Below are positions 1-64,000 of a stretch of DNA of 64,000 nucleotides, one piece after another. Below the pieces are notes generated by a model. The model ran no database searches, was not told where the DNA came from, and worked only from the letters and a program-made list of their open reading frames with translations. Position 1 is the stretch's first letter; every line of letters begins with the position of its first letter. The DNA comes from a virus. Lineage: Duplodnaviria; Caudoviricetes. Both the position numbers and the translations under genes were made by a program. The DNA lies in IMG/VR virus record IMGVR_UViG_3300032236_000727, positions 1,906 to 65,905 of that record; one strand, given 5' to 3'.

Positions 1-85
1 CATTACTTCCTGCGGTAAGAGTTTCCGCCAATTTTGATTGTTCGTCTCTCGTACGAGAGATAATTTCTGATAAAAAGTCCTTCAT
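1..85 (-). CDS. 5' part of a small late protein running off the window edge (MKDFLSEIISRTRDEQSKLAETLTAGSN...)
   Basis: ATG at 85 lies 6 nt after the phage promoter box; frame is open to position 1. Confidence 0.6.
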   Translation of the reverse strand, partial: MKDFLSEIISRTRDEQSKLAETLTAGSN

Positions 86-91
86 ACTCAT

Positions 92-121
92 AATAATACA
101 AATATTATGAGTATTCCGCCC
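92..121 (-). promoter_or_regulatory. Phage late-class promoter GGGCG-N16-TGTATTATT
   Basis: Matches a motif repeated 7 times with exact 16-nt spacing; overlaps the inverted repeat ATACTCATAAT/ATTATGAGTAT. Confidence 0.75.
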
Positions 122-124
122 TAA

Positions 125-349
125 TTAATAGAAGTTTCCACCACCGATGTCGTTTAAATTCTTATCTGGACCAACTTTGCTGCTCTTAACTTTATTTTGG
201 TTAAGAACTGCATTGTTTGCACGCTTAGAGCCAGAATTGCCTTTATCAATGGTTTTTTCGCCAGGGCCGCCAGCAAAGCCGGGGGTACCAGTCATTTTAT
301 AGGTCTTGCGAAAGCCTAATTCGCCGCCGTCTTGTGGGTTTTTTGCCAT
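125..349 (-). CDS. Small Gly/Lys-rich protein downstream of the portal gene
   Basis: 74-aa ORF with RBS (AGGA), tightly packed after the portal gene. Confidence 0.65.
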   Translation of the reverse strand: MAKNPQDGGELGFRKTYKMTGTPGFAGGPGEKTIDKGNSGSKRANNAVLNQNKVKSSKVGPDKNLNDIGGGNFY

Positions 350-350
350 G

Positions 351-3200
351 TTACTGTCCTTCAGTAGGTGTTTGTGGTTGTGGTACTACTTGTTGCTGTA
401 ATGCTTGTTGATGCTGCTGTTCATTTTGCTGTAATGCGTGTGCATGAGCTAAACGGGCTTGATCTGCTTGTTGCTGTGCAGCAATTTGTTGTTGGACCTG
501 TTGGGCCTGTTGCTGAAATGCCTGTTGCTGTACTTCCAACCCATGCTGCCTAATTTCCGTTTGGGCTTGATTAGAGGCTTCCAGAGCTGTTAAATTTTGT
601 TCGTGAGCCATAGCCATTTGATCGGCTGTTAAACCAGCCTTAGCTTGAATAGAGGCAACTCGTTCGCGTGAGGCATTGTTAATGTCTGCCATGGCGATAT
701 TTGTCGCGTTTTTATTAGAGTCAATGGCTGTTTGAGTTTGGTATTTAGCCTGTAGTTCAGCAACTTTTTGTTGTAATTCAGCAACTTTAAGCTGGTAACT
801 TTGCTTATCCTGTTGCATCTGAAGTTGCATTTTAGCTTGAGTTTCTTGAGTTTTGCGCTCTGTCTCAGCCATTTGAGTTTTAAGAATAACTTGGGCTGTT
901 GGGTCTGATGCCATTACAGACTGCTGTTGAGCCTGTTGTGCTTGAGCAACTTTTTGTGCTAAACCTTGAATTTGTTGAACATATTGAGTCATGTTCATTT
1001 GGGAGTCTTGAGCTACCATTTTAGACGCAAGCGCCAACGCTTGTTGTGCTTCAAGGTCTAATGGTTTTTCTTGATGAAGCTCCAAGGTATCACGGCCACC
1101 AGCTGCTTGTGCTACATACGCACGCATAGACTGCAAATAGTGCAAGGTTAAATGTTGCTTAATATGCTCTAACGCATGTGGGGAGAATGTTGGTCCAATT
1201 ACAGGATTACCGCCGTAAGCTGGATCATTTGCATAGTCTAAATGGATTTTGATATGAGCAATATGATCTTGATCTGGGTACGCCGCAGCCGGACGACCCA
1301 TAGTCATAGAAACGTTTTCTAACGCTGGGTTAGATTCGTTAGCGCCTAATGGATTAGGCATAATTTCTTCAATGCCAGGTATCTTTAACTGTTCCATTAC
1401 GCGACGGTAAACAGAACGCATGTCAAACAATCCTGGTTGGATTTGATTGCCCTGTGTTGCCATTTGCAACAACGCTTGATTTTGAGCTAAACGTTGTGTT
1501 TCAGAAAAAATGTTAGGATCTGAAACTGGGCGAATATCGCTGTTTTGTGCAAAGTCACGAACTTCAATCTCTGAACCAGATTGATTGTCCATGTCTTGCA
1601 AGTACCAATGATTGATACGAGAAATAATTGCAAGTGATTTAGCTTGGCTGCGATGCAGACGTGCATGAATGCTAGAGAATACTTTAGCGCCCTGTTCAAT
1701 TAATGCCTGGGTTGTACCGACAGGCATATTGTTTGAAGCATCGCCAATTTTTTCTTCAGCAGTAGTAACTACGCCTTTTGCTGCATCTGTTAACCAACCA
1801 AGGAGGTTAAACAATACGCTTGAAGGAGGATTAAACGGCATTGGCATCGCAATTTTGCGAACATCGTCAACTCCGGGTGCGCCTTCAATTTCAACTACTT
1901 GCGTGGGTTCAATTCGATCAGACTGTCCACCAATGCGTCCACCTTTAAGTTTAAGCATTGTCTGGCTGTTGTTGATATGAGCAGCGTCAAGCAAAGCACG
2001 AAGAGAACCGGTAAGAGCAGCAGAAAGACCGCCAATGAGCTGAGGTAATCCAATAGCGTAAGCTCCACGCCAAGGGATGAACTTAAACTCAACGTACCAG
2101 TCCAATTTTTCCAGTTTCTCATCATTCGCTTCCCAGTTGCGGTATAGTGCTAATACTTTGCTTGTTGTTTCGTCAACTGTTAGAATGTACGGAGCTCTGC
2201 GACCTTCTGTTTCAGAATCATCATCCAATCGCATAAAACAAGTAATCTCATAAATACGACGTAATCCGTCAATATTTTTAGAAGGCTCTTCTTTGCCTTC
2301 AATTTTGTTATTTGCTTTTTGTGATTGGGTTTGATCGTTAAGTGACGCATCAGACGAGTAAGTGCTATCAATGTCTCGATAAATGCCGGTTTCAACACGT
2401 TGTAAAAATGTGTCTTCTGTAATGTCTTGTACTTCAGTTACACGTGGGGATGTGTAAAAGTTTGTGGACGCGTAAGGCAAAAGAATATTATCAATTGCAA
2501 CCCATTCACAAGTTGGTCGTTTTTGCTCTATGTCAAAACGCCATTTTAAAAACTGTGAACCACCGAGTGGTAATTGAGTGAGCAATTGCTCCATCTCGTC
2601 ACGGTACTCTGGAATCTGTTCTGATAATTGCCAGTTAAGAAACTCTACCTTACGAGCAGCTGCTTCTTCTTTAATATCGTTTGCTTCGCCCTTAATATTG
2701 GACTTCACAATTCCATCGGGTGGCAATAATTCTTTGGAGGATGACGCAGCGAAATCAACGCATGCCTCAGCCATAACAGGGTGGACGACTTTGGAGGCTC
2801 CGTCAAACGTGGCTCCCCCGGGCGCGTCCTTGCCGAGGCCAGTGCGACGCAAACCTTCTTCGTATTGTTTATCACGTTGTTTACGTGATTCTTGGTCTAC
2901 ATCAATATAGTCTAAATACTCAATTGCTAAAGATTGTAAAATACTTTCGTCAAGTATTTCAGCTAAGTTCGCGTAAAATTCTGGGTTTTCGTTTGGTGAT
3001 TCTTTTGGTTTAAAGTTTACAACTACAGAACCATCATCTAATTCAATTACTTCTTCCTCAACTTCGCTTGGATCAAGACCCAAAGCATCCTCATACATCT
3101 GCATCTCTGCATCTTGTTCTTGAGCATCTTGGATATTTTCTTGTGTGTCAAGACCTGGCAAATTTGAACCAGTTTGAAGTGGGAATAAAGGATTTGCCAT
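351..3200 (-). CDS. Portal protein (P22-like) with a long Gln-rich C-terminal coiled coil
   Basis: 949 aa near terL; portal-like segments (HPVMAEACVDF, LPLGGSQFLK, PVGTTQALIEQG..VFSSIHARLH). Confidence 0.85.
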   Translation of the reverse strand: MANPLFPLQTGSNLPGLDTQENIQDAQEQDAEMQMYEDALGLDPSEVEEEVIELDDGSVVVNFKPKESPNENPEFYANLAEILDESILQSLAIEYLDYIDVDQESRKQRDKQYEEGLRRTGLGKDAPGGATFDGASKVVHPVMAEACVDFAASSSKELLPPDGIVKSNIKGEANDIKEEAAARKVEFLNWQLSEQIPEYRDEMEQLLTQLPLGGSQFLKWRFDIEQKRPTCEWVAIDNILLPYASTNFYTSPRVTEVQDITEDTFLQRVETGIYRDIDSTYSSDASLNDQTQSQKANNKIEGKEEPSKNIDGLRRIYEITCFMRLDDDSETEGRRAPYILTVDETTSKVLALYRNWEANDEKLEKLDWYVEFKFIPWRGAYAIGLPQLIGGLSAALTGSLRALLDAAHINNSQTMLKLKGGRIGGQSDRIEPTQVVEIEGAPGVDDVRKIAMPMPFNPPSSVLFNLLGWLTDAAKGVVTTAEEKIGDASNNMPVGTTQALIEQGAKVFSSIHARLHRSQAKSLAIISRINHWYLQDMDNQSGSEIEVRDFAQNSDIRPVSDPNIFSETQRLAQNQALLQMATQGNQIQPGLFDMRSVYRRVMEQLKIPGIEEIMPNPLGANESNPALENVSMTMGRPAAAYPDQDHIAHIKIHLDYANDPAYGGNPVIGPTFSPHALEHIKQHLTLHYLQSMRAYVAQAAGGRDTLELHQEKPLDLEAQQALALASKMVAQDSQMNMTQYVQQIQGLAQKVAQAQQAQQQSVMASDPTAQVILKTQMAETERKTQETQAKMQLQMQQDKQSYQLKVAELQQKVAELQAKYQTQTAIDSNKNATNIAMADINNASRERVASIQAKAGLTADQMAMAHEQNLTALEASNQAQTEIRQHGLEVQQQAFQQQAQQVQQQIAAQQQADQARLAHAHALQQNEQQHQQALQQQVVPQPQTPTEGQ

Positions 3201-3203
3201 AAA

Positions 3204-3812
3204 TTAGGGTTTTAATAACTTTTTAAGTTTTTCGTAACTAGAACTAACTAGTTTTTTGGCTGGTTTAAAAGCTGGAACGGCTGATAAAGCTCCTCCGGCA
3301 GTTGTTAATCCAGCTCCGAGATAATCTTTCTTTTTTAAATCTTCGTAAAGATTAAAAGGCATATCAGCAACACCTAGTGCACCTGTTACTGGATTTGCCA
3401 TTTGAGCAGCTTGATAAATTGCATCTTGACCTTGGTGTCCACCAAAAATACGATCAGCTGCAGTCTGACCAAAAAGGTCAGCAAAATGTGCTTTAACGTA
3501 ATTTGTCACAGGAGCGTCTGAAGATAAAAAGGGTGTTGCCTGCATTTTAGCTTCTGGGTTGTACTGTGGTTGGAATGTTGTTCCCATTACACCGCCGCCA
3601 TCTGCAAATTTTTGTGGGATAACTCCACTAGCTATTAAAGCGGCAAGCATGTCTTGTGGAGACATGTTTGGCTGACCACCAGCTGCTAAATGCGGCGTTA
3701 ACCCCGCCTCTTGCAACAGTTGCTGTTTAGGCGTTCTTAACATGCCGGGGGTCTGTGGCATGACACCTGCTTCTTCGAGCAGTTTTTCGTGGGGGGTTTT
3801 AAGATAATCCAT
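3204..3812 (-). CDS. Hypothetical internal virion protein with LAAGG and FADGG motifs
   Basis: 202-aa ORF between terL and portal, with its own phage promoter. Confidence 0.65.
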   Translation of the reverse strand: MDYLKTPHEKLLEEAGVMPQTPGMLRTPKQQLLQEAGLTPHLAAGGQPNMSPQDMLAALIASGVIPQKFADGGGVMGTTFQPQYNPEAKMQATPFLSSDAPVTNYVKAHFADLFGQTAADRIFGGHQGQDAIYQAAQMANPVTGALGVADMPFNLYEDLKKKDYLGAGLTTAGGALSAVPAFKPAKKLVSSSYEKLKKLLKP

Positions 3813-3821
3813 TCTAATTAT

Positions 3822-3851
3822 AATAATACAAAAAAATAAGCAAATCCGCCC
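3822..3851 (-). promoter_or_regulatory. Phage late-class promoter GGGCG-N16-TGTATTATT
   Basis: Motif match; the GGGCG overlaps the TAG stop of terL. Confidence 0.75.
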
Positions 3852-5293
3852 TATTGGCTGTAAGGATTTGCAAATTTACGGTGGTCATTGTCCGCATAAT
3901 CATAATCTCGTGCTGGCAAAGGATCTAGCTGTAACCATCCAGAATCCCTTAAAACACGTAAAGCTTGAGATAATGAGTCCACATAGTCATCGTGGCCACC
4001 CGCCTCTGGAAATGAGCAAACCTGGCGTAAAAAGCGTTTAGACCAATCTGCAAATTCCCCTTTTTTGGTGGGTTCTTCAGGAATAAACACTTTACCTTTG
4101 GCTACTAACGGCGCCACAATGTTAAGCCTTTGTACTTTATCTGCTCGTCCTGGGTTGTATCCTCTAACTTCGATTCCAGAACCTTGAAGTTCTTGGATTA
4201 GGGAAATACCAGCAGATTTATCTTCCATAAGTACTAAATCAGCCTTACGTCCTTTTCCAAAGTCATTATCAGCGCCATAGACAACTTCTTTATAGTCCTC
4301 AATCACTTTTCGGCGTAATTCTGGGTACGCTAGGTGGTTATCCCATGAGTCTAGCAAAATAACGCAGGTTCCAGCGTCTTCTCTATCAAATACTCCCCAA
4401 ACAGTACAAGCTGTTGGGTCGTTCATAGTCTTTTCAGAAGTGGCTGGGTCATACGAAGCAATGACATATTCCAGATTAGGTGTGGGTTTATTTGCAGGCC
4501 ACATACGAAATTGCTTACGTTTAATAATACCTGCCTGTTCCGGATCAAGAATCTCACCGTAAATCTCTTGGCGACCAATGTCGGTGCCATCGTAAGTCTC
4601 TAGCTGTTTAAAAAATGTTTCGGAAAGGTTCGCCCTATTGTCGTACGAGGACGCGTTGGCAACGTAGACGTCGCCCCCAACTTTGCCTTCGTTAAGGTCA
4701 ACGATAAGCTCTTTTGGCTTTGGCGTTGTGGTGATGATTTGTTGAACACGAGGAAGTCTGGCGTCTCGCAGACGGAGGGTAAACTGTACGCCATCGTATG
4801 CTTCGTCAATATAGTCGAATGCACACAACTCGTCAAACCAAGCTCCATGGTACTGTTTACCACGATAGCGTTCTGGCTCGGAGGCAGGGATTCCTTGAAT
4901 AAGGGATCCGTTTGTAAGGGTAATCTCAAAGAGGGACTTGTTGTAATCTCGGATAAGGCTCGCGGGTATGATATTGAGAAGACCGGAGTCTCCCTCGAAG
5001 CAAGTTGCACGGATATCATTAGAGGTTGGGGCGGTGACAAGCCAGCGTGTGTTGTCGTAATTCCAAGCCCTAATGCCAATCCAATGACTAGCAGTATGCG
5101 TCTTGCCAGATCCCCGGCCCGCAAGCATAAGGAATGTGTCATATTCGCCGCCTTGTGGTTCTTTTTGATGTGGGAGTGCCTGTATGGCCCATTTGATTTG
5201 CCATATTGCAGCGTCAAGCTGCTGCTGGGGCCAATGTTTGCGGGCATCCGCAAATTTTTTAAGTGTAAGTTCTTGTTCTTGGGTTAGCTGCAT
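3851..5293 (-). CDS. terL: Terminase large subunit
   Basis: Walker A AGRGSGKT, Walker B WFDE, coupling motif TTTP, RNase H-like nuclease (SYDPA..., HDDYVDS). Confidence 0.95.
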   Translation of the reverse strand: MQLTQEQELTLKKFADARKHWPQQQLDAAIWQIKWAIQALPHQKEPQGGEYDTFLMLAGRGSGKTHTASHWIGIRAWNYDNTRWLVTAPTSNDIRATCFEGDSGLLNIIPASLIRDYNKSLFEITLTNGSLIQGIPASEPERYRGKQYHGAWFDELCAFDYIDEAYDGVQFTLRLRDARLPRVQQIITTTPKPKELIVDLNEGKVGGDVYVANASSYDNRANLSETFFKQLETYDGTDIGRQEIYGEILDPEQAGIIKRKQFRMWPANKPTPNLEYVIASYDPATSEKTMNDPTACTVWGVFDREDAGTCVILLDSWDNHLAYPELRRKVIEDYKEVVYGADNDFGKGRKADLVLMEDKSAGISLIQELQGSGIEVRGYNPGRADKVQRLNIVAPLVAKGKVFIPEEPTKKGEFADWSKRFLRQVCSFPEAGGHDDYVDSLSQALRVLRDSGWLQLDPLPARDYDYADNDHRKFANPYSQ

Positions 5294-6276
5294 GGAATAA
5301 AGCCTTCTCCTACTAAGATAGTACTATCTTCACCGTCAGTCTCAATGTGAACGCAAGACTGTCCTGGAATGGGCGTAATACTGGTTATGTACCTTCTCGC
5401 GTGATGAACCTTTACAGGTGGCGAGATTTGATTTGGTAGCAATTTACTGCGGGATTTAAAAAATAATACATAATTCTTTTTATATTCGTCGCCGCGAATA
5501 CGCGTTCTACAAGCAAGTGATTCAACCAGGCCTTGAATTAAGGTAATTGTGCCTAAATGTTTGCTAGTAATACGAAACTTATCTGTCTTTTCAGAATACT
5601 GCCTGTTTTTTGCGCACAATATTCCAGATAAAAGCTCGACTCTTTGCTCTTCTGATGCAAGAAGATAGTTATTTGGTATAGTCTTTGGGATATTTGGAAT
5701 TAACTGCGACTCAATACTAGGAGTTATCTTAAAATCTCGTTCACCGTTGGGTTGCATTCTACCAAATTTTAACTTATAGCCATAATCTTTAAGTTTTGTT
5801 GTCACAAACTCAAAGACTTCTTTGGGGGCTGTTAGTCTGCTGTGTGCTCCACGGGCAAAAAACCAAAACCCAAATACAAACGGGGGTACCGGCAGATCTT
5901 GATGTGGTAGCTGCAAAGGTTTTGTTGTGGGTACTGAGTACAGTTTACTGTTTGTCTTGCTAACAAGCGAGGTTTCCAACAGATCTTGCACAGCAAAATG
6001 CTTTAATGGTCTGCGAAACTTATGGACACCTTTATATGTCTGCAAACGGTTACGGTATTTAGGGGTCTCACACATAAATCCCAAGTGTCTGTCCCCAGAT
6101 GCTGTTAGGTAATCGTTAAACATTACCGCATAACAGTCATCTGCCCGGTATTCTTGTACCAGTTTAACCTTAACTAATTTTCCGTTTTGATTAAATACAT
6201 AATCACCTGGCTTTAATTGGTAAGCATATTTCCAATAGTCAAGCGTTAGTATTTTCTCCATTGCTGTTATTGCCAT
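5284..6276 (-). CDS. Free-standing intein-like protein (Hint plus degenerate LAGLIDADG)
   Basis: Block A-like start (AITAMEKILT..WK...LKPGDYVFNQNG), block B-like CYAVMFND..DRH, LPVPPFVFG, IPNNYLLAS..QR.ELLSG, block F/G-like CVHIETDGEDSTILVGEGFIP; no exteins. Confidence 0.75.
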   Translation of the reverse strand: MAITAMEKILTLDYWKYAYQLKPGDYVFNQNGKLVKVKLVQEYRADDCYAVMFNDYLTASGDRHLGFMCETPKYRNRLQTYKGVHKFRRPLKHFAVQDLLETSLVSKTNSKLYSVPTTKPLQLPHQDLPVPPFVFGFWFFARGAHSRLTAPKEVFEFVTTKLKDYGYKLKFGRMQPNGERDFKITPSIESQLIPNIPKTIPNNYLLASEEQRVELLSGILCAKNRQYSEKTDKFRITSKHLGTITLIQGLVESLACRTRIRGDEYKKNYVLFFKSRSKLLPNQISPPVKVHHARRYITSITPIPGQSCVHIETDGEDSTILVGEGFIPCS

Positions 6277-6547
6277 AAAATGTATCGGCGACCCATCGGT
6301 CTAGCCAGCGCCCTAACGGCGCTCTTATCCTATTTTGTATTTGAATTGGGAGTTGCTGTATAACAAGCGGCTCAGAAGTAATACTAAGACGAAACTGCAA
6401 ATACTTTTGAGTGTCTTGATCCAGTATTTCTGCCGGAACGTCAACCATTTCTAAAAAGTCTATGTTGCATACCAAAACTCGAAGGCCTACAAACTTTCCT
6501 TGCGCGTTTTCTAATGCTCCTTGAATTTGGTACACATATTTGCTCAT
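6239..6547 (-). CDS. Hypothetical protein, first gene of the packaging operon
   Basis: 102-aa ORF; ATG lies 6 nt after the promoter box (leaderless). Confidence 0.7.
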   Translation of the reverse strand: MSKYVYQIQGALENAQGKFVGLRVLVCNIDFLEMVDVPAEILDQDTQKYLQFRLSITSEPLVIQQLPIQIQNRIRAPLGRWLDRWVADTFYGNNSNGENTNA

Positions 6548-6553
6548 AATTAC

Positions 6554-6583
6554 AATAATGCAAAAATCAAAGACTTAGCGTCC
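6554..6583 (-). promoter_or_regulatory. Phage late-class promoter variant GGACG-N16-TGCATTATT
   Basis: Motif match driving the packaging operon. Confidence 0.7.
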
Positions 6584-6602
6584 CATTTTTAGAAATATAC
6601 TC

Positions 6603-6827
6603 ATTTGCTCCTAGGGTTGCTAGGGTTGCAAGGCTTATTTCCAGTTTTATCCAGACGCTTACGCTTTTTTTAAAAAATTTTAAAAAATAGTAAAAAGGGG
6701 TTACAACCCTAGCAACCCTAGGACCAAGTTTGTAAGTCATTGATTTTAAACAAAACAAATGACAATCATTCTCAATTAAAATCAAAAAACCCGCAGGAGT
6801 AAAGGAGTTGGTGGAAGTTATTGATTT
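6603..6827. repeat. Origin-like element copy 1 (inverted TAGGGTTGC iterons, AT-rich spacer, IHF-like sites)
   Basis: 27-nt and 39-nt blocks are identical to those in 11720-11914. Confidence 0.75.
6755..6774. promoter_or_regulatory. Fur-box-like site
   Basis: TGACAAT-C-ATTCTCA matches the 7-1-7 Fur consensus at 12/14 positions. Confidence 0.55.
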
Positions 6828-6954
6828 GTAAGGAAATTTTACAAAAAAAATTTTTAGAAATTGACTTTTTGCAAAAAATCTGCGAGTTATAAAAGCTTGC
6901 GTTCTTTGGGGCCCCCGCCGACCCGCCTAGCATAGGACCCAAATTGGGTGTATC

Positions 6955-7269
6955 GGTCTATAAAAAGACCCCCCATTCCGCATTATGGTAATTCATTTCA
7001 CTATGTGGTATGTGCCACACAGCCTAAGTGAGTACTTACTTACATAGCCACGCGCCCAAGCTCCAGCTCTTAGCACTCACTGGCATAGAGTGCTGATAAT
7101 GGGGACAGAGTCAAGGCAACCAGCCACATAGGTTAGTAAGCACTAACATAGAGTGACGCGCCCACATAAGTTAGTAAGCACTTACTTCACACTGGCGCGG
7201 ACTAATAACCTTACTGCCAGTGTGGGTATTATGGTGCAGTGCCACATAGGCTATTAGGGTAAACACCTA
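6955..7269. promoter_or_regulatory. Cluster of short palindromic operator-like sites
   Basis: At least 9 distinct palindromes in about 315 bp of non-coding DNA (see findings). Confidence 0.65.
7070..7096. promoter_or_regulatory. CIRCE element (HrcA operator)
   Basis: TTAGCACTC-N9-GAGTGCTGA; 17/18 match to the consensus TTAGCACTC-N9-GAGTGCTAA. Confidence 0.8.
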
Positions 7270-7441
7270 TTGACGGATAGGAGGGGCGAGAAGGGGTCTA
7301 GGAGACGAGATGAGTAGAGATGAGGCTACCCCCTTAACTAGTGGACGATCTCTTGTCTTCCAGTTAACACGGGGCGCTCAGAGGCACGCGCACGCGAGGG
7401 GGCGAGGTGGGGGTGTGGCGTCATAATGGTTGAGTCGAGCT

Positions 7442-7466
7442 CCCACCATATCCCACAATCCCCCAC
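7442..7466 (-). promoter_or_regulatory. MraZ-box-like triple repeat
   Basis: GTGGG three times at an exact 10-bp period (CCCAC at 7442, 7452, 7462). Confidence 0.6.
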
Positions 7467-7538
7467 AGTTTAGTCAAGTATTCAGATCGCCAGCAAACCC
7501 AATAGATATAAGGCTGAGAATATATTTGCATAAAGTTG

Positions 7539-7566
7539 TTGACATTGTTTCCAAAAGCTGGATAAT
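7539..7566 (+). promoter_or_regulatory. Host sigma70-type early promoter
   Basis: TTGACA-N16-GATAAT upstream of the first rightward genes. Confidence 0.65.
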
Positions 7567-7655
7567 AGATTCTGTTGTAACGCAGTACGCAAACCCAACC
7601 GCGATAAATAAGGGGGAGCTGGCAGAACCAGTGCTGTTATCCAACACAGCGTATG

Positions 7656-7708
7656 AGGTAGCGACGTGACGCGTCGCCTGATGAGACCAAGCGACAAGGT
7701 CGAAACCT
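7656..7708 (+). ncRNA. Hammerhead ribozyme, type III
   Basis: AGG-UA / stem I GCGACG-UGACG-CGUCGC / CUGAUGA / stem II GACC..GGUC / GAAA-CCU; predicted cleavage after A7660; stem III is short. Confidence 0.8.
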
Positions 7709-7722
7709 AAAGGAGCTATACA

Positions 7723-7914
7723 ATGACACGAGCTGAACTGATCCAAACAATCCTACGCAGTGAGCTGAGCCAGTGGCGTACCATGACTAAAGACCAACTA
7801 CTCGAGTGCCTGCTGATGGAGCGCAGGGAAGTGCTTGACGAGCTGAGCCATGATACACTGACCTATATGTCGGCTGACATTGACGTTGCAGAGGTATGGG
7901 GGCAGGCAATTTAA
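7723..7914 (+). CDS. Small early protein lying between two hammerhead ribozymes
   Basis: 63 aa, RBS AAGGAG at 7710-7715. Confidence 0.75.
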   Translation: MTRAELIQTILRSELSQWRTMTKDQLLECLLMERREVLDELSHDTLTYMSADIDVAEVWGQAI

Positions 7915-7916
7915 CA

Positions 7917-7968
7917 GGTCGAAACCGTGTTGACACGGTCTATACGTTAGGCGTATACTGATGAGACC
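7917..7968 (+). ncRNA. Hammerhead ribozyme, type II
   Basis: GGUC-GAAA / stem III CCGUG-UUGA-CACGG / UC / stem I UAUACG-UUAGG-CGUAUA / CUGAUGA-GACC; predicted cleavage after C7940. Confidence 0.9.
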
Positions 7969-7983
7969 AACATAGGAGGACTT

Positions 7984-8166
7984 ATGATCAACGAACACCA
8001 AAAGAAAATAGCGTACGCTGAGGGCTATCACGCTGGCATGATCAGCGAGCAGTTTGACAATCCGTACGATGACTTTGAACTGCGCGTGCAGTTTAGCTAC
8101 GGCTTTAGAACTGCAACTAACCGCGTCGATTCATTTTATAAACAACATAATCAGGAGTACGCATAA
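7984..8166 (+). CDS. Small early protein with an RMF (ribosome modulation factor)-like pattern
   Basis: AYAEGYHAG...NPY...F.YGF; RBS AGGAGG. Confidence 0.55.
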   Translation: MINEHQKKIAYAEGYHAGMISEQFDNPYDDFELRVQFSYGFRTATNRVDSFYKQHNQEYA

Positions 8167-8468
8167 TGCAAACGATCACAACTAAATACCTGCCAGCAAC
8201 CAATAGCACTGGGACTCGCATCAAAGCTACCAGCTCCAGTGGTATCAGCATGACTTGTGCCTATGAATACGCCATGAGCGGTGAAGAGAACCACGAAGAG
8301 GTTGCCATGCGATTAGCTGAACGCCTTGAATGGGACTATGACTTTGCCGTGGGTGATATGCCCAATGGTTACGTATTCGTACCCGTTGATCACAGTCGCC
8401 TGCTGACAGTAAAGCATCGGATTGACAGCAAGAAAAACAATGCAACCCTTAACGTATGGAATAGCTAA
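8166..8468 (+). CDS. Hypothetical early phage protein
   Basis: 100 aa, translationally coupled (TAATG); the TKYLPATN..GTRIKA pattern recurs in phage early proteins. Confidence 0.7.
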   Translation: MQTITTKYLPATNSTGTRIKATSSSGISMTCAYEYAMSGEENHEEVAMRLAERLEWDYDFAVGDMPNGYVFVPVDHSRLLTVKHRIDSKKNNATLNVWNS

Positions 8469-8469
8469 T

Positions 8470-8775
8470 ATGAGCACAATGTACGAACCAATTGAGATTG
8501 AATACAAAAACCGTAAGCCGTCCAAGGCTGTCATTATGCGCACCTTGGCTGAGTACCTCAAGCAGGGTGCCAAGTCTTTTGACATTCGCTGGGGTGAGAA
8601 CTGGATTGAGATTGACTGGCATCCAAACCAAGAACAATGGTACGGGCGTGGTTGGATCAAGGATATCAGCGGTGACGGCCTAGCCAATGAGCTCAACGAG
8701 ATCCGTAAGCAGGCCATTAAAGAGATCCAGCAGTTTAAGAAAGACCATTTTCAATTTATCCATATTGGAGGGTAG
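8470..8775 (+). CDS. Hypothetical early protein
   Basis: ORF 8422-8775; likely start at ATG 8470, right after the previous stop. Confidence 0.65.
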   Translation: MSTMYEPIEIEYKNRKPSKAVIMRTLAEYLKQGAKSFDIRWGENWIEIDWHPNQEQWYGRGWIKDISGDGLANELNEIRKQAIKEIQQFKKDHFQFIHIGG

Positions 8776-8776
8776 C

Positions 8777-8953
8777 ATGATCAGAGTACAGACTCGGGTG
8801 CAGGACGGCGCACTGTTATTTATCCAAGATGATGGATCTAAAGCTTTACATCCTGAGGATTTTGAGTATAATGGCAGGGAGTATTACTTTTTAGGCGGGT
8901 GTTATTATGACCTTGAGCCTGACTTGATTAAACATATTTGGAGAATAAAATGA
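8777..8953 (+). CDS. Hypothetical early protein
   Basis: RBS GGAGG and ATG at 8777 within ORF 8687-8953. Confidence 0.55.
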   Translation: MIRVQTRVQDGALLFIQDDGSKALHPEDFEYNGREYYFLGGCYYDLEPDLIKHIWRIK

Positions 8954-9207
8954 GATCATTAAATTCAATCTGCCGTGCACGCGATGAGGCTCGTTACATC
9001 AGCCGTAGTTGGTCTAATCAATCCGCGCCTGACGTGGCTGGTTACGTACACTTTGACGAGCCAGTAAAGTCACCCGATGACATGATCGCTACATGGGTTA
9101 AGGGTGAGGATGGTTTGTTGCATAAGACCATGATCACACGCGCCCAGTTTGATGCAGATTTTCAAGCCATGTTGGCTAAGAATAGAGAGGAGGCATTAAA
9201 ACCATGA
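8950..9207 (+). CDS. Hypothetical early protein
   Basis: RBS GGAG; ATG overlaps the previous stop. Confidence 0.6.
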   Translation: MRSLNSICRARDEARYISRSWSNQSAPDVAGYVHFDEPVKSPDDMIATWVKGEDGLLHKTMITRAQFDADFQAMLAKNREEALKP

Positions 9208-9303
9208 TTACAGCATATTTTAAAGACGACAAGGGGCAGACCCTTGTCATTGACGCGCCAACGTTCTCTAGCGCCTATCAACGCGCCCTAGAGCTGGACT
9301 TTT

Positions 9304-9507
9304 ATGTGTATGACTATGACACTGAGGAGTGGGATAATGAATGATACTGTGGACGTTTTTATTGCTGATCCTGACGCACCATTCACCTGCCCGTATGATG
9401 GGGCGCGGACTGATGCAGTCAGTGATAATGGCGTGGTGTATAAAGAGCGATGCCTGCACTGTAAACAACTGATCTATTTTGAGTTTGACGAAGAGGGGGT
9501 AGAATAA
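9304..9507 (+). CDS. Small Cys-containing (CxxD...CxxC) early protein
   Basis: ORF in operon orientation; start may be 9337. Confidence 0.5.
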   Translation: MCMTMTLRSGIMNDTVDVFIADPDAPFTCPYDGARTDAVSDNGVVYKERCLHCKQLIYFEFDEEGVE

Positions 9508-9743
9508 TGAAAACGACATACTACTACGGCAATATTGAGATGGGCAACTTTAGAGTCGGTGATGGTGAGCCAAGCCCACTGGCAATCCTCCATCGCATCA
9601 ACCTAGTCAGGGAGTTTGAGACACCCGAGCAGGCATGGCAGTTTTATGTAGACTCTAACGGAGAGCACGAGTCATATATTTCTGTTGACTCTGTTGACGA
9701 GTTCGGTGTAAAATATGAGCTCGTATTTAAGAGGCACGCATAA
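9507..9743 (+). CDS. Hypothetical early protein
   Basis: 78 aa, coupled TAATG start. Confidence 0.55.
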   Translation: MKTTYYYGNIEMGNFRVGDGEPSPLAILHRINLVREFETPEQAWQFYVDSNGEHESYISVDSVDEFGVKYELVFKRHA

Positions 9744-9851
9744 TGGTACTATTGGCGGTAATGGTAAGGGACAGCAAAACCAAGACAAACCATGAGCATG
9801 AATTTTTTGGCTATGATGCTAAAGAGGCACTCGAAGACGGAAAAGAAGAGC

Positions 9852-9880
9852 TTGATATATTGTATCCAAAGGGGTATACT
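9852..9880 (+). promoter_or_regulatory. Host sigma70-type promoter
   Basis: TTGATA-N17-TATACT upstream of the 9910 ORF and the sigma-like gene. Confidence 0.6.
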
Positions 9881-9909
9881 ATATCTATAACACAACAAAG
9901 GAAAATATT

Positions 9910-10173
9910 ATGATTGACATTATCGACCAGTACGGATCAGTAAGCCAGCAAATTGCTGAATTAGAAGAGATCAAGTCCAAGCTCAAGGCAGAGCTTATCG
10001 CCCGGGGTGTTGGAACTTACGAGGGCTCACAATTCTTTGCCGAGGTGCAGGAGTATAACCGCGAAAATATCAGCGCGCCACTGGTACGCAAACTGAGCAA
10101 TGACGAGTTTGTCAGATCAGTAACAACTGTCCAACACATCAAGGCGGTTGTGGTCAAACGGCTTGAGTTATGA
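9910..10173 (+). CDS. Hypothetical early protein with an N-terminal coiled coil
   Basis: 87 aa, RBS AAGGA. Confidence 0.65.
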   Translation: MIDIIDQYGSVSQQIAELEEIKSKLKAELIARGVGTYEGSQFFAEVQEYNRENISAPLVRKLSNDEFVRSVTTVQHIKAVVVKRLEL

Positions 10174-10481
10174 GCCAGTACAGATACATACTTATTGACC
10201 AATTTGGAGGGGCGTGCAGGAAGTTTGTGTCTAAACTGGAAGCTACCCCTTACCTTACCGATGGAATGGTCTTAAAGGCACTACCACGTGCCCCAAAAGA
10301 CAATCCATACCAAGTAGCATTAACCATATTACAGGAGGCATTGTTTTGAAGATCATCGGATTTCTTATCACGCTTGTATCAGTATTCTTAATCAGCGAGG
10401 GCAGTAACGAGCCCAGTGACTATCTATGGCTAGTCATTGGCATTCTGTTTTTGTACCCGCAAATCATCGGAAAGGTCTTTA

Positions 10482-11057
10482 ATGGCAAGCAACAATAACG
10501 ACATCAAAAGCGACTACCTAAAATCCCTGTACGGCATACCAACACTGTCAACCAAGGAGGAGCATAGACTCGCGCAGTTAATTGCAGAGGGGGATGATGA
10601 TGCCTTGGAAAAGCTAGTCACCCATAATCTACGCTTTGTCCCGCACGTTGTCACTAAAATGCCAGCGTGGCAACATAGCAAGATGCCGATGGAGGATATT
10701 CTAGCCATCGGTAACGAGATGCTACTAATTGCCGCCAAACGCTGGAGACCGCACGCTAATGTACCATTCGCTGGGTACGCTCGCCCGTTTATTGAACGCG
10801 GTGTACGTAGGGAGCTGGACAATACTGCAAATATTATTCGACTGCCAGTGAACATTATGGAGGCATTAAAACGCATGAACTACAACGAGAGGGCACTGTT
10901 GCAGGTCTTAGGACGTAAGCCAACAGTTGAAGAGCTAGCGACTATACTGGGCACTACCACAAACAGGGTGCACCAGCTCAGGGGCTATATATCCCGTGAG
11001 CCGATTAGCCTAGACAATATTGAGAACGAAAAACATTTTGAGGAGAGTGAAGAATGA
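10482..11057 (+). CDS. Sigma70-family factor with regions 1.2, 2 and 3 only (no region 4)
   Basis: PTLSTKEEHRLA..GDDDALEKLVTHNLRFV; DILAIGNEMLLIAAKRW; IIRLPV; LGRKPTVEELA; ends shortly after ISLD. Confidence 0.85.
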   Translation: MASNNNDIKSDYLKSLYGIPTLSTKEEHRLAQLIAEGDDDALEKLVTHNLRFVPHVVTKMPAWQHSKMPMEDILAIGNEMLLIAAKRWRPHANVPFAGYARPFIERGVRRELDNTANIIRLPVNIMEALKRMNYNERALLQVLGRKPTVEELATILGTTTNRVHQLRGYISREPISLDNIENEKHFEESEE

Positions 11058-11428
11058 CAATGCAAAAGGTAAAACTTACACCCAACAACTGGACGCCCGA
11101 GCAACAAAAAGCATACGCTCGTTTTATTACAGCACGCGATAAGGTAGGACTAGTACGTACAACTGGCTATGCCAAACGCAAATGGATCAGGACGGCTGAC
11201 TATGACACAGTAGACATCGCGAACATGAACCACCCTATGTTTGCACTGAACGAGGACTGGCAGGAGTACAGGGAGGCATCACTTGCTTGGTGGGCGGTTG
11301 AGCCTGAGTTTAGAAAGAACGAGCGTATGAGCGCGATTCGTGGTGACTATGGTGCCAGTGATAGCTGGAACGAAGAGTCTCCTAGGGTACGTGACACTTA
11401 TTCCATGTTAGAGGGAGATCTAGAATGA
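11054..11428 (+). CDS. Hypothetical protein
   Basis: 124 aa, ATGA overlap with the sigma-like gene. Confidence 0.7.
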   Translation: MTMQKVKLTPNNWTPEQQKAYARFITARDKVGLVRTTGYAKRKWIRTADYDTVDIANMNHPMFALNEDWQEYREASLAWWAVEPEFRKNERMSAIRGDYGASDSWNEESPRVRDTYSMLEGDLE

Positions 11429-11625
11429 GAACAGTAATTCCAAGCGACGTGTACGATACCGAGGGTAATCTTATACGCATAGACTTTTACACCGAGGACG
11501 GTAAGTGCGAGATTGACGCATTGTGGGATCCATCCGACCCCCAGGACACAGAGCACCGTATTGCCTTTAGAAAGTGGGCGTACGACTTCATAGAGCGCAA
11601 CAAGGACTATAAGGTGGTGGTATGA
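11425..11625 (+). CDS. Hypothetical protein
   Basis: 66 aa, ATGA overlap. Confidence 0.6.
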   Translation: MRTVIPSDVYDTEGNLIRIDFYTEDGKCEIDALWDPSDPQDTEHRIAFRKWAYDFIERNKDYKVVV

Positions 11626-11719
11626 TGGACGACTTTGACCCATGGTTTAAGCTTTTCCTATTATTGGTGGCTATATACTTTTTAGGGCATATAGGATTAG
11701 TTCTGATTGGTTTTTAGTT

Positions 11720-11914
11720 ATTTGCTCCTAGGGTTGCTAGGGTTGCTAGGGTATAATTCCAGTTTATATACCCACACTTCGTTTTTATTTAAATTATTTA
11801 AAAGTAATAATAAGGCGTGCAACCCTAGCAACCCAAGCAGAAATGCTCTAAGTCCTTGATTTATATAGGGTACCTACCCGCAGGAGTAAAGGAGTTGGTG
11901 GAAGTTATTGATTT
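11720..11914. repeat. Origin-like element copy 2, immediately upstream of the primase-helicase
   Basis: Inverted TAGGGTTGC iterons around an AT-rich core; IHF-like AATCAA-N4-TT sites; direct repeat of 6603-6827. Confidence 0.75.
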
Positions 11915-11932
11915 ATATAGCTTTTTTATTTA

Positions 11933-11974
11933 TTTTATATGGTGAAATGCCAACACACCATATTTTGCATTATT
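11933..11974 (+). promoter_or_regulatory. Phage middle-class promoter (TGCATTATT) with an upstream TTTTATATGGTGAAA box
   Basis: -10-type motif at 11966-11974; no GGGCG at the 16-nt spacing. Confidence 0.65.
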
Positions 11975-11996
11975 GTATCTGACTAGAAAGGATTAC

Positions 11997-14306
11997 ATGA
12001 GCGACACTAAACCTTATTGCCTACCAGTACAACTCTCCAACATTCCCATTGAGCTACGTAAAGTGGCACGCTGGGTGATGTGGTCTTTTGTACAGGTTGG
12101 CGACGGTGATAATAAGAGATGGGCTAAGATGCCACTCCAGACCAGTGGCAAGTCAGCCTCATCCACCAATCCAGCAACATGGACAGACTTTATCAGCGCC
12201 GAACAGGCGTATAACACCGACAAGTTTGACGGCATTGGCTTTGTGTTTAACGAGGACGATAATTTAGTAGGGATTGACCTTGACGATTGCTTTAATGGCA
12301 CCGAGGGCGTTTTCATAAATGCTGCAATGCAGCAATTAGCCGACAAGGTAGACGGTTATATGGAGATCAGTCCATCGGGCACGGGTGTTAAGATATTCAC
12401 CCGCTCAGAACCGTTTGCATCACACGCGGATCACTCAATTGGCTTTGAGGCTTACTCAAAGGGACGATTCTTTACCGTAACAGGTCAGCATATCTCAGGC
12501 ACTATTCCGCAAGATGCGCAGGACTTGACCAGCATTATCCCTGAGCGCACCATGCGTGCGACAGGTGATGCGTTTGGTGACTACACGCCGCCGCTTGAGG
12601 ACTATGATATTACCCGCGTTGAGAATGAGATCTTGGCGCATATTAACCCTGAGTGTGGCTACCATGAGTGGCTTAAGGTAGGCGCGATTCTACACCACCA
12701 GTTTCACGGTGACGTTGAGGCGTGTGAGGCATGGGATCGTTGGAGCGCAACAGGCTCGTCCTACACCTCAACAGGTGACTACTCGTGCGAGAATAAGTGG
12801 AGGACGTTTAAGGGATCGGGCGCGACACTGCGCTCACTCTTATTCCAAGTCAACCAACAGGCACGCACACAGGCGCTTGCACGTGGTGAGATTATCCTTG
12901 ACAACGGCGCGATGAACCACGCCCGTACGTTCTTGGACAATTACTACACCAGCGAGGAGGGCTATAAGTTAGTGCACTACGCCGATGACTTTTACATCTA
13001 CGTTGGCACTCACTACGAGGTGATTGAGGAGGCGACTATTCGTTCTAAGGTGTACGCCTTTTTGGACAAGTGTAAGAAGAGTGGCAAGCAGGGCGCGTTG
13101 GTGCCGTTTAACCCATCACCAGCGACGGTATCAGGCGCACTGGACGCGATTAAGTCTATCGTTCACTTGCCTAACCACCCGAACACCAAGCCACCGATTT
13201 GGCTAGAGGAGTATGCTGTATCTAAACCATCAGCCTCTAAGCTTGTCAGTCTTAGAAACGGTATCTTTCACCTAGAGGACTCTATACTGATCCCGCACTC
13301 ACTGGGTTTCTTTACACAAAACTCATTGCCCTTTGAGTATGATCAGTCAGCGCAGTGCCCTACATGGATGGGCTTTTTGTCATCCGTATGGCCTGACGAT
13401 CAGGAGTCGATTGACTGCTTGCAGGAAATGTTTGGCTATATTTTATCGGGAGATACGAGACAGCAAAAATTCTTTAACATTATCGGACCTCGCCGATCAG
13501 GCAAGGGGACAATCAACAAGGTGCTAGTCGCGCTGTTAGGTCAGCACAATACAGTGGCACCAGAACTAGGAGAACTCTGTGATACCTTTGGCCTACAACC
13601 TTGGCTTGGTAAGCTGCTCGCTAGTTTTACTGATGCAAGAGCACCTGAGAGAAATAGATCTGCTGTTGTATCTCAACTTTTGCGTATTGTTGGGGGTGAT
13701 ACCATTACTGTCAACAGGAAGAATAAAGAAAGCTGGAACGGCTATTTGCCTACTCGTCTGGTTATTTATTCTAACGAGGTGTTGCAGCTAACAGAGAACT
13801 CTAACGCGTTAACAGGTCGTATGGTTGTGTTAAAGATGACCAAGTCATTCTTTAACAAGGAGGACACCGACCTCGCGCACAAGTTAGAGCAGGAGTTAGG
13901 CGGCATCTTTAACTGGGCTATGGACGGACTCAAGCGTCGTATTGCTAGAGGCGGTCACTTTGTACAGCCAACATCAGGCAAGGAGTATCTTGACCTCATG
14001 GCTGAACTGGGCAACCCTATCGGCACTTTTGTTGAGGATGCACTGGAGTTTGACCCCAAGGCAATTGTCCGCAAGGAGGACGTGTTTGCCTGCTTTAAAC
14101 ACTGGGCGCTTAAGAAGTCAATGAGCCCGGGCACAGAGCAGGCATTCAAGCGCAGATTCTTAGCGGCAACTCAGGAAAACTACGTGATGGCTCAACAGGT
14201 GCAGATCAAGGGCGAGCGATCACAGGTCTACTTGGGTATTAGACTTAACGAGAAGGCACAGAAGTATGTTGACTCGATTGAGACTTTTGACGAGAGTGTA
14301 TTTTGA
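11997..14306 (+). CDS. Primase-polymerase / PriCT-2 / D5-like SF3 helicase fusion
   Basis: GIDLDD and EISPSGTGVKI primase motifs; YHEWLKVG..LH...WDRWS; Walker A GPRRSGKGT. Confidence 0.9.
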   Translation: MSDTKPYCLPVQLSNIPIELRKVARWVMWSFVQVGDGDNKRWAKMPLQTSGKSASSTNPATWTDFISAEQAYNTDKFDGIGFVFNEDDNLVGIDLDDCFNGTEGVFINAAMQQLADKVDGYMEISPSGTGVKIFTRSEPFASHADHSIGFEAYSKGRFFTVTGQHISGTIPQDAQDLTSIIPERTMRATGDAFGDYTPPLEDYDITRVENEILAHINPECGYHEWLKVGAILHHQFHGDVEACEAWDRWSATGSSYTSTGDYSCENKWRTFKGSGATLRSLLFQVNQQARTQALARGEIILDNGAMNHARTFLDNYYTSEEGYKLVHYADDFYIYVGTHYEVIEEATIRSKVYAFLDKCKKSGKQGALVPFNPSPATVSGALDAIKSIVHLPNHPNTKPPIWLEEYAVSKPSASKLVSLRNGIFHLEDSILIPHSLGFFTQNSLPFEYDQSAQCPTWMGFLSSVWPDDQESIDCLQEMFGYILSGDTRQQKFFNIIGPRRSGKGTINKVLVALLGQHNTVAPELGELCDTFGLQPWLGKLLASFTDARAPERNRSAVVSQLLRIVGGDTITVNRKNKESWNGYLPTRLVIYSNEVLQLTENSNALTGRMVVLKMTKSFFNKEDTDLAHKLEQELGGIFNWAMDGLKRRIARGGHFVQPTSGKEYLDLMAELGNPIGTFVEDALEFDPKAIVRKEDVFACFKHWALKKSMSPGTEQAFKRRFLAATQENYVMAQQVQIKGERSQVYLGIRLNEKAQKYVDSIETFDESVF

Positions 14307-14557
14307 AAAAGTTTAGATTTCCCCGTATCATCAAGCGCAAGCTTTTTAACACCATATTTGGTGGTGTTGGAAGGCGGCGTTTGATAACGGATTACTACAA
14401 GATACATGTAGTCAACCCACGTAAACGCCGAACCAAAATGCAAAAATTACGACGTTCGCATCAAGGTTGGCGTAACAGAATCTACGGCTCAATAACGGCG
14501 CAAAAGATTCGTAAAGTATTCGGTAGACGAAAACCAATAGCACAGTTTAGGAGATAG
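14303..14557 (+). CDS. Small, very basic protein
   Basis: 84 aa, Arg/Lys-rich, overlaps the primase stop. Confidence 0.5.
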   Translation: MKKFRFPRIIKRKLFNTIFGGVGRRRLITDYYKIHVVNPRKRRTKMQKLRRSHQGWRNRIYGSITAQKIRKVFGRRKPIAQFRR

Positions 14558-14856
14558 TATGGACTACAAAGATTTATCAGTAAGTGGATTTACATTTAGG
14601 TTTATTAAAGAGGATAATGAGTGGGTGTGTAAGATGCCAACGTGGTTGATTAACGCTGCAGAGGAAGTACTTAGCGCCGCTCATAGCAGAGAACAACGGC
14701 TACAGCAGCTATTAGACGAGGACAGAGAATGACTAACGAAAATCAAAAACCAGTGACCGATGAGTACCGCAACAACTGGGAACAAGTGTTTAAAAAAAGC
14801 AGCATCACAACTAAGACAGCCGAGTTGGAGGACTACCAAAAACTCGCACAAGAGAT

Positions 14857-15069
14857 TTGGTTCAAAGACGGCTCATGCACAGGAGGAAAACCAGAATGAA
14901 CGCACATGAACTAGCAGACTTAATTGACAGTGGGATATTCCCCGATGGCGCGTTAAAGTTAGCTACCAAAATGCTCCGCGACCAAGCCAACGAGATTGAC
15001 AGTTTGCAACAACATTTTGACAAGGCGCTGGACTTTTTGACACGCCTTAACACCGGGGGAAGACAGTAA
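14857..15069 (+). CDS. Hypothetical protein (likely start at ATG 14896)
   Basis: RBS AGGAGG upstream of MNAHELAD. Confidence 0.55.
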   Translation: MVQRRLMHRRKTRMNAHELADLIDSGIFPDGALKLATKMLRDQANEIDSLQQHFDKALDFLTRLNTGGRQ

Positions 15070-15214
15070 TGCTCACTGTAAAGCAATACCTAGATATCTT
15101 TAAGTTCTCAAAGCTTGACGATCTAAAACACATCAAGCGCGTGTTGTTTATGTCACACAGCACCGAAGATCTAAAGAACCGTTATGACGCAGTAAAAATT
15201 GCACTGGGGGAAGA

Positions 15215-15436
15215 ATGAATGATAGAGACTATTTTGCAGCCACCATTATGAGCGGTATCTGTGCTGGCGATTGGAAGCTAAACATCGAAGAGGGCAGCAC
15301 TTGGGATGAAGTAGCAGCTAAGCGTTGCTACGAGATTGCCGATGCGATGATTAAACACCGTGACATTACAGAAGTCAACGAGGCAGACTTTGTACGCAAC
15401 GCTAAGCTAAGAGACATTGCAGGCGAAGAGCTATGA
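15215..15436 (+). CDS. Conserved hypothetical phage protein
   Basis: The RDYFAA..M.G...A..CY.IADAM pattern is common in proteobacterial phages. Confidence 0.65.
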   Translation: MNDRDYFAATIMSGICAGDWKLNIEEGSTWDEVAAKRCYEIADAMIKHRDITEVNEADFVRNAKLRDIAGEEL

Positions 15437-15773
15437 CCACCTTCACCACACAAGATCGGCAAGATGCGCAACGCACTCCGTTGACTGATGAGGAAGTATG
15501 GTTATTGATGGAAGAATACAATCTAAAATGGAGTGGCTATACTGATTTGGTTTTAAGGTTCGCCCGCGCCATCGAACGCGCCCACGGAATAGGAGAATAG
15601 GATGACTGAGTACGAATTTCTAGTGTCTGGTGACGCAGAAGAGTGGACTGAGGAAGAAAAGCAATTAGTCATCAAGCGCCACGAACAGCAAAAGAAAGAG
15701 TTTAATGAGCGTTGGAAGGGTATTGTGTTTGAAACAGTGGGCAATCACTTTGCCGTAAAGACAGGAGATAGCA

Positions 15774-16247
15774 ATGATTAAAAATATATTGTTGATTTTT
15801 GCATTATTGTTATTACCACAAACAATTTGTCTCGCTGATGAAATGGCTGTTTCAGCCGCGCCGTTAGATAATCCTAGCGGTAGTCGGTGCAAGGTAGTGC
15901 TATCAGACTACCGTGCAGGCTCAGCAGCGCAGTATGTTGGTAGTTGTGGGTGGACAGGTCTTAATGGAACAGCAGCCTATGTGCAGGGTTGGAACCATTC
16001 AAACCACATTAAGGTAGTACGTGGTCAGTTTGTATCGGGGCGTGTTGATTCATTTGCCAAGGTGACATACATCAACAAGGTAAATAATGTTGTGCAAACA
16101 TACGAGGAAAACAGCTATATGTCACGCAACTTTACAACATACCAACTAGGAGACCTATTAGCAGACGCGCATCAGTCCGGATTAAATTTTGACAACACAG
16201 TATCGGCCTACATTAAACTGGCGAACTATATTGACATAAGGGAATAA
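15774..16247 (+). CDS. Secreted or periplasmic protein
   Basis: Hydrophobic N-terminal signal peptide; RBS AGGAG. Confidence 0.6.
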   Translation: MIKNILLIFALLLLPQTICLADEMAVSAAPLDNPSGSRCKVVLSDYRAGSAAQYVGSCGWTGLNGTAAYVQGWNHSNHIKVVRGQFVSGRVDSFAKVTYINKVNNVVQTYEENSYMSRNFTTYQLGDLLADAHQSGLNFDNTVSAYIKLANYIDIRE

Positions 16248-16248
16248 A

Positions 16249-16557
16249 ATGAAAAAGATAATCGCAATAATTTCTGTATCAGGCTTAGCTGCCTGCTCAT
16301 CAGCACCACCACAGCAAGTCTTTATGCAACCGACTAACGGGCAAAATGTGCCTATCACCTCAGTGGCAAACATTCCTGCCATTTCGTTTTTATACGATCC
16401 AGACGTCTCGCAAATGTCAAGAATACAGGTAATTGACGCTGTACGTACGTGTGAAGACTCAGGCCTAAGAGCATCGCCCGTTACCGCACGTCGCCGTATT
16501 ACTGGACAAACATCTGATGTTGTTGTCGACATTCAGTGTCTACCACGTTACCGTTAA
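16249..16557 (+). CDS. Lipoprotein
   Basis: MKK, hydrophobic stretch, then lipobox LAAC. Confidence 0.7.
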   Translation: MKKIIAIISVSGLAACSSAPPQQVFMQPTNGQNVPITSVANIPAISFLYDPDVSQMSRIQVIDAVRTCEDSGLRASPVTARRRITGQTSDVVVDIQCLPRYR

Positions 16558-16694
16558 GGAGATAATATGATTAATGTTATTGTCGGGTTTTTACTTGGAT
16601 TTTTCGTAGCCACAATGGGGCTCACTGGTGTTGCAAAAGCAATTGATGGTGTGATTGACAAAGTTAAAACAACTAGCATTACGATTGAATCAAA

Positions 16695-16895
16695 ATGACT
16701 GAAATCGCGCTATCATTCTTCATCGGCTTTTTAATCGGCTTGGTTATGCGTCCAAAAGATAAAGACGTTCAGGAGGATTACGCACTGTACAATCGGCAGA
16801 TCAAAGCGCACGAAGAAACCATTCAATACTACAAAGACCTATGCAAATGGCACGTTGAACAAAGGAGCTATCATGACCAAACTAAAGGTGGTTAA
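16695..16895 (+). CDS. Small membrane-anchored protein
   Basis: N-terminal TM segment. Confidence 0.55.
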   Translation: MTEIALSFFIGFLIGLVMRPKDKDVQEDYALYNRQIKAHEETIQYYKDLCKWHVEQRSYHDQTKGG

Positions 16896-17136
16896 GCCAG
16901 CGATTAAAGAAAAGACTGGTAAAGTAATACCTGCCAAGTCAGTAAAAGAAAGCCACGATGACATCATCAAGCGTGAAGGTAAAGCAGCTAAGGGAGCTAA
17001 GCGTGAGTTTTTGTTGTCAGATAAGACCGTAGCCACCCGTACCAAAGCAGCCAAGGTGGCTAAAGAGGCTGGTGAAGTAAAGCATCCAGGTAAAAAGCTA
17101 CACAGCCACGAGCTGCGTAAGGGATTAAAGAAATGA
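16855..17136 (+). CDS. Small Lys-rich basic protein (likely start 16873)
   Basis: RBS AAGGAG before MTKLK. Confidence 0.6.
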   Translation: MNKGAIMTKLKVVKPAIKEKTGKVIPAKSVKESHDDIIKREGKAAKGAKREFLLSDKTVATRTKAAKVAKEAGEVKHPGKKLHSHELRKGLKK

Positions 17137-17348
17137 CAAAAAGAAAACAAGTTGATGTAGAGTTTGTCCCTGGGTGGGCAGATGAGATGGAACTTAGCCA
17201 AGAAGAATACGACGCCCTAATAGACGGCATTAAACAACTAGTAGCCACAGGAGAGATCTTTGAAAACAGCACACCAATCGACGAACTGCCAGAAGAAGAG
17301 CAGCAAGAGATACTGGAACAAATTAGCAGAAAAAACACGCGTCACTAA
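17133..17348 (+). CDS. Small acidic protein
   Basis: 71 aa, ATGA overlap. Confidence 0.6.
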   Translation: MTKRKQVDVEFVPGWADEMELSQEEYDALIDGIKQLVATGEIFENSTPIDELPEEEQQEILEQISRKNTRH

Positions 17349-17931
17349 GCTGCCATACTATATTGCGGACACTGGACACTTTGGCATTAAGATCAAGGTC
17401 TGTTTTTCTGACCCAGCATTTCAGCAGGCAGTCAAGGACTCTAAGATCACAACACGCCACCAATCCTTAGATGTTGGCTTGGCAGAGTCTCACTTTATTG
17501 AACAAGAGGGCACTACCTTTGCCATGTTAGCCATCGTGTTTAACTACGAGGAGATGGCAAAGTGTGATGCATTAGAGCGACTTGGTGTTATTTACCATGA
17601 GGTAAGCCACACAGTCACACACGTCTTTGCTTACATCGGCGAAGAAGAAACTAAAGTAGGCGATGAGTCACGCTCCTACCTTGGCGAACATATTTTTAAA
17701 CAGGTGTTTAGCATCTACGCCACCGAGGAGGATAAGCGTGAACGTGCTGGAAAAAGAGATCGAGAAGCATTTAACAAACTTGGTGAAAAAGTCAAAGGGT
17801 CTAAGTTACAAGTGGATCAGCAGCGTGACCGGAGTCCCGGATCGTCTAGTATTTCTAAACCAAAGAGTGTATCTCGTGGAGCTAAAAACAGCGACGGGGA
17901 AATTGAGTCCGAGACAAGAACTGGTTTTTGA
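17260..17931 (+). CDS. HExxH putative metallopeptidase-like protein; start uncertain
   Basis: IYHEVSH motif; the C-terminal tail overlaps the VRR-NUC gene. Confidence 0.55.
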   Translation: MKTAHQSTNCQKKSSKRYWNKLAEKTRVTKLPYYIADTGHFGIKIKVCFSDPAFQQAVKDSKITTRHQSLDVGLAESHFIEQEGTTFAMLAIVFNYEEMAKCDALERLGVIYHEVSHTVTHVFAYIGEEETKVGDESRSYLGEHIFKQVFSIYATEEDKRERAGKRDREAFNKLGEKVKGSKLQVDQQRDRSPGSSSISKPKSVSRGAKNSDGEIESETRTGF

Positions 17932-18019
17932 CCAACTAGGCGAGGCAGGATTTCCAGTGCATATACTGCACTCCAAAGAGGACGTTGAGGATTTTATAAA
18001 TGAAGCAACAGCACATTAG
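17738..18019 (+). CDS. VRR-NUC domain nuclease
   Basis: EKEIE..., GVPDRL, VELK...GKLSPRQ; RBS GGAGG and GTG start. Confidence 0.85.
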   Translation: MNVLEKEIEKHLTNLVKKSKGLSYKWISSVTGVPDRLVFLNQRVYLVELKTATGKLSPRQELVFDQLGEAGFPVHILHSKEDVEDFINEATAH

Positions 18020-18638
18020 CACATATTTAAGAAATGCCAGGTCAAGAGCTAGAAGGGATAATGTACCGTTTTCATTAACCAAAGAGTATCTACTTTCCAT
18101 AGCGACTGATGAGTGCCCCATATTTCATACACCGTTTGAGTGGGGCGTCTCTGGTTTAGGTAAGGGCAATACAAAGGACAACTGTCCAACTCTAGACAGA
18201 ATATTGCCAGAGTTGGGGTATGTCGAGGGCAATGTGGCGTTTATCTCGTACAGAGCTAACCGCATTAAAGACAACGGCACCATGCAAGAACACTACGACA
18301 TCGCAGATTGGATATGGTCACACTTATATGCTAAAGATAACGCAACTCCACCCGTACCAAAAAGAACTAATCTCAAAAGCCGCATCCATTCCCAATTTGG
18401 GATTATTTCTCCCACCAGGCTTGGGGAAAACTGCGACTACCCTTACGATTATCAGCAAGCAGTTTGTGGGGAAAACTTTAATCATCGCCCCCAAGAGAGT
18501 AGCGGAGACAGTGTGGGACACGGAAGTGAAGAAGTGGGAACATCTATCCCATTTAAAAGTATCAAAAATTATGGGAACACCGATGCAACGCTTGTCTGGA
18601 TTGCAGACAGAGGCGGATATATACCTGATCAATCTTGA
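18000..18638 (+). CDS. HNH-type homing endonuclease-like protein
   Basis: CP...PTLDRI.PELGYVEGNV..ISYRANRIK. Confidence 0.75.
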   Translation: MKQQHISTYLRNARSRARRDNVPFSLTKEYLLSIATDECPIFHTPFEWGVSGLGKGNTKDNCPTLDRILPELGYVEGNVAFISYRANRIKDNGTMQEHYDIADWIWSHLYAKDNATPPVPKRTNLKSRIHSQFGIISPTRLGENCDYPYDYQQAVCGENFNHRPQESSGDSVGHGSEEVGTSIPFKSIKNYGNTDATLVWIADRGGYIPDQS

Positions 18639-19671
18639 AAATGTAGCTTGGCTTTGTGGCCTTTCAGATAAGTTAGTGTTTACTAACTTAGTGATTGACG
18701 AGAGTAGCCGGTTTAAAGACCCAAGTACTAAGCGTTTTAAGGCACTTAAGAAGCATTTAAAGGGCTTTTCCAGGCGTTTAATCCTGACTGGTACACCTAC
18801 CCCTCAGGGCGTGGGAGATCTCTGGTCTCAGGTGGGTATATTAGACTTAGGGGAGCGTTTGGAGACTAGCCTGACCCGCTTTAGGGACAAGTATATGACG
18901 CCAGACCAGATGAACCGCCATACACGTGTAGTATATAGCTGGAAATTAAAGGAAAATGCAGATCAGATTATTAAAGATAAGGTTGCAGATATTTGTTTTA
19001 GTCTTAAGGCTGAGGATTATCTACAGCTACCGGCTCTTACAACGCTTTATCACCAGGTTGAAATAGACAAAAATGCAAGGAATCAGTATGAGCAACTTAG
19101 AAAAGACATGGTCGTTGAGGTCAAAAAAGAAAAGATCACAGCTCCAACAGCAGCAGCATTGGCGAACAAGCTGCTCCAGTTCACATCGGGAGCGGTCTAT
19201 AATGAAGAAGGAGAGTCTCAAGAAGTACACCGCTCTAAATTGGAACGGCTTGAGTCGATCATGGAAGAATCTTCAAGTCCCACGCTTGTCTTCTATCATT
19301 TCAAGCATTCGCTCCAACGAATACGTCTTTTGTTCCCAGAGGCGGTGGTGCTGGACGATGACAACATTGAGGCGTGGCGTCGTGGCGAGATTCGTATGCT
19401 CCTTGCCCACCCGCAAAGTGGTGGTATCGGGCTTAATCTACAGTGCAACGTTGGAGACACAGCACAAACGGTCTGGTTCGATCTACCATGGAGCTCAGAG
19501 AACTACATCCAGGCAAATGCTAGGATCTACCGCCAAGGGCAAATCAAACCGGTTATTGTACATCACTTAGTGATGACCAATAGCATCGATGAACAGGTAG
19601 TCAAAGTCTTAGATGGAAAAATAAATTTACAACAAGCCCTATTAAACTCCCTAAATTTTGCATTATTGTAA
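18328..19671 (+). CDS. SNF2-family helicase
   Basis: LHPYQ, PGLGKT, DESS, LTGTP, GLNLQ, QANARIYRQGQ. Confidence 0.9.
   Translation: MLKITQLHPYQKELISKAASIPNLGLFLPPGLGKTATTLTIISKQFVGKTLIIAPKRVAETVWDTEVKKWEHLSHLKVSKIMGTPMQRLSGLQTEADIYLINLENVAWLCGLSDKLVFTNLVIDESSRFKDPSTKRFKALKKHLKGFSRRLILTGTPTPQGVGDLWSQVGILDLGERLETSLTRFRDKYMTPDQMNRHTRVVYSWKLKENADQIIKDKVADICFSLKAEDYLQLPALTTLYHQVEIDKNARNQYEQLRKDMVVEVKKEKITAPTAAALANKLLQFTSGAVYNEEGESQEVHRSKLERLESIMEESSSPTLVFYHFKHSLQRIRLLFPEAVVLDDDNIEAWRRGEIRMLLAHPQSGGIGLNLQCNVGDTAQTVWFDLPWSSENYIQANARIYRQGQIKPVIVHHLVMTNSIDEQVVKVLDGKINLQQALLNSLNFALL
19659..19667 (+). promoter_or_regulatory. Phage middle-class promoter box TGCATTATT
   Basis: 6 nt upstream of ATG 19674; no GGGCG. 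Confidence 0.65.
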
Positions 19672-19673
19672 CT

Positions 19674-19991
19674 ATGAGAACAAAAACCAAACCAAAGCAT
19701 AAGATCAACGCAGTAGCACCTCGACTATCAGACGAGGACATTGATCCTTTGGAGCAGGATGACAGCGATCACCATTCGATTCAATTGGTGGACGGGTGGC
19801 TACCCTGGGATCCGGAGGACATTGCAGATATCCGTAGACTTATCATGGAAAGAATGCCAAAGAAACAACGCTTTATAGTAGAGGCATTTTTAGAGGGGCT
19901 TAGTTACGTAGATGTGGATGTAACAGAAAAGTATTGGCGTTATCATTTTAACAAGGGCATTGACTTTATTAAGAAAGAGTTAAAAGTATGA
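19674..19991 (+). CDS. Sigma region-4-like HTH protein
   Basis: IRRLIMERMPKKQRFIVEAFLEGLSY...YHFNKGIDFIKKEL resembles sigma-4 (LP.RQR...GLSY.E...L.KL). Confidence 0.55.
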   Translation: MRTKTKPKHKINAVAPRLSDEDIDPLEQDDSDHHSIQLVDGWLPWDPEDIADIRRLIMERMPKKQRFIVEAFLEGLSYVDVDVTEKYWRYHFNKGIDFIKKELKV

Positions 19992-20173
19992 GCCACTTTA
20001 TTGTAGAACATAACTATAAAGGCAATTATGTTATGGAAACGGTCACTGGTGTGGAGGATCTCGACACTAGCTGCTATAAAGATATATTGGGAATCTGGGT
20101 TTGTGACAGCTTTGAAGAGTTACAGATCATGGAAAAAGAACTAAAGGAGATGAGAGATGCAAGATCCAGTTAA
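19988..20173 (+). CDS. Hypothetical protein
   Basis: 61 aa, overlapping operon gene. Confidence 0.55.
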   Translation: MSHFIVEHNYKGNYVMETVTGVEDLDTSCYKDILGIWVCDSFEELQIMEKELKEMRDARSS

Positions 20174-20396
20174 CCACCCTAAACATTACACCAGCCATCC
20201 GTCGGGAATTGACTGTATTCAAATTACCGAGCACATGAGCTTTAACCTTGGTAACGCTATGAAGTACATCTGGCGAGCAGATTTAAAGAATGACGCAATT
20301 GAAGATCTACGCAAAGCTGAGTGGTACATTCGCAGAGAGATTGAAAAGCGAACCCCAACAATGAAAGAACGCATAAATGAGGAATGTGGAAAATGA
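20157..20396 (+). CDS. DUF3310 / T7 gp1.7-like protein
   Basis: DPVNHPKHY...IDCI...FNLGNAMKYIWR...EDLRKAEWY. Confidence 0.85.
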   Translation: MQDPVNHPKHYTSHPSGIDCIQITEHMSFNLGNAMKYIWRADLKNDAIEDLRKAEWYIRREIEKRTPTMKERINEECGK

Positions 20397-20629
20397 TTAT
20401 TGAAATTGATGATGACACGGTTGACACCATTATCCAAGGTGCGTTAGTTAAGGACTATGTTTACTTAACAGCTGACTTAAAAAAATACAAGAAAAACTCT
20501 GACTATTTGCACGAAGATGATGCAGCAGCTTACGCTGAAGTAGTTAAGGGCATTGAGATTTTAGCTCGTTGGTATTTTGTTCATGGCGAATTTGAAAATG
20601 CCGTTAAATTGGCAAGAAAGAAAAAATGA
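20384..20629 (+). CDS. Hypothetical protein
   Basis: 81-aa operon ORF. Confidence 0.55.
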   Translation: MWKMIIEIDDDTVDTIIQGALVKDYVYLTADLKKYKKNSDYLHEDDAAAYAEVVKGIEILARWYFVHGEFENAVKLARKKK

Positions 20630-20925
20630 AAAAGTATACCCATTTTGATTTAGAAGACGCTATTTACAAAGTGTGGCAGACTGCTGATGATATTGAGACA
20701 CTGTACAAGTACCATGGTGAAGCACCAAAACCAATGACTGAAGATGAAGTAGCAAACACGTTGATTGGTCTTAAACAGCTACATGAAATGCGTTGCTGGC
20801 AGTTAATGGATATGTCAGCCAGAGTATTTGAATTAAACCAGTATTGCACTGATCCAAAAAAGTTAGCAGCAAGAGATGAGTTTTTTGATTTTCCAGTTAA
20901 ACAAAAGAAAGGTAGTAAAAAATGA
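20626..20925 (+). CDS. Hypothetical protein
   Basis: 99 aa, ATGA overlap. Confidence 0.6.
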   Translation: MKKYTHFDLEDAIYKVWQTADDIETLYKYHGEAPKPMTEDEVANTLIGLKQLHEMRCWQLMDMSARVFELNQYCTDPKKLAARDEFFDFPVKQKKGSKK

Positions 20926-21131
20926 GCGAAGAAAAAGTAATTGATAGCGGTTTAGACAACGAGATTTTGACATTCCGTTTTTCTGTAAAGGCAACTAACG
21001 GCTTGCTCCAGATTTTAGGCAACGCACCCTTTGTTGCATCCGCTGGCTATATTCAAGACATTCAAACACAAGCTGGTCCACAAGTTGAAGCATTGGTAGC
21101 GAGTCAAGATGAACCTCAAACAGCTGCTTAA
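20922..21131 (+). CDS. Hypothetical protein
   Basis: 69 aa, ATGA overlap. Confidence 0.55.
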   Translation: MSEEKVIDSGLDNEILTFRFSVKATNGLLQILGNAPFVASAGYIQDIQTQAGPQVEALVASQDEPQTAA

Positions 21132-21339
21132 ATCCGCAGGTATAAGCAATAACATTATAGCCGAAGTTGAGCGTAAGGCTAAAAAGACTACAGCTCAGCA
21201 AGAGATAGAGCATCAAGAAAAGGCTGCGGCGATGGCTAAGATGCTCCTTAATGATGTTATGCCGCACCTGCACGGCGCTCTTAATAAAACCCCTCCATCC
21301 AAGCCTAAAAAGACCATAATCGTACCAGACGATATGTAG
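21109..21339 (+). CDS. Hypothetical protein
   Basis: 76 aa; its TAG stop overlaps the GGGCG of the next promoter. Confidence 0.55.
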   Translation: MNLKQLLKSAGISNNIIAEVERKAKKTTAQQEIEHQEKAAAMAKMLLNDVMPHLHGALNKTPPSKPKKTIIVPDDM

Positions 21340-21368
21340 GGCGGATTTGGACGTTATTTTGCATTATT
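21339..21368 (+). promoter_or_regulatory. Phage late-class promoter GGGCG-N16-TGCATTATT
   Basis: Motif match; drives the tRNA / basic protein / TerS-like cluster. Confidence 0.75.
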
Positions 21369-21502
21369 GTATATAGGGGGTAATATTAGCTCGTCGGGAT
21401 GACGCCTTTTACCCCTGCGCTGTAAAGAAAGCAAAAGGCTGCCAGTGCGCCTTCATAGAACACTGGCAATTTCACACATCACATACACACAGGAGATTTA
21501 CA

Positions 21503-21763
21503 ATGATGAACCCGTTCGAGTTAAGATTCAGTATTTTCAACACAGCTAAAGATCTAATGATCAAGCAGCATGAAGCCAATTTAGCGGCTTGGGAAGTTCT
21601 TAATAAAACAACTAAAGAAGCTGCAGAATTAGCTCCACAGTTCCCAACAACTGAAGAGATCATCGACAAGGCTATTGAGATCAATACCTTTATCAGCGGC
21701 AATACAACCAAAGAATTGACTAATATCGCTAAGAAATTATCAGGCGTTTCAGTTATATTCTAA
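21503..21763 (+). CDS. Conserved hypothetical phage protein
   Basis: PFELR...AKDLM...FPTTEEII.KA pattern; RBS AGGAG. Confidence 0.7.
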   Translation: MMNPFELRFSIFNTAKDLMIKQHEANLAAWEVLNKTTKEAAELAPQFPTTEEIIDKAIEINTFISGNTTKELTNIAKKLSGVSVIF

Positions 21764-21819
21764 GTAGCATACCCCACACGCCTATCGAAGAAGCGCAACC
21801 TTGTGGGGGTTTTAATCTA

Positions 21820-21899
21820 TGTCGCGAACGGGGTAGCTCCCCTGTTTGGTGCCAATTCACCAAACTAGCGACACCCATTAAACTAATTGGAGTTAAAAG
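21820..21899 (+). ncRNA. Structured leader RNA with an RBS-sequestering pseudoknot, copy 1
   Basis: Three-stem junction that covaries with 44182-44263. Confidence 0.7.
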
Positions 21900-22553
21900 A
21901 TGGTAATGACTAAAAGAGAAAGTGGTATTTTAGGCGCACTAAAAAGTAAAGAAATTTGTAAAAAACAAAAAGAAGAAAGAATTGCAAAATACAATTTGTC
22001 ACCTAAACGGTGTGCAAAATGTAATAAAGCTATTAAATACGAAAAAAGAATTAATATTTTTTGTTCACAGTCTTGTTCAGCCATTTACAACAATTTAAAA
22101 AGAAATTCTGATACGCCGGAACAATTTACAGCCACAAAAACAGTTGTCCCAAAAATAAAAATTAAGTTTAATTGCATTACATGTGACGCAATTATAAAAA
22201 CAAAACATAATAAGTACTGCTCTATTAAATGCCAACATGATTTAATTTTTAAACAAAAATTAGAAAATTGGTTGTCTGGAAATTTAATTAATGTCACCAA
22301 CAGATGGCTAAGACGTGCTTTAATTTTTGTAGTTGGAGACAAATGTTCTGTTTGTAATATAACAAATTGGCAAAATAAACCAATAGTTTTTGAAGTAGAA
22401 CATATAGACGGAAATAGCGAAAACAATAGTAAAGAAAATGTTTGCTTAATTTGTCCAAATTGCCATAGCCAAACCCCTACATATAAAGGGGCAAATAAAG
22501 GTAACGGAAGACATTTAAGAAGACAAAGATATGCAGAAGGTAAATCGTATTAA
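21900..22553 (+). CDS. HNH homing endonuclease with Zn-finger repeats
   Basis: FCSQSC, YCSIKC, EVEHIDGN..NN..EN..LICPNCHSQT; AT-rich insert next to the tRNAs. Confidence 0.85.
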   Translation: MVMTKRESGILGALKSKEICKKQKEERIAKYNLSPKRCAKCNKAIKYEKRINIFCSQSCSAIYNNLKRNSDTPEQFTATKTVVPKIKIKFNCITCDAIIKTKHNKYCSIKCQHDLIFKQKLENWLSGNLINVTNRWLRRALIFVVGDKCSVCNITNWQNKPIVFEVEHIDGNSENNSKENVCLICPNCHSQTPTYKGANKGNGRHLRRQRYAEGKSY

Positions 22554-22557
22554 CAAC

Positions 22558-22632
22558 TCCGCTGTAGCTCAGGGGTAGAGCGTTCCCCTTGTAAGGGAAG
22601 GGCCGTGTGTTCAAATCATACCAGCGGAACCA
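22558..22632 (+). tRNA. tRNA-Thr(UGU)
   Basis: Cloverleaf; anticodon loop CTTGTAA; TTCAAAT T-loop; encoded CCA. Confidence 0.85.
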
Positions 22633-22633
22633 A

Positions 22634-22709
22634 GGGGGTGTAGCTCAGTTGGGAGAGCGTTAGCTTTGCAAGCTAAATGTCGTCGGTTCGATCCCGTCCA
22701 CCTCCACCA
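22634..22709 (+). tRNA. tRNA-Ala(UGC)
   Basis: Cloverleaf; G3:U70 pair; anticodon TGC; GTTCGA; encoded CCA. Confidence 0.92.
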
Positions 22710-22727
22710 AATATTTAGGAGATAATT

Positions 22728-22877
22728 ATGGCAACTAAACCTGGACTTTACGAAAATATTCACAGAAAACAAGAACGTATCAAAGCTGGCAGCGGCGAGA
22801 AGATGCGCAAACCTGGCACTAAGGGCGCGCCCACTGCTAAAGCATTTAAAGAATCAGCTAAGACTGCTAAAAAATAA
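22728..22877 (+). CDS. Small basic protein (MATKPGLYENIHRK...)
   Basis: 49 aa, RBS AGGAG; below the ORF-track size cutoff. Confidence 0.7.
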   Translation: MATKPGLYENIHRKQERIKAGSGEKMRKPGTKGAPTAKAFKESAKTAKK

Positions 22878-23140
22878 TGGCAACTAAAAAGAACCCATCT
22901 CTATCTATTAACCGTGGTGAAAAGTTACCAGTGTCTAAAGGTGCCGGACTAACTGCCAAGGGTAGAGCTAAGTACAATGCAGCAACCGGATCAAATTTAA
23001 AAGCACCACAGCCACAAGGTGGTGCTCGTAAAGACTCATTCTGTGCTCGTATGTCCGGTGTAAAAGGCCCTATGAAGGACGAGAGTGGTAAACCAACACG
23101 TAAAGCAGCAGCACTAAAAAGGTGGAAATGTGGTAGCTAA
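22877..23140 (+). CDS. Small basic conserved phage protein
   Basis: GLTAKGRAKYN...LKAP...RKDSFCARM...RWKC. Confidence 0.75.
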   Translation: MATKKNPSLSINRGEKLPVSKGAGLTAKGRAKYNAATGSNLKAPQPQGGARKDSFCARMSGVKGPMKDESGKPTRKAAALKRWKCGS

Positions 23141-23525
23141 AAAAGCCCCAGCAAATAAAAAGCAATTTACTAAGGAAATGGCTGAGACCATTTTAGACCT
23201 TGGTAAACAAGGTGCTTCTCAAAAATCTATGTATGCTGCTATTGGTATCAGCAAGGCCACGGCAGCCAAGTGGAAACAAGATGATCCATTTTTTACCGAG
23301 ACTATGGATATGGCAACCACGTATGGTCAAAGTTTTTGGGAGATGATGCTTCTAGCTAATATCGACAACAAAACATTTAATAGCCGTGTTGCTGAAATTG
23401 CATTACGTGGACAGTACCCCGATGATTACAAGGACAATCGCGAGATCAAGGCAAACATCAAACAAGAAGTTACGGTAGACTTTCAAAAAGAAATTTCTGA
23501 GTTGATTGCCGCCCTAAAAATATAA
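23130..23525 (+). CDS. Putative terminase small subunit (HTH)
   Basis: HTH-like N-terminus (GASQK...IGISKAT...W) followed by a helical region typical of TerS. Confidence 0.5.
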   Translation: MVAKKAPANKKQFTKEMAETILDLGKQGASQKSMYAAIGISKATAAKWKQDDPFFTETMDMATTYGQSFWEMMLLANIDNKTFNSRVAEIALRGQYPDDYKDNREIKANIKQEVTVDFQKEISELIAALKI

Positions 23526-23547
23526 GTATTTATTTTCAGTTTTTAAC

Positions 23548-23585
23548 AAAAAGGCGCTCCAAAAGGGTGCCTTTTTTGCATTATT
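23548..23585 (+). terminator. Intrinsic terminator fused to the phage promoter box
   Basis: AGGCGCTC/GGGTGCCT stem; its U-tract continues directly into TGCATTATT. Confidence 0.65.
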
Positions 23586-23618
23586 ATATGTACAACTAAC
23601 CAGACTAAAAAGGCTAAA

Positions 23619-24752
23619 ATGACTGCACACGCACTTCTAAGCGCGTCAGGATCCAAACGATGGCTATCCTGTACACCCAGCGCCAGATTAGAGGCAACTC
23701 TTCCAGAACAAAAGAAAGGCGCAGGTGCCTTTGATTTCTCGCAAGAGGGCACTATGGCCCATACACTTGGCGAGATTAAACTAAGATACTATTATAATCA
23801 AATTGGAACAGAAGAGTATGAACAAGAGTACAAAGCGGTTAAAGAGTCATCCTATTACAATGACGATTTCGAGGCTAACGTCGACAATTATGTTTTATAC
23901 GTTCGTTCTCAAATCGGTGAAGGAGATACACCTTTATTTGAACAACGTGTTGACTTCTCTGATTGGGTGCCTGACGGGTTTGGCACGGCCGATGTGGTTA
24001 TACTTTCTAAGCACGCCATTCGAGTCATCGATCTTAAATTTGGAAAAGGCGTCCCAGTGTCGGCGATCGACAATACTCAACTTCGCCTTTATGCACTCGG
24101 TGCTTATGCCAAGTTTAAGGACGAGTATCCAGACATCAAAGAGGTCTCGTACACGATCCACCAGCCTCGCTTGGACAGCATTTCATCTGATGGAACAAGC
24201 ATCGTTAAGCTGGTCGATTGGGCAAATTACTTCGTTAAGCCTAAAGCCAAGAAAGCTTGGAGCGGATCAGGAGAATTTTTACCAGGAGAATGGTGTCAGT
24301 TCTGTCGTGCAAAAGCGCAATGCCGCGCCCGTAGCGACTTTAACACCGAACTTGCCAAACAAGAGTTCAAAGCGCCGCCGTTACTAGACGATGATGAAAT
24401 TAGTCTAGTACTCTCTAAAGCACAGAACTTACGCACCTGGGTCAATGATGTAGAAGAGTTTGCATTAAGTAGAGCGGTAGAGGAAAACATTGTACCACCA
24501 GGCTACAAACTCTCTACCACAGTAACCCACCGTAAGATCTCTGACAGCGCCTTAGCGGCCACCGTTTTAGTCGAGAAGGGTATGAGCCCAGAAATTATTT
24601 GGGAACCTCCTAAGCTCAAATCCATAGCAACCCTGGAAAAGCTAGGACCAAAGGGCCAAGTAGCCGCATGGCTAGGAGATTTGATTCAACGTCCAGAAGG
24701 ACAGCCTAAATTGGTCAAGGCCAAAGAGGACGCAACGGAGGATTTTAAATGA
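23619..24752 (+). CDS. DUF2800-family Cas4-like PD-(D/E)xK nuclease
   Basis: HALLSAS..RWLSC, EGT.AH, FGTAD, IDLKFGKG, QL.LYALGA, C.FC....C. Confidence 0.88.
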   Translation: MTAHALLSASGSKRWLSCTPSARLEATLPEQKKGAGAFDFSQEGTMAHTLGEIKLRYYYNQIGTEEYEQEYKAVKESSYYNDDFEANVDNYVLYVRSQIGEGDTPLFEQRVDFSDWVPDGFGTADVVILSKHAIRVIDLKFGKGVPVSAIDNTQLRLYALGAYAKFKDEYPDIKEVSYTIHQPRLDSISSDGTSIVKLVDWANYFVKPKAKKAWSGSGEFLPGEWCQFCRAKAQCRARSDFNTELAKQEFKAPPLLDDDEISLVLSKAQNLRTWVNDVEEFALSRAVEENIVPPGYKLSTTVTHRKISDSALAATVLVEKGMSPEIIWEPPKLKSIATLEKLGPKGQVAAWLGDLIQRPEGQPKLVKAKEDATEDFK

Positions 24753-24892
24753 GTACTTGGTTAATAGCAGCAATGGGTGTCGTGTATTTTGTCGTGGCGA
24801 TAGATCAATTTGTGAAAGGTGGTATTGGTACCGGCATTATGTTCCTTGGCTACGCCATGGGCAATGTTGGACTCGTCATGGTGGCAAAATAA
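24749..24892 (+). CDS. Small two-TM membrane protein
   Basis: 47 aa, MSTWLIAAMGVVYFVV...; RBS GGAGG. Confidence 0.6.
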   Translation: MSTWLIAAMGVVYFVVAIDQFVKGGIGTGIMFLGYAMGNVGLVMVAK

Positions 24893-24907
24893 CAATAAGA
24901 GGTACCT

Positions 24908-25165
24908 ATGATGGTAGAATGTTACGGCGCGGAGTTTGAAATTCCGGACGTATTAATTGACAAATTTCTTAAAGACTTTGATGGATTGCCTGGTAGTGGT
25001 CAGCGAGAAAGCATACTGCAGTTAAGAATGGCAATAGACGATATTTTGGATATAGTAGCAGAAGAGCCAGAAATTTTACACGAGTCAGCGTATCGGACAG
25101 ACTTTGTAAGAGCCTTGGCAATGCAGCAGGCAATGGGTGAATTGGGTATTTTGTACGACTCATAA
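24908..25165 (+). CDS. Hypothetical protein
   Basis: 85 aa, RBS GAGG. Confidence 0.65.
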   Translation: MMVECYGAEFEIPDVLIDKFLKDFDGLPGSGQRESILQLRMAIDDILDIVAEEPEILHESAYRTDFVRALAMQQAMGELGILYDS

Positions 25166-25168
25166 ATA

Positions 25169-25211
25169 TTTCACATTGTGAAACAAAAAAGTACCAAAAG
25201 TTTGCATTATT
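25169..25211 (+). promoter_or_regulatory. Phage middle-class promoter with an upstream palindrome TTTCACATTGTGAAA
   Basis: Perfect 7-1-7 palindrome 19 nt before TGCATTATT. Confidence 0.65.
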
Positions 25212-25279
25212 ATAAGTACGGGTAGACAGGCTGGCCCCGATTGAAGTCCAGTCTTAATGTTAAAAAGGTAATAATCACT

Positions 25280-25798
25280 ATGGCATCAAAATCAATTAAG
25301 ACCAAGTTTGTAACTGGTAAAGTACGTTTCTCTTACGCTAACGTTTTCACACCAGGCGAGACACCTAACGGTACTTTAAAGTACTCTGTTTCTATCCTGA
25401 TTCCAAAATCAGATACAGATACTGTTAATCGCTTTAAGAAAGCATTTGAGGACACCAAGACAGCTAATGCAACTGTATGGGGCGGCTCAATTCCTAAGAC
25501 ACTTAAAGGCGGTTTGCGTGATGGCGACGCTGAGAAGGATGATCCAGCATACGCAGGTCACTACTTTATCAACGCTAGCTCCAATGAAAAACCTGGTATT
25601 GTTGACGCTGATTTAAACCCAATCATTGACACTAGCGAGTTCTACTCTGGTTGCTATGGTCGTGCCTCAATTACATTGTATCCATACGATACAAGTGGCT
25701 CTAAGGGTATCGCTGCTGGTTTGAACAACGTGCAGAAATTAGCTGATGGTGAGAAGTTTGGCGGTTCTACAACCGCAGCAGCAGACTTCGCAGTTTAA
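25280..25798 (+). CDS. DUF2815-family single-stranded DNA-binding protein
   Basis: VRFSYAN, KYSVSILIPK, LRDGD, YSGCYGR, GIAAGLNNVQK..DGE. Confidence 0.88.
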   Translation: MASKSIKTKFVTGKVRFSYANVFTPGETPNGTLKYSVSILIPKSDTDTVNRFKKAFEDTKTANATVWGGSIPKTLKGGLRDGDAEKDDPAYAGHYFINASSNEKPGIVDADLNPIIDTSEFYSGCYGRASITLYPYDTSGSKGIAAGLNNVQKLADGEKFGGSTTAAADFAV

Positions 25799-25815
25799 TT
25801 GTTGTTGTAGTGCTA

Positions 25816-25850
25816 GGGAGTGTCCGTAGAAACTGCGGCCTCCCTTTTTT
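25816..25850 (+). terminator. Intrinsic terminator after the SSB gene
   Basis: GGGAG...CTCCC stem followed by a T-tract. Confidence 0.55.
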
Positions 25851-25879
25851 GTCAACCCATCACCTAAAGAATAATAATA

Positions 25880-27754
25880 ATGGACCAATATCAAGAGTAC
25901 ATTGCAGCTAGCCGATATGCCCGATTCGTTGACGAAAAAGGTCGACGTGAAAATTGGGGTGAAACAGTAGACCGTTACGTTGACTACATTTTTAGCCGTA
26001 CGCCAGCAATACAAGAAAACAAAAAATTAAAATCAGAAATTCGTAGTGCCATTTTTAACCTAGAACTTATGCCGTCCATGCGAGCCATGATGACAGCAGG
26101 AAAGAGTGCCGATCGTGACAATACTTGCGTCTATAATTGCTCGTATCTCCCAGTGGATGATGCCAAAAGTTTTGACGAAGCCATGTTCATTTTGCTTTGC
26201 GGAACTGGTGTTGGATTCTCAGTTGAATCCAAGTACATTAACCGTTTGCCCGAAGTGCCAGAAAAGTTGTTTGATTCAGAGCACACCATCGTCGTACACG
26301 ACAGCAAGGAAGGCTGGGCAAAATCATTGCGTCTACTCCTCGCCCACCTCTGGTCCGGAGAAATCCCTCGATGGAATGTTGAGTCCGTCCGCCCCGCCGG
26401 AGCACGACTCAAAACTTTTGGTGGAAGAGCTTCCGGGCCGCAACCATTAGTAGATTTATTTGAGTTTGCTGTTGCTATGTTTAAAGGTGCAAAGGGTCGC
26501 AAGTTAAATTCCCTTGAGTGCCACGACTTGATGTGTAAAATTGGTGAGGTAGTTGTAGTCGGTGGTGTTCGCCGATCTGCTATGATATCATTATCAGACT
26601 TAGACGATGAGAGGATTCGATATGCCAAAGCAGGACCATGGTGGGATACTGCACCGCATAGAGCGCTTGCAAACAATAGCGCAGTCTACAATGAGACGCC
26701 AACTGTTGGAAAGTTCATGGAAGAGTGGTTGTCACTCTACAACTCCCACTCAGGTGAGCGCGGCATCTTTAACAGAGAAGCTGCTAGAAAAACAGTCGAA
26801 AAATATGGTCATCGAGATCCCAACTATGAGTTCGGAACAAATCCCTGCTCGGAAATCGTTCTTCGCCCGTATCAATTCTGCAATCTTTCGGAAGTGGTGG
26901 TAAGACATAATGACACAAGGGAAACCCTCCTGCGCAAAGTGCGCCTCGCCGCTATCTTGGGTACCATCCAGTCTACCTTCACCAAGTTCCCCTATTTGCG
27001 CAAGGTGTGGCAGAGAAATACTGAAGAGGAGCGGTTACTGGGTGTTTCCCTCACCGGAATCTATGATAATCCCCTTCTCACAACCCAAGGAGACAAACTA
27101 AATGAATTACTTACCGAACTTCGAGAGGAGTCTAGACGAGCCAACGAGGAGTTTGCAGAGTTGCTTGGAATACCTAAGAGTGCTGCGATTACTTGCGTTA
27201 AGCCCAGTGGAACCGTCAGCCAACTCGTTGATAGCGCTTCTGGAATCCACCCTAGACACTCTAAATTCTACATCCGTAGAGTTAGAGGAGATAAGAAAGA
27301 CCCTCTCACCCAATTCTTAATTGAACAAGGAATCCCAAATGAAGCATGCGTTTATAAACCAGATCAGACGGTGGTGTTTAGCTTTCCTCAAAAAGCACCC
27401 GCCGGTATCACTAGATCAGACGTATCTCCTATTGACCATCTCGGACTATGGCTTACGTACCAACGGTTCTGGTGTGAGCATAAGCCTAGTGTCACAATCT
27501 CAGTCGAAGAAAAAGACTGGCCAAGTGTCGGAGCCTGGACGTGGGACCACTTCCAAGAAATCAGCGGCGTCAGCTACCTCCCGTACGATGGCGGCACTTA
27601 CCGCCAAGCCCCGTACGAAGAGTGCAGCGAAGAGCAGTACAACGGCCTCAAAGCAAAAATCCCAAGCATCAACTGGGAAGACTTTAAGGAAACCACGGAC
27701 AACGTCGAAGGCGCGCAGCAATTAGCCTGTAGTGCTGGAGTCTGCGAAGTTTAA
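25880..27754 (+). CDS. nrdJ: Class II (B12-dependent) ribonucleotide reductase
   Basis: PSMR, YNCSY, GGVRRSA, TNPCSE, TCVKPSGT, C-terminal CSAGVCE; no beta subunit present. Confidence 0.92.
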   Translation: MDQYQEYIAASRYARFVDEKGRRENWGETVDRYVDYIFSRTPAIQENKKLKSEIRSAIFNLELMPSMRAMMTAGKSADRDNTCVYNCSYLPVDDAKSFDEAMFILLCGTGVGFSVESKYINRLPEVPEKLFDSEHTIVVHDSKEGWAKSLRLLLAHLWSGEIPRWNVESVRPAGARLKTFGGRASGPQPLVDLFEFAVAMFKGAKGRKLNSLECHDLMCKIGEVVVVGGVRRSAMISLSDLDDERIRYAKAGPWWDTAPHRALANNSAVYNETPTVGKFMEEWLSLYNSHSGERGIFNREAARKTVEKYGHRDPNYEFGTNPCSEIVLRPYQFCNLSEVVVRHNDTRETLLRKVRLAAILGTIQSTFTKFPYLRKVWQRNTEEERLLGVSLTGIYDNPLLTTQGDKLNELLTELREESRRANEEFAELLGIPKSAAITCVKPSGTVSQLVDSASGIHPRHSKFYIRRVRGDKKDPLTQFLIEQGIPNEACVYKPDQTVVFSFPQKAPAGITRSDVSPIDHLGLWLTYQRFWCEHKPSVTISVEEKDWPSVGAWTWDHFQEISGVSYLPYDGGTYRQAPYEECSEEQYNGLKAKIPSINWEDFKETTDNVEGAQQLACSAGVCEV

Positions 27755-27759
27755 AAGTA

Positions 27760-27812
27760 TTTCACATGGTGGTAGTTTGGGGCTCCTTCGGGAGCCTCTT
27801 TTTTGCATTATT
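27760..27812 (+). terminator. TTTCACATGGTGGTA box, UUCG terminator hairpin and fused phage promoter box
   Basis: GGCTCC-TTCG-GGAGCC, T-tract running into TGCATTATT. Confidence 0.7.
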
Positions 27813-27850
27813 GTATATACGCCGATACGTCGGATTGCCTAAGGAGCATT

Positions 27851-29794
27851 ATGATTTACAGCATTGACTTTGAGACACGTAGCACTATCGACCTAGCCGA
27901 ACAAGGGCTAGACATATACGCCAACGACCCCACAACAGAAGTGTTGTGTATTGCGTTCGGCACCCAACCTGACGATGTGTTAGTAACTGACCAAGTTAAC
28001 AACCCACACTACGGGCATTTTTTATCTAAATTATTAGACCACGTAGCCGAAGGTGGCAAAATCCAAGCATGGAACGCCATGTTTGAGTACGCCATCTGGA
28101 ACTGCGTCTGTGTGCCTAAGTACGGCTGGCCACCGCTCAAACTAGAGCAGTGCATTGACTCTATGGCAATTGCAGCGGCCAATAACATCCCCCAGTCTCT
28201 TGGTGATGCGTCTATCTTTATGGATGCGACTCATCAGAAAGACACAAGGGGCCGCTATTTAATCCAAAAGCTATGTAAACCAAATCGCAAAGGAGTGTTT
28301 GAAAATGACCCGCAATTACTTGCCGAATTATTTGAGTACTGTGCCCAAGACGTTAGAACTGAGATGGCAATTGTCCAACTTCTCCGCCCGCTCTCCACTA
28401 ATGAACAGCAAATTTGGGAGCTTACTCAACGGATCAACCTGCGTGGTGTCCCAGTGGATCCTAACGAGCTCCAGAACGCCGTAAAAGCAGTCATAAGGGC
28501 TCAGGATCAACTAGACAACGAATGCGTCTCCTTGACCGGTTGTAAGCCGTCTGAGAGGGCTAAATTGCTGGGTTGGTTAAATAGCCAAGGATTACAGACT
28601 GCTGATTTGACCGCTGAGAGCGTTGAAAAAATGCTGCAATGCAGCAAAACAGATCCACTTGTGTGGGATCCAAAAGTAGTTAGAGCATTAGAATTACGCC
28701 AAGAAGGCAGCCAAACTAGCGTGGCTAAATACGCTAAGATGATGGAGATTCAGAGAAATGGAAAAATTAGGAATACATTGGTGTATCATGGCGCTAGTAC
28801 TGGCCGCTGGGCGAGCCGTGGTGGTCTCAATTTACAGAATATTGCTCGTCCCACACTTGCGGATGAAGAGATTGAATCAGCGATACCAAGAGTCTTTAAT
28901 ACTGGAGTGGGCACGATGTCAGAGCTTTCCTCTCTCGTCCGCTCCGCCATATCGGCTCCAAGTGGCAAAACCTTCGTTGACGTGGATTTTAGCTCAATTG
29001 AAAACCGAGTTGGGGTTTGGCTCGCAGGACAAAACGACAAAGTAGAGCTATTTAGAAAGGGATTAGATGAGTATAAAGTATTCGCTTCAGAAAGCCTGTA
29101 CCGCATCGGCTATGATGAAGTCACGAAGGAACAACGCCAGGTTAGCAAGTCTGCGGTCCTTGGCGCGATGTTTGGTCAAGGAGCTAAAGGTCTTGTTAAA
29201 TATGCTGAAGGGATGGGGGTCAGTCTGACCGAGGCTCAGGCAAAGAATGCTGTAGATAATTACCGAGCGTCGTATGTGAAGGTGAAGCTGCTTTGGAATC
29301 TATGCGAGACTGCTGCCATCGACGCAGTTCAGAATCCCGGAACTGCTTTCGCGGCTGGTCATAAGATAAAGATGAAATCGGTGAAACAGGCTTTATGGAT
29401 GCAGCTACCATCAGGGCGCCTCATCTGCTGGCAAAGGCCAGAGCTCGAGTTGCTCACCACACCATGGGGCAGTGAGAAGCTTGGTGTCACTGTCCACAGC
29501 CAAAACACATTCACTCGGCAGTGGAGTAGGAACGCTTTGATTGGTAGTAGTATTTTTCAATCTGCCGTACAGGGAACGGCACGTGATTTTTTGGCAGACG
29601 CTACACTTAATATTACGAAAGCCGGGTATCAAGTGATCAATTTGATCCATGACGAGGTTTTGCTCCTAGTAGATGAAGCAGGGAGTGATACTGCATTAGA
29701 AGATGTGATTCGTATTATGACCACATCGCCAGCTTGGGCGTCAGACTTTCCGCTTGCAGCGGAGGGCTGGGTAGATAAGCGTTATAAGAAGTGA
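27851..29794 (+). CDS. Family A DNA polymerase (APSE-like, Leu at the 762-equivalent position)
   Basis: Exo I DFETRS, TGRWAS, motif A DFSSIE, motif B RQVSKSAVLG, motif C HDE. Confidence 0.93.
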   Translation: MIYSIDFETRSTIDLAEQGLDIYANDPTTEVLCIAFGTQPDDVLVTDQVNNPHYGHFLSKLLDHVAEGGKIQAWNAMFEYAIWNCVCVPKYGWPPLKLEQCIDSMAIAAANNIPQSLGDASIFMDATHQKDTRGRYLIQKLCKPNRKGVFENDPQLLAELFEYCAQDVRTEMAIVQLLRPLSTNEQQIWELTQRINLRGVPVDPNELQNAVKAVIRAQDQLDNECVSLTGCKPSERAKLLGWLNSQGLQTADLTAESVEKMLQCSKTDPLVWDPKVVRALELRQEGSQTSVAKYAKMMEIQRNGKIRNTLVYHGASTGRWASRGGLNLQNIARPTLADEEIESAIPRVFNTGVGTMSELSSLVRSAISAPSGKTFVDVDFSSIENRVGVWLAGQNDKVELFRKGLDEYKVFASESLYRIGYDEVTKEQRQVSKSAVLGAMFGQGAKGLVKYAEGMGVSLTEAQAKNAVDNYRASYVKVKLLWNLCETAAIDAVQNPGTAFAAGHKIKMKSVKQALWMQLPSGRLICWQRPELELLTTPWGSEKLGVTVHSQNTFTRQWSRNALIGSSIFQSAVQGTARDFLADATLNITKAGYQVINLIHDEVLLLVDEAGSDTALEDVIRIMTTSPAWASDFPLAAEGWVDKRYKK

Positions 29795-32700
29795 TTACTT
29801 CTTTTTCTTTTTAATCTTGCCGCCACGCTTTTTGGTAATATCGGGATCTAGCGGGTTGTAGGTTCCGATGTTACCTGTGGCGGATTTTAATTGAGTAGGT
29901 TCAAAAACATTTATATCACCAGTTTTTAAAGCATGAATCGCGTCATACCCAGCTTCTTTAGCTTTTTGTATTACCTCAGCATCCGATAATTTTGTACCCG
30001 TTGGATCAAAATGCCTAAAAAATTCTTCATGTGATTTGTTTATGTCAGATATAACAAAAGGATTTTTAACGGAAACATGAAGCGGTAAAACATTTGGGTA
30101 TGATTCTTTATCCGGTCTTATTATACCTGTGTATTCGCTTGCTGTTTCTGGATTTAAACTAACATAATGTCCGGGACCCATAGCCCCAATTCTTGATGGT
30201 TTAAATTCTTTTATATCTGCACCAGTGCCATGGTACACACGATCTTTAATTGCACTTCCTTCTAAAAACTTAGCTTTGTTAGCCTCCCGCTCAACGAGAG
30301 GCATTACCTTTTTTGCTAACGTCTCCAATGCGCTAACCACTTTACCACCAGGTGCGTAACCCTCAACAGCACCACCCTCAGCCTTCATAAAGTCAGGGTT
30401 GGCTGCCTCTTCTGGATTGTACTTTGCAAACTTGCCACGGATGTTTTGTGGTTCAAATACACCAACGTTTTTAATGCCACCTTCTGTTACGCTAAAAGTG
30501 TCGTGGCCTGTATCTTTTAAATGTTGTATCAATGATGGTGATTCTAACGTTCTCCAATTGTTAATTGGGTCCATCAATTTGTCCATCATGTGTTCGTGTT
30601 TTTTACTTATAATTTCATCAAAGTCTGGCGTAGCCGCTTCTTTTGCGTATCTTTTTGCCAAGTAATCTTTTACAATTTGCTCACCCTCTGGTGTAGATGG
30701 ATCAAAATGTTTGCCTAAGTTAACGCTAACCGGATACATAGTAGAACCAGTTTTAAAACTTTTTTGAGGAACCAATTCACCAGATTGCAAACTGTAGTAA
30801 GGTTTGCTTCCAGGGTTTAAAAAAGATTCAGCAAATTGTGGTTTTGGTGTTACAAAAGTAATCCCTGGAGTAATAAACTCCTCACTTTTTTTAGACTTAC
30901 TTGGATCAAACACCTTAATACTTGGTGATGGACTGCCATGATAAAAGCCAGGGGTAAACTTCTTTTTAAACTCTTCTACAGCAGACTTCATTACTTTACC
31001 ACCGGGCGCGTAACCAGACGCTTGAACTGCTTTAACATAGTCCTCAGTAATTGGCTGAGTTAAAATGTTGCGTGATAGGTGCATAGAGGTCACGTCAGGC
31101 TTTTTGCCCTTAGCAATATTACCCTGACGAATAGCTTCAATGGCATCAGGGTAACCAACCTCTTTCGGTACTGGAGCAAATGAATGTCCTAGATCTTTAC
31201 CAAATAGCGCATAGTCAAAAGCGTTATGTAGATCCGGGCGATACTCTGGAGCTCTTTCGTTTAATGTAAACAGACGAGTTCCAATAGACTGTGTAGGTGC
31301 ACCAATGGTATTAGGATCACGAGCAGCGCCAAGAACATCTTCCCAGTTAAAAATCTGACCTTTTTTGCCACCGAGCTGAACACCTGTTGGACCTTTGCCA
31401 CCCATAATGTCAGCTAATGCAGCACGTTGGTGAAATAGCTTAGCGTTTTCTTCTAACGCAGCGCGGTCACGAATATCAAACTGCTCTGGGAATGTAGTCA
31501 TCATTCCCTTATTAGTCTTGTACGTTGATGCCTTCATAGCATCTTGATACTTTTGTAATAGTTCTGGATCTAATTTACCTGCGGCAATAGCCTTATAAAA
31601 CTCATCGGTAAGATCGCCAAATACGGAACGGTTTGTTTTGAGTTGGGTAGGAGAGCCAAGAAGGCCGGTGATAATCGCGTTACCATCGTTTCTTTGACTT
31701 ACATTATGAAGACGCTTGGCTGCTGCCATGCTGTCGTTTGCAAATACCCAATCCTCTGCCTTGTGCAAAGGACTGATATTTTGTAGGTTAGACGCTTCTG
31801 GACCACCCATTTTACCAAGTGGTAGGTCTACCTTAGTGGTGTCTACAATGGTCGGATGTAATACTTTACCAATGTAGTTCTGAATAATGTCGCTATACTT
31901 TTTTGCCCCTTCTGCGACTTGGGGCGCGGCCTTTTTTAATACTGCACCACCCGGAGCAAAGTTTTGAACTGAGCCACCAGCATTTTTATTGATGTTGCTA
32001 GTATCCTCTTGTGTATCTGGCAAAAAGTATTGGAGTGCTGGAACACCAGCAGATAATGCAGTACCAATAGCACGAATAGGTTTGATCTTAGACTGACTGG
32101 CTACTCCACCAAGAGCGCCAAGTCCGCTTAATGCAGCACGACCATAGTTACCCTTTTCGAGTTCTTCTTTAACATTACCAAGCTCACCACCAGCAACACC
32201 CATGCCAAGCATGCGACGTGCCATACCAGGTTTGCCTAAACGCTCGCCCTCAATAATATTAGTGGCAGCCTTTTTAGCTAAAGTTGGCTCTTGAACTTCT
32301 AGTTGATTAGTAATACCAAGACGGCCTTTACGAATAGGCACTTCTGATCCGCGTGACTTAACTGGTTTACCACGAGCAATTTCTGATTTTAAATAAGCCT
32401 CTTCTTTAGTCTTACCACCAGCGTATGGATGACCTGTCTCTTGTTTAAGCCAGCTAGTAACACCTTTAGGTGCTCCAAGTTCAGCCTCAGATACAGCAGT
32501 AGGGGCAATCTTTTTAGCTAAGTATTCAAGAACAGCATCTGTAGCACCGCCAACTTGAGAACCTAAAGCAGAACCAGTAGCAGCGCCTAATGCTGTTCCA
32601 ACAGCTGGCGCTGATATCATATCATCTACACCCAATACACCACTAATTTTATCACCAATACTTTGGCTTGGCTCATCCAAACCGGCAAGATAGCTTAACT

Positions 32701-32827
32701 GATTCTCTTTTGAGTGACCAGCCTCTTCTGCAGCCTTTATATCGTAATTGTGTAGCTTAGCTAAATAGGCTAATTGATCATCAATTGAATGACCGGCCTC
32801 AGTAGCTGCTTGAGTATCGTATGCCAT
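29795..32827 (-). CDS. Polyvalent injected protein with two ART-like (ADP-ribosyltransferase fold) domains
   Basis: FYHGS...VFEPQNI and VYHGT...GPGHY...GYDA...VFEPTQLKS domains, separated by YAPGG motifs. Confidence 0.7.
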   Translation of the reverse strand: MAYDTQAATEAGHSIDDQLAYLAKLHNYDIKAAEEAGHSKENQLSYLAGLDEPSQSIGDKISGVLGVDDMISAPAVGTALGAATGSALGSQVGGATDAVLEYLAKKIAPTAVSEAELGAPKGVTSWLKQETGHPYAGGKTKEEAYLKSEIARGKPVKSRGSEVPIRKGRLGITNQLEVQEPTLAKKAATNIIEGERLGKPGMARRMLGMGVAGGELGNVKEELEKGNYGRAALSGLGALGGVASQSKIKPIRAIGTALSAGVPALQYFLPDTQEDTSNINKNAGGSVQNFAPGGAVLKKAAPQVAEGAKKYSDIIQNYIGKVLHPTIVDTTKVDLPLGKMGGPEASNLQNISPLHKAEDWVFANDSMAAAKRLHNVSQRNDGNAIITGLLGSPTQLKTNRSVFGDLTDEFYKAIAAGKLDPELLQKYQDAMKASTYKTNKGMMTTFPEQFDIRDRAALEENAKLFHQRAALADIMGGKGPTGVQLGGKKGQIFNWEDVLGAARDPNTIGAPTQSIGTRLFTLNERAPEYRPDLHNAFDYALFGKDLGHSFAPVPKEVGYPDAIEAIRQGNIAKGKKPDVTSMHLSRNILTQPITEDYVKAVQASGYAPGGKVMKSAVEEFKKKFTPGFYHGSPSPSIKVFDPSKSKKSEEFITPGITFVTPKPQFAESFLNPGSKPYYSLQSGELVPQKSFKTGSTMYPVSVNLGKHFDPSTPEGEQIVKDYLAKRYAKEAATPDFDEIISKKHEHMMDKLMDPINNWRTLESPSLIQHLKDTGHDTFSVTEGGIKNVGVFEPQNIRGKFAKYNPEEAANPDFMKAEGGAVEGYAPGGKVVSALETLAKKVMPLVEREANKAKFLEGSAIKDRVYHGTGADIKEFKPSRIGAMGPGHYVSLNPETASEYTGIIRPDKESYPNVLPLHVSVKNPFVISDINKSHEEFFRHFDPTGTKLSDAEVIQKAKEAGYDAIHALKTGDINVFEPTQLKSATGNIGTYNPLDPDITKKRGGKIKKKKK

Positions 32828-34731
32828 TATTTTTTCTTATGGAATGAACTGATGTCGCCCTTAGACTCACTGACAGCACTTGGAGCTGCAGAACCTTTAA
32901 ACGGATCACTTAAATTGCTAGTGTCTTTACCTAAAATACTACCGAGTTCTGTCTTGTGTTGGTTGATAATAGCCTGAGCAGCTGGACCACGCATAAATGC
33001 ACCAAATGGAGCATACTCACCATTTTGAGTTCTATACTGGTTATAAGCCTTAGCAATCTTATCGTCAAACTGTGCACGCTCAACCATAACCTGAGCCTGC
33101 ATTTTAAGAACAGCAGCTGGATCTTTAATGGAACCAACTGTGTCCTTGACCAATTTACGTTCGTTATCAGATACAGAACCTTGACCTTTGAGGTACGTTT
33201 GTGCATACTCAAGTTCGGCTGCGCTAAGATGTTTTTGCAGACGGTGTAACTTTTGTATTACTTCAACAGGCGCTTTTGCTTCCATTAAGTTTTTCTCTAA
33301 ATCAGCAAAGCCCAATGTGCCGAACTGACCAGCGTTAACACCACTCTCTAAAGTCTTTAACAGGAACGGAGCAACACCCTTTTTGGCCAACAGACCAAGG
33401 TACTGCTTCATCTGTGGGTCTTCAGTAATGCTGATAACGTCGTTGTATCGAATTGAACGCTCAGGAGCTGATAGGCCAGACGTATCAATTTGGTCAGCCT
33501 TAGCAGCATTTGTTGTACCAACTTTTTCAGCAAATGTTTCGCTGCCTTTTTGGTTAATCTTATCCTGTTGCTCTAATGCTTCTGGAGTTGGACGTGGACT
33601 TGCCGTTGTAGGAGTTGGTGTTGCGGTAGTTGCAGCTACTTGAGCTGGAGCAACAGTTGTACCCATCGCTGCTTTATTTTTAGCAACATAATCACCAATG
33701 CTTGTACCTAAAGCATCTTTGCGTTGTGTATTAATTGTACCATCAGCGTTAATTGCACCTTCACCACCGTGATAGGCGGCTAGTGTTTTGTCAACATCAC
33801 CATTAAACTTTTTGAAATAGTAGTCAAGTATCTTTTCGCCAGCGTCTTTATTATGCTCTGGGTTATTGATGTCATACTCTTTAGGAATAACGCCACGGCC
33901 TTTGAATGTATCAAAAGTATCTGCAGTAATTTGCATTGGGCCCATAGCACCTTGAACACCAGGTTTTGTTGTATCAGCTCTACCAGCAGAACTCTCAGTG
34001 CTAAATACAGCCTGTTTAAGTTTAGGTAATACATCGCCACCAGAAGTTACTGGAGCTGTTTTAATAGTAGTATCAACAGCGGCTTGAGTCTGTGCAGTAT
34101 CCTGGTATTTGTCTGGGTTAGCGCGGTATTCACGTGCTGAAATAACACGGCGAACTGGTTTGCCGTTAACAATTTCAACCACTGGAATTTTAGGCTCGTC
34201 CATTGTTGGGTTAGCATAAACCTCAGCCTGCTTTTGAGCCCATGCGTTGTATATTTTATCGTAAGCAGCTTGATCATTTTGATCTACTGCATTTTGTAAT
34301 GCCTGTTGTACCTGCGGTGGAATAGTTGCCTCTGTAACACCACGTGGACCAGCTGGAGCAGCTCCACCACCAATTTGCTCTGCAGCGCGTTGTTTAAATC
34401 GTTCTGCTTGAGCCTGAGCAGCTTTATACGCAGCCATCTGAGTGCGCATGTTAAACAGTTCTTGGGCTTGTTTGTCTTGTTGCTCGTTTACTGTGGCTAA
34501 TGCTTGTGAAGGGCCTTGTACTCCGCCAGATCCCCAAGCAGTTGCACGCTCTAAACCACGAGATAGTTCAGACAATGGGCTTGTACGCTCATTGATCATT
34601 GCCTGCATGTTTCTGAGAATTTCGCTAGTCTGTGTTGGATCTAATGCAATCTTACCCATTGGAGATACGGCACCAGTTTTACCAACACTAACAGGCAAAC
34701 CACCTTGAACTTCTACATTATCTTCTGGCAT
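32827..34731 (-). CDS. Ejection protein with a lytic transglycosylase (SLT-like) domain
   Basis: ESS.G, GAMGPMQI, LAAYHGG. Confidence 0.8.
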   Translation of the reverse strand: MPEDNVEVQGGLPVSVGKTGAVSPMGKIALDPTQTSEILRNMQAMINERTSPLSELSRGLERATAWGSGGVQGPSQALATVNEQQDKQAQELFNMRTQMAAYKAAQAQAERFKQRAAEQIGGGAAPAGPRGVTEATIPPQVQQALQNAVDQNDQAAYDKIYNAWAQKQAEVYANPTMDEPKIPVVEIVNGKPVRRVISAREYRANPDKYQDTAQTQAAVDTTIKTAPVTSGGDVLPKLKQAVFSTESSAGRADTTKPGVQGAMGPMQITADTFDTFKGRGVIPKEYDINNPEHNKDAGEKILDYYFKKFNGDVDKTLAAYHGGEGAINADGTINTQRKDALGTSIGDYVAKNKAAMGTTVAPAQVAATTATPTPTTASPRPTPEALEQQDKINQKGSETFAEKVGTTNAAKADQIDTSGLSAPERSIRYNDVISITEDPQMKQYLGLLAKKGVAPFLLKTLESGVNAGQFGTLGFADLEKNLMEAKAPVEVIQKLHRLQKHLSAAELEYAQTYLKGQGSVSDNERKLVKDTVGSIKDPAAVLKMQAQVMVERAQFDDKIAKAYNQYRTQNGEYAPFGAFMRGPAAQAIINQHKTELGSILGKDTSNLSDPFKGSAAPSAVSESKGDISSFHKKK

Positions 34732-34733
34732 GA

Positions 34734-35651
34734 TTATTCAATCCCTGATGTACCAACGCCATAATTACCGCTGTCTATGCTACCGGGGTTATATCCAGGC
34801 ATTTGAGTCACATCTACGGGTGTTGTTGGCTGTGTTATTCCAGCGCCCATAATACCTGTACTTGGATTAGATGAGAACAAACCACCTAATAAACTTCCAA
34901 TTGATGTGCCTGGGCTAATAGAACCAAGCAATGAATTAGCTGCACCTACACCACCACCAAGAGCTGAAGTCAAAGCACCAATTTGGTTAAGCGGAGATAG
35001 TTGTACGCTTTGTGTTTCGCTTGTCGGAACAGATAAGCCCCCAATAACTTTTGCAAGGTTTGCAGAAGACGCAAACGGAGCGCTTTGTTGTAATCCAGTC
35101 AATGTAGAAGCACCAGTAATATCTTGTGCACCAATATTTCCAATAGCCTGACCAGCTTGAACACCAGTCTGTTGTGCTTGCTGAGCAGCTTGCATCTGTT
35201 GTGCAAATAACTGAGCCTGTGCATCAGTCAATGCCTTATCAGCAGCAGTCTGTGTACGCAGGCTACCAAATTGACCAGCTCCGGTACCAGCAGCAGTTGA
35301 AGGTGCCATAATGTTTGGAGCTAATTGCTGTAGTTGTTGGTTCTGTGCTTGGAACAGTCCACCCAAAGCAGTTTGGGTGTTTGGTGTTACTTGGCCAGTT
35401 GCGCTAGTAATCCAAGGATTAGCGGCACCAGATGCAATCTGTTGTAGTGTACCAGTTGCTTGAGCAAAAGGATTTTGTGCACCACCATAAGTATTAATAG
35501 CCTGACCAGCTACAGTATTGGCTAACGATGGAACTTGAGACGCTGCAGTTGATGCTTGGTTAACAACATTTTGTTGTGCCTGAGACATCCACGCAGGTAG
35601 TGAGGTTGCCTTTGTTGCTGTATTGGTTATTAAATCAGATAGTCCCGCCAT
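34734..35651 (-). CDS. Ejection / DNA-transfer protein (Gln/Ala/Gly-rich)
   Basis: Composition, GQFGS motif and position among the internal virion genes. Confidence 0.6.
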   Translation of the reverse strand: MAGLSDLITNTATKATSLPAWMSQAQQNVVNQASTAASQVPSLANTVAGQAINTYGGAQNPFAQATGTLQQIASGAANPWITSATGQVTPNTQTALGGLFQAQNQQLQQLAPNIMAPSTAAGTGAGQFGSLRTQTAADKALTDAQAQLFAQQMQAAQQAQQTGVQAGQAIGNIGAQDITGASTLTGLQQSAPFASSANLAKVIGGLSVPTSETQSVQLSPLNQIGALTSALGGGVGAANSLLGSISPGTSIGSLLGGLFSSNPSTGIMGAGITQPTTPVDVTQMPGYNPGSIDSGNYGVGTSGIE

Positions 35652-35653
35652 GA

Positions 35654-37375
35654 TTACGCTTTCGCCTTTTTATTTGCATCTAATAAATACGCCAATGGAC
35701 CTTTGCTATCTGGTTCTAGCTCAGTACCATTTTCTTGTTTGTGTTTACGTATAGTAGTTAAAAATTGATCTAATACACTAGCACCAGCGTTATTGCTGCC
35801 ATTTCCTAATTTTGCAACAACGTCAGCTGGTATAACAAACTCACCATCAGCTAATTTAGCATTTACAGAGTCACTTGTTCCGTCGCCGTCACCTTGAACA
35901 TAATGATTATTCATAGACTCTAAACCTCCAACACTATAAAATTGTGGCTCTTCTTCAAATTCACCACCATCAGCAAATTTTTGTTTTTCTGGAAGGGCGT
36001 ATGTCTGTGGTGCTGCAGCTGTTGGTGCTCCCATCAATGTAAAGTTAACATTGCCTTTAGTTAAATCTGGTGTAAGGTTTGGAATATTAGTTATGTTTGA
36101 AGTATTACCAGCCGTGTAATTTAACCCAAATGGATTGGCAGTTGTTTTTAATCCTGCGCCAGATCCTGTGCCAAAAGCACCTGTGCTGGCGCCACCAGTT
36201 AAACCACCAATTAATTTAGATAGTGGAATACCATATTTTAATAAGTCAGCGGCTGTCAATCCTGCGCCAGCGGTAGCCGCAGCATCTGCTGCTGCAATAG
36301 CTTCAGCATTGTTTAAACCTGTATAGCCCAACTCACCGTAAGTTGGTCCCATTTGACCAGCTTCTAAACCTGTATAACCTAATTCTTGATAAGTTGGCCC
36401 CATTAAACCACTTGTAGTGGCACCTGTTGCAGCAGGCGTATAGCCTAATTCTGCGTAAGTTGGACCCATTGCTTCGGCAGCTCCTAGTCCAGTTTCACCA
36501 AGTAAACCAGGTAAAAATTCTGCTGCTGCGGCACCACCAGCCATTGCTAACGGAAGCATCCAACCATTGTTAACTAAAAAATCACCGAGGCCGCCAGAGC
36601 TTTGTTCGCGGTATACTGGGTTGGTAGTAAGCGCTTTAGTTTGCGGGTTTATTTGGTATTCATAAGCATTTGTAATCGGAACCTGAACACCGTTAATTGT
36701 TTGAGTTTGTGCTAATGGACCAGTAGCTAAATACTGTTGTCCACCATAACCAGAACGAATAGCATCTGGGTGAGCAGCGTATTGTTGTTGATACCAAGAT
36801 GGTCCTGGTGTATAACCCACTGGATTACCACTCGAATCAACAGTAACAGTGCCGCCACTAGAATCTTTATATTGATAACCAGTTGAATCAGATTCCCCGC
36901 TTGCAAAAGTAGGACCAACATATTGCATATTATTATATGCGCTTGTAGTACCAGCTAGTGGATTGTTTGCTTGACTAAGTGAAGCTAAACCAGAAAACTG
37001 TGCTTGCGGATTAGATGCTGCATAATTTTTACCTTCTTGGGAGCTGGCAATTTGTTGTGCAATTTGTGTTGGATCTGCGCCGCCAGCAATCGCATCAATC
37101 CAACCTTGAGCACCGGCATCAGGCGCACGACCTAATACACTTTGATAAATTTGAGCTACTTGAGAACTAGGATCAGATGAAGGTGCTGGAGCTGGTGAGC
37201 CACCGCCACCACCACCGCCACTATCTCCAGAGTGTGATGCTTGGTATTCTGGACTACCAGTAATACCAGCAATAACTGCAGACGGATCTTGACCAGACCA
37301 TGTGGCGAGGCCACTTGGATCAGGAGCTCGACCTAAGTACTCTTGGTACAGTTGCGCTAGTTGGTTCTCATCCAT
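35654..37375 (-). CDS. Internal virion protein with DUF4214-like repeats and a C-terminal GDGTSDS..LADGEFV domain
   Basis: Two LY..LGRAPD repeats; GPTYxELGY x3; FADGG. Confidence 0.65.
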   Translation of the reverse strand: MDENQLAQLYQEYLGRAPDPSGLATWSGQDPSAVIAGITGSPEYQASHSGDSGGGGGGGSPAPAPSSDPSSQVAQIYQSVLGRAPDAGAQGWIDAIAGGADPTQIAQQIASSQEGKNYAASNPQAQFSGLASLSQANNPLAGTTSAYNNMQYVGPTFASGESDSTGYQYKDSSGGTVTVDSSGNPVGYTPGPSWYQQQYAAHPDAIRSGYGGQQYLATGPLAQTQTINGVQVPITNAYEYQINPQTKALTTNPVYREQSSGGLGDFLVNNGWMLPLAMAGGAAAAEFLPGLLGETGLGAAEAMGPTYAELGYTPAATGATTSGLMGPTYQELGYTGLEAGQMGPTYGELGYTGLNNAEAIAAADAAATAGAGLTAADLLKYGIPLSKLIGGLTGGASTGAFGTGSGAGLKTTANPFGLNYTAGNTSNITNIPNLTPDLTKGNVNFTLMGAPTAAAPQTYALPEKQKFADGGEFEEEPQFYSVGGLESMNNHYVQGDGDGTSDSVNAKLADGEFVIPADVVAKLGNGSNNAGASVLDQFLTTIRKHKQENGTELEPDSKGPLAYLLDANKKAKA

Positions 37376-37419
37376 ATTACAGTTAAGCTATCTAAATTAG
37401 GTTAAGTTCTTCTATATAC

Positions 37420-37449
37420 AATAATGCAAAAATAAAGGGGTCGGCGCCC
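37420..37449 (-). promoter_or_regulatory. Phage late-class promoter GGGCG-N16-TGCATTATT
   Basis: Motif match upstream of the ejection-protein operon. Confidence 0.75.
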
Positions 37450-37452
37450 CAA

Positions 37453-37704
37453 TTATTTGCTTGGACCGTTGATTATTAAGGTAAATTCGTTAGCCCAGTC
37501 CTGCCAACTCCCGTAGGTGCTAGGGTCAGGAATAGGGTAAACAGCAAACGCTTCTGAGTTAAGAAGGTTAAATGCCCCTTGTTGCCAATTCTCTTCGGAG
37601 ACAAACTCAATGTTCTTTTGGCCGTAGTAAATAGCCAAATTACCGTTCCAATCTTCCCAGCTCATATAGTCTGGAAGACAAGGAAAAAACTGTTGAAAAC
37701 TCAT
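37453..37704 (-). CDS. Small tail-associated protein
   Basis: 83 aa directly after the nozzle-like gene. Confidence 0.6.
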   Translation of the reverse strand: MSFQQFFPCLPDYMSWEDWNGNLAIYYGQKNIEFVSEENWQQGAFNLLNSEAFAVYPIPDPSTYGSWQDWANEFTLIINGPSK

Positions 37705-39852
37705 TTAAGGCCTTTCGTCCCCAAACTCAGCCGTTATCAAATTACGCCCCATTTCAAAGTTACCGTCAATCTCATTAGATTCAAACTTTAAACGAACTAA
37801 ACGGTGTTCAACACGTAGGTCAATTTTACCAGTTTCTTGAGTAAAATAATAAGGACCAGAGTTCTCTTCATTTTGACCACCAGCAAACTTACGACCTAAA
37901 ATGGTCAATGCCATAGTGCCAGATTGTATAAAGTTTGGTTCAATACGACGTAGGTGCATACGGCGGTTTACACCGACTAAATTATCACCAGATGGGCTAC
38001 CAGTTAACCAGCTAATATCACTGGTTGTAATGCTAGAATAAATAGCCTCTTCAGTACCCAGTGTGACCATATTAAGTCCAAACTCATGCTGCCAAATTGC
38101 ATAACCACCAGTCACATTGTACACTGTTTGACCAACGTTAGCACTTGGAGAAATCACTTTATCAACAGTAACCAAAGTAACACCTGGTGTACCAATAGTC
38201 GTATTAAAGATGTTTTGGCTAGCAGTAATTCGATAAACAGTATCTTGTGGAACCGTTGAAAATGACACATAATCACCAGGGCTAAATAGTGGTGTTAAGT
38301 CACCCGCAACATAAAACTGTTTTGATGTGGGCGCTGGCAAACTAACTGGATGCGCAATCACATAATTAGGTTGGTTATACATAGGGTTGTATTCCCAACC
38401 AGCCCAAATAGGCGTTGGAAACAGCTCAGTAGTATAACCACAAGAACGGCGTGCACCTACTGCGGAGCCAGCATCATACCAAAGTTTATCTTTGACGTTG
38501 TAGATAATAGCATCAGTACATTCTGTTGCTGTACCGCGGGGATAAAAGAACCAAATCTCGTTATACCTTGGAATCTTAGTAGCCCAAACTTTTTGTCTTT
38601 GTTCATAATTGATATTGTTAAATAACCAATTAATATTTTTATCGTTTGGTAAAACTTGGACGTTACCGTTGTACAAATAGAAACGGTCAACACCCATCCA
38701 GAAAAAGATACCATCCATCTCAACAACTGCATTGGAAGACATGATAGAGATTTGGCTTGAAACAATATCATAGTTCCAATAAAACTGAGTTGCTTGTGAA
38801 TTAAAGGAAACACGAATAAGTGAGTCAGTAGCCCAAAACAAACCTGATGGAGAGGCAGTGCCTCCGCGCATTGGCATACCCTTAACAATCTTAGAGCTCG
38901 ACACGTTTACTTGGTTGGCTAATGGGCCGTTCCAATCATAAAAGTTTTGATTGGTGTACGTAGCATCTACGTTGTTATTGGCAAGAAAACCGTGTGAGCC
39001 ATATACAAAAATAAATGGATACAATACACACACCCCACCATCAACACTAATTGGTTTATAGGTAGGGTTTTGACCTTGGCTATCGCACAGGCCAGAAAAG
39101 AAGTACGTGTTGTTTGAATCTGGTGTTACGTTACCTGCTAATACTTGAGTCGTTACACCGTTGTCAATATTGACCAGGTTTAAACCAGGGTGTGCAAAAC
39201 AAGACAACGCTCCACCTTGTGGGCTAAATTGCGCGTCAAACTGCCAGTCATTCCGATATGGGCCATTTACTGGATCAGGTGTAAAGATAGTATCATTTGT
39301 CCAGATCTTGCTAATAGTTCCAGCTGGTGCTGCGGGGGTAAACGTAATGGTAGTTTGACTTGGCCCTGTGGTATGAACCGATGTGGCAATTGTATAAACT
39401 GTTGGTGTGCCAGTTTGACTAAGAATAAAAGTTTTGGTCGGCGCAAAAGTAGTCGTGGCATCACCGGGCACAATCACTTGGGTTGTGGTATTTGATGTTA
39501 CATTAGCAAATACAGAACCACGAAGAAAGTCAACAGTAAATGGACCACTGCCAGAACTAAAAGACGTACCAGTTGTAAAAACATCTAAGGTCTCCGCGTT
39601 ACCGGCAAAAACGTAGTTAACACCGTTATACGGTATGGCAATCATGCCACGGTAAATACCATTAAACGCTGTGAAAATGGTCTTATAACCACCCATCTTT
39701 TTAGGGTCACCACGTTGAAAACGACACCATACACCATCTGTGTATTGGTCGTTTTGAAATACTGTACCGTCGCGTTTAATCCCAGCCGGTATTGCTAGGC
39801 TGTAGATGGATGTATATTGCGAGGTGTCTTGTTGCTGATTATCAGCGGCCAT
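37705..39852 (-). CDS. Tail nozzle / stabilisation protein (P22 gp10-like)
   Basis: 715 aa, beta-rich; RFQRGDPKKMGG, FFWMG..FYLYNG, NEIWFFYP. Confidence 0.65.
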   Translation of the reverse strand: MAADNQQQDTSQYTSIYSLAIPAGIKRDGTVFQNDQYTDGVWCRFQRGDPKKMGGYKTIFTAFNGIYRGMIAIPYNGVNYVFAGNAETLDVFTTGTSFSSGSGPFTVDFLRGSVFANVTSNTTTQVIVPGDATTTFAPTKTFILSQTGTPTVYTIATSVHTTGPSQTTITFTPAAPAGTISKIWTNDTIFTPDPVNGPYRNDWQFDAQFSPQGGALSCFAHPGLNLVNIDNGVTTQVLAGNVTPDSNNTYFFSGLCDSQGQNPTYKPISVDGGVCVLYPFIFVYGSHGFLANNNVDATYTNQNFYDWNGPLANQVNVSSSKIVKGMPMRGGTASPSGLFWATDSLIRVSFNSQATQFYWNYDIVSSQISIMSSNAVVEMDGIFFWMGVDRFYLYNGNVQVLPNDKNINWLFNNINYEQRQKVWATKIPRYNEIWFFYPRGTATECTDAIIYNVKDKLWYDAGSAVGARRSCGYTTELFPTPIWAGWEYNPMYNQPNYVIAHPVSLPAPTSKQFYVAGDLTPLFSPGDYVSFSTVPQDTVYRITASQNIFNTTIGTPGVTLVTVDKVISPSANVGQTVYNVTGGYAIWQHEFGLNMVTLGTEEAIYSSITTSDISWLTGSPSGDNLVGVNRRMHLRRIEPNFIQSGTMALTILGRKFAGGQNEENSGPYYFTQETGKIDLRVEHRLVRLKFESNEIDGNFEMGRNLITAEFGDERP

Positions 39853-41262
39853 TTAAAACGATCCACCAGTTATTAACCCAGCTGTTAAAGTCCCGGTAAT
39901 ATTTGCCGAACCAGCACCTAATGCGTTGGTGATAGTTGCTGAATCAGCGCCTAATGCGTTGGTAATGGTTGCTGAATCAGCGCTTAATGCACCACTAACT
40001 GTTGCTGTAGTAGTATTAATTGTTGGAACATTTAATGTTGCTGCAACTGTTACTAATGGCTGTAATACATTTGAATTATCTATATTGATAATCTCAGTGC
40101 TATTAGCAGACAATCCAAGTACACTAGTACCAACTAGATACATACCTGTGTGGGTATCACCAGTAAATGAATACGATGGTAATCCTGCAGAACCGTTAGA
40201 CGCGTAGAAAATACCTGTTGAGCTTTGAGTTAAAGTGTATAGATTTAAACCATCACTAAGCACAACCACCACACCACCAGCGGCTAATACCAATGGCGGC
40301 TGTGAACTACCAGATACCACAAAGTTAATATTGTAGCCTGTTTGATTAGTATTATTAACCAAAATGTAGATTTGGGTAATGGATGGTAAAGTGACAGTCA
40401 ATGTGGTTGAACGTGAACCAGACTGTGCAATGTATGTTTGAATGATTGGCGCATAAGCTACTAAGCTTAATGTTGAGCCAGGGATACTATCCACATCATA
40501 AGTTGCTGATGTAAAGGTTACATTTGACGGGGCTGTAAAGCCAACGGTAATAAAGTTACCAGTGTTACTATCATAAATAACATAGCCTGAGTCGCCAGGG
40601 TTAGCTGTAATAGTAGCTTGTCCGTTAATGACAGACGGGGAAACTGGAGTAATAGCTAATGCGCCACCACCATTGTTTCTAAAGCCAATATACCAACCAG
40701 ATGATAGGCTACTTGCAACTGGTAGGTTTATTACACCGTTACCAGTGTTCCAGTTAAATGTGGAAGCGCGGCTAAGATCGTTTAATGTTGGTGTAGCTGT
40801 AATGTCAACAACGTTCTGTGTGGTTGCTAGCTGACCAGATACGGTTGTCAAGCCAGCACCTTGCAGTGTTACTGCATCAGCGTATGATGTACCAACTCCA
40901 AAAGCAATGTTAGACCAACTACCACCTAGAGTAGTGTTATTAGTAAGATAGAGATACTTAGCAGCGCCAACAGCAACGGTAATTGATTCAGCTCCAGCCG
41001 CGTCCGTAATAGTGAACGGAAACGCACCCAAATTGCGGAATAGGATGTCTGATCCAACCGCGCCTTGAGTAGCATCAGGTAATAAGATAACAAGACCGCT
41101 AACACTAGCAACGCAATCCATAATGCGGGCTGCAGGAACTTGTGTAGGATTAACGACAGTAGGCCAGTAGAGCTGAGTGTTGGAACTAAAGTTGAGAGCA
41201 TAGTATGATACATCCGTAGGTTGGATGACATTGCCTGTGAAGGGGGAAGTGTATGTTGTCAT
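39853..41262 (-). CDS. Virion structural (tail) protein
   Basis: 469 aa, Thr/Ser/Gly-rich, in the tail operon. Confidence 0.6.
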   Translation of the reverse strand: MTTYTSPFTGNVIQPTDVSYYALNFSSNTQLYWPTVVNPTQVPAARIMDCVASVSGLVILLPDATQGAVGSDILFRNLGAFPFTITDAAGAESITVAVGAAKYLYLTNNTTLGGSWSNIAFGVGTSYADAVTLQGAGLTTVSGQLATTQNVVDITATPTLNDLSRASTFNWNTGNGVINLPVASSLSSGWYIGFRNNGGGALAITPVSPSVINGQATITANPGDSGYVIYDSNTGNFITVGFTAPSNVTFTSATYDVDSIPGSTLSLVAYAPIIQTYIAQSGSRSTTLTVTLPSITQIYILVNNTNQTGYNINFVVSGSSQPPLVLAAGGVVVVLSDGLNLYTLTQSSTGIFYASNGSAGLPSYSFTGDTHTGMYLVGTSVLGLSANSTEIINIDNSNVLQPLVTVAATLNVPTINTTTATVSGALSADSATITNALGADSATITNALGAGSANITGTLTAGLITGGSF

Positions 41263-41265
41263 ATA

Positions 41266-41886
41266 TTATGGCTCTTGTACTGTAGTGTTTCTATCCACAC
41301 GACGAGCGTTATCTTCTTTCTTAAGAGCAGCTAGTGCGTCTGTGTAATAAGATTTCCACACAGGAAGCTTGTCAAGAGCTTTGAGGTAGCCCTGTGCTTG
41401 GAGTAGTGTTCCAAATAACATCGCCTGTGGCGCTTCTCTAGTAAATAGATTTTGCTGATTGGTTGTATCTAACGGCTGAATTTCGCTGTAGTAAATTATT
41501 TCCACTGGCGTTGCTGCAGCAGGTGCTGGTGCAATCGACCAGTTATTGTAGTCATATTCGGCGTAATAAAGAGGTGTTGCTGGTGTAGACTCAGATTGAT
41601 ACTGAGCTACATAATCTTGTGAGCGCATTAAAATAGGTTTGCCGTTTGACTTTAGTGAAACTGTTTTTCTCCAACGCGCTGGCTTAGCTACAACAACTTG
41701 GTTTTGAGCCAGTGTTGTTTCAACAACGGTCAACTGCAAATAGGTTTTAAGTTCAGCAGCAATAGCAGATTCAGCCAAACCAATTAAGCTAGGAATCTGA
41801 GCGACAAACTGCGCGTCATTACGTTCCATGTAATTTTGCACATCGGATACCAAATTGTCGTAGGTCATTACGTATGCGTTGGTCAT
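41266..41886 (-). CDS. Head-tail adaptor-like protein
   Basis: TYDNL...I.LAE...APAP...P..LFGTL..A pattern. Confidence 0.6.
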   Translation of the reverse strand: MTNAYVMTYDNLVSDVQNYMERNDAQFVAQIPSLIGLAESAIAAELKTYLQLTVVETTLAQNQVVVAKPARWRKTVSLKSNGKPILMRSQDYVAQYQSESTPATPLYYAEYDYNNWSIAPAPAAATPVEIIYYSEIQPLDTTNQQNLFTREAPQAMLFGTLLQAQGYLKALDKLPVWKSYYTDALAALKKEDNARRVDRNTTVQEP

Positions 41887-42950
41887 CTTGTGTAGTAACT
41901 GATGTTAGGTTGGAAATAAATCGGCGATTTGTCGCGATCTTCTTCGCTAGCTTGTATAAATGCTTTTTCAGCCTGCATCTCTAAATACTGAACACGCGCC
42001 ATATCTGTGCCAGGTAATTGTAATGATAGGCTATGAGACAATTGTTTTTGGACACAGTTTAGCCAACGATCTGGAACATAAATTTGATTGGTCAACGAGC
42101 CAACGTCTTGCATCTGAACTTCAACAACTAATTGGAACATTTGAAAATCGTTGTTAGGAACTGGCCATAGATACATTGATGGCTCAATTTGTCTGTCAAA
42201 CCAATATTGCAATGAACGTACTGATGGAAACTGTTTGTTTGGTAAGTTCCAGTAATCATCGCGGTTTAAGCGAGCTAATGGAATGACCTGTTGGCTAGTA
42301 GAAAATACAATCTGACGTATTGAGAACGTGGGTAACACGGTCTCACGCAGACGATAGTATTGATAGTTTGGTGTAGTGGAGATATTAAAGTACTTCCACT
42401 CACGATCTTTTAATGTAGTCGCTGGAAACTGTTGGATTAATGTCCAAGTAATTCCATCGTTACTGACTTCATAAGCAAAGTTATAAGTTGTTGTACCACC
42501 ACCAGTAGCATAGCCATTAAAGCCAACATAAAACACCGGGCGTGGCTGTGGGTATGTTAGACCAAAGTAATTCTCACCAACGGTTGATGTAGCAACTTGG
42601 TCTAAATTTTGATCAAATACTGTGGGTGATTGTGCGTTGTCAACTGGAAGATACGCGGATGCAGCTGAGTTAACAATATAGACCCAGTTTGACTCACGTA
42701 CGTCGATAACTGTTTTAGGTAGGACTAGTTGTTGTTGCGCTGTTAAAGCGCCGTAGAGTTGATTTTCTAACAGCCAAAGGTTTACACCACGGTTAGATAA
42801 ATTTTGTAAGTTGTAAAACAAAGCCTGTTTGGCCGCGTTTGTATACTCAGGCGTCATTTCCTCGGCCTGTTTTCCAGCCTCACGAAATGCGTATGAAATT
42901 AGTTGATCAACATTGACTGTTGTCTGACCAGTCGTCCCAGAATAAGCCAA
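41883..42950 (-). CDS. Head-tail adaptor (P22 gp4-like) with an inserted beta domain
   Basis: NRGVNLW, Y..LPNK, LWPVP, EEDRD motifs. Confidence 0.6.
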   Translation of the reverse strand: MAYSGTTGQTTVNVDQLISYAFREAGKQAEEMTPEYTNAAKQALFYNLQNLSNRGVNLWLLENQLYGALTAQQQLVLPKTVIDVRESNWVYIVNSAASAYLPVDNAQSPTVFDQNLDQVATSTVGENYFGLTYPQPRPVFYVGFNGYATGGGTTTYNFAYEVSNDGITWTLIQQFPATTLKDREWKYFNISTTPNYQYYRLRETVLPTFSIRQIVFSTSQQVIPLARLNRDDYWNLPNKQFPSVRSLQYWFDRQIEPSMYLWPVPNNDFQMFQLVVEVQMQDVGSLTNQIYVPDRWLNCVQKQLSHSLSLQLPGTDMARVQYLEMQAEKAFIQASEEDRDKSPIYFQPNISYYTR

Positions 42951-42952
42951 GA

Positions 42953-43120
42953 TTATCTTCCTCGTCCGGCAGATTTTTTCATTACTTTTTGTGGCAGATT
43001 AGGCTTTGCTTTGCCAGCTTTAACAAACTCTTTACCAACCTTTTTAGGGATGCCTAAAGTAGACTTGCCAGCGGCTGCAGCGTACATAGCCTTCATTTGA
43101 TCTTTACTGGTCATTGGCAT
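42953..43120 (-). CDS. Small basic virion-associated protein
   Basis: [13 protein letters not shown]...[13 protein letters not shown]. Confidence 0.6.
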
Positions 43121-43121
43121 A

Positions 43122-43643
43122 TTACTTTGCCTTTCCGCCAAGCATCTTGGCAAGTTTAGAACCTGATTGTGCTTGCTTATCTAAATTTTCTTGAGCGACT
43201 TTGTTTTGCTCTGGTGTACCAAGAATGTTGTTCTTAATATCTGTACCAACAGATTTAACAGTATCTAAAAAACTGCCACCAGCTGCATACTTACCACCCA
43301 TGCAGAGTTTAGTAGCTTTAATCTTTTTGGTCTTTTCAATGTTGTCTAAATCACCAGCTTTTTTCTTGGCACCATAAACATTATCTACAGAGCCACCAGC
43401 TTTAAATTTTTTAACTGTGCCTACAGACTTTTTCGCACGACCGCCCTTTTTAAGTTTGGATAGGTCTGTGTGCTCACCCTTGTGTTCCTGTTCGTCATGG
43501 ATACGGATAGCCTTTTTGACAATAGCCTTATCCTGTGCAATATCAGCAGAGTTTGTCTTTTCTACAGATTTGCGTGATTTGTATTTAACAGCGCCGCCCT
43601 CTTTGTAGCAGCCCATTTTAGGATTTGATTTAAAATCTTCCAC
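43122..43643 (-). CDS. Basic internal protein with repeated xKxGG/YAAGG motifs
   Basis: YKEGG, LKKGG, FKAGG, LCMGG, YAAGG. Confidence 0.65.
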
Positions 43644-43644
43644 T

Positions 43645-44181
43645 TCACTTCCCCTTTTGATAACTTATAACATCATTTACTAATTGTATGAGATGTTCAA
43701 TTCCATGTGAGCCTAACGCACAATTTAATGATGTAACTATTATGCGACAATTATTTTTAGTATATCCTAAATTTGAATCTATTCTATCAATCGAAGGAGA
43801 ATCCGGGTGGGTTTTGTGATTTCCTAATTGAGTAAAATTAAATTTTCTTCCGCTTAATTCACAAGTTTCTTCTTCTAACTTTTTTAAAACCCAATCCAGT
43901 GTTAAATCAAATTCTCTATTATATTTTGAAGATCTGTATTTTGCTTTATTTAAAAGTGCTTTTGCGCGGCCAAGTATAGTTTTTCTTGATTTTGCTTGAG
44001 CTTCTTTAGTTAAAATTTTATGTAATTCTTTTTTGTTTTTAAATTTTAAAGGACTTAACCATGTTTCATGGGTAAATCCATCTTTTTTAATTGGTGGTGT
44101 ATACCCCCAAAATAAAAAACCATCTTTTCGTATTTTACCTCTAACAAAAGGTTTCCCGGTATCCGGGTCTAATCTTTTCAT
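43645..44181 (-). CDS. HNH-type homing endonuclease-like protein
   Basis: CELSG...PSIDRIDSNLGYTKNNC; AT-rich; likely ATG at 44181 after a GGAG RBS. Confidence 0.75.
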   Translation of the reverse strand: MKRLDPDTGKPFVRGKIRKDGFLFWGYTPPIKKDGFTHETWLSPLKFKNKKELHKILTKEAQAKSRKTILGRAKALLNKAKYRSSKYNREFDLTLDWVLKKLEEETCELSGRKFNFTQLGNHKTHPDSPSIDRIDSNLGYTKNNCRIIVTSLNCALGSHGIEHLIQLVNDVISYQKGK

Positions 44182-44263
44182 TTTTAACTCCACAGTAGTT
44201 TAATATGTGGAAGCTAGTTTGGTTCTGTGGTCCAAACAGGAGCTGCAGGCTCTGTTCACTTCC
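44182..44263 (-). ncRNA. Structured leader RNA with an RBS-sequestering pseudoknot, copy 2
   Basis: Same architecture as 21820-21899 with compensatory changes. Confidence 0.7.
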
Positions 44264-44270
44264 TATATAC

Positions 44271-44300
44271 AATAATGCACAAAATCAAGGATTTACGCCC
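44271..44300 (-). promoter_or_regulatory. Phage late-class promoter GGGCG-N16-TGCATTATT
   Basis: Motif match; overlaps the TAG stop of the lysozyme gene. Confidence 0.75.
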
Positions 44301-44821
44301 TAAATACCGCTTAAAAATAGCTCTTTTTCACGTTTTCTACGAGGAAGCAATTCTGGTTGTTTTGACCACATAAGGATAGCTTCTGCGGCGCCTTTAATGT
44401 CATTATTATTGATTCTTTTTACTACAGTGGAGTTTTTAAATGCTGTTGATCCAATGTTATAACATAAGCTGTATAAAGCGTCGTATTGGTTCTGGCTAAG
44501 GGGTACCCTCACCGAACTCTCTACGGCCTCGCTACACCACTTTAAATCGCTTCTAAGGAGCTCTTCTACCTGCTCGTCTGTCAGGGTGGCTGTAATAAGG
44601 TGCTTTTCGTTTTCCTTGATTAAGTGCCCGACTCCAATGCTCCATAATCCACGAGTGTCCTTGTAGGCCTTGTTTCTAGCACCCTCTTCTTTGGTGATGT
44701 ACTCTAAGGTCGATTTGGCGATTGCCATAATGTTTTCCTCAATGTGGGTAAAACGGTCTGTTAGGTGGATTACTGCAAATATTCCTAACAGCCATAATGC
44801 TACAGCGACTACTTTTTTCAT
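44300..44821 (-). CDS. Endolysin, GH24 lysozyme with an N-terminal TM (SAR-like)
   Basis: EEG...AYKD..G.WSIGVGH, QNQYDAL.SL.YNIG, RR.RE..LF. Confidence 0.88.
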   Translation of the reverse strand: MKKVVAVALWLLGIFAVIHLTDRFTHIEENIMAIAKSTLEYITKEEGARNKAYKDTRGLWSIGVGHLIKENEKHLITATLTDEQVEELLRSDLKWCSEAVESSVRVPLSQNQYDALYSLCYNIGSTAFKNSTVVKRINNNDIKGAAEAILMWSKQPELLPRRKREKELFLSGI

Positions 44822-44845
44822 TTTTACTCCTTACTCTGCGTATAC

Positions 44846-44854
44846 AATAATACA
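44846..44854 (-). promoter_or_regulatory. Phage promoter box TGTATTATT (no GGGCG)
   Basis: Upstream of the endolysin RBS. Confidence 0.55.
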
Positions 44855-44866
44855 CAAATTGGGGTG

Positions 44867-45019
44867 TTACTTATCTTTTTTGTTCCAAAGGTCAAATAGT
44901 ACTTTGACTTTTTCTTCCAAAACAGCGACTCGGTTGTCTGTCTTGGCAAGTACAATAACAAGTGATACAAAGGCTAGTAAAAGCGGCCATATTTTAGCCA
45001 AAATGTCTAAGGTGTCCAT
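44867..45019 (-). CDS. Small single-TM protein (holin/antiholin-like)
   Basis: 50 aa, MDTLDILAKIWPLLLAFVSLVIVL..., in the lysis cassette. Confidence 0.55.
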   Translation of the reverse strand: MDTLDILAKIWPLLLAFVSLVIVLAKTDNRVAVLEEKVKVLFDLWNKKDK

Positions 45020-45429
45020 TATTTTCTCAACGCGTCGTACTGGTCGTAGCAGGCTGCAAGTCCTTCGCGGATGATGTCTGCTCGGGCAGCTTCCCGCTCA
45101 AGAAACTCTGCATCTTCGGCAAAAAGGGATCGCCCAGTTCTACTTTGTCCATTACTGGCACTGTCGGTACGACTGGGACGGCCACGCAGCTGCACAAGAG
45201 CATTGTTGAGCTGAGAATTAATGCTAGAGATTTTCTCATTCTTTTTCTTCCTTATTTCGTCGGTGGCTGTTTGATATTGTTCTTGGAGCTTTTGCGTTTG
45301 CGCCAATTGTTCAGCTTTGTAACGATCAAATCGAGCGGACTCCAAAGCGTAACCAGTATAGCCAGCGCTAAGTAAAAGAAAACAAGCAATTCCAATTTTG
45401 GCATAATTAATTATAGAGAGAGGAAACAT
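45019..45429 (-). CDS. Inner-membrane spanin (Rz-like)
   Basis: N-terminal TM, coiled coil and C-terminal Cys. Confidence 0.7.
   Translation of the reverse strand: MFPLSIINYAKIGIACFLLLSAGYTGYALESARFDRYKAEQLAQTQKLQEQYQTATDEIRKKKNEKISSINSQLNNALVQLRGRPSRTDSASNGQSRTGRSLFAEDAEFLEREAARADIIREGLAACYDQYDALRK
45027..45239 (-). CDS. Outer-membrane spanin (Rz1-like), nested
   Basis: Embedded in the Rz-like gene in another frame; lipobox-like LCSC followed by a Pro-rich segment. Confidence 0.6.
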   Translation of the reverse strand: MRKSLALILSSTMLLCSCVAVPVVPTVPVMDKVELGDPFLPKMQSFLSGKLPEQTSSAKDLQPATTSTTR

Positions 45430-45980
45430 TATCTAAACCCCGATATGCGTGGTGAGAATACAAAGGTCGCCTGATACGGGCTGGGTTTGGGGCTCACGTT
45501 TTTATCAACCAGTGCACGAATATTCCAGCCAAGATTAACAGACACACAACGAGTAGTGCGAGGTATATGCCAAATCCAAACAAACTGAAAGAGTCCGTTA
45601 GCTCGGACCAAGAGCCATCCTGCTTTTGCATTGTTATTATCCTTAATCAAATTGTCACCAATAAAGGTGGCAGTATCGTTGGGAATAAAATAGTGTAGTG
45701 CAAATCCGTACGCTGGGTTTCTCCACAGCCAGTGCACCTTAGACCACCAGCATGGTGGAAAGAGATACTGAAATGTTGCATCACCGTCAAGGCTATTGTC
45801 TGGAGTCATGAACCAGGACAGCCAACTAGGCAGTCTGGGCCCCATAGCGTATTGAGAATGATTATCATTCCACCCTAACTGCTGTGTGGCAAGAAGGGGC
45901 AGTATGGGAGCGAGCAGTACGGCTAATAGGGTCAGAGCCAGACTGATTGGTACTAGGATGATGTACAGAAGGTAGATCAT
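45429..45980 (-). CDS. Conserved hypothetical membrane-anchored protein
   Basis: N-terminal TM; WF.TPDNSLDGD, WLWRNPAYGF. Confidence 0.65.
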   Translation of the reverse strand: MIYLLYIILVPISLALTLLAVLLAPILPLLATQQLGWNDNHSQYAMGPRLPSWLSWFMTPDNSLDGDATFQYLFPPCWWSKVHWLWRNPAYGFALHYFIPNDTATFIGDNLIKDNNNAKAGWLLVRANGLFQFVWIWHIPRTTRCVSVNLGWNIRALVDKNVSPKPSPYQATFVFSPRISGFR

Positions 45981-46213
45981 TTATCTTCTGTGCCATCGGG
46001 CTCAGCCTTTGACTTCATGGCCACACTAGCACCACCTGCGGCGGAGATAATGCCTAAAGATTCGGCCAGTTCACGGATGTTAACATGACCGTTTACCACC
46101 TCGTAAAAGGCTAGGATGATCACGGCGAACATACCAACGAGCCAGGTAAAACGACCAATGTCGTAGGTCTCGTTGTCCTTGCCAGTAAGCAGCTGACGTA
46201 AAAACTTGTCCAT
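45977..46213 (-). CDS. Holin-like two-TM protein
   Basis: Two hydrophobic segments and a charged C-terminus. Confidence 0.55.
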   Translation of the reverse strand: MDKFLRQLLTGKDNETYDIGRFTWLVGMFAVIILAFYEVVNGHVNIRELAESLGIISAAGGASVAMKSKAEPDGTEDK

Positions 46214-46443
46214 TAGTCTCTTAGGTCGTCCAGCTTGTCCTCAATTCTATGGACAGCTTTGAGGACTTCTTCCCAGCGGTCAGAGAAGTCTTCCTTGTGG
46301 ACGTAGTTCTCGGCGATATGGGTACGAAGGTCGTGTAGGTCGAGTTTAAGGACCTGGACCGCAGTCCAAAGCTCCTTACAGAACCAACCACACGCGACAC
46401 AGATTAAAGGTAATACAGTATTAATTAGGGTTTGCAGATCCAC
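46213..46443 (-). CDS. Small TM plus coiled-coil protein of the lysis region
   Basis: GW...LW...YV.K.D...RIEDKLD pattern. Confidence 0.55.
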   Translation of the reverse strand: MDLQTLINTVLPLICVACGWFCKELWTAVQVLKLDLHDLRTHIAENYVHKEDFSDRWEEVLKAVHRIEDKLDDLRD

Positions 46444-46520
46444 GTTTAGGTCCCGAGGTTTATTATAGTTATGGGTAGACAGGCAGCTAGGCTGCCCGTC
46501 TTAATACGACACGGTGGATC

Positions 46521-46874
46521 TTAGGCTGTTACTACTTCTTTCCAGCTAAGAGTTGGCTCATCCCAAGTGTATACTTTACCGTCAATTGGCATTGCTACAG
46601 GAGCTGTCCAAGTCCAAGTAGGAGCAGAAATTGTCCAGCTTGGGAATGGCTGTGGTGCGTAAAACACATCATTCTGTGCGTCGTACGTGTAGCCAATACC
46701 TGCGTAGTTAGCGCGTAGTGGTGTACCACCTTGAGTGTGCTTACCACCAATAGTGTTATAGCTAGTTTGAATCCATTGACCAGGTGATGTATCAACGAAA
46801 GTGTTAAAGAAATCGGCCTCGGCAACAATTACTTGCTCTACTTTACCGTTGTTTACTTTTGCAAAATGTGACAT
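46521..46874 (-). CDS. Tail-fibre-associated small protein
   Basis: MSHFAK...WIQTSYN...RANYAGIGYTYD...PQPFPSW; follows the Gly-rich fibre genes. Confidence 0.7.
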   Translation of the reverse strand: MSHFAKVNNGKVEQVIVAEADFFNTFVDTSPGQWIQTSYNTIGGKHTQGGTPLRANYAGIGYTYDAQNDVFYAPQPFPSWTISAPTWTWTAPVAMPIDGKVYTWDEPTLSWKEVVTA

Positions 46875-46891
46875 GTTTTAGTGCTCCTAAG

Positions 46892-48187
46892 TTAAGCTGT
46901 ATATGAACCGCTAGATGTAAATTTGATGATTGTGTTGCCACCAGATGTTGTGATAGTTGGGCTGCCAGTTGTTGTACCAGAGTATTTAGCGGTTGGAACA
47001 GAAAGAATAACAACGCCCGATCCACCTGATCCAGTGGTAGAATTGTCTGCACCACCACCGCCACCACCAGTGTTAGCAGTTCCATTAGAGCCCGCGGAAG
47101 CACCGGCATTACCGCCCGCACCACCACCACCGGAACCTCCGCTACCACCAGGGCCGCCTCCACCGGTTCTGTTTGGATCATAACCACCAGCACCACCACC
47201 ACCACCAGCATAGGTTACTGATGATCCAGTAATTGAAGACGCAGTTCCGTTACCACCGTTACCACCCGCGCCACTTGTTCCATCGGAACCAACAGCGCCA
47301 GATCCTCCACCACCACCGCCACCAAAGGTAGGACCTGCATTACTAGAACCAGTACCACCATTATTTCCCTGACCAACTGTTCCAGTGCCGCCGGGGTCAA
47401 TATTTCCAGAACCACCACCGCCAGATCCACCACTACCACCGGAACTAAATCCGCCGTATCCGCCACCTATTGCGGCTGTTTGCCCAGTTAAAGATGAGTT
47501 ACTACCAGGGTTTCCTGTAGTCCCTGGATTTACAGAAGCTCCGCCAGCACCAACAGTTACAGTATAAACAGACCCTGGGGTTAAAGATGCTGTACTGGCT
47601 AACAAACCACCAGCACCACCACCACCACCACCACGGTTAACCCTTGATCCACCACCAGCACCACCAGCAACAATTAAGTAACTTGCTGAGTAGGTTGCCG
47701 CTGGAGGAGTAATTGCCTTATAGCTAGAGTATGACACCCAACCCTGTGTGGCACCACTGTAAACAAAGGTGATACCCTCGTTGTTTTGGTTTAACACTAC
47801 GTTGCCAGTTGCACCGTTTAGTTTGTTGCCGTTAGGGTTAATAGTAACGTTGTTCGTAGCAAACGTGCCAGCGTAGTCTAACAGGCCGATAATTTGACCA
47901 GCTGTTGGGCTCGCAGGCAGCGTTACAGTGACCGCCGCTGAGGTTGTGTTGATTGGGTACGCTTTACCAGCGGCAGCTGTAAAGCTAGTTGTCTGAACGG
48001 TCTGCCAAGCCACACCACCAGACGAGCTGGAGAGTGGCACCACATTGCCGCTAGAGTTTTTGTAATACAAAATGCCGTCGGTGATGTTAATCGCCAACTC
48101 GCCGTTTACTAAGTTACCAGCTGTCGGCGTTGCCGCCGCAGTGGTACTGTAGTACAACGAAATAGGTGTGTAGCCTGATTGTGCCAT
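46892..48187 (-). CDS. Glycine-rich fibre / receptor-binding protein, paralog 3
   Basis: Shared N-terminus, TLPASP domain, YLIVAGG...GGSGVVI Gly-rich domain. Confidence 0.75.
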   Translation of the reverse strand: MAQSGYTPISLYYSTTAAATPTAGNLVNGELAINITDGILYYKNSSGNVVPLSSSSGGVAWQTVQTTSFTAAAGKAYPINTTSAAVTVTLPASPTAGQIIGLLDYAGTFATNNVTINPNGNKLNGATGNVVLNQNNEGITFVYSGATQGWVSYSSYKAITPPAATYSASYLIVAGGAGGGSRVNRGGGGGGAGGLLASTASLTPGSVYTVTVGAGGASVNPGTTGNPGSNSSLTGQTAAIGGGYGGFSSGGSGGSGGGGSGNIDPGGTGTVGQGNNGGTGSSNAGPTFGGGGGGGSGAVGSDGTSGAGGNGGNGTASSITGSSVTYAGGGGGAGGYDPNRTGGGGPGGSGGSGGGGAGGNAGASAGSNGTANTGGGGGGADNSTTGSGGSGVVILSVPTAKYSGTTTGSPTITTSGGNTIIKFTSSGSYTA

Positions 48188-48205
48188 ATAAGTATATTCC
48201 GTTAA

Positions 48206-49486
48206 TTAAGCAGTGTAGCTGCCAGATGCCGTGAATTTGATGATCGTGTTGCCGCCGGATGTCGTAACAGTTGGGCTGCCTGTGGTCGTGCCAGAATACG
48301 ATGAGGTTGGTACGGATAGGATTACAACACCGGATCCGCCTACGCCACCATAACCGCCATTACCTGAACCGCCACCGCCGCCGCCGCCAGTATTTGTACC
48401 ACCTGCGGAACCAGCGGAACCGTTTGGATAACCTCCATCCCCTCCACCACCGTTACCACCAGTACCCGCTGGATTTCCAAATGGCTGGTATCCACCACCG
48501 CCACCGCCACCAGCATAGTAAACACTAGAACCAGTTATTGATGATGCGATACCAACACCCCCGTTACCAGAAGTTGTTCCAGAGCTATTGCCACCAGCTG
48601 CACCAGCACCACCACCGCCAGGAGCATTTTGTGTACCAGATATAGTACCACCGCTGTTTCCTTGTCCTGCTGTTCCAGAACCAGGTGTGCCATTTGGTCC
48701 ACCACCACCGCCTCCAGATCCGCCAGACGCTCCATTTTGGTTACCACCAGAACCTCCACCACCACCAATTGAAGTGACAGTAGTTATTCCAGAACCAGAA
48801 AGCACAGAATTTGAACCATTACCACCGTTTACTGAAGAGCCGCCAGTACCACCACCACCAACGGTTACGGTATATACCGACCCTGGGGTTAATGATGCTG
48901 TGCCAGTTAATAGACCACCAGCACCCGCACCACCAGAATATCCTTGACCACCACCACCGCCACCAGCAACAACTAAGTATGTTGCTGAAATGGTTGTTGG
49001 AGCTGGAATGCTGGCGTTAAAGCCGTCAAATATTAGCCAACCCTGTGTAGCGTCTACATAGACGATTGCAATGGCTTCTCTATTAGTGGTTAATTTTTTG
49101 TTGGCTGTTGCGCCTAAAAACTTATTGCCATTAGGATTAATAATTAAATTGTTTGTAGCAAATGTGCCAGCAAAATCAACAAGGGCAATAGATTGGCCAG
49201 CTGTTGGGCTTGCAGGTAGCGTTACCGTAATAGCTGCGCTTGTCGTATTGACATAGTAGCCATTACCGGCTGATGCTGTGAAGTTAGAAGTTTGGACAGC
49301 CTGCCAAGAAAGATTACCGCCCGAGCTGGACAGTGGGACCACCGTGCCAGCTGGGTTCTTGTAAAACAGGATGCCATCAGCTGTATTAATAGCGAGCTCA
49401 CCATTACCCAAATTGCCTGCTGTGGGTGTGTTTCCAGTAGTGGCGCTATAGTACAGCGAAATAGGAGTATTACCAGTTTGTGCCAT
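48206..49486 (-). CDS. Glycine-rich fibre / receptor-binding protein, paralog 2
   Basis: Same architecture as its neighbours. Confidence 0.75.
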   Translation of the reverse strand: MAQTGNTPISLYYSATTGNTPTAGNLGNGELAINTADGILFYKNPAGTVVPLSSSGGNLSWQAVQTSNFTASAGNGYYVNTTSAAITVTLPASPTAGQSIALVDFAGTFATNNLIINPNGNKFLGATANKKLTTNREAIAIVYVDATQGWLIFDGFNASIPAPTTISATYLVVAGGGGGGQGYSGGAGAGGLLTGTASLTPGSVYTVTVGGGGTGGSSVNGGNGSNSVLSGSGITTVTSIGGGGGSGGNQNGASGGSGGGGGGPNGTPGSGTAGQGNSGGTISGTQNAPGGGGAGAAGGNSSGTTSGNGGVGIASSITGSSVYYAGGGGGGGYQPFGNPAGTGGNGGGGDGGYPNGSAGSAGGTNTGGGGGGGSGNGGYGGVGGSGVVILSVPTSSYSGTTTGSPTVTTSGGNTIIKFTASGSYTA

Positions 49487-49504
49487 ATAAGTATATTCCG
49501 TTAA

Positions 49505-50785
49505 TTAAGCAGTATAGCTGCCGCTAGAATTGAAGGTCAAAATTTTGTTTGAGCCAGATGTGGTCACTGTGGGTGAGCCAGTCGTTGTGCCAGAATAGTT
49601 GGCTGTCGGTACGGATAGAATGACTACGCCTGATCCGCCATTACCTCCAGTTTTACCACTAGGTCCGCCACCACCACCGCTTCCAGTATTTGCAGTTGCC
49701 GACGTTCCATTGCTACCTGCGTTACCGCCGTTTCCTGCTCCTCCAGATCCTCCAGATCCTCCGTTACCTGTTACGTTCGGTGAACCACCGCCACCACCTG
49801 CATAAGTTACTGAAGAGCCAGTAATGCTAGATGCTAAACCATTGCCGCCAGTACCACCTTGAGAATTAGAAGCTGTACCACCTGCGCTACCTGCACCACC
49901 GCCACCTCCAGATGCACTTGGGTTACCAGCATTATTTTGGTATCCTGTACCACCTGCGTTACCTTGGCCTGTTGTGCCTGCACCACCAGGATACGCGCTA
50001 GGGTCTGTCCAAGCACCTCCACCGCCAGAACCGCCTGCTGTACCTGCACCAGTTCCACCCCATGCTCCTGGACCACCACCTATTGATGTAATAGAAAGTC
50101 CAGAAATTGATGAATTATTGCCTGCAGTTGCTGGGTTTCCTGTTGTTCCGCCTGCGCCTACAGTAATTGTATACGTTGTACCAACTGATAAAGCAGCTGT
50201 GCTTGTTAATAAACCGCCCGCACCACCACCGCCACCTGCATATCCTGGGCCACCAGCACCACCAGCAACAACTAAATAACTTGCTGTGTAAGTTGCTGGA
50301 GCTGGGTTGCTACCCAAGAAGCCAGCATAGGGTAACCAACCTTTGGTAGAGTCAATATAAACAAACAGCAAAGATTCTCTATTGGTAGTTACAATTACGT
50401 TACCAGTAGAGCCTAGTATCTTGCCACCATTCGGATTAATTGTTAAATTATATGTGGCAAAAGTGCCAGCATAGTCAACAAAGCCAACAGCCTGACCAGC
50501 GGTTGGGGAAGCTGGTAGTGTTGCTGTTACGCCAGCTGATGTGGTATTAACTGGGTAGCCTTTACCAGCTGATGCTGTAAAACTAGAAGACTGTGTAGAC
50601 TGCCAAGAAACAGCAGCAGAACCAAAAGACAGAGGCACCACTGTGCCGCCTGTGTTTTTGTAATAGATAACTCCATCGGCAGTATTGATCGCGATTTCGC
50701 CATTTACCAAGTTACCAGCAACGGGGATATTCCCCGTTGTGGAACTATAGTAGAACGAAATGGGCGTATATCCAGATTGCGCCAT
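49505..50785 (-). CDS. Glycine-rich fibre / receptor-binding protein, paralog 1
   Basis: Same architecture as its neighbours. Confidence 0.75.
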   Translation of the reverse strand: MAQSGYTPISFYYSSTTGNIPVAGNLVNGEIAINTADGVIYYKNTGGTVVPLSFGSAAVSWQSTQSSSFTASAGKGYPVNTTSAGVTATLPASPTAGQAVGFVDYAGTFATYNLTINPNGGKILGSTGNVIVTTNRESLLFVYIDSTKGWLPYAGFLGSNPAPATYTASYLVVAGGAGGPGYAGGGGGAGGLLTSTAALSVGTTYTITVGAGGTTGNPATAGNNSSISGLSITSIGGGPGAWGGTGAGTAGGSGGGGAWTDPSAYPGGAGTTGQGNAGGTGYQNNAGNPSASGGGGGAGSAGGTASNSQGGTGGNGLASSITGSSVTYAGGGGGSPNVTGNGGSGGSGGAGNGGNAGSNGTSATANTGSGGGGGPSGKTGGNGGSGVVILSVPTANYSGTTTGSPTVTTSGSNKILTFNSSGSYTA

Positions 50786-50803
50786 TTTGTATGCTCTTTC
50801 TAA

Positions 50804-53800
50804 TTAAAATGTACCGCCAGATAGCGTATTTGCTGGGTTAAACGGTGTAAAGCCCAGTGCAGTTGTTACGTTAGAACTGGTCAATACTATACCATAACCT
50901 GACAATGTTGTCGACTTAGCTGCGTATGTTGAAGCTGCTGTAGCCGCTGTAATAGCGTCAGTGATACCGTAGCCTGCCAATGTGGTTGCCTTGTCAGCCT
51001 TAAGCGCCAATGCTGTATCAACCGCTGTCTTGGTGTAAGCATCAGTGATGCCATAACCGCTCAGTGTTGTTGCCTTAGCCGCATAAGTAGACGCTGCAGT
51101 AGCAGAAGTCAATCCGTCAGTGATACCGTAGCCAGCTAGTGTTGTTGCCTTAGCCGCATAAGTAGACGCTGCAGTAGCTGCAGTAATCGCATCAGTAATG
51201 CCATAACCGCTAAGCGTTGTTGCCTTATCAGCCTTCAAACCTAACGCTGTGTCAGTAGCTGTCTTGGTGTACGCATCAGCAATACCGTAGCCTGCTAAAG
51301 TAGTAGCTTTAGCTGCGTAGGTAGACGCTGCAGTAGCAGATGTTAAACCATCAGTAATACCGTAGCCAGCCAGTGTTGTTGCCTTAGCAGCCTTGCCAGA
51401 CACAACGTTAGTCAATGCAGAAACTGCAGACTCGTCGGTTGCTAACTGGTCAGCGATCTCTTTGAGCGTGTCTAACGCAGCGGGAGCAGCGCCAACAACG
51501 GCAGCAATCGCTGAGCTAACATCGCTAGGACTTGCTGGTGTGTAGCCAAGTGCTGTGCTGATTGAGCTAGTTGTAACGTTTGCGTTTGAACCTGCAGGAC
51601 CTGTTGCGCCTGTAGGACCAGTGGCACCAGTTGCGCCTGTATCACCCTTAAGACCTTGGATACCTTGAGGACCTTGTGGACCTGTAGCACCTGTAGCACC
51701 TGTTGCGCCTGTATCACCCTTCAGACCCTGGATACCCTGTGCGCCTGTTGCACCAGTGTCACCCTTAGGACCTTGAATGCCCTGTGGACCTGTAGCGCCA
51801 GTTGCGCCATCAGCACCAGCTGCACCTGTATCACCCTTAAGACCTTGTGGACCTGTAGCGCCAGTTGCACCTGTATCGCCTTTTAAGCCCTGTGGACCTT
51901 GTGGGCCTGTAGCACCAGTTGCACCGTCAGTACCGTTTGTACCAGCAGCGCCAGTGTCGCCCTTAGGACCTTGGATACCTTGAGCGCCTGTAGCACCTGT
52001 TGCGCCTGTATCACCTTTGAGACCCTGAATACCTTGAGGACCTTGTGCGCCTGTTGCGCCTGTGTCGCCCTTAGCACCAGTAGCACCTGTGTCGCCTTTT
52101 AACTGAGCAACTACAGCGCTTGGCAATGTGGTAACGTTAGACAGATCAGCGTTAGCTTTAGTAGCCAAACCAGTGTTAACAAAAGCCTCAGTTGCTAAAG
52201 CAACTTCTTGTGATGTTGGACCAGCTACCCACTTACCTACTGTCTCATTCCAGATCAAACGCTGACGAGCTAGATCGCCACGGTCAATTTCAATACCTGC
52301 AACGTTTAATGTAACGCCAGAACCCAACTCACCCTTGTTCATGGTGATGATGTTGTCCTTGATTGTAGTTACTGTAGACTCAATACTAGTTACAGTGCCC
52401 TTAACGTCAAAGTTACCGCTAACAGTTAAATTGCCAGAAACAGTTTGGTTTCCGATAATTGCTGTTGTGGGAGCAGTAAATGTGTTCTGTGTAGCAGAGC
52501 TGATTCTTGTTAAACCACCAGTGCCAGTTGACTGGATAACTACGTCAGCATTTGCAGCACTGGCACCAATTGTTGTGGAAGCCTGTGAGTCAAGTACCAA
52601 TGTACCAGAACCAGTTGTAGAAATACGCATACCCTGATTGGTATCAGCTGTAAACGTAATCGTGTTTGCTGAAGATCCTAAAACAGGAACGCCGTCAACG
52701 TACAATGTGTTTGCGTCAATATGCAAAGATTTGGTGTACAAAGCGCCGAACTTATCAATAGATGATCCGATGTTAGACACACCAGAAACAGCTGGCATAA
52801 TGTCGCCAGATACTGTCAAGTTTTTAGTCGCAAAGTCAGCAGTAGCAGAACCAGATTGATTAGCTGGTGTATAGCCCAATGCTGTAGCAATAGAGCTGCT
52901 TGTTACACTAGCGTCTGTACCATTCGCGCCTGCAGGGCCTGTAGCACCAGTGTCGCCCTTAGGACCTTGGATACCCTGTGGGCCTTGTGCGCCTGTTGCG
53001 CCTGTGTCGCCCTTAGCACCTGCAGGGCCTGTTGCGCCTGTAGCACCAGCGGCACCAGTTGCACCTGTGTCGCCCTTAAGACCTTGTGGACCTTGAGCAC
53101 CAGTAGCACCAGTTGCACCTGTATCACCCTTTAAGCCTTGTGGGCCTTGAGCACCGGTTGCGCCTGTATCGCCTTTAGGACCTTGAGCGCCAGTTGCGCC
53201 ATCAGTACCGTTTGTGCCGTTTGCACCATTAGGACCAGCTGGACCTTGTGGGCCAGTAGCACCAGTATCACCCTTATCGCCCTTGAGCTGAGCAACTACG
53301 CCAGCTGGCAATGTGATAACGTTAGATAAATCTTTGTTTGCTTTGTTAGCAACAGTTGCTGTTAAAGCAGACGCTGCAGACTCATCAGCTGCTAATTGGT
53401 CAGCGATTTCTTTTAATGTGTCAAGTGATGCAGGGGCGCCATTAACAACAGCGGCAATAGAGGAGTCAATCTGACCCTGAATGTTTGCGCTTGTTAATAC
53501 TTCGCTACCGTTAACCTTAACGCCAGAGGAGTCAATCATAACTGCGCCGCTACCAACGTTAATCGCTGTTGCGCTAACCTGTGGTACGTCGATTGAGTCT
53601 GGAGCTACTACCAACGCATAACCGACAGTACCAGTGGTAAATGTCAGTGTAAATGTGTTGATGTCAACGTTTTGCTTACCTACGGAAATAATATTTCCGC
53701 TAGTATCTTGAACCTGAACCCAAACGTTTGTTGTGCCAAGGTTGTGACGTACTGTCCAAACTTGAGCAGCTGCACCTTGAGTGTGTACGTATGAATGTGT

Positions 53801-53974
53801 CTTGTTAGCGAACGGATACCATGTTGTTAGTCCGCCCATTTGAATATAAGCATAGATACACTGATCCTTGATGATCATTGTACCTACAGCTGGATTGGTT
53901 GGGAATCCAGCCTCGTCTTTTGTCATTACCAATGCACCGTGAAGCGCTAGGTCGTTTAGTACTCTTGTTTCCAT
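50804..53974 (-). CDS. Collagen-like fibre protein
   Basis: Two long Gly-X-Y blocks; LDTLKEIA motifs; repeated [12 protein letters not shown]. Confidence 0.85.
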
Positions 53975-54189
53975 TATAGTTCCTTTGGAGGTGTTATGCC
54001 ACGCATGTACGCCTGACCAGTAGCAACCAACTTCATCACGCTCAGAGTGTCGTAACTCTGGAGTATTCTGTTTAATAACTCTTCTGTAGTGATGTGACTG
54101 CCTGCATAGTCAGCTCTTAATTTTTTAATATCATCCGCGACACGATACAACCACTCTGAAATTCTCTCCGCATCAGTCATGCTTTGCAA
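53974..54189 (-). CDS. Hypothetical protein
   Basis: Short ORF coupled to the collagen-like gene. Confidence 0.5.
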
Positions 54190-54382
54190 TTACCTTCTCG
54201 GCACTTTCGTAATAACGTTTAAGCCAGTCAATGTTTTCCACTAACTGCGCCCTGTCATCCTCACTAAATTCTTTGACTTCTTCAACAATCTGGGCTAATT
54301 CTCTAACCTGAGATTCGATCTTTTTTAATGCTTGAGGTACTGTCTTTATTAATAAAAAGTTAAAGTTTGATAATTTGCGCAT
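54173..54382 (-). CDS. Hypothetical protein
   Basis: 69-aa operon ORF. Confidence 0.5.
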   Translation of the reverse strand: MRKLSNFNFLLIKTVPQALKKIESQVRELAQIVEEVKEFSEDDRAQLVENIDWLKRYYESAEKVIAKHD

Positions 54383-54415
54383 GTCGGTGAGGGGGATTGC
54401 TCCCCCTCTCCTATA

Positions 54416-56272
54416 TTACAATGTTACTGCGTTACGTACAATTGCTTTAACCTTCAAGGCTGTAGACAAGTATACCTTAACTGTGTTTGCGTCAAATTCT
54501 TGAACGGAAACGATGTCGTTGTAGTACAAGCCATCAGCACGTTGAACCTTAACAGCGATTTCAACAAAGCTAGCGTTCAAGTTGTGAACGATAGTGTGTG
54601 TTGTTGCAGCTGTAGTAGCTTCAAATGTGAAGATTGTTGCGTTGTAGTCGCTACGAATAGCAGCATCAGCAGCAGCACGAGCTGTAGCTTCAGCAGATTC
54701 AGCAGCTGTAGCACGTGTAACTTCAGCAGCTAAGTCGCTTGCAATAGCAGCTTCAGCAGCAGTAGCACGGAGTGCCTCAGATGCAGTAGCAGCAGCGTTA
54801 GCAGCTTCAGCTGTTTGTGCACGTGTTGTTTCAGCAGCGATGTCGCTTGCTAAACCAGCTTCAGCAGCTTGAGCGCGTGTTGTCTCAGCAGAGTCAGCAG
54901 CTGCGCGAGCAGATGCTTCAGCAGCGATATCACTTGCCAAACCAGCTTCAGCAGCTTGAGCACGAGTAGCTTCAGCAGCAATAGCAGACGCGTTAGTAGC
55001 GTCACCAGCTGCACGTGCAGTAGCTTCTGCAGTTACAGCAGCAGCGCGAGCAGATGCTTCTGCAGCGATATCTGATGCCAGGCCAGCTTCAGCAGCTTCA
55101 GCGCGTGACTTTTCAGTAGCAATAGCTGTTGTGAGTGTTGCCTCAGCAGCTTGTGCACGGTTTGTTTCAGCTGTATCAGCAGCAGCGCGAGCAGCAGCTT
55201 CAGCGGAAATGTCAGATGCTAAACCAGCTTCAGCTGTTTGTGCACGTGACTGCTCAGCAGTAACGGCAGCAGCACGAGCAGTAGCTTCAGCAGCAATGTC
55301 AGAAGACAATGAAGCTTCAGCAGCTTGAGCACGTGTTGTCTCAGCAGAGATAGCAGATGCGTTTGTAGCATCGCCAGCTACGCGAGCAGCAGCTTCAGCG
55401 GAAATGTCAGATGACAAGCTAGCTTCAGCAGCTTGAGCACGTGTTGTCTCAGCAGAAATGTCAGAAGACAGGCCAGCTTCAGCAGCAGTTGCGCGGCTAA
55501 CTTCAGCAGCGATAGAAGCAGCGTTAGATACGCCATCAGCCTTAACTTCGTCAATAGCAGCAACGATAGTTGACTTGTCATTAGTTGTCAGGTCAGAGAG
55601 GTTACCAATCTTACCGTTAACTTGACCTTCAACTGTTGTTACACGAGCGTCTAAAGCAGCTTCAGCAGCTTGTGCACGTGTTGTTTCAGCAGACTCAGCA
55701 GCTTGTGCACGAGTAGCTTCAGCAGCAATGTCAGATGCCAAACCAGCTTCAGCAGCAGTTGCACGAGTTACTTCAGCGTCCAAATTGCTTTGAACTGTAG
55801 AAACCATACCTTCGATAACGTTAACGATATCTGGGTTGTTCTTGAGTGCAGCAGCTAATTCAGTGATAGTATCCAATACAGCAGGAGGAATACCGCCTAA
55901 CAATTCAGCTTTAGCAGCGTCTGTGTAAGCCTTAGCTTCAGCTTTAGCAGCGTCGGTGTAAACACCAGCAGCAGCCAAAGTAGCAGCGTCGCCAGCTTGA
56001 CGAGCAGCAGCTTCTGCAGAGATGTCAGATGCTAAAGAAGCACGAACAGTCTCAAGAGCAGCGTTAGCAGAGTCAACATCGCTGATTGTCTTAATTACAA
56101 CAGCACCAGTGTTATCAAGTGCAGAATACTTTACAACTTTCTCAACTGAATTGAACCAAACACGACCAGCAGCAACCGGTGTTGGATCTGTTGAGAGGAT
56201 TTCGAGATTTAAGTTCTCGACATAGGCATTAGCCGCTAGGGTTATACCGTGAAATACTGGAAAATTCGCCAT
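54416..56272 (-). CDS. Ala-rich coiled-coil fibre protein
   Basis: Many AE(A/T)TRA(Q/T)AAEA repeats; LDTITELA motif; C-terminal HNL domain. Confidence 0.8.
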   Translation of the reverse strand: MANFPVFHGITLAANAYVENLNLEILSTDPTPVAAGRVWFNSVEKVVKYSALDNTGAVVIKTISDVDSANAALETVRASLASDISAEAAARQAGDAATLAAAGVYTDAAKAEAKAYTDAAKAELLGGIPPAVLDTITELAAALKNNPDIVNVIEGMVSTVQSNLDAEVTRATAAEAGLASDIAAEATRAQAAESAETTRAQAAEAALDARVTTVEGQVNGKIGNLSDLTTNDKSTIVAAIDEVKADGVSNAASIAAEVSRATAAEAGLSSDISAETTRAQAAEASLSSDISAEAAARVAGDATNASAISAETTRAQAAEASLSSDIAAEATARAAAVTAEQSRAQTAEAGLASDISAEAAARAAADTAETNRAQAAEATLTTAIATEKSRAEAAEAGLASDIAAEASARAAAVTAEATARAAGDATNASAIAAEATRAQAAEAGLASDIAAEASARAAADSAETTRAQAAEAGLASDIAAETTRAQTAEAANAAATASEALRATAAEAAIASDLAAEVTRATAAESAEATARAAADAAIRSDYNATIFTFEATTAATTHTIVHNLNASFVEIAVKVQRADGLYYNDIVSVQEFDANTVKVYLSTALKVKAIVRNAVTL

Positions 56273-56325
56273 GAGTCATTACTCCAAATAATTGTTATAG
56301 ATTTATCTCGACACGACCCAATTAA

Positions 56326-56532
56326 TTAAACTACAAAACGTCTCAACACTAGTAGTTCCTGATCAACTCTTAACGCATCAGAACTAGCATGTTTTACTCG
56401 CCAATCTACCTCTGGTGTATCGCTAAGGAACTGGAACATATTGTCCTTGTATCCTATTAGTTCTCCACCGTTCGCTTTAATATAAGCTGCGAAGTGCATC
56501 TCGCGCTTATGGACTGCAATCTTAAATTCCAT
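56326..56532 (-). CDS. Hypothetical protein
   Basis: 68-aa operon ORF. Confidence 0.55.
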   Translation of the reverse strand: MEFKIAVHKREMHFAAYIKANGGELIGYKDNMFQFLSDTPEVDWRVKHASSDALRVDQELLVLRRFVV

Positions 56533-56549
56533 AAAGTGTCATTCAATTG

Positions 56550-56825
56550 TTATACAATGAAGATCACATTAGCGCGACCAGTCATTGCCTCGGTTAAATT
56601 AATGACGATTTCACTCTCTGATGTGGCTTGAGTATTGGCAAAAAACTTAGTATTGTTAGTGTCAAAAAGATCTAACATGTACTTTGTTGTGTTTAAATTA
56701 TGCTCAATGACCCAGGTTCGTTCAGGGACTGAAAATTCGTATGATTCCGCAACAGCGGTGAATCCGGATGAATTGGCAGTTCCGTAAACTCTGCCGTAAA
56801 CCGTAGCAAAGTATTGTTGTGCCAT
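56550..56825 (-). CDS. Small structural protein (W.I.HNL motif shared with the fibre proteins)
   Basis: TWVIEHNLNT resembles segments of 50804-53974 and 54416-56272. Confidence 0.6.
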   Translation of the reverse strand: MAQQYFATVYGRVYGTANSSGFTAVAESYEFSVPERTWVIEHNLNTTKYMLDLFDTNNTKFFANTQATSESEIVINLTEAMTGRANVIFIV

Positions 56826-56828
56826 TGG

Positions 56829-57149
56829 TTAAATCCCCGCTTGTACTACTCGTAATGTTGCCGTCCCAGATGTGTACGCTGTAACTCTAAATCTTACCGC
56901 CACGACAGGATAAGCATAAAATCCATCGGCAGACGTTTGCACGTTTGACAAAAACGGAAACCAAGTCGCTGCAGCAATAGACGCCTGGTCTGTGATTTTA
57001 TTGTATGTATGCTCCACGGTGTATGTCATTACTGCACCGGGGGAAAATGTTACTGCTAGGCCGACGTTAATCGGTGTAATGTTTAAGTCCAATGGAACTA
57101 CTTGACTAATTCCAGTTGAGCTTAACGAAGTTGTCATTGGCGTTGCCAT
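56829..57149 (-). CDS. Small virion protein, paralog of 60597-60902
   Basis: P..LD..I.P..V...P..A.R.......LRVVQAG. Confidence 0.65.
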   Translation of the reverse strand: MATPMTTSLSSTGISQVVPLDLNITPINVGLAVTFSPGAVMTYTVEHTYNKITDQASIAAATWFPFLSNVQTSADGFYAYPVVAVRFRVTAYTSGTATLRVVQAGI

Positions 57150-57158
57150 AGTATCCTC

Positions 57159-60100
57159 TTAGAAAGTTCCGCCAAAAATACCGGTTGTTGCAGTCACTGT
57201 GGATACGGAAACTGTTCCGCCTGTAATGTTCACGTTGTTCGCATTTTGCGTTGACATCGTGCCAAGTCCAGTAATTGCTGTATTTGGGATGTTACTAAAT
57301 GTGTTTGTTGAGCCACTGATTGACTTATTAGTCAATGTATCTGTAGTAGCTCGGCCTACCAATGTATCTGTAGACGTTGGCAGTGTCAGTGTGCCAGTGT
57401 TTGAAATTGTTGCAATAGTTGGCGAGGTTAAAGTTAAACCTGCCACTGTAGTAGTTGTTCCACCTAATGTTAAAGTAGAAGAGCCTAATGTAATTGTACT
57501 ATTTGCTAACTGAGCGTTACTAATTGTGCCGTTTAAGTCTGTTGTTGGTATGGTGGACGATGCAGTAAGCGCAGATGTTCCACTGCCTTTTACGTAACCT
57601 GTTAGTGTTGACGCTCCTGTACCACCATTACCAACTGGTAATATTCCTGTTACGCCAGTTGTCAGCGGTAAACCCGTTGCGTTAGTAAGAGTTACTGATG
57701 TGGGCGTACCAAGGTTTGGCGAAGTTAGTGTAGGGCTTGACGCTCTTGCAAATACGCCGCTTCCTGTACCGGTGTATTCTGCACTGGATAAATGGTAGTA
57801 CTGGCTGGATGAACCACCCTGTAAACCACCGAGACCATTATGCAATGTTACTAACGGTGTTAATACGTTTGATGCGTAATCTGTTCCATTATAAGTGGCA
57901 GTTACAGTTCTATTGGCATTTGATGTTGTAAACCCAATTCCACCCAATGCATCTGTTGCGTTAATTGTAAATGCTGGCTGTGTAGTCTGTACAATATACA
58001 GGCCATAGTTTGGAGTAATGTTGGTAATTGCTGGAGATGTTACTCCGAACAAATTATGCCAAAGACTACCGTTAACCGCTGTTTCGTTTGCATAAGTGCT
58101 TGGTACTGCAATGGTAACAACTGTGTTAGAAGTCTTTGCCGTGATTTGATAAAGACCTTGCGGTGTTTCCAAATAATCCGCCACTGTATTAGTAGCAGAT
58201 GCAACGGCTGTTGAAAAGAACGACGATGATGCCGTTACTGTTCTGGACGTTCCAGTTCCAGTTGTTGTCAGCGTGATGCTTGATGCTGACGAAAATATAA
58301 TTTGGTATGTATTGCGTGTAAACGTTGTTACACTTCCACCAGCGGTTGAGTTAACACTAGCGTAAATGTCAAACGTCCATTGACCTGCGTCTAATACTGT
58401 TCTGCCTAATGGTGCAGACTGTAAGCCAATTGCGGCAACAGTATTATTATTTGGGTTAGATGTTGCTGTCTGTGTGCCACCTGCAGTTACTGGAGTTGTT
58501 GCCAGTGTAATAATTGGTAGGGTGTTGTTTGTCCCTGTACCTGTTATTAGTGGTGTAGCATTCCAAAAACTAATGCCTTGACCAGCACTACCGCTTGGGT
58601 TATTTGATACGTTTACCCAGTTAGATCCATTCCACCCTAACAGCTGACCCAACACAGGTCCACTTACGTTTACATCGGTTAGGTTTGTTAGTGGGAAAGA
58701 ACCAGACCCACCCAAACTGATTGATGTGCCACCAACTGTGATAGCGCTGTTTGTCAACCCACTGTTTGGAATTGTTGTATTAATTGCACTAGCAGGAATG
58801 CTAATTGTGTCGTTTACTATAGAAGTAATCTGACCTTGCGCATTTACTGTAATCTGCGGAGTTTGGCTTGGTGAGCCATAAGATCCAGAAACTACTGTTG
58901 TATTTGCCAGTGCTATTGTAACCGGGGATGATCCGTTATAACTTGTGCCAGATAATCCTGTGCCAATTGTTAAAGCACTAGAAGAGGCAGCGGTAACTGT
59001 TATTGAGCCACCTAAACTGACACTGTTACCGTTAATGGTAATTGCGCTGTTTGATAACTGGCTGTTACCAATATTGCCTAACGTGCCGCCTAATGTTAGG
59101 CTGCCTGCGCTTGTTACTGTACCAGTGAGTGTAATCCCGTTTACTGATCCAGTGCCAGATACAGAAGTTACTGTTCCCTGCGGATTTGCTGCAGTTGTTA
59201 CGCTAGTTACTCTACCATACGTATCAACAGTAACAACCGGAATTAATGATGACGATCCCGTTGTACCTGGTGTAACAATTCCCGATGTTAAGTTAATTGT
59301 AGGTACTGCACCAGTTCCGCCGATGCTTAACGTACTTGATGTAATGTTTGTTACATACGTGCCTGCGGGCTGTTTACTATTAAATGTATTCCAGTCGGTG
59401 CTTGTCAAATAGCCATTTGTTGAACTACTTGCAGCGGCCATACTAATTGTCGGTGTTGCGCCACCAGATGATACTACTGGCGCTGTGCCAGATACTGATG
59501 TTACTGTACCAACGTTGATCGAGCCACCTAGGCTTGTGGGTGTTCCGTTGATAGTGATAGCACTATTGGCCAACTGAGCATTTGAAATGGTGCCACTGAG
59601 ATCGGTTGTAGGGATCGTAGCCGAACCAGTGATTGCGCTGGTCCCATTACCTTTCAAATAGCCAGTTAGGGTTACAGCTCCCGTCCCGCCGCTTGTTACG
59701 CCCAACGTACCAGCCAGGGTCACTGCGCCAGTGGTTGAGGTAGATGGTGTTAGTCCAGATAACGATGTTTGGAAAGATGTTACGCCAATCGCAGGCACAT
59801 TTTCCCAGTTTACATCATAGTCTGTATTGCTTACTTTGTAGAGGATTTGGCCTGTTGTTCCGCCAGCTGGAATACCAACACCTGGAATACCTTGAGGGCC
59901 TTGTGGGCCTGTAGGACCAGTTGCGCCGGTTGCGCCTGTAGCACCTTGAATACCCTGATCTCCGCGTGGAATGACAAACTCAAGATAGGCGTCGTTGATA
60001 GAGCCTGCGTTTGTGACACTCGCATTCGTCCCGGGTAGGCCTGTTGTGGTAGAGTAGACCTGGATTGTGGCTGCATAGCCACGTGGGCCTTGTGGGCCGA

Positions 60101-60251
60101 TTGGACCTTGTGGTCCTGTAGGACCACCTAGGTTGGCAATAGCTTGTAATTGGGCCTGTTTAGTGACCCCATTTTGCACGACAACCGATAACTCATTGCC
60201 AGTGAGTGGCCCTGTTATTACCGGTAGTTGTGATATGCTCTGATTGGCCAT
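57159..60251 (-). CDS. Long tail-fibre-like protein
   Basis: ISQLP N-terminus, short collagen block, GGTG and GTVTSV repeats, C-terminal GGTF. Confidence 0.75.
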   Translation of the reverse strand: MANQSISQLPVITGPLTGNELSVVVQNGVTKQAQLQAIANLGGPTGPQGPIGPQGPRGYAATIQVYSTTTGLPGTNASVTNAGSINDAYLEFVIPRGDQGIQGATGATGATGPTGPQGPQGIPGVGIPAGGTTGQILYKVSNTDYDVNWENVPAIGVTSFQTSLSGLTPSTSTTGAVTLAGTLGVTSGGTGAVTLTGYLKGNGTSAITGSATIPTTDLSGTISNAQLANSAITINGTPTSLGGSINVGTVTSVSGTAPVVSSGGATPTISMAAASSSTNGYLTSTDWNTFNSKQPAGTYVTNITSSTLSIGGTGAVPTINLTSGIVTPGTTGSSSLIPVVTVDTYGRVTSVTTAANPQGTVTSVSGTGSVNGITLTGTVTSAGSLTLGGTLGNIGNSQLSNSAITINGNSVSLGGSITVTAASSSALTIGTGLSGTSYNGSSPVTIALANTTVVSGSYGSPSQTPQITVNAQGQITSIVNDTISIPASAINTTIPNSGLTNSAITVGGTSISLGGSGSFPLTNLTDVNVSGPVLGQLLGWNGSNWVNVSNNPSGSAGQGISFWNATPLITGTGTNNTLPIITLATTPVTAGGTQTATSNPNNNTVAAIGLQSAPLGRTVLDAGQWTFDIYASVNSTAGGSVTTFTRNTYQIIFSSASSITLTTTGTGTSRTVTASSSFFSTAVASATNTVADYLETPQGLYQITAKTSNTVVTIAVPSTYANETAVNGSLWHNLFGVTSPAITNITPNYGLYIVQTTQPAFTINATDALGGIGFTTSNANRTVTATYNGTDYASNVLTPLVTLHNGLGGLQGGSSSQYYHLSSAEYTGTGSGVFARASSPTLTSPNLGTPTSVTLTNATGLPLTTGVTGILPVGNGGTGASTLTGYVKGSGTSALTASSTIPTTDLNGTISNAQLANSTITLGSSTLTLGGTTTTVAGLTLTSPTIATISNTGTLTLPTSTDTLVGRATTDTLTNKSISGSTNTFSNIPNTAITGLGTMSTQNANNVNITGGTVSVSTVTATTGIFGGTF

Positions 60252-60255
60252 TTTA

Positions 60256-60597
60256 TTATTCTGTTAGGTTGCCAGATTCCCCAGCGGTTGTGGCCTGCTC
60301 TGGAGTCTGAGTAACAAAAAACTCATTACCGTTCAACGGTCCTGTGTTTAATAGGTTACCACCAATTGGGCCTGTTGCAACCGACACGTCTGGGCGGGGG
60401 AACCGCAACGCAATGTTCTCTGTTTGACGCGCTGGCAAACGCCATGGGTCAAAGTTATCCTTATCGTCCTTACAAACCCTCATACCGGGAAAGTTAGGAT
60501 CGGGCATTAATTCTGTATAGGCAAACTTTCGGGAGCATCTGTCGCATATTGCTACAGATAAAACCGAATTACCCCGAGTATCGAGGTATACCGGCAT
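60256..60597 (-). CDS. Conserved Cys-containing virion-module protein
   Basis: AICDRC...VC..D.D.FDP...RFPRPD. Confidence 0.7.
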   Translation of the reverse strand: MPVYLDTRGNSVLSVAICDRCSRKFAYTELMPDPNFPGMRVCKDDKDNFDPWRLPARQTENIALRFPRPDVSVATGPIGGNLLNTGPLNGNEFFVTQTPEQATTAGESGNLTE

Positions 60598-60902
60598 TAT
60601 TTGCCTCCGGATTGGATTACTGTAAGCGTATCACCCTGTGTCGCACCAGACAAACGAATTGCACGGTATGGCTGTGTTAAATATGTCGCTGTGTTTGGCG
60701 CTGATGCTGGAGCCGAGATCCAGCTAAACGACGGCGCTACATACTGGCCTGTCGTGCTAACTGGAAATGGATTGGTCGTTGTAACTTGAACAGTTCCAGA
60801 ACCAGAGTTTGCATAGTTTACTTGAAACGGGGAAATATATTGGTCGAGCACAACTGGGGGTGTTACCCCAGTGTTATCGGCCGTTACAATTATTTCACGC
60901 AT
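60597..60902 (-). CDS. Small virion protein
   Basis: Paralog of 56829-57149. Confidence 0.65.
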   Translation of the reverse strand: MREIIVTADNTGVTPPVVLDQYISPFQVNYANSGSGTVQVTTTNPFPVSTTGQYVAPSFSWISAPASAPNTATYLTQPYRAIRLSGATQGDTLTVIQSGGK

Positions 60903-60923
60903 GGTTACTCCCTAAGAGTTGAA

Positions 60924-61376
60924 TTAGGAGTTTGTTAAACCAGAGCCGTAAGGTGTGATTGTACCGTTGATGTTGCGTGGTGTGTAAGTTACGCTCAATG
61001 TACCAACTGCGCTTGCGCCAGCTGTATAGCTAACTGCTACATCAGATGTACCAACATTTGCCAAAAGAGCAACTGCAGCTGAACCTGAAGCAAAAGTGAT
61101 AGTATTTACACCAGCGGCGTCGGACAATGTGCCAACTGCTGTACCAGCGACGGTAACGTTTGTTGCGCTAGGTGTACCAGCTGCTGTAGTAACATAGTCA
61201 CGTACGTTAGCGATGATTGAACCAGCTGGGAGTACGATAACTGTAGGTACGCCGCCAACGATAGCTGCTTGTACTGTGCATTCTGCTGCGCCAGTGTTGT
61301 CTGGGGCGATTACGCCGTTGTTTGTTGGGTTATTGCGCTTGTTAATGCGAATGGGCGCGGTAAATGTGGTTGACAT
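60924..61376 (-). CDS. Capsid-associated (cement/decoration-like) protein
   Basis: TTFTAPIR N-terminus, LPAGS motif, position after the capsid gene. Confidence 0.55.
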   Translation of the reverse strand: MSTTFTAPIRINKRNNPTNNGVIAPDNTGAAECTVQAAIVGGVPTVIVLPAGSIIANVRDYVTTAAGTPSATNVTVAGTAVGTLSDAAGVNTITFASGSAAVALLANVGTSDVAVSYTAGASAVGTLSVTYTPRNINGTITPYGSGLTNS

Positions 61377-61474
61377 GTTCTGTTCCTTGGTCTCAGTGGG
61401 TATCCCAAGCTGTCTCTGAGTGCGTCCTGCCGGGAAGGGTCGGCGGTCAGAATGGGATTATCTTCCTTATATAT

Positions 61475-61504
61475 AATAATGCAACTTTTTCAAAAAAAGC
61501 GCCC
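61475..61504 (-). promoter_or_regulatory. Phage late-class promoter GGGCG-N16-TGCATTATT
   Basis: Motif match; overlaps the TAG stop of the HNH gene. Confidence 0.75.
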
Positions 61505-61962
61505 TAAATTTGGTACTTATTTGACTTTTTTACATTTTCCTCACCAGGGATAACCCTAAGATTGGAAAACACGTGTAAACCATACACTTTTTTGCCCTGT
61601 AGGGGAATAATATGGTCTACATGGTGGGTAACGCCAGTCTCGCGGGTGAGCATGGCTGCTAGAGAGTATTTGGCTGCTATCATGCTTAGATCAGACTCTG
61701 TTAGCCATTTTGGAGTGCGTTGGAGCTGTGCTGCTTTGCGTTTACCCTGTAATGCTGCTTTAATTGATTTATTGTTTTTGTTCCATTCACGATTACGTGC
61801 ATTATGATTTTCTAAATCTTTTTCACGATTTTTTCTATGAATAGCATATCGTTTTTCTGGATTGGCCAACGCCCAAGCTTTAGCCCGTTCTTTAGCTAAT
61901 TCTTTATTACGTTCATACCACTCTTTGGCTAAACGTTTTTGGTTTTCTTTATCTCTTGCCAT
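61504..61962 (-). CDS. HNH endonuclease
   Basis: RTPKW, HVDHIIPLQG..V.GLHV..NL.VI...EN..KSN. Confidence 0.88.
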   Translation of the reverse strand: MARDKENQKRLAKEWYERNKELAKERAKAWALANPEKRYAIHRKNREKDLENHNARNREWNKNNKSIKAALQGKRKAAQLQRTPKWLTESDLSMIAAKYSLAAMLTRETGVTHHVDHIIPLQGKKVYGLHVFSNLRVIPGEENVKKSNKYQI

Positions 61963-61968
61963 ACATAT

Positions 61969-62007
61969 AATAATGCAAAAAAGGCAGCCTTTTGGGCCAC
62001 CTTTTTT
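61969..62007 (-). terminator. Terminator after the major capsid gene, fused to the phage promoter box
   Basis: AGGTGGCC-CAAAA-GGCTGCCT hairpin; T-tract runs into TGCATTATT. Confidence 0.7.
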
Positions 62008-62035
62008 GACTTTTACAACTTTTTGTTAAAGCTGA

Positions 62036-62953
62036 TTACAAGCCTGCTGTACCATAAATGTTACGAGCATCGTGCCATCCAGTTGCGTAACGCTCAGTTG
62101 CTTTATAACGCATGGAGTCAGTTTCGAAGTCTCCCTCCATAGATTTCTCCATTGGACGACGCATTACGAGCATCAAGCCATTCTCAGCATCAGTCTGAAC
62201 CCACCAAGCTTTGCTAGAGGACAAACGTGTAACCACGTGTGTACCTTTTGGCAACATGCCTGTTGATTTGATTGGGTTCAAATCATTGTCAGCTGTACCA
62301 GAACGGAGAACAGACTTCAGAATTACTTCTGCCTGGAACTCGAGTGCTGGTGGAACAACTAACTGCTCAGCCTTCAAACGGATACGCTTACCGTTGTTGT
62401 CAACTGCTGAACGGATCTGAATGAGCATTTGCTCAACAGAAGTTTGGCTCAAAGCTGCAGCTGTTGAGAGCTGGTTGCTGTAAGTTGCACCGTTAGCGAT
62501 TGGGTGTGCTGTGCTGATCAATGTAACGCCATCGCCACCTGTGTAGCCAGCTGTGAACGCAAAGTTCAACAAGTTAGCGCACAATGTTTCTTTGGTTTCA
62601 ATCATAGATTGAGCCAAGTGCTTAGCGAATGTGCTACCGATACGGATGTGATCGCCGTCTTCCATCAAAACTTTGGTCAAAGCGTATGCCAAGCCATAGA
62701 TTTGGTAGATGAAACGGGTGATGTACAAAGTACCACCTTGATCGTAGCTAACTGGAGTGCCGTCAGGCATTGCAGGAGCTGCGTTCATACCGAAGAGCAT
62801 TACTTCTTCATGGTAGTTACGTGGGATACCTTGGATCTGTTCTACGAAACCTTTCCACTCGTCAGAGCGTTGTTCGTATACACCATCAAAGACTTCGTTG
62901 ATAATCGGTTCGACTACCGCACGAAAGTCGGTACTGCGCATTGGGGTTGCCAT
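62036..62953 (-). CDS. Major capsid protein (HK97 fold, Mu gpT-like)
   Basis: 305 aa; GGDGV.L....HP, LVVPPAL, DF.T....YKA.ERY..GW.D.R; followed by a terminator. Confidence 0.88.
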   Translation of the reverse strand: MATPMRSTDFRAVVEPIINEVFDGVYEQRSDEWKGFVEQIQGIPRNYHEEVMLFGMNAAPAMPDGTPVSYDQGGTLYITRFIYQIYGLAYALTKVLMEDGDHIRIGSTFAKHLAQSMIETKETLCANLLNFAFTAGYTGGDGVTLISTAHPIANGATYSNQLSTAAALSQTSVEQMLIQIRSAVDNNGKRIRLKAEQLVVPPALEFQAEVILKSVLRSGTADNDLNPIKSTGMLPKGTHVVTRLSSSKAWWVQTDAENGLMLVMRRPMEKSMEGDFETDSMRYKATERYATGWHDARNIYGTAGL

Positions 62954-62976
62954 GTTTTAGTCCTTTCTTTCGTTAA

Positions 62977-63639
62977 TTAAACCGAGATCGACGGAGCGAC
63001 GATTTGGCTGTTAGCAACTTGAACTTGAACGATTGTAAAAGTGTCACCCCAGGCGTTTGTTTGGCCTGTTGGGTAAGCTACTTCACGTCCGAGTCCGACC
63101 ACTTTAACTTGACCTTGAGCGCCGAGAGCTACAGATGTAGCTGCCAAAGCTGTTGTCGAGAAACCAGCGCCACCGTTACCGATAGAATAACCGGCTGCAG
63201 CATTGTTAGTTGCGTCAAAGTTGTACTCTTGACCGATTGCTGTTGGGAGAACAGAACCGTTTACTTGAGCTTCATAAATCATAGCTGGATCTGTAAAGAG
63301 CCAGAAAATGATTTGTGTAGAAGCATCTAATGTTGCTTTAGATGCCCATTTAGCTACTGAACGACGACCTTGTGAGTCTGTGAACTCAACGCCATCGAAC
63401 ACGCCGAACATACGGCCTGTAGCTGCTAAAGTAGGAGCAGGGATTAATTGACCAGATGTGTTAATAGCAACTGGTTGATATTGGTAAAAAGCCTGACCTG
63501 TTGTGAGACCGTATGGTGCATTGTATGTGTTGTCAGTAGCAGCTTGGAAGCTGTTTGTGCCAACAAATTGAGTTGCGCGATCTAAACCACTTGGGTGGTA
63601 AGCTGGCTTCATACCAAAAGGTTGGAATGTCGTAGACAT
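62977..63639 (-). CDS. Capsid decoration / minor capsid protein
   Basis: PFGMKP N-terminus, GVF.GVEFTD, DP...YE.Q; directly upstream of the major capsid gene. Confidence 0.65.
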   Translation of the reverse strand: MSTTFQPFGMKPAYHPSGLDRATQFVGTNSFQAATDNTYNAPYGLTTGQAFYQYQPVAINTSGQLIPAPTLAATGRMFGVFDGVEFTDSQGRRSVAKWASKATLDASTQIIFWLFTDPAMIYEAQVNGSVLPTAIGQEYNFDATNNAAAGYSIGNGGAGFSTTALAATSVALGAQGQVKVVGLGREVAYPTGQTNAWGDTFTIVQVQVANSQIVAPSISV

Positions 63640-63669
63640 CTATTTTATCCTTTGTGTTTTTGAAGAATG

Positions 63670-64000
63670 TTAAGAGAAACGAATGTTTTTGTTATTCGCT
63701 TTTGCGGTTTCCTTTTCCATTTCCAAAAGCCCGCCTTCCAAGACTGACCGTCCGCCCTTATTACCCTGCGCAGTATCACGAACATTAGCCGTAATATTAC
63801 GTTGGTGCTCGAGGGGATCCTCGAGATGGAGCATGCGCATCACTTCTTGGTAAACGTCCTCTGGTAACTTAAAGAGAACCATTTCGTTACAACTAACACA
63901 GCCTTCAAACTTGCCCGAGCTCATCTTGCCTAGTCCTTCAAAGCCTTTTCCTAATTCTCCGGCTTTAACTGGCTCATAACCCAACGCCATACGTTTGTCG
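63670..64000 (-). CDS. 3' part of a conserved head-module protein (5' end is outside the window)
   Basis: R..LGYEPV...EMVLFKLP; frame is open to the window edge. Confidence 0.65.
   Translation of the reverse strand, partial: DKRMALGYEPVKAGELGKGFEGLGKMSSGKFEGCVSCNEMVLFKLPEDVYQEVMRMLHLEDPLEHQRNITANVRDTAQGNKGGRSVLEGGLLEMEKETAKANNKNIRFS

Follow-up and report, generated by a model that had tools for sequence, protein, structure and literature searches.

The divergent region between late and early genes

The window, i.e., the complete 64,000-nucleotide stretch of DNA analysed here, derives from a freshwater phage. Positions 6548-7722 are 1175 bp of non-coding DNA, the single divergent region between late and early genes. 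Late genes are arranged leftward from 6547, starting with a 102-aa ORF (6239-6547), and early genes rightward from 7723, starting with the gene at 7723-7914. This region, here termed the hub, is the phage's one divergent control region and is itself probably untranscribed. The packaging module adjoins it with a complete TerL (3851-5293; Terminase_6N and 6C) and two small upstream genes. A "split TerL" was considered and rejected because the 480-aa protein possesses both domains. A homologue of the hub is kept in 38 related uncultured phages, which gives a family set of 39 sequences, and it is kept even where the neighbouring 330-aa protein of the relatives is only 48-60% identical. A blastn search with positions 6500-8000 against phage records returned no match, and a 1.4-kb unannotated gap in MW202545.1 has no homology to the hub.

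An earlier note on this DNA had described the stretch as non-coding and as an array of operator-like motifs. The ORFs within 6548-7722 are all short, and in the closest relative (L001) indels of lengths not divisible by three and stretches without homology disrupt them, so the non-coding character is confirmed. Every motif string of that note is also present where it was placed. The G+C-rich part of the hub has a G+C content of 0.52 versus 0.31 next door. Between 6950 and 7270 there are 8 inverted repeats compared with a mean of 2.09 (sd 1.58) in 398 windows of the same size, a count equalled in only one of the 398. If the criterion is tightened to perfect arms of 6 bp or more and loops of no more than 12, the count is 3 versus 1.14, a value attained by 11.8% of windows.

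The promoter-like 14-mer ahead of the first late gene has six exact copies in the genome, each directed at a downstream gene, plus two variants, and its homologous bases are kept in relatives. It was found by comparing the upstream regions of TerS and primase; a crude intergenic scan for late promoters did not recover the motif. At the opposite side of the hub the early promoter P1 is kept in relatives as well, and the homology between the window and L001 stops just past its -10 hexamer.

Table 1. Features of the hub, with positions in the window
Feature	Position	Strand	Description
Promoter-like 14-mer	6551-6564	minus	Phage-specific (middle/late); 3 nt before ATG of first late gene
Element A	6598-6734		Origin-like; left of motif array, in the same non-coding hub
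7-1-7 palindrome	6760-6774		Core of "Fur-like" box; 13 nt right of conserved TAAGTC-N-TTGATT (6733-6747)
Block A	6885-6975	plus	G+C-rich, strand-specific, conserved; core TGGGGCCMCC at 6907-6916
Class-P1 palindromes	6976-6990 and 6996-7010		"IclR-like" boxes
Variable module	7025-7187		Three class-P3 palindromes in ~38-nt units, CIRCE-like site between
Class-P3 palindromes	7025-7042, 7132-7147 and 7168-7187		"TetR-like"
CIRCE-like inverted repeat	7070-7096		17/18 positions, exact 9-nt spacer; conserved tail to ~7112
9-bp inverted repeat	7188-7224		19-nt loop; right arm with 3 substitutions in L001
Motif pair	7231-7274	plus	TGGTGC-N-GTGCMACA ("PhaR-like", holds one NtrC half-site) and M4 (7255-7274)
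Block C	7255-7480	plus	~230 bp conserved non-coding, upstream of early promoter (alignment of 16 sequences)
GTGGG triplet	7442-7466	minus	Three GTGGG repeats, 10-bp period; exact, unique in window
Early promoter P1	7539-7566	plus	Sigma-70 type; TTGACA, 16 nt, GATAAT (11/12)
5' leader element	7620-7634	plus	Sigma-54-core-like; overlaps LexA-like CTGT-N8-ACAG (7634-7649)
Hammerhead motif	7653-7711	plus	Type III ribozyme motif; leader of first early gene

The origin-like element

Element A consists, in this order, of two tandem 9-bp iterons (6611-6629), an A/T-rich core (~6664-6690) and two inverted iterons (6703-6721). As a whole it forms an inverted repeat with 51-nt arms and fold z-scores of -5.3 and -6.0. 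Rfam matches of the microRNA type were rejected as a mere reflection of this large inverted repeat. A second copy, element B, is positioned at 11716-11836 before the primase gene, and the iterons match between the two copies. Iterons and an A/T-rich core next to an initiator gene, the hallmarks of an iteron origin, are thus all present at element A, a putative origin. The layout is retained in relatives, each with iteron sequences of its own. Two copies are also present in G002 and G003; a second iteron copy is absent within 5.7 kb in L001 and absent in G004.

Conserved blocks and palindromes

To the right of element A the earlier note had placed a Fur-like box (6755-6774). A palindrome is indeed present, but the Fur label is weak. 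The site has 5 mismatches to the 19-mer consensus (14/19), which has no match in the window at up to 3 mismatches, and its 2 mismatches to the 7-1-7 core (13/15) are equalled by 2% of shuffles. A palindrome is found at this position in 14 of the 39 sequences, with one exact match in L016, and the family count of 17 sequences versus 7 in the reversed control is a weak enrichment.

The core of block A is found in 26 of 39 sequences and never in the reversed control. Palindromes of class P1 occur in 34 of 39 sequences (50 copies, none in the control), those of class P3 in 22 (43 copies, again none in the control). In some relatives an NtrC box takes the place of the class-P1 palindromes. The variable module is built from repeat families D2, D4 and D5, with one extra unit in L001; in other lineages NtrC boxes and sigma-54 elements fill the equivalent segment. 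The motif pair is conserved in a strand-specific manner: 26 of the 39 sequences contain M4, which is unique in the window and reaches 4 copies elsewhere, and the direct motif TGGTGC-N-GTGCMACA is found in 13 of 39.

The earlier labels GntR, IclR, TetR and PhaR are unsupported. The palindromes called IclR- and TetR-like are family-wide, but classes P1 and P3 are not enriched in 13 genomes of the candidate host lineage (4 places versus 1 in the control, and 1 versus 1), and these places share no common neighbouring gene. In L001 the arms of the "GntR-like" palindrome (6955-6970, within block A) are broken, the second IclR-like box is deleted and the 9-bp inverted repeat is broken, so none of the three is supported. 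Classes P1 and P3 may bind phage proteins. A view of classes P1-P3 as lineage-specific operators which co-evolve with phage proteins was rejected because the classes are family-wide; lineage-specificity holds for the 9-bp iterons only.

In the early leader, the sigma-54-like core TGGCA-N7-TGC is kept in 4 of the 33 relatives with early promoter P1, yet it occurs nine times in the window, which makes it weak evidence. The proposed LexA site is not supported. CTGT-N8-ACAG is found once in the window with 1.33 expected, i.e., at chance level, and the stretch is without homology in L001. The hammerhead motif matches Rfam Hammerhead_3 with 33.6 bits (E 6.3e-5) and so falls short of the gathering score, which is 48.5.

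The CIRCE-like site and the GTGGG triplet

The CIRCE-like site is unique in the window, where 0.02 matches are expected at up to 3 mismatches and ~6e-5 at up to 1. Within the family it has one mismatch in the window and in L001, two in L011 and L063 and three in L032. At up to 3 mismatches it is absent from the other 34 of the 39 sequences. Three of the five lineages carrying it have a degenerate right arm, and the site is 78% similar to a neighbouring repeat unit of family D5. All five carriers are without NtrC boxes, and 31 of the 34 other sequences have them. The consensus also occurs in the metagenome-assembled genome (MAG) G001 of the candidate host lineage, where it precedes groES and an rpoH-like (sigma-32-like) gene with 0 and 1 mismatch; this MAG also has hrcA. 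The near-perfect CIRCE of the earlier note is therefore real as a pattern, with 17 of 18 positions, above chance and identical in kind to the host-lineage sites.

Phage site and CIRCE/HrcA operators share the 9-bp inverted repeat, the 9-nt spacer and 17 of 18 positions. They differ in context: the operators follow the promoter and precede the start codon of heat-shock or chaperone operons, and the phage site does not. Unlike the groES site of the host, it has no recognisable promoter before it and no chaperone gene behind it. Since no promoter is recognisable there, classical HrcA repression cannot be its role.

For the GTGGG triplet 0.07 matches are expected at up to 2 mismatches and ~4e-5 for an exact one. 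With 2 mismatches allowed, 13 of the 39 sequences carry it, compared with 2 in the reversed control, and in most carriers it precedes the -35 hexamer of early promoter P1 by ~25 nt. The MraZ-box pattern was validated by its position: GTGGG repeats lie 7-8 nt before mraZ in all 8 host-lineage genomes examined, with one site per genome. The MraZ-like pattern of the earlier note is thus present, the triplet being exact, unique and of the same pattern as the mark before the host-lineage mraZ. The phage copy is in fact exact where the host's own mraZ site has GTGTG in the middle. In common with the MraZ boxes that head the dcw (mraZ) operon, the phage triplet has direct repeats of the GTGGG type at a 10-bp period; unlike these it is located upstream of the -35 of an early promoter, in opposite orientation and with spacers that are not A-rich. 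Matching against consensus sequences invites chance look-alikes, a point which counts against the hub as a regulatory region in cis.

NtrC boxes and sigma-54 promoters in related phages

NtrC boxes with up to 1 mismatch are found in 31 of the 39 hub sequences (75 copies, 1-6 per phage) versus none in the reversed control and 3 with swapped half-sites. Many are perfect, and all 8 places in three whole phage records fall within the hub. Copy number and position differ between lineages. Some pairs are 32 bp apart (L043), and some boxes abut perfect sigma-54 promoters. The -24/-12 element is present at 12/12 twice each in L016 and L049 and at 11/12 or better in 9 of 39 sequences. At 9/12 or better the family hubs have 60 matches versus 6 in shuffles. 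Scanning whole genomes for sigma-54 elements with up to 2 mismatches was discarded as uninformative, since the control gave about as many matches. A good sigma-54 promoter is absent from the hub of most relatives that have NtrC boxes; an enhancer model predicts otherwise, and this speaks against action in cis.

The window phage and L001 have no NtrC box, and the window phage has no sigma-54 element of at least 10/12. For the window phage, therefore, the best evidence comes from a homologous place and not from homologous sequence.

Both consensuses were taken from PMC8743547. Compared with the glnAp2-type enhancer of enteric bacteria, the 17-bp NtrC palindrome and the -24/-12 element of the relatives are letter-for-letter the same, and the 32-bp distance of some box pairs is a further likeness. 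Unlike glnAp2, the sites of the relatives belong to a phage and to a hub devoid of genes; they number 1-6, a sigma-54 promoter is often lacking or promoters face each other, and the window phage is without NtrC boxes.

The candidate host lineage and phage-encoded regulators

Genomes of the candidate host lineage were chosen via one MAG containing three related phage contigs, a co-occurrence which may be a binning artefact. In G001 and G008 an NtrC box is located 84 nt before glnA, which confirms the NtrC consensus, and rpoN is present in both. With up to 1 mismatch allowed, the host-lineage genomes have 0-4 NtrC places, after removal of 6 places on phage contigs; CIRCE occurs at 2 places and MraZ at 1 site per genome. 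The NtrC, sigma-54, CIRCE and MraZ patterns of the hubs are thus those of the candidate host lineage.

The claim that the phage encodes none of the cognate regulators stands for MraZ, Fur and HrcA, which gave 0 matches at E<=1 in six-frame HMM searches. Neither an HTH_8 nor a sigma-54-activator domain scored above cut-off in the six phage records searched. Among 20 early ORFs and 10 ORFs of the replication module no DNA-binding domain was detected except for one TerS-like match (23130-23525).

A possible hub for host regulators

We tentatively favour, short of real confidence, a modular hub which recruits host regulators to control both early transcription and an adjacent origin-like element. 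The hub is flanked by a phage-specific leftward late promoter on one side and a rightward early promoter for host sigma-70 on the other. One part is the iteron and A/T-rich origin-like element, repeated before the primase gene, the other a modular array of short putative host-regulator sites, exchangeable between lineages. In most relatives this module consists of NtrC boxes with or without sigma-54 promoters, in the window phage of a CIRCE-type site and other palindromes. The window phage has in addition the MraZ-type triplet, placed ahead of the early promoter, and, beside the origin-like element, a Fur-type palindrome. Host regulators docking on the hub may then set the rate of early transcription, of origin firing, or of both, and the host state that is read would comprise nitrogen supply, protein-folding stress, division state and iron. 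Binding by host proteins, and its effect, are predicted from sequence patterns.

Of the host-type operator array proposed earlier, the CIRCE-like site and the GTGGG triplet are retained, and the NtrC and sigma-54 sites of the relatives support the proposal in kind; the LexA, GntR, IclR, TetR and PhaR labels are without support. The statement that most sites are on no promoter agrees with the CIRCE-like site. The GTGGG triplet, ahead of the early promoter, and the Fur-like palindrome, beside a TTGATT hexamer, are placed relative to a promoter or promoter-like hexamer. These last two positions are the reason why regulation fits better than a pure decoy.

Alternative explanations

Two explanations can be dealt with briefly. 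According to one, the hub would enter the cell first, and bound host proteins would shield the genome or pull it in, as the non-coding ends of T5 or T7 do. The hub does adjoin early genes and a sigma-70 promoter, and the Caulobacter phage GB2A, distant but with a related TerL, has 2.9-kb terminal repeats which include the terminase genes. Furthermore, in run X1 the depth doubles, relative to the flanks, over a unitig spanning 6798-7632. A terminal repeat or genome end was rejected as the source of this double depth, because it equals the sum of the window phage (~15) and a co-occurring relative (13.9), and the unitig is broken at the A/B repeat and where the sequences diverge. The "leading end" of the earlier note is not supported: the repeated ends of the record reflect an assembly overlap of 101 bp that lies within a late gene, and the hub is internal to a circular map. 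The contig ends of relatives show no pile-up, their distances to the first late gene, derived from match positions, being scattered from 79 to 1518 nt. We regard this explanation as highly improbable, and an entry ratchet is without support. According to the other, the G+C-rich part encodes a large structured non-coding RNA, for which high nucleotide conservation, the elevated G+C content and one compensatory change between the window and L001 may be adduced. It was rejected, and we give it hardly any credence, because a consensus fold is lacking: RNAalifold yields -3.9 and -3.5 for block C (14 of 16 sequences used), and for block A (33 sequences) it gives 0.0 on either strand; the fold z-scores of both blocks are -0.3 to -0.9, those of block C being -0.8 and -0.5. 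Apart from the sub-threshold hammerhead no Rfam family was detected, and no promoter feeds such an RNA.

More weight has to be given to two others. The sites could be phage-only cis elements, i.e., a pac or cos signal, accessory sites of the origin or operators for phage proteins, the likeness to host sites being coincidental or irrelevant; this is somewhat unlikely. The neighbouring packaging module agrees with it, as do the lineage-specific iterons of element A, which match in both copies and point to a phage-encoded binding protein. Blocks A and C, like motif M4, are conserved and strand-specific without matching any host consensus known to us, and G+C-rich cores such as that of block A are typical of cos sites. 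The absence of class-P1 and -P3 enrichment in the host lineage and the similarity of the CIRCE-like site to its D5 neighbour point in the same direction. Yet 75 NtrC boxes and perfect sigma-54 promoters are left unexplained in relatives of which none, in the six phage records searched, encodes an NtrC-type protein, the chance of a 17/18 CIRCE or of an exact MraZ triplet is ~1e-4 each, and the early and replication ORFs scanned offer only the TerS-like match as a DNA-binding candidate. Alternatively, the sites could lie idle on phage DNA, the replicating copies soaking up host regulators, an unlikely scheme in our estimate. Its targets, with similarly low probability, would be HrcA, MraZ and perhaps Fur in the window phage, NtrC and the sigma-54 holoenzyme in relatives, and the effect, just as doubtful, derepressed chaperones or a blunted nitrogen-starvation response. 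In a family-wide version, which we also deem unlikely, exchangeable top-affinity operator cassettes in one untranscribed stretch would titrate low-abundance host regulators. The cassettes, a no more probable assignment, would address NtrC and the sigma-54 holoenzyme in most lineages, HrcA in the window lineage and MraZ in 13 of the 39 sequences, the window phage included. If this were true, chaperones would be switched on, or nitrogen-starvation or division programmes disarmed, without any phage protein. The quality of the sites, at least equal to the host's, argues for titration, as seen in the exact GTGGG triplet and the many perfect NtrC boxes. So do the numbers: good NtrC boxes in one phage (up to 6) are as many as in a whole host-lineage genome, and the few CIRCE and MraZ places of the host would presumably be outnumbered by a replicating phage. 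A CIRCE-like site on no promoter, NtrC boxes mostly without sigma-54 promoters, and copy numbers and positions that vary between lineages agree with this; the portions of the literature retrieved in our search contain no phage example. Against it, binding to the hub sites is itself predicted, and each genome of the window phage offers just one CIRCE and one MraZ-type site. Positions by a promoter or promoter-like hexamer are fixed for the GTGGG triplet and the Fur-like palindrome, the 32-bp NtrC spacing and the boxes abutting perfect sigma-54 promoters resemble working enhancers, and a sponge need not be confined to one untranscribed hub.

Parallels and implications

The favoured reading, a hub for regulation in cis, has precedents. 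Host-wired phage promoters are known, e.g., LexA boxes in temperate phages and the Fur-controlled stx1 promoter, as is the central control region of phi29. There, as would be the case here, the timing of expression depends on host or phage regulators bound in the region from which early and late promoters diverge. The hub is different in that it has several host-type sites, swapped as modules and mostly far from any promoter, and the window phage looks like a lytic one. Control of phages by host factors is known for single sites, e.g., of LexA, Fur and IHF. The apparent novelty is a dedicated gene-free hub in which whole cassettes of host sites are swapped among related phages of lytic type. 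Titration too has a known physical basis: in the Fur titration assay a good operator on a multicopy plasmid derepresses the regulon. This is a laboratory effect, and we know of no phage that exploits operator titration.

The hub may allow the phage to sense the host's state or to interfere with it. With the sites used in cis, uncultured freshwater phages would couple infection to the nitrogen, stress and division state of the host, and to our knowledge the sites of the relatives would be among the first phage elements dependent on sigma-54 and NtrC. If they act in trans, operator titration would amount to a protein-free takeover of the host. Either way, the site content could serve as an "address label" of host physiology, a clue to the host for phages known from metagenomes only.

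Finally, the origin-like part of the hub has a parallel of its own in ori/crr of P4 and in other iteron origins. The iterons of elements A and B differ from these in being 9 bp long and lineage-specific, and a role in replication is putative. The likeness consists in short direct and inverted iterons around an A/T-rich core and in the two copies, A and B being ~5 kb apart, one of which adjoins a gene for a primase-helicase of the D5/P4-alpha type.

Position of the Hub

The hub, 1175 bp at 6548-7722, is the sole divergent gap of the phage genome. Late genes run leftward from 6547 and continue through the record junction down to 29795, early genes run rightward from 7723; thus the sites discussed here sit in the single divergent gap. 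The earlier note had called the region non-coding, and a comparison with the closest relative, L001, bears this out, i.e., there is no conserved ORF. The source record is one contig of 65,905 bp, its bases 1906-65905 being the window, and is classed by IMG/VR as 100% complete with end repeats present. Because the end repeat measures just 101 bp and falls inside a late gene, it is an assembly overlap and uninformative on the physical genome ends. A cultured close relative was not found in the phage collection searched; the runs containing this sequence are freshwater metagenomes.

Features of the phage genome and of two related phage records
Feature	Position	Strand or direction	Remarks
Late genes next to hub		leftward	102-aa ORF; 330-aa protein; complete TerL, 3851-5293 (Terminase_6N and 6C domains); portal
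Early and replication genes	7723-29794	rightward	including sigma-like protein, PriCT-2/D5_N primase-helicase, helicase, RNR, PolA
Element A	6598-6734		two tandem 9-bp iterons, A/T-rich core, two inverted iterons
Element A, second copy	11716-11836		same orientation, just before primase gene
Iteron/A-T-rich element, record G002	21662-21772; 30892-31002		two copies
Iteron/A-T-rich element, record G003	12786-12893; 18949-19057		two copies
Block A	6885-6975
Block C	7255-7480
Motif M4	7255-7274
14-nt motif	6551-6564	-	exact, left edge of hub
14-nt motif	11964-11977	+	exact, before primase gene
14-nt motif	19657-19670	+	exact, before 19674
14-nt motif	21358-21371	+	exact
14-nt motif	27802-27815	+	exact, before PolA gene
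14-nt motif	37417-37430	-	exact
14-nt motif, two variants	3819-3832; 15799-15809	-; +
Early promoter P1	7539-7566	+	sigma-70 type, scores 11/12
Hammerhead motif, type III	7653-7711		leader of first early gene; 33.6 bits, under gathering score
Hammerhead motif, type II	7917-7976		between first two early genes; 26.7 bits, under gathering score

Conservation in Related Phages

A search with the 330-aa protein yielded 66 loci in IMG/VR, 58 of which also carry the 102-aa gene. The comparison comprises the 45 loci with at least 1000 nt upstream of the 102-aa gene plus the window; from these 46 sequences seven duplicates were dropped, leaving 39 distinct ones (38 relatives and the window). Loci with shorter upstream sequence are excluded from every count. 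The hub is conserved despite an identity of only about 50-60% in neighbouring proteins. Its build is uniform: roughly 350 bp of A/T-rich sequence (G+C about 0.31-0.43) are followed by roughly 600 bp of G+C-rich sequence (about 0.5). Among its conserved, strand-specific stretches are blocks A and C and motif M4. In the metagenome run X1 a unitig at 6798-7632 covers exactly the G+C-rich hub at a depth of 29.6 versus about 15 in the flanks. The best explanation is that a relative with an identical stretch and differing flanks occurs in the same run; the hub would then be a unit that is either exchanged or maintained as such.

Proposed Sites of Host Transcription Proteins

All strings which the earlier note listed for the hub are present at their places. 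Eight inverted repeats were counted in 6950-7270, compared with 2.09 ± 1.58 in 398 equal windows, only one of which reaches eight; a stricter count is less striking (three versus 1.14, a level reached by 11.8% of windows). Matching used what we take to be the CIRCE, MraZ and Fur consensuses. The CIRCE-like site agrees at 17 of 18 positions (expectation about 6e-5 at no more than one mismatch) and the MraZ-like GTGGG triplet is exact (expectation about 4e-5). The LexA-like CTGT-N8-ACAG is at chance level, one found versus 1.33 expected. A Fur-like box exists, yet the name is weak: 14 of 19 positions match, and the 7-1-7 core has two mismatches. In L001 three further proposed sites are disrupted: the 'GntR-like' palindrome GGTCT...AGACC, the second of the 'IclR-like' boxes, and the inverted repeat of 9 bp. 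As claimed previously, the phage lacks homologues of the cognate regulators MraZ, Fur and HrcA.

When palindromes are counted across the family, three classes emerge, each with zero matches in the reversed control. Of the 39 sequences, 34 have the 'IclR-like' class and 22 the 'TetR-like' one; a third, missing from the window, is seen in 31, with 75 copies and up to six per phage. These family-wide counts overturned a first reading of the palindromes as lineage-specific operators of phage proteins. In 13 host-lineage genomes neither of the first two classes is enriched ('IclR-like', four places versus one in the control; 'TetR-like', one versus one), and the genes next to these few places have nothing in common. 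The third class agrees at every letter with the 17-bp consensus that PMC8743547 gives for the NtrC box.

Sigma-54 -24/-12 elements scoring at least 11/12 are found in nine of the 39 sequences, with 12/12 twice each in L016 and L049, two of the relatives; at 9/12 or better there are 60 matches versus six in shuffles. Some abut NtrC boxes, some are paired face to face. In three whole records all eight places with NtrC boxes are inside the hub, and a search of six phage records gave neither an HTH_8 nor a sigma-54-activator domain above cut-off. On these results the hub of this family is, as judged from its sequences, a place keeping sites of host transcription proteins.

A CIRCE-like site with at most three mismatches is present in five sequences (the window, L001, L011, L032, L063), related rows and not five independent events. 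All five have a perfect left arm and retain the 9-nt spacer, while three have a degenerate right arm. None of the five has an NtrC box, versus 31 of the other 34. The variable segment of the alignment holds the CIRCE block and 38-nt palindrome units here; in other sequences it contains NtrC boxes and sigma-54 units. Thirteen of the 39 sequences retain the GTGGG triplet, as a rule some 25 nt ahead of the P1 -35 hexamer; in the window a 47-nt insertion sets it farther away.

The Candidate Host Lineage

One related phage locus falls in the betaproteobacterial MAG G001. Three different contigs binned with it (C27, C42, C85) come from phages of the family, each with hub and NtrC boxes, and account for six of the ten NtrC boxes of G001; the link of phage and MAG may be a binning artefact. 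In G001 and its relative G008, rpoN is present and an NtrC box lies 84 nt ahead of a gene that encodes both domains of glutamine synthetase. This lineage possesses hrcA, and the CIRCE consensus is found in it with zero and one mismatch, ahead of a sigma-32-like gene and of groES. Of 13 host-lineage genomes, 11 have a single occurrence of the GTGGG-triplet pattern; in each of the eight genomes checked it stands 7-8 nt ahead of mraZ. PMC8475190 supports the MraZ-box concept and the Mollicutes form of the motif.

The Origin-Like Element

Relatives keep the architecture of element A with quite different iteron sequences. Two other records contain iterons of their own lineage twice, with one set next to the first late gene and another 100-250 nt ahead of the gene for the primase; in a third, a single copy was found. 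Since the iterons are lineage-specific yet match within a genome, they point to a phage-encoded protein as putative binder. Our preferred reading of the element is a putative iteron origin with a pair like P4 ori/crr. A 38-nt stretch at 6790-6827 is repeated exactly near 11878-11915. To the right of element A a conserved TAAGTC-N-TTGATT motif is followed by the 7-1-7 'Fur-like' palindrome, at an identical position in 14 of 39 sequences. In L016 it perfectly matches the presumed Fur core; across the family there are 17 Fur-like matches versus seven in the reversed control.

Possible Functions of the Hub

The best-supported interpretation is a modular hub, beside the origin-like element and upstream of P1, at which host regulators would dock. 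Once docked, they would control P1 and origin firing in cis, a proposal we favour tentatively, at somewhat below even chances. It is suggested by the constant placing of both the GTGGG triplet and the Fur-like palindrome with respect to a promoter or a hexamer resembling one, by NtrC-box pairs spaced 32 bp apart in some cases and boxes abutting perfect sigma-54 promoters, and by the confinement of the sites to the one, presumably untranscribed hub. Titration of host regulators in trans appears unlikely. It would accommodate the CIRCE-like site, which unlike that of the candidate host has no promoter ahead of it, the many NtrC-box lineages (most of them) without a sigma-54 promoter, and the variable copy number; further, the phage sites equal or surpass those of the host, which has one to four and would presumably be outnumbered once the phage genome replicates. 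No report of a phage-borne CIRCE or operator decoy was found in the portions of the literature searched.

Sites serving only the phage, as pac/cos, origin accessories or operators, are a somewhat doubtful explanation; the partners of the 'IclR-like' and 'TetR-like' classes may be phage proteins. An entry device, also proposed in the earlier note, is very improbable. An RNA encoded in the hub is likewise very improbable, and the hub as RNA gene was rejected: for block C, RNAalifold gave values of -3.9 and -3.5 (from 14 of 16 aligned sequences, the incomplete L011 and L060 being dropped), for block A a value of 0.0 (from 33 sequences), and fold z-scores of both blocks are -0.3 to -0.9.

Promoters, Leader and Other Genes

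Each of the six exact copies of the 14-nt motif is upstream of a gene and directed at it. The motif is probably a phage-specific middle/late promoter, and its candidate reader probably the phage sigma-like protein, a sigma-70-family member of 206 aa (10437-11057) with regions 1.2, 2 and 3 and without region 4. The start codon only 3 nt behind two copies suggests leaderless messages. Apart from one 9/12 match, neither kind of promoter-like site occurs in the approximately 975 bp between the 14-nt motif and P1. Homology of the window with L001 stops directly after the P1 -10 hexamer. A 19-nt direct repeat (79% identical, 7491-7513 and 7587-7613) flanks P1 at 96-nt distance; its left copy is inside a 47-nt insertion common to the window, L001, L002 and L063.

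A 131-aa protein within the replication module (23130-23525, +) matches small-terminase families (E about 6e-6). As the 102-aa and 330-aa genes beside TerL are without clear family, the true small terminase is uncertain. A DUF2815 RNA motif (76.8 bits) ahead of the gene for a Gp2.5-like ssDNA-binding protein and, near it, adjacent tRNA-Thr and tRNA-Ala genes occupy 25219-25282 and 22558-22709. The regions 29795-32827, 50804-53974 and 46892-50785 (all -) include among them a 1010-aa protein whose ADP-ribosyltransferase domain is of the polyvalent-protein type, one of 1056 aa with collagen repeats and three adjacent, paralogue-like ORFs of 426-431 aa. The hammerhead ribozyme motifs of the early transcript are also found in relatives (L001, L015, L027, L053): type II has two to three copies per locus in several, and in L001 both of its stems are preserved via compensatory changes.

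Follow-up and report, generated by a model that had tools for sequence, protein, structure and literature searches.

Two hammerhead ribozymes, here called HH1 and HH2, bracket the first gene of a phage early operon, and their most likely function, which we regard as probable from the sequence and its relatives, is to cut the transcript of the early promoter P1 during synthesis, so that each gene has its own mRNA, its 5'-OH and 2',3'-cyclic-phosphate ends shielded by hairpins. The pair seems to belong to an established class of cassettes with which phages trim their mRNA. Knowledge of phage hammerheads dates from 2011, and a 2019 review, in its accessible text, states that their purpose needs additional work to define (PMC6765202). 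The sequence-only reading of this DNA had stated that single hammerheads are known in phages, which is true but understates the precedent: the accessible text of Perreault et al. (2011, PMC3088659) describes hammerhead clusters that flank single genes in prophages, proposes single-gene mRNA processing for them and reports cleavage of three tandem prophage sets in vitro, one of them also in E. coli.

The phage genome is complete (65.9 kb, with direct terminal repeats); the window analysed here is a 64,000-nt stretch of it, and all features described below lie on its + strand. The rightward early operon would begin at P1 (7539..7566), a putative, near-consensus sigma70-like promoter (TTGACA, 16 nt, GATAAT; 11 of 12 consensus positions) with a predicted start near 7573. 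It is followed by a 5' leader (7573..7655) that is 89% identical to related phage loci L143 (7573-7655 with 2446-2525) and L126 (7584-7655 with 1311-1382), and whose hairpin at 7633-7650 covaries among homologues (GCUGU/ACAGC, GCACU/AGUGC, GCAGG/CCUGC). This homology ends at 7655, and both L143 and L126 carry the leader without a hammerhead there. Beyond HH1 come an RBS (AAGGAG, 7710..7715, 7 nt 5' of the ATG at 7723) and ORF63 (7723..7914), the first gene of the operon, encoding a 63-aa protein; beyond HH2 come a second RBS (AGGAGG, 7974..7979) and ORF60 (7984..8166), the second early gene. ORF63 matched no Pfam or PHROG family and ORF60 none above the cut-off; ORF63 has a homologue in L143 (67% identity), and a pattern search of viral contigs for its protein matched 40 stretches, none of which was confirmed. 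Blastn of 7400-8500 against an annotated phage collection found no match. A contig of sequencing run X1 spans 7604-8300 with zero differences and therefore supports the assembly; the contigs of runs X1, X2, X3 and X6 yielded DNA variants only, and among 20 sequencing runs listed for this stretch there is no RNA run.

The basic geometry proposed from the letters alone – a hammerhead of type III with its cut after 7660 and one of type II with its cut after 7940, on either side of ORF63 and its RBS – is borne out by the coordinates, and both motifs have complete cores and are found by a topology-aware scanner. Run over both strands of the window, this scanner returned exactly two hammerheads, HH1 and HH2, compared with a mean of 0.02 and a maximum of one in 200 mononucleotide shuffles. 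The two also have, as claimed, an identical GACC/GGUC stem II and share the 13-mer CTGATGAGACCAA, which occurs exactly twice, at 7678 and 7958.

HH2 (7917..7968), with its predicted cut after C7940, is recognised by the scanner, by an alignment of relatives (A1) and by a model built from its cassette (R1). It reads GGUC (7917-7920), GAAA (7921-7924), a stem III hairpin (7925-7938), U7939 and C7940, a stem I hairpin (7941-7957), the core CUGAUGA (7958-7964) and GACC (7965-7968), so that the core and three helices are present (stems I, II and III of 6-7, 4 and 5 bp) and stem II is the open one. In the type II consensus, as given in the accessible part of PMC3088659, loop I forms a pseudoknot with the 3' tail; in HH2, complementarities of 3-5 bp can be drawn between these elements and, by eye, change together in some relatives. 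Rfam's Hammerhead_II (RF02276) did not match HH2 at E <= 10, and at the gathering score Rfam found no hammerhead in the whole window. Since at that score it also recovered none in four other phage loci that the scanner reads as arrays (with up to 12 type II motifs), the miss is weak evidence against HH2.

HH2 is, from sequence comparison, a member of a cassette family with the frame stop codon-CA-GGUC...GACC-AAC-RBS. R1, which scores HH2 itself at 77.9 bits (HH2 being part of the model), finds 24 further copies, which are distributed over 14 of the 36 related phage loci; the primases of these 14 loci are 78-97% identical, and all 24 copies lie on the gene strand, 4.4-6.6 kb upstream of the primase. 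Each copy in the clade begins 2 nt 3' of a stop codon and is followed by AAC or AAA, an RBS and an ATG. In A1, which comprises 18 distinct copies preselected by a scanner that requires paired stems, 278 of 278 cells are paired and 9 of 16 pairs show compensatory changes; the covariation score was equalled by none of 500 shuffles, and sliding the partners lowers pairing to 17-52%. Stem II and its flanks, by comparison, are invariant, with GGUC/GACC in all 25 type II copies of the clade. Motif completeness, covariation, the placement between stop codon and RBS and the promoter consensus matches described below are what the sequences show directly.

HH1 (7656..7708; cut predicted after A7660) is recognised from its sequence, by the scanner and, below the gathering score, by Rfam's Hammerhead_3 (RF00008). 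Its parts are the stem III 5' strand AGGU (7656-7659), A7660 as H17, a stem I hairpin (GCGACG/CGUCGC, 7661-7677), the core CUGAUGA (7678-7684), stem II (GACC 7685-7688 with GGUC 7698-7701, loop 7689-7697), GAAA (7702-7705) and CCU (7706-7708). The conserved core is complete (C3 U4 G5 A6 N7 G8 A9, G12 A13 A14, A15.1-U16.1 and an H17 that is not G), and stems I and II measure 6-7 and 4 bp; the weak point is the open stem III (7656-7659/7705-7708), which consists of three pairs plus A15.1-U16.1. This weakness, together with an Rfam score of 33.6 bits against a gathering score of 48.5 (E 2e-5 in a 601-base search), raises the alternative that HH1 is inactive or marginal – a recent, possibly decaying acquisition – so that only HH2 works and the ORF63 mRNA retains the P1 leader. 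The idea gains from L143 and L126, which have the same leader and no hammerhead, and from the lack of any HH1 homologue, both among the 36 related loci and in two pattern scans of metagenomes. It is nevertheless doubtful given the complete core, the 6-7-bp stem I and a kissing contact that, read from the sequence, could form between loops I and II (UGACG with CGACA). The only relative of HH1, a variant contig in run X3, also differs, among the changes listed, at allowed positions alone: A7660C at H17 and C7670T in a loop. In other phages, moreover, type III hammerheads with HH1's stem II commonly lie directly 5' of an RBS and ATG, including ones with an open stem III of 3-4 bp, and 39 of 135 closed-stem-II matches there were classed as type III.

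Two smaller observations concern the ancestry of HH1. The first metagenome pattern gave no match, and the two matches to the second (L392 and L393) lie in apparent coding sequence with no hammerhead downstream and were read as chance. R1 matches 7621-7688 at 22.3 bits, as if HH1 were a decayed type II hammerhead, but this was rejected because GGCAGAACC belongs to the leader kept in the hammerhead-less L143 and L126.

If trimming is the function, HH1 and HH2 would self-cleave the P1 transcript as it is synthesised, HH1 taking off the conserved leader (~88 nt) and HH2 splitting the transcript between cistron 1 (ORF63) and cistron 2 (ORF60). Every downstream product would open with a stem I hairpin that bears the 5'-OH and lies just 5' of an A/C-rich spacer and the RBS, and each upstream product would end in a stem III hairpin with a 2',3'-cyclic phosphate. 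With such hairpin-bearing ends, the cassettes would act as natural insulators that provide every small early gene with a separate, defined mRNA capped by hairpins, regardless of the sequence upstream. Cleavage in vivo is what we infer from the sequence; the stabilising and insulating role of the ends is suggested by general knowledge of bacterial mRNA decay. Several points weigh against trimming: HH1 is sub-threshold in Rfam, has a short open stem III and lacks a homologue in relatives, RF02276 is blind to HH2, and the MFE folds of the isolated HH1 and HH2 differ from the hammerhead fold. The invariance of stem II and its flanks counts, in addition, against trimming alone, as simple processing does not obviously need such a constraint.

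Like the prophage clusters of PMC3088659, as set out in its accessible text, the present locus has hammerheads of mixed type close together, with one gene or a short block of genes between them in phage transcripts; unlike them, its upstream element HH1 sits in a 5' leader rather than between genes, HH2 holds a sigma70-like promoter, and the frame stop-CA-GGUC...GACC-AAC-RBS is fixed across the clade. A hammerhead pair near phage-like genes is also found in Desulfovibrio vulgaris, where the type II pair loc2/loc3, ~310 nt apart, cleaves in vitro and in vivo and yields products carrying 2',3'-cyclic-phosphate and 5'-OH ends in the cell (Olzog et al. 2021, PMC8782182); the accessible text of that study demonstrates activity, addresses neither function nor circles, and describes no embedded promoter.

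Among engineered parts, a RiboJ-type insulator is a self-cleaving ribozyme placed just 5' of an RBS that standardises the 5' UTR, and in the Tornado system flanking ribozymes and RtcB yield circles; the phage arrangement is natural and known here from its sequence.

A circular, or at least nuclease-resistant, mRNA for the first-expressed protein was the central proposal of the sequence-only reading. Its geometry is correct: GGUC 7917-7920 can pair with GACC 7685-7688 and so rebuild a hammerhead across the two ends of the excised 280-nt RNA (7661-7940), and this long-range stem II is present in both the MFE and the centroid structure, with an ensemble probability of 0.78 as opposed to 0.008 for the local stem II of HH1. 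Its nuclease-resistant wording fits the anatomy, namely a stem I hairpin with a 5'-OH at one end and a stem III hairpin with a cyclic phosphate at the other. For a covalent circle, the leftover ribozyme halves would pair through stem II, the 3' half of HH1 (stem I, CUGAUGA, GACC) with the 5' half of HH2 (GGUC, GAAA, stem III and GUC ending in the cyclic phosphate), to form a nicked hammerhead, and sealing by the ribozyme or host RtcB would yield a translated circle of 280 nt. Circular products from clustered phage hammerheads had already been raised as an idea by Perreault et al. (2011, PMC3088659), and the accessible text of that paper reports, as data not shown, that no circular or spliced products were detected.

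We consider such a circle improbable, from the folding models as well as from the comparison with relatives. In its favour, stem II matches in 10 of 10 hammerhead pairs of relatives, the excised RNAs of pairs in which both members are type II have no competing local partner, and the predicted pseudoknot of loop I with the 3' tail would remain on the 5' end (our reading against the accessible consensus in PMC3088659). Matched stem II sequences, which had been put forward as a way of telling circles from simple processing, are indeed kept by relatives but do not discriminate: the motif is invariant in the 25 type II copies of the clade, and unrelated phage hammerheads, whichever of the three topologies they have, often carry GACC/GGUC as well, so that as evidence for a circle it is not specific. 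Against the circle, too, 4 of the 14 relatives with hammerheads have just one, and neighbours in the arrays of other phages are incompatible in stem II in 26 of 88 and 4 of 15 pairs among the matches listed. HH1 itself retains its own GGUC just 9 nt away, the phage genome has no match to an RtcB (PF01139) or RNA_ligase (PF09414) domain, though a host enzyme might supply the activity, and the D. vulgaris pair, in the accessible data, has linear 2',3'-cyclic-phosphate and 5'-OH ends in vivo (PMC8782182). In one relative, L126, the MYT... gene is promoter-driven, giving a 5'-PPP end that is not ligatable in this way.

End closure is also not significantly better than in shuffled sequences once the coding constraint is respected. 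The observed value exceeds the median of mononucleotide shuffles in 8 of 9 fragments, of which L128 and L133, and L131 and L137, are near-duplicates. Synonymous-codon shuffles – applied to the window, L125, L130 and L157, with L128, L131, L132 and L137 excluded as invalid, their ORF start having been set within stem I, and L133 and L134 as duplicates – reach the observed value in 4 of 40 cases for the window and 9 of 40 for each of the three relatives, which is not significant. This result bears equally on a second version of the idea, in which the ribozyme halves re-associate unligated, so that a panhandle shields both termini and holds the stop codon close to the RBS. Such a non-covalent closed-loop mRNA would draw on the same modelled stem II, would need no ligase, and would be compatible with the linear ends seen in vivo elsewhere (accessible text of PMC8782182); its 4-bp helix is weak, however, and the single-hammerhead relatives and incompatible neighbours argue against it as well, leaving it hardly more than a long shot.

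We know of no experimental precedent for a closed-loop mRNA formed by re-associated ribozyme halves.

Retrozymes and viroid-like circular RNAs offer a likeness to the circle, with two cuts and ligatable 5'-OH and 2',3'-cyclic-phosphate ends inside a reconstituted hammerhead. As described in the accessible texts (PMC7761336, PMC4918200), however, they use repeated identical ribozymes, are non-coding, replicate or retrotranspose, and form abundant, demonstrated circles. HH1 and HH2 have different topologies and unlike stems I and III, and the RNA between them is an mRNA.

HH2 has a further peculiarity at the DNA level. Within it lies P2 (7930..7959), a sigma70-like promoter candidate (TTGACA-18-TATACT, 11 of 12 consensus positions) whose -35 hexamer runs across loop III and the beginning of the stem III 3' strand, whose -10 hexamer takes in the last part of the stem I 3' strand together with C3-U4 of the core, and whose predicted start is near A7966. 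TTGAC[AG]-18-TATACT occurs in 5 of 18 distinct clade hammerheads, compared with 1 of 194 and 0 of 50 elsewhere; a putative promoter inside a hammerhead is thus conserved in a clade-specific subset, which is a new point. Given its position, ORF60 could be expressed in two ways, through a transcript newly begun at about ACCAAC or through ribozyme-trimmed read-through. Dual coding of this kind, with a promoter lying within a ribozyme, would be unusual, and it is possibly a natural part for synthetic operon design. Going further, one may imagine a natural split-ribozyme system, in which shared-stem-II cassettes leave complementary halves on each excised cistron for closed-loop or circular mRNAs, some cassettes of this clade doubling as sigma70 promoters in DNA; we think this unlikely, but if the dual coding were real, a single 52-nt element would both initiate transcripts of its own and trim read-through ones, with almost identical 5' UTRs as the outcome.

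One could instead see HH2 as acting chiefly at the level of DNA, where an early promoter and its hairpins would form a recombination joint for gene cassettes, with ribozyme activity secondary or lost. The model for this is the PeSL of T4-type phages, a short conserved intergenic hairpin with an early promoter that flanks small variable genes and coincides with mosaic borders (accessible texts of PMC2839356 and PMC4122927). HH2 likewise pairs hairpins with a near-consensus early promoter between small variable genes, some of its relatives keep the promoter hexamers, the genes lying between cassettes differ from relative to relative, and a co-occurring variant in run X1 has exactly 7657-7983 swapped for 536 other letters. 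PeSL are not ribozymes, however, whereas the HH2 hairpins are hammerhead stems I and III; 13 of 18 distinct clade hammerheads lack a promoter match and have a full core and covarying stems all the same, and the promoter-bearing copies retain every core nucleotide along with compensatory stem changes. A role confined largely to DNA is therefore very unlikely, and promoter and ribozyme roles are in any case not exclusive.

The locus provides a compact test bed of ~430 nt – P1, leader, HH1, the 63-aa gene and HH2 with P2 – in which one construct suffices for assays of cleavage, mRNA stability, end closure and circularisation. Natural relatives supply ready-made controls, with different elements before the same MYT... 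gene: a promoter alone stands before it in L126, a plain hammerhead in L157, and a hammerhead with promoter in L128, L131, L133, L134 and L137, a variety that fits a cassette whose role is to make the 5' end of an mRNA.

The window covers bases 1906–65905 of a virus record that is 65,905 bases long, has direct terminal repeats and carries a completeness rating of 100%. Minus-strand genes, one of them for the terminase large subunit, reach to 6547, and a run of small ORFs occupies the plus strand from 7723 on, with a sigma-factor-like protein (10437–11057; Sigma70 r1.2, r2 and r3 matches) and a D5/PriCT-type primase-helicase (11973–14306) lying 3' of this run. The rightward gene block starts with ORF63 (63 amino acids, 7723–7914) and its two flanking hammerheads – HH1 (7656–7708), of type III, and HH2 (7917–7968), of type II – just 3' of P1, a near-consensus sigma70-type promoter on the plus strand (TTGACA 7539–7544, 16 nt, GATAAT 7561–7566; 11/12 consensus matches). 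The ORF63 transcript can reasonably be taken as the first-expressed mRNA. A sigma70 scan gave three 11/12 matches on the plus strand between 7539 and 8872, one of them inside HH2; the third (TTTACA, 16 nt, TATAAT; 8845–8872, plus strand), within the early block, suggests serial early promoters, and the phage sigma-like protein agrees with an early phase on host sigma70 and a later phase on the phage's own sigma. Further along lie two adjoining tRNA genes (plus strand, 22558–22706) and a DUF2815 RNA motif (RF03084; 25219–25282, 76.8 bits, well above the gathering score).

That two hammerheads bracket ORF63, with cut sites after A7660 and C7940, had been proposed in the sequence-only reading and is confirmed from the sequence, as is their common 13-mer, CTGATGAGACCAA, present in exactly two copies. 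On the plus strand, HH1 comprises the stem III 5' strand and cut site (AGGU-A, 7656–7660, cut after A7660), the stem I hairpin (GCGACG-UGACG-CGUCGC, 7661–7677), stem II (GACC 7685–7688, a 9-nt loop, GGUC 7698–7701) and the core (CUGAUGA 7678–7684; GAAA 7702–7705, then CCU 7706–7708), with the ORF63 RBS (AAGGAG, 7710–7715) and ATG (7723) directly 3' of it. HH2, on the same strand, starts 2 nt past the ORF63 TAA and comprises the stem II strands GGUC (7917–7920) and GACC (7965–7968), the core (GAAA 7921–7924; CUGAUGA 7958–7964), the stem III hairpin (CCGUG-UUGA-CACGG, 7925–7938, then U-C, with the cut after C7940) and the stem I hairpin (UAUACG-UUAGG-CGUAUA, 7941–7957), followed by AACAU, AGGAGG and the ATG (7984) of ORF60, the second early gene. 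Our type II/type III scanner found these two motifs and no others on both strands of the window, against 0.02 motifs per window in 200 shuffles. The Rfam model RF00008 lends HH1 weak support (33.6 bits versus a gathering score of 48.5; E 2e-5 in a 601-base search) and no Rfam model matched HH2, a silence that says little because Rfam models also stayed below gathering score on all four other phage loci in which the scanner reads long type II arrays. A contig from run X1 spans 7604–8300 with zero differences from the window, so the stretch did not arise in assembly.

HH2 is a member of a conserved cassette family. With the primase as bait, 36 related loci were fetched (68–97% identity), and a covariance model (R1) built from an alignment (A1) of 18 distinct type II copies matched, besides HH2 itself, 24 copies in 14 of them: two copies, 219–409 nt apart, in ten (L125, L128, L130–L134, L137, L143 and L157) and one in four (L124, L126, L127 and L155). 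The primases of these 14 loci are 78–97% identical, copies are absent from the 13 full-length matches at 68–74% identity, and nine loci have almost no upstream DNA. In A1, 278/278 cells are paired – partly a built-in result, because the scanner that chose the copies demands paired stems – but this does not apply to the compensatory changes, which appear in homologous columns of 9/16 pairs (4/6 in stem III, 5/6 in stem I). The covariation score was reached by 0/500 shuffles, and sliding the partners lowers pairing to 17–52%. Every copy follows a stop codon and precedes an RBS, in one and the same frame: stop, CA, GGUC ... GACC, AAC or AAA, AGGAG, ATG. In L143 (3078–3302), a 67% identical ORF63 homologue without a stop ahead of its hammerhead continues into the motif as far as a TAG within loop I, 3' of the predicted cut, so that either cleavage would leave a non-stop mRNA or the contig is in error.

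HH1 is plausible but the less secure of the two, and appears to be a lineage-specific addition: the type III motif occurs in none of the 33 scanner-covered loci among the 36, and two metagenome pattern scans for HH1 homologues returned nothing relevant. In other phages, among the matches listed for a closed stem II pattern with GACC/GGUC, 39/135 are type III, commonly directly 5' of an RBS and ATG, and some open stems III have only 3–4 bp. The changes listed for a variant on a contig from run X3 include A7660C, which turns GUA into GUC (either is allowed), and C7670U, a loop I position. HH1 as a decayed type II copy was also considered, on a weak R1 match (7621–7688, 22.3 bits), and rejected because the GGCAGAACC on which this match depends is part of a leader conserved in phages without a hammerhead there.

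The most original point is the putative dual promoter/ribozyme coding of HH2. The promoter predicted from its sequence, P2 (plus strand), has its -35 box (TTGACA, 7930–7935) across loop III and into the start of the stem III 3' strand and, after an 18-nt spacer, its -10 box (TATACT, 7954–7959) in the four final bases of stem I and core C3-U4. Transcription would start about 7 nt 3' of the -10 box, at the ACC of stem II, and would yield the ACCAAC leader found in promoter-only modules. TTGAC[AG]-18-TATACT occurs in 5/18 distinct clade hammerheads, which keep covariation in stem III (CCGUG/CACGG, CCACG/CGUGG) and differ in their stem I loops, and in 1/194 and 0/50 hammerheads from other phage contigs, the sole exception among the 194 lying on a contig that belongs to this clade. 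No enrichment on this scale arose in shuffled hammerheads. A limited search, in open-access text, turned up no description of a promoter embedded in a hammerhead.

What the cassettes most likely do can be read from the gene for the MYT... protein, which is preceded by a promoter only (L126), a plain hammerhead (L157) or a hammerhead with embedded promoter (L128, L131, L133, L134 and L137). All three settings share one 5' UTR, ACCAA(A)C...AGGAG. Most simply, the hammerhead would act as the post-transcriptional equivalent of a transcription start. Cleavage would set a defined mRNA 5' end just 5' of the RBS, so that the downstream RNA would begin with a 5'-OH and the stem I hairpin, and the upstream RNA would end in a stem III hairpin bearing a 2',3'-cyclic phosphate; such ends may slow decay, as the general picture of mRNA turnover in bacteria would suggest. 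The best-supported function, and probably the true one, is the processing and insulation of early mRNAs. It agrees with the function proposed for clustered prophage hammerheads by Perreault et al. (2011, PMC3088659), who describe three tandem sets cleaved in vitro, one of them also in E. coli. The HH1–HH2 element belongs with this known class of clustered phage hammerheads flanking single genes. In Desulfovibrio vulgaris, a type II pair about 310 nt apart is cleaved in vivo (PMC8782182); a 2019 review (PMC6765202) states that the purpose of phage hammerheads is still undefined.

The sequence-only reading went further, proposing that the twin hammerheads could excise and circularise a 280-nt first early mRNA (7661–7940). 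Its geometry is borne out and generalises to any pair with a shared stem II: the excised RNA would begin with the upstream ribozyme's 3' half and end with the downstream one's 5' half, and the shared stem II would let the two halves build a nicked hammerhead. Predicted MFE and centroid folds of 7661–7940 agree, including a long-range helix with an ensemble probability of 0.78, versus 0.008 for HH1's own local helix. The evidence does not, however, single out circularisation. Stem II is indeed matched among relatives, GGUC/GACC being invariant in 25/25 clade copies, but this is not specific: among the matches listed, it is common in unrelated phages too, with type II motifs on more than 120 contigs and closed-stem-II motifs on more than 120 bearing it, and with stem II left free 20/55 type II motifs begin with GAC. 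Its constancy has another reason, as the 3' strand overlaps the ACCAAC UTR motif of promoter-only leaders. Pairs are not required, four relatives having a single hammerhead. In arrays of other phages – the unrelated phage contigs L121, L073 and L015, for instance, have 9–12 type II motifs within 4–6 kb, ~250–900 nt apart, with stem II mostly but not always matched between neighbours – 62/88 neighbour pairs are compatible and 26 not in a set biased towards GACC, and 11/15 are compatible and 4 not in an unbiased one. Array order is mildly non-random in the biased set (50/2000 permutations) and not in the unbiased set, and tandem duplication would yield the same pattern. Nor do the ends close significantly better than in synonymous-codon shuffles, tested on the window (4/40) and three valid relatives (9/40 each), with four other relatives left out. 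The phage genome has no RtcB and no RNA-ligase domain, and circular or spliced products of clustered hammerheads, proposed before, were not detected by Perreault et al. (a data-not-shown remark in PMC3088659). The 20 runs listed include no RNA run with the stretch. That a covalent circle is the product under selection is quite improbable, and a non-covalent closed loop looks just as doubtful.

The cassettes may also be exchanged. The leader 5' of HH1 is 89% identical to L143 2446–2525 (over 7573–7655) and to L126 1311–1382 (over 7584–7655); it contains an invariant AAUAAGGGGGAGCUGGCAGAACCAGU stretch and a covarying 5-bp hairpin (7633–7650; GCUGU/ACAGC, GCACU/AGUGC, GCAGG/CCUGC), and is kept with or without a hammerhead 3' of it. 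Homology ends at 7655, after which relatives have instead a module that consists of a hairpin, its loop -35-like, then TACTAACCAAAC and an RBS. The module (L143 2525–2605, L126 1383–1460, L157 1530–1590), whose 7-bp hairpin covaries and has TTGTAT/TTGATA in its loop, may be ancestral to the promoter-bearing hammerhead. In a variant co-occurring in X1, exactly the HH1–ORF63–HH2 block (7657–7983) is swapped for 536 unrelated letters, and these exact borders, at the leader end and the ORF60 start codon, suggest cassette exchange; on a contig from run X6, an HH2-like type II hammerhead stands directly 5' of an ORF63 homologue. The HH2 arrangement recalls the PeSL promoter/stem-loop cassettes that mark mosaic borders in T4-type phages (PMC2839356, PMC4122927), a likeness with which the X1 block swap and the X6 contig agree.

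Follow-up and report, generated by a model that had tools for sequence, protein, structure and literature searches.

A candidate translation-limiting leader RNA with a kissing loop at the head of mobile phage nuclease cassettes

From sequence comparison we propose, at a probability of roughly 60%, that an element found twice in a viral genome fragment is a cis-acting leader RNA of ~85 nt, which heads a mobile nuclease-gene cassette at its 5′ end and restrains translation of the gene. The most likely function would be translational repression in cis through masking of the Shine-Dalgarno (SD) sequence. The three-way junction of helices P1, P2 and P3 would present the P3 loop, L3, as an anti-SD loop with CC or CUC at its start, and a further hairpin, P4, placed 7-10 nt after P1 closes and 3-5 bp long, would present the loop L4. 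L3 and L4 would then pair over 6-7 bp, placing the GG of a GGAG inside the kiss and its AG in the 3′ strand of P4. We infer that GGAG is the working SD and that the kiss lowers translation. The ribosome-binding site (RBS) would thus be buried though strong-looking when free, with GGAG, an A/U-rich spacer of 5-7 nt, AUG and often AAA after it. Because the fold is self-contained, the leader would keep output low at any site that the cassette enters.

The window, meaning the whole 64,000-nt stretch of viral DNA analysed here (IMGVR_UViG_3300032236_000727:1906-65905), holds two copies, each read from the sequence, the covariance model R1 and a per-sequence parse. Copy 1 lies on the plus strand at 21820-21902. 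Its P1 pairs TGTCGC (21820-21825) with GCGACA (21868-21873), enclosing J1/2, GAAC (21826-21829), P2, GGGG (21830-21833)/CCCC (21839-21842) with the loop UAGCU, and P3, GTTTGGTG (21844-21851)/CACCAAAC (21858-21865), the loop of which, L3, is CCAAUU (CCAATT in the DNA, 21852-21857). J3/1 is UA, and a linker (21874-21880) leads to P4, AACU (21881-21884)/AGUU (AGTT, 21891-21894), and to L4, AAUUGG (AATTGG, 21885-21890); ATTAAACT at 21877-21884 lies directly 5′ of AATTGG. The putative SD, GGAG, occupies 21889-21892 and the AUG 21900-21902. Copy 2 lies on the minus strand at 44179-44263, with P1 GGAAGT (44263-44258)/GCTTCC (44214-44209), J1/2 GAAC and J3/1 UA, P2 GAGC (44252-44249)/GCTC (44243-44240) with the loop CUGCA, and P3 GTTTGG (44237-44232)/CCAAAC (44222-44217), whose 9-nt loop includes CCACAG (44230-44225). 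After the linker (44208-44201) come P4, AACU (44200-44197)/AGUU (44189-44186), with L4 ACUGUGG (44196-44190; CTGTGG at 44195-44190), the GGAG at 44191-44188 and the AUG at 44181-44179. All the stems and the complementarity between loop and SD that the first-pass annotation had described were found in both copies, each in its place.

The two-copy observation is confirmed and lies far beyond chance. The window has the pattern TGTTTGG..CCAAACTAGC twice, whereas none of 100 shuffles contains it, and model R1 picks out exactly two places, copy 1 at 76.0 bits and copy 2 at 80.8 bits. No third copy appeared in the window with the filters off, the next best hit (21.7 bits) being the antisense of copy 1. 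Another candidate, ATTCAACT..GGGAGT at 60926-60902 on the minus strand, proved to be a simple intercistronic hairpin, and a leader peptide was rejected as well, since L444-type copies do not preserve the brief ATG frame with which copy 1 opens. The three-way junction is the minimum free energy (MFE) fold of copy 1 (-24.5 kcal/mol, z -3.87) and of the 5′ part of copy 2 (-15.8 kcal/mol, z -1.62). For the whole copy 2 leader a program without kiss scoring gave a nested MFE of -19.1 kcal/mol, with another SD-masking helix formed by the P1 3′ strand and the linker with the SD.

Relatives of the phage yielded at least 31 distinct versions of the leader, all through pattern scans seeded on this window, which makes the sample biased and its counts lower bounds. 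Using the per-sequence parse we observed the same architecture in 31/31 versions: a P1/P2/P3 three-way junction, a 7-10 nt linker and an SD-bearing P4 hairpin of 3-5 bp. L3 is the exact complement of L4 over 6-7 nt in every one of them (6 contiguous pairs in 27, 7 pairs in 4), with 17 different loop sequences among these kisses; when loops were mixed between classes, 6 pairs were reached in 9/272 combinations. The SD is placed differently in three divergent members, partly or wholly in L4. In the model alignment, which has 30 distinct rows, 90.7% of the pairing cells pair, compared with 69.3 ± 0.9 in shuffles (0/500), and sliding the partners along the alignment gave at most 49.8%. Both sides vary in 27/28 of the aligned pairs. 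Compensatory changes in every helix, together with G-U pairs confined to the sense strand (the last pair of P1, for one, is U-G in 8 cases), bear out a structure at the level of RNA. MAFFT and model alignments mis-register P1 in the copy-1 and bulged-P1 groups, so that its pairing of 72-76% is an underestimate.

P4 is mostly AACU/AGUU, with GAGC/GCUC in L538, UAGC/GCUA in L468 and UUAUC/GAUAA in the second copy of L008. Both sides change in 4/4 of its pairs, and 99.2% of its cells pair in the model alignment. The 3′ partner of L3 is flanked by this covarying helix of 3-5 bp, which is not the arrangement of an H-type pseudoknot, and because P4 also covaries we read the contact as a loop-loop kiss. 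An earlier reading had placed a pseudoknot over the GG of GGAG. The pairing of loop and SD stands, and the topology is revised to hairpin loop against hairpin loop; that the SD is covered also holds, with GG in the L3/L4 kiss and AG in P4. Scored as plain duplexes the kisses reach modest energies of -3.7 to -9.7 kcal/mol, so the masking of the SD may be partial.

Gene 1, behind copy 1 (21900-22553, plus strand), encodes a 217-aa protein of HNH type (phrog_10822 'HNH endonuclease', E 8e-24) with a weak Pfam HNH_3 match (E 0.031). The nuclease-like gene 2, behind copy 2 (43645-44181, minus strand), encodes 178 aa matching phrog_3322 'endonuclease' (E 3e-25); this protein also has weaker EndoVII and HNH PHROG matches and no Pfam match. 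An alignment of 13 relatives of this putative nuclease contains no invariant His, and the family profile found no significant match among solved structures, the best being PacI at E 0.65. The two genes had been taken to be unrelated, and their proteins show no similarity by BLASTP (E 7.4) and match separate PHROG families, 10822 and 3322. A covariance model was built and the genes behind its members were listed; these fall into five nuclease families, with a nuclease-family ORF behind 28/31 leaders (3 of the 28 assigned by near-identity to a scanned protein). Among thirteen downstream proteins of the phrog_3322 type, identity to the first is no more than 22-44%. One ORF of 102 aa, which follows the second L181 leader, had no PHROG or Pfam family, and its Atlas matches were at noise level (at most 0.81). 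Two of the four nuclease-like ORFs in the window have no leader, and it is absent from 72/80 loci encoding relatives of the copy-2 protein. The family names and the presence/absence polymorphism suggest that the ORFs may act as homing endonucleases.

The view of the element as portable is sustained by the occurrence of the same leader before five nuclease families and of leader and ORF at different backbone sites in related phages. Comparison of relatives revealed one cassette made of leader and ORF, at no fewer than 6 sites in the phage backbone, with the leader marking its 5′ border. Behind an almost identical leader the ORF has been swapped between L133 and L400. Few stretches of its region are as well conserved as the leader, with an identity between the window and L010 of 97.6% (flanks 72-80%) and for L453 of 85.7% (flanks 69-76%). 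The window itself comes from an uncultured lake phage. Among the matches listed, all leaders belong to relatives of a single phage lineage. Records of cultured phages, 50,697 in all, gave chance-level pieces only when searched by blastn with each leader, and megablast of 12 kb gave no match; relatives of the primase, only ~30% identical, are found in Proteus and Salmonella phages. Seven bacterial loci from the pattern scan all scored below 18 bits by model R2, and none is a member.

A promoter-like repeat, GCATTATTGTATATAGG (44262-44278, minus strand), abuts P1 of copy 2, and the repeat GCATTA.T[AG]TA has 11 copies in the window. Another of these, at 25204-25220, ends where the match to the DUF2815 RNA (Rfam RF03084, 25219-25282, 76.8 bits) begins, at 25219, so that this RNA lies directly behind the same repeat. 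Because the repeat abuts P1 and likewise the DUF2815 RNA, transcription would start at about the first G of P1. Copy 1, L444 and L538 have no adjacent promoter, and their P1 lies inside a longer transcript. Just upstream of copy 1 is a terminator-like hairpin, CCCCACA..UGUGGGG then UUUU (21772-21812, plus strand), which is kept in L008, has a weak match to abiF RNA (31.1 bits, cut-off 37) and was not called by a terminator scan. GGAG 7-9 nt 5′ of ATG recurs at other gene starts of the phage, and an SD-like word stands at 27/51 mechanically chosen starts.

The strong RBS, the elaborate junction and the self-complementary P2 loops suggest more than a passive brake, although the sequences themselves disclose no ON state. 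It is possible, if doubtful, that the kiss is formed or opened when the three-way junction is bound by a protein or small ligand, whether as a riboswitch, by autoregulation or through junction-binding nucleases. Such a conditional switch would suit an RBS that is strong but masked, the conserved J1/2 (GAA.) and J3/1 (UA) and a linker of near-constant length, and the confinement of the leader to one lineage among the matches listed would fit a lineage-specific factor. The Endonuclease VII type (Pfam PF02945), a family that binds branched DNA, also accounts for several of the ORFs. Yet few unpaired positions are invariant among the divergent members, those common to all being roughly GAA in J1/2 and UA in J3/1; no Rfam riboswitch matches; no candidate regulator came to light; and one leader common to five unrelated protein families argues against sequence-specific autoregulation. 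The riboswitch or autoregulatory role put forward by the first-pass annotation finds little support. We think it unlikely that the leader is an active module of the cassette, in which the junction mimics branched DNA and is bound by the downstream nuclease for generic feedback, the P2 loops pair two leaders and the RNA class is widespread. If true, this would be a structure-based negative feedback serving unrelated nuclease families, and a class of regulatory RNAs, not described so far, that is peculiar to selfish nuclease genes.

P2 is deleted in the natural variant L377. Of 12 distinct P2 loops, 10 are self-complementary, where chance gives 2.4 ± 1.3, and the single-stranded, A/U-rich linker carries AUUNAACU in most members (absent in L468, L538 and the second L008 copy, partial in L579). 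With P1 beginning at the probable transcription start, and RNase E processing described near some T4 homing-endonuclease genes (PMC2988022), these features could belong to an element of RNA stability, processing or dimerisation, in which P1 protects the mRNA, cleavage of the linker parts L3 from L4 and turns translation on, or P2 loops pair between molecules. We consider this distinctly improbable, since it leaves the match of L3 to the SD loop in 31/31 versions unexplained and P1 is internal to its transcript in the three leaders named above. Temporal control as in T4, where a late promoter inside the structure yields transcripts without the 5′ arm and a free RBS, is documented for I-TevI and proposed for I-TevII, I-TevIII, segB and Aeh1 mobE (PMC2988022, section 12). 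Here it has very little chance of being right: the phage promoter repeat is upstream of P1 and never between L3 and L4, no sigma-70-like site lies inside either leader, and only ~12 nt (linker plus P4) separate P1 from L4. A role at the level of DNA, as a site of recombination or homing, an operator or a cruciform, is scarcely credible, even though the leader is the 5′ border of the cassette, the ORF can be swapped behind it as in L133 and L400, and P2 is close to a DNA palindrome. The helices keep pairing and not sequence, G-U pairs fall on one strand only, loop-loop complementarity would be meaningless in duplex DNA, and the distance to the start codon is always fixed. Translational repression in cis by SD masking is the reading that we retain.

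Searching Rfam 15 with the whole window at the gathering cut-off gave only the DUF2815 RNA and two tRNAs. Local searches over the leaders to E 10 gave chance-level matches only (at most 15.6 bits), with none to the self-cleaving hammerhead, twister, pistol or hatchet ribozymes, and four loci with divergent members had no match. For the hammerhead, the junction strands of 4, 1-2 and 2 nt are also unsuited to the known core. The motif had been thought possibly catalogued already, and Rfam 15 holds no match to it; it may still be among the motifs of a large IMG/VR catalogue (PMC10690425). No description of it was found in the literature covered, including searches within the text of PMC5737381, PMC2988022 and PMC10690425.

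The leader is a candidate new Rfam family, and its 17 orthogonal kissing pairs on one scaffold form a natural set that could serve RNA design. What is known of how homing-endonuclease expression is controlled comes almost entirely from T4-like phages, with an ad hoc hairpin for each gene. The leader appears as an RNA module, conserved and portable, that travels along with its gene, serves five nuclease families and places a kiss over the RBS. This offers a testable model, in which selfish nuclease cassettes bring their own expression control to any insertion site.

Kisses with fully paired loops of 6-7 nt are known from ColE1 RNA I/RNA II, HIV-1 TAR-TAR* and L2-L3 of purine riboswitches, and the leader resembles them in that its 6-7 nt hairpin loops pair over their whole length; with purine riboswitches it also has a three-way-junction scaffold in common. 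The leader kiss forms within one molecule and appears to hide the SD, whereas that of purine riboswitches organises a ligand pocket and that of ColE1 is an antisense contact between molecules. SAM-II/SAM-V, preQ1-II, glutamine-II and guanidine-III are SD-sequestering pseudoknot riboswitches, and as in these the leader pairs a hairpin loop with an SD-bearing strand further downstream. In the leader, however, this 3′ partner forms a hairpin loop of its own, there is no Rfam match and few unpaired nucleotides are invariant, and the genes behind it are nucleases and not metabolic genes or transporters. The DUF2815 RNA is likewise a leader motif of this type of phage, but it consists of one hairpin, whose loop is conserved, ahead of the gene for the ssDNA-binding protein, unrelated in sequence and fold.

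The T-even homing endonucleases are controlled by RNA structures that mask the RBS, in which a consensus SD ~8 nt before the AUG is buried and translation is limited (PMC2988022, section 12). The leader is like these in that the SD of a putative homing-endonuclease gene is paired in RNA, as kept in 31/31 versions. The T-even structures described there are simple local hairpins, each with a sequence of its own, relieved by internal late promoters. In contrast, the leader is a conserved three-way junction with a kiss, borne on a cassette and found before five nuclease families, and between its L3 and L4 there is neither a phage promoter repeat nor a sigma-70-like site. We regard the leader as a new, structured form of the RBS-sequestering control already known for homing-endonuclease genes of phages.

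Both copies of the leader, a folded RNA of ~85 nt at 21820-21902 (+, copy 1) and 44263-44179 (-, copy 2), were found in the window sequence as the first-pass annotation had described them, and the words common to both occur twice in the window and in none of 100 shuffles. The suggestion that they might match a catalogued motif was not borne out in Rfam 15, either at the gathering cut-offs or in a local search up to an E-value of 10. No description of the motif was found in the literature searched, and the main texts of two large motif surveys (PMC5737381, PMC10690425) do not mention a nuclease-linked motif; it could be among the unnamed candidates in their supplementary lists. Relatives were collected using eight pattern scans of IMG/VR contigs, one of metagenome contigs (16 loci, of which 12 were real and four chance matches) and one search of the complete records from which the loci came. 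All scans were seeded from this window, and the sample of at least 31 distinct sequences is a biased lower bound. Members scored E ≤ 2e-6 against an nhmmer profile, compared to E ≥ 0.0026 for noise, and the covariance-model check proposed at the outset (model R1) separated 42 hits scoring 57.9 bits or more from the next, at 24.4 bits, by a gap. Three low-scoring R1 matches are true divergent members (loci L468, L538 and L008:2427-2513), and the full-record search added one more, G013:25527-25611, which is the leader of L579. A pattern scan of 185,579 species genomes returned seven matches and no real member.

Every leader-bearing locus is 65-90% identical to the window backbone. The window covers 64 kb of a virus record of 65.9 kb that is complete and bears direct terminal repeats; it encodes a portal, terminase, primase, helicase, DUF2800 exonuclease, Gp2.5-like SSB, RNR, PolA, a sigma factor (10437-11057, phrog_351) and tail proteins; a search for a close cultured relative found none. 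We also observed a 1010-aa protein (29795-32827, -) carrying an ART-PolyVal ADP-ribosyltransferase domain at its C-terminal end (Pfam PF18760, E 1e-24), and three tandem paralogous genes of ~430 aa each (46892-50785, -; phrog_2295) with tail-fibre-like N-termini, two of which have identical 25-nt upstream regions.

The same architecture, with its parts in the same order, could be parsed in all 31 distinct sequences. P1 (3-8 bp) leads through J1/2, mostly GAAC or GAAA, into P2 (2-5 bp) and, after a J2/3 of 0-2 nt, into P3 (6-8 bp), which carries the 6-9-nt loop L3 and is followed by UA and the 3' strand of P1. The P4 hairpin (3-5 bp, with a 6-7-nt loop L4) comes next, after a linker of 7-10 nt, or 13 nt in one parse, and a spacer of 4-8 nt (11 in L446) leads to the start codon. 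The three-way junction is the RNAfold minimum free energy structure of the 5' part for most members, with z-scores of -3.87 for copy 1 and -1.62 for copy 2. In a covariance-model alignment of 30 distinct rows, 90.7% of cells were paired, versus 69.3 ± 0.9% in shuffles (0/500 reached the observed value) and at most 49.8% with the partners slid, and 27 of 28 pairs had changed on both sides. Paired cells reached 99.2% in P4, where all four pairs changed on both sides, 96.2% in P3, 96.0% in the L3/L4 pairing, 86.5% in P2 and 76.1% in P1; the P1 value is too low, as two subgroups are displaced by one column in the alignment.

L3 and L4 are contiguous complements in every member, over 6 nt in 27 and 7 nt in four, and use 17 distinct codes, including CCAAUU/AAUUGG, CCGAUU/AAUCGG, CCACAG/CUGUGG, CCCUACA/UGUAGGG, CUCCAU/AUGGAG and CUUACU/AGUAAG. 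Mixing loops across classes gave six pairs in only 9 of 272 combinations, and the codes differ wherever a record holds two copies (the window, G001, G006 and G013). The pseudoknot proposed in the first-pass annotation was correct in pairing the P3 loop with the SD side, but since P4 covaries in divergent members, the contact is a kiss between two hairpin loops.

Within P2 (21830-21842 in copy 1, 44252-44240 in copy 2) ten of 12 distinct loops contain a self-complementary word of 4-6 nt (AGCU, UGCA, GGCC, CGCG, UCAUGA, UAAUUA), where chance gives 2.4 ± 1.3 and none of 10,000 random sets reached ten; several of the loops share ancestry, which makes the number of independent events smaller than this fraction implies. 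Such a word occurs in 1 of 17 L3 loops, and P2 is wholly lost in the natural variant L377. This self-complementarity is an unexplained feature.

Families of the genes behind the 31 leaders were assigned by scan, or by near-identity to a scanned protein. Seventeen belong to phrog_3322 'endonuclease' (16 scanned, one near-identical to a scanned one), five to phrog_2633/Pfam Endonuclease_7 (scanned), three to phrog_10822 HNH (two scanned), two to phrog_655 HNH with NUMOD3/NUMOD1 (one scanned) and one to phrog_2255 HNH (scanned); the others are a scanned 102-aa ORF with no family, a translated 20-aa ORF and one ORF lost at a contig end. The phrog_3322-type proteins, putative nucleases, have no invariant His and matched PacI alone among solved structures, not significantly (E 0.65). 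The leader is not universal, being absent from the nuclease-like ORFs at 18000-18638 (+) and 61962-61504 (-) and, among the 80 best loci that encode a relative of the copy-2 protein, present at only eight. ORF 18000-18638 matches the phrog_3322 family over its first 113 residues and then overlaps the 5' end of the helicase ORF (18220-19671) in a different frame; a fusion, a frameshift and a decayed cassette are all conceivable.

The element had been predicted to be portable, and locus comparison agrees, placing leader cassettes at six or more different backbone positions: between 21467 and 21473 (L444, L442, L453), at 21812-22553 (copy 1, L008, L010), after the lysozyme gene (copy 2, among others), between portal and terminase (L133, L400, L401 and further loci), in the interval 23507-23609 (L579, second L008 copy) and at two further places. 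The insert in L444, L442 and L453 starts no more than ~3 nt away from P1 and extends to the ORF stop; the corresponding position in the window is an empty site. L133 and L400 share their backbone and an almost identical leader, followed by unrelated ORFs; homology ends at the ATG and returns after the stop codon. The leader is more conserved than its flanks. The second L008 leader (2513-2427, -; P3 GCCAGUG/CACUGGC, kiss CUUACU/AGUAAG, P4 UUAUC/GAUAA) has behind it a sole ORF of 20 aa, whose end coincides with the SD of the DUF2800 gene. It occupies the exact position of the full EndoVII cassette in L579 and is probably the remnant of a similar cassette. Near copy 1, two tRNA genes (22558-22706, +) lie directly 3' of nuclease gene 1; L444-type relatives have neither nuclease gene, leader nor tRNAs at this site. 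Conserved between the window (21772-21812, +) and L008 (4023-3986) is a hairpin with a large loop and a U-run, which scores 31.1 and 27.5 bits, respectively, just short of the Rfam abiF RNA cut-off of 37.

Most leaders are preceded by a repeat, TTGCATTA.T.TA..TAGG, whose end meets the start of P1; copy 1 and the L444-type copies are without it. This promoter-like repeat, also written TTGCATTATT[GA]TA, has 11 copies in the window, with first bases at 6561, 11967, 19660, 21361, 23578, 25204, 27805, 37427, 44278, 61482 and 61976. Those at 6561, 19660 and 61976 continue directly into the ATG of the following ORF, which suggests leaderless mRNAs, and a degenerate twelfth one (GTATTATTATAATTAGA, 3829) meets ORF 3812-3204 in the same way. 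One of the 11 copies is directly followed by a DUF2815 RNA (Rfam RF03084, 76.8 bits; 25219-25282, +) upstream of the Gp2.5-like SSB gene, a motif also present in L008 (785-725).

In most members L4 ends with the GG of a GGAG, whose AG begins the 3' strand of P4. The SD reads GGAGG in L538, GAGG in L468 and AAGGA in the second L008 copy, partly or wholly within L4, and GGAG-type words are found at the same spacing at other gene starts of the phage. We infer that GGAG is the SD and that the kiss blocks the ribosome. A separate intercistronic hairpin (60933-60902, -; CUCCUAA/UUAGGGAG, loop UUCAACUC) links the stop codon of ORF 61376-60924 to the SD of ORF 60902-60597, an arrangement suggestive of translational coupling, and in its 3' half it is similar to the linker-P4-SD stretch of the leader.

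The leader would most probably (roughly 60%) repress translation in cis by masking the SD. A switch operated by a protein or ligand seems unlikely, and a role in stability, processing or dimerisation is improbable. Sense-strand G-U pairs identify the structure as RNA, and we consider a site acting at the level of DNA scarcely credible. Temporal control as in T4 is highly improbable: there a late promoter lies inside the structure, whereas a search for a promoter-like site within the leader found none, and the T4 solution is therefore not applicable. The principle of masking the ribosome-binding site is itself established for T-even phages, as passages of PMC2988022 describe.
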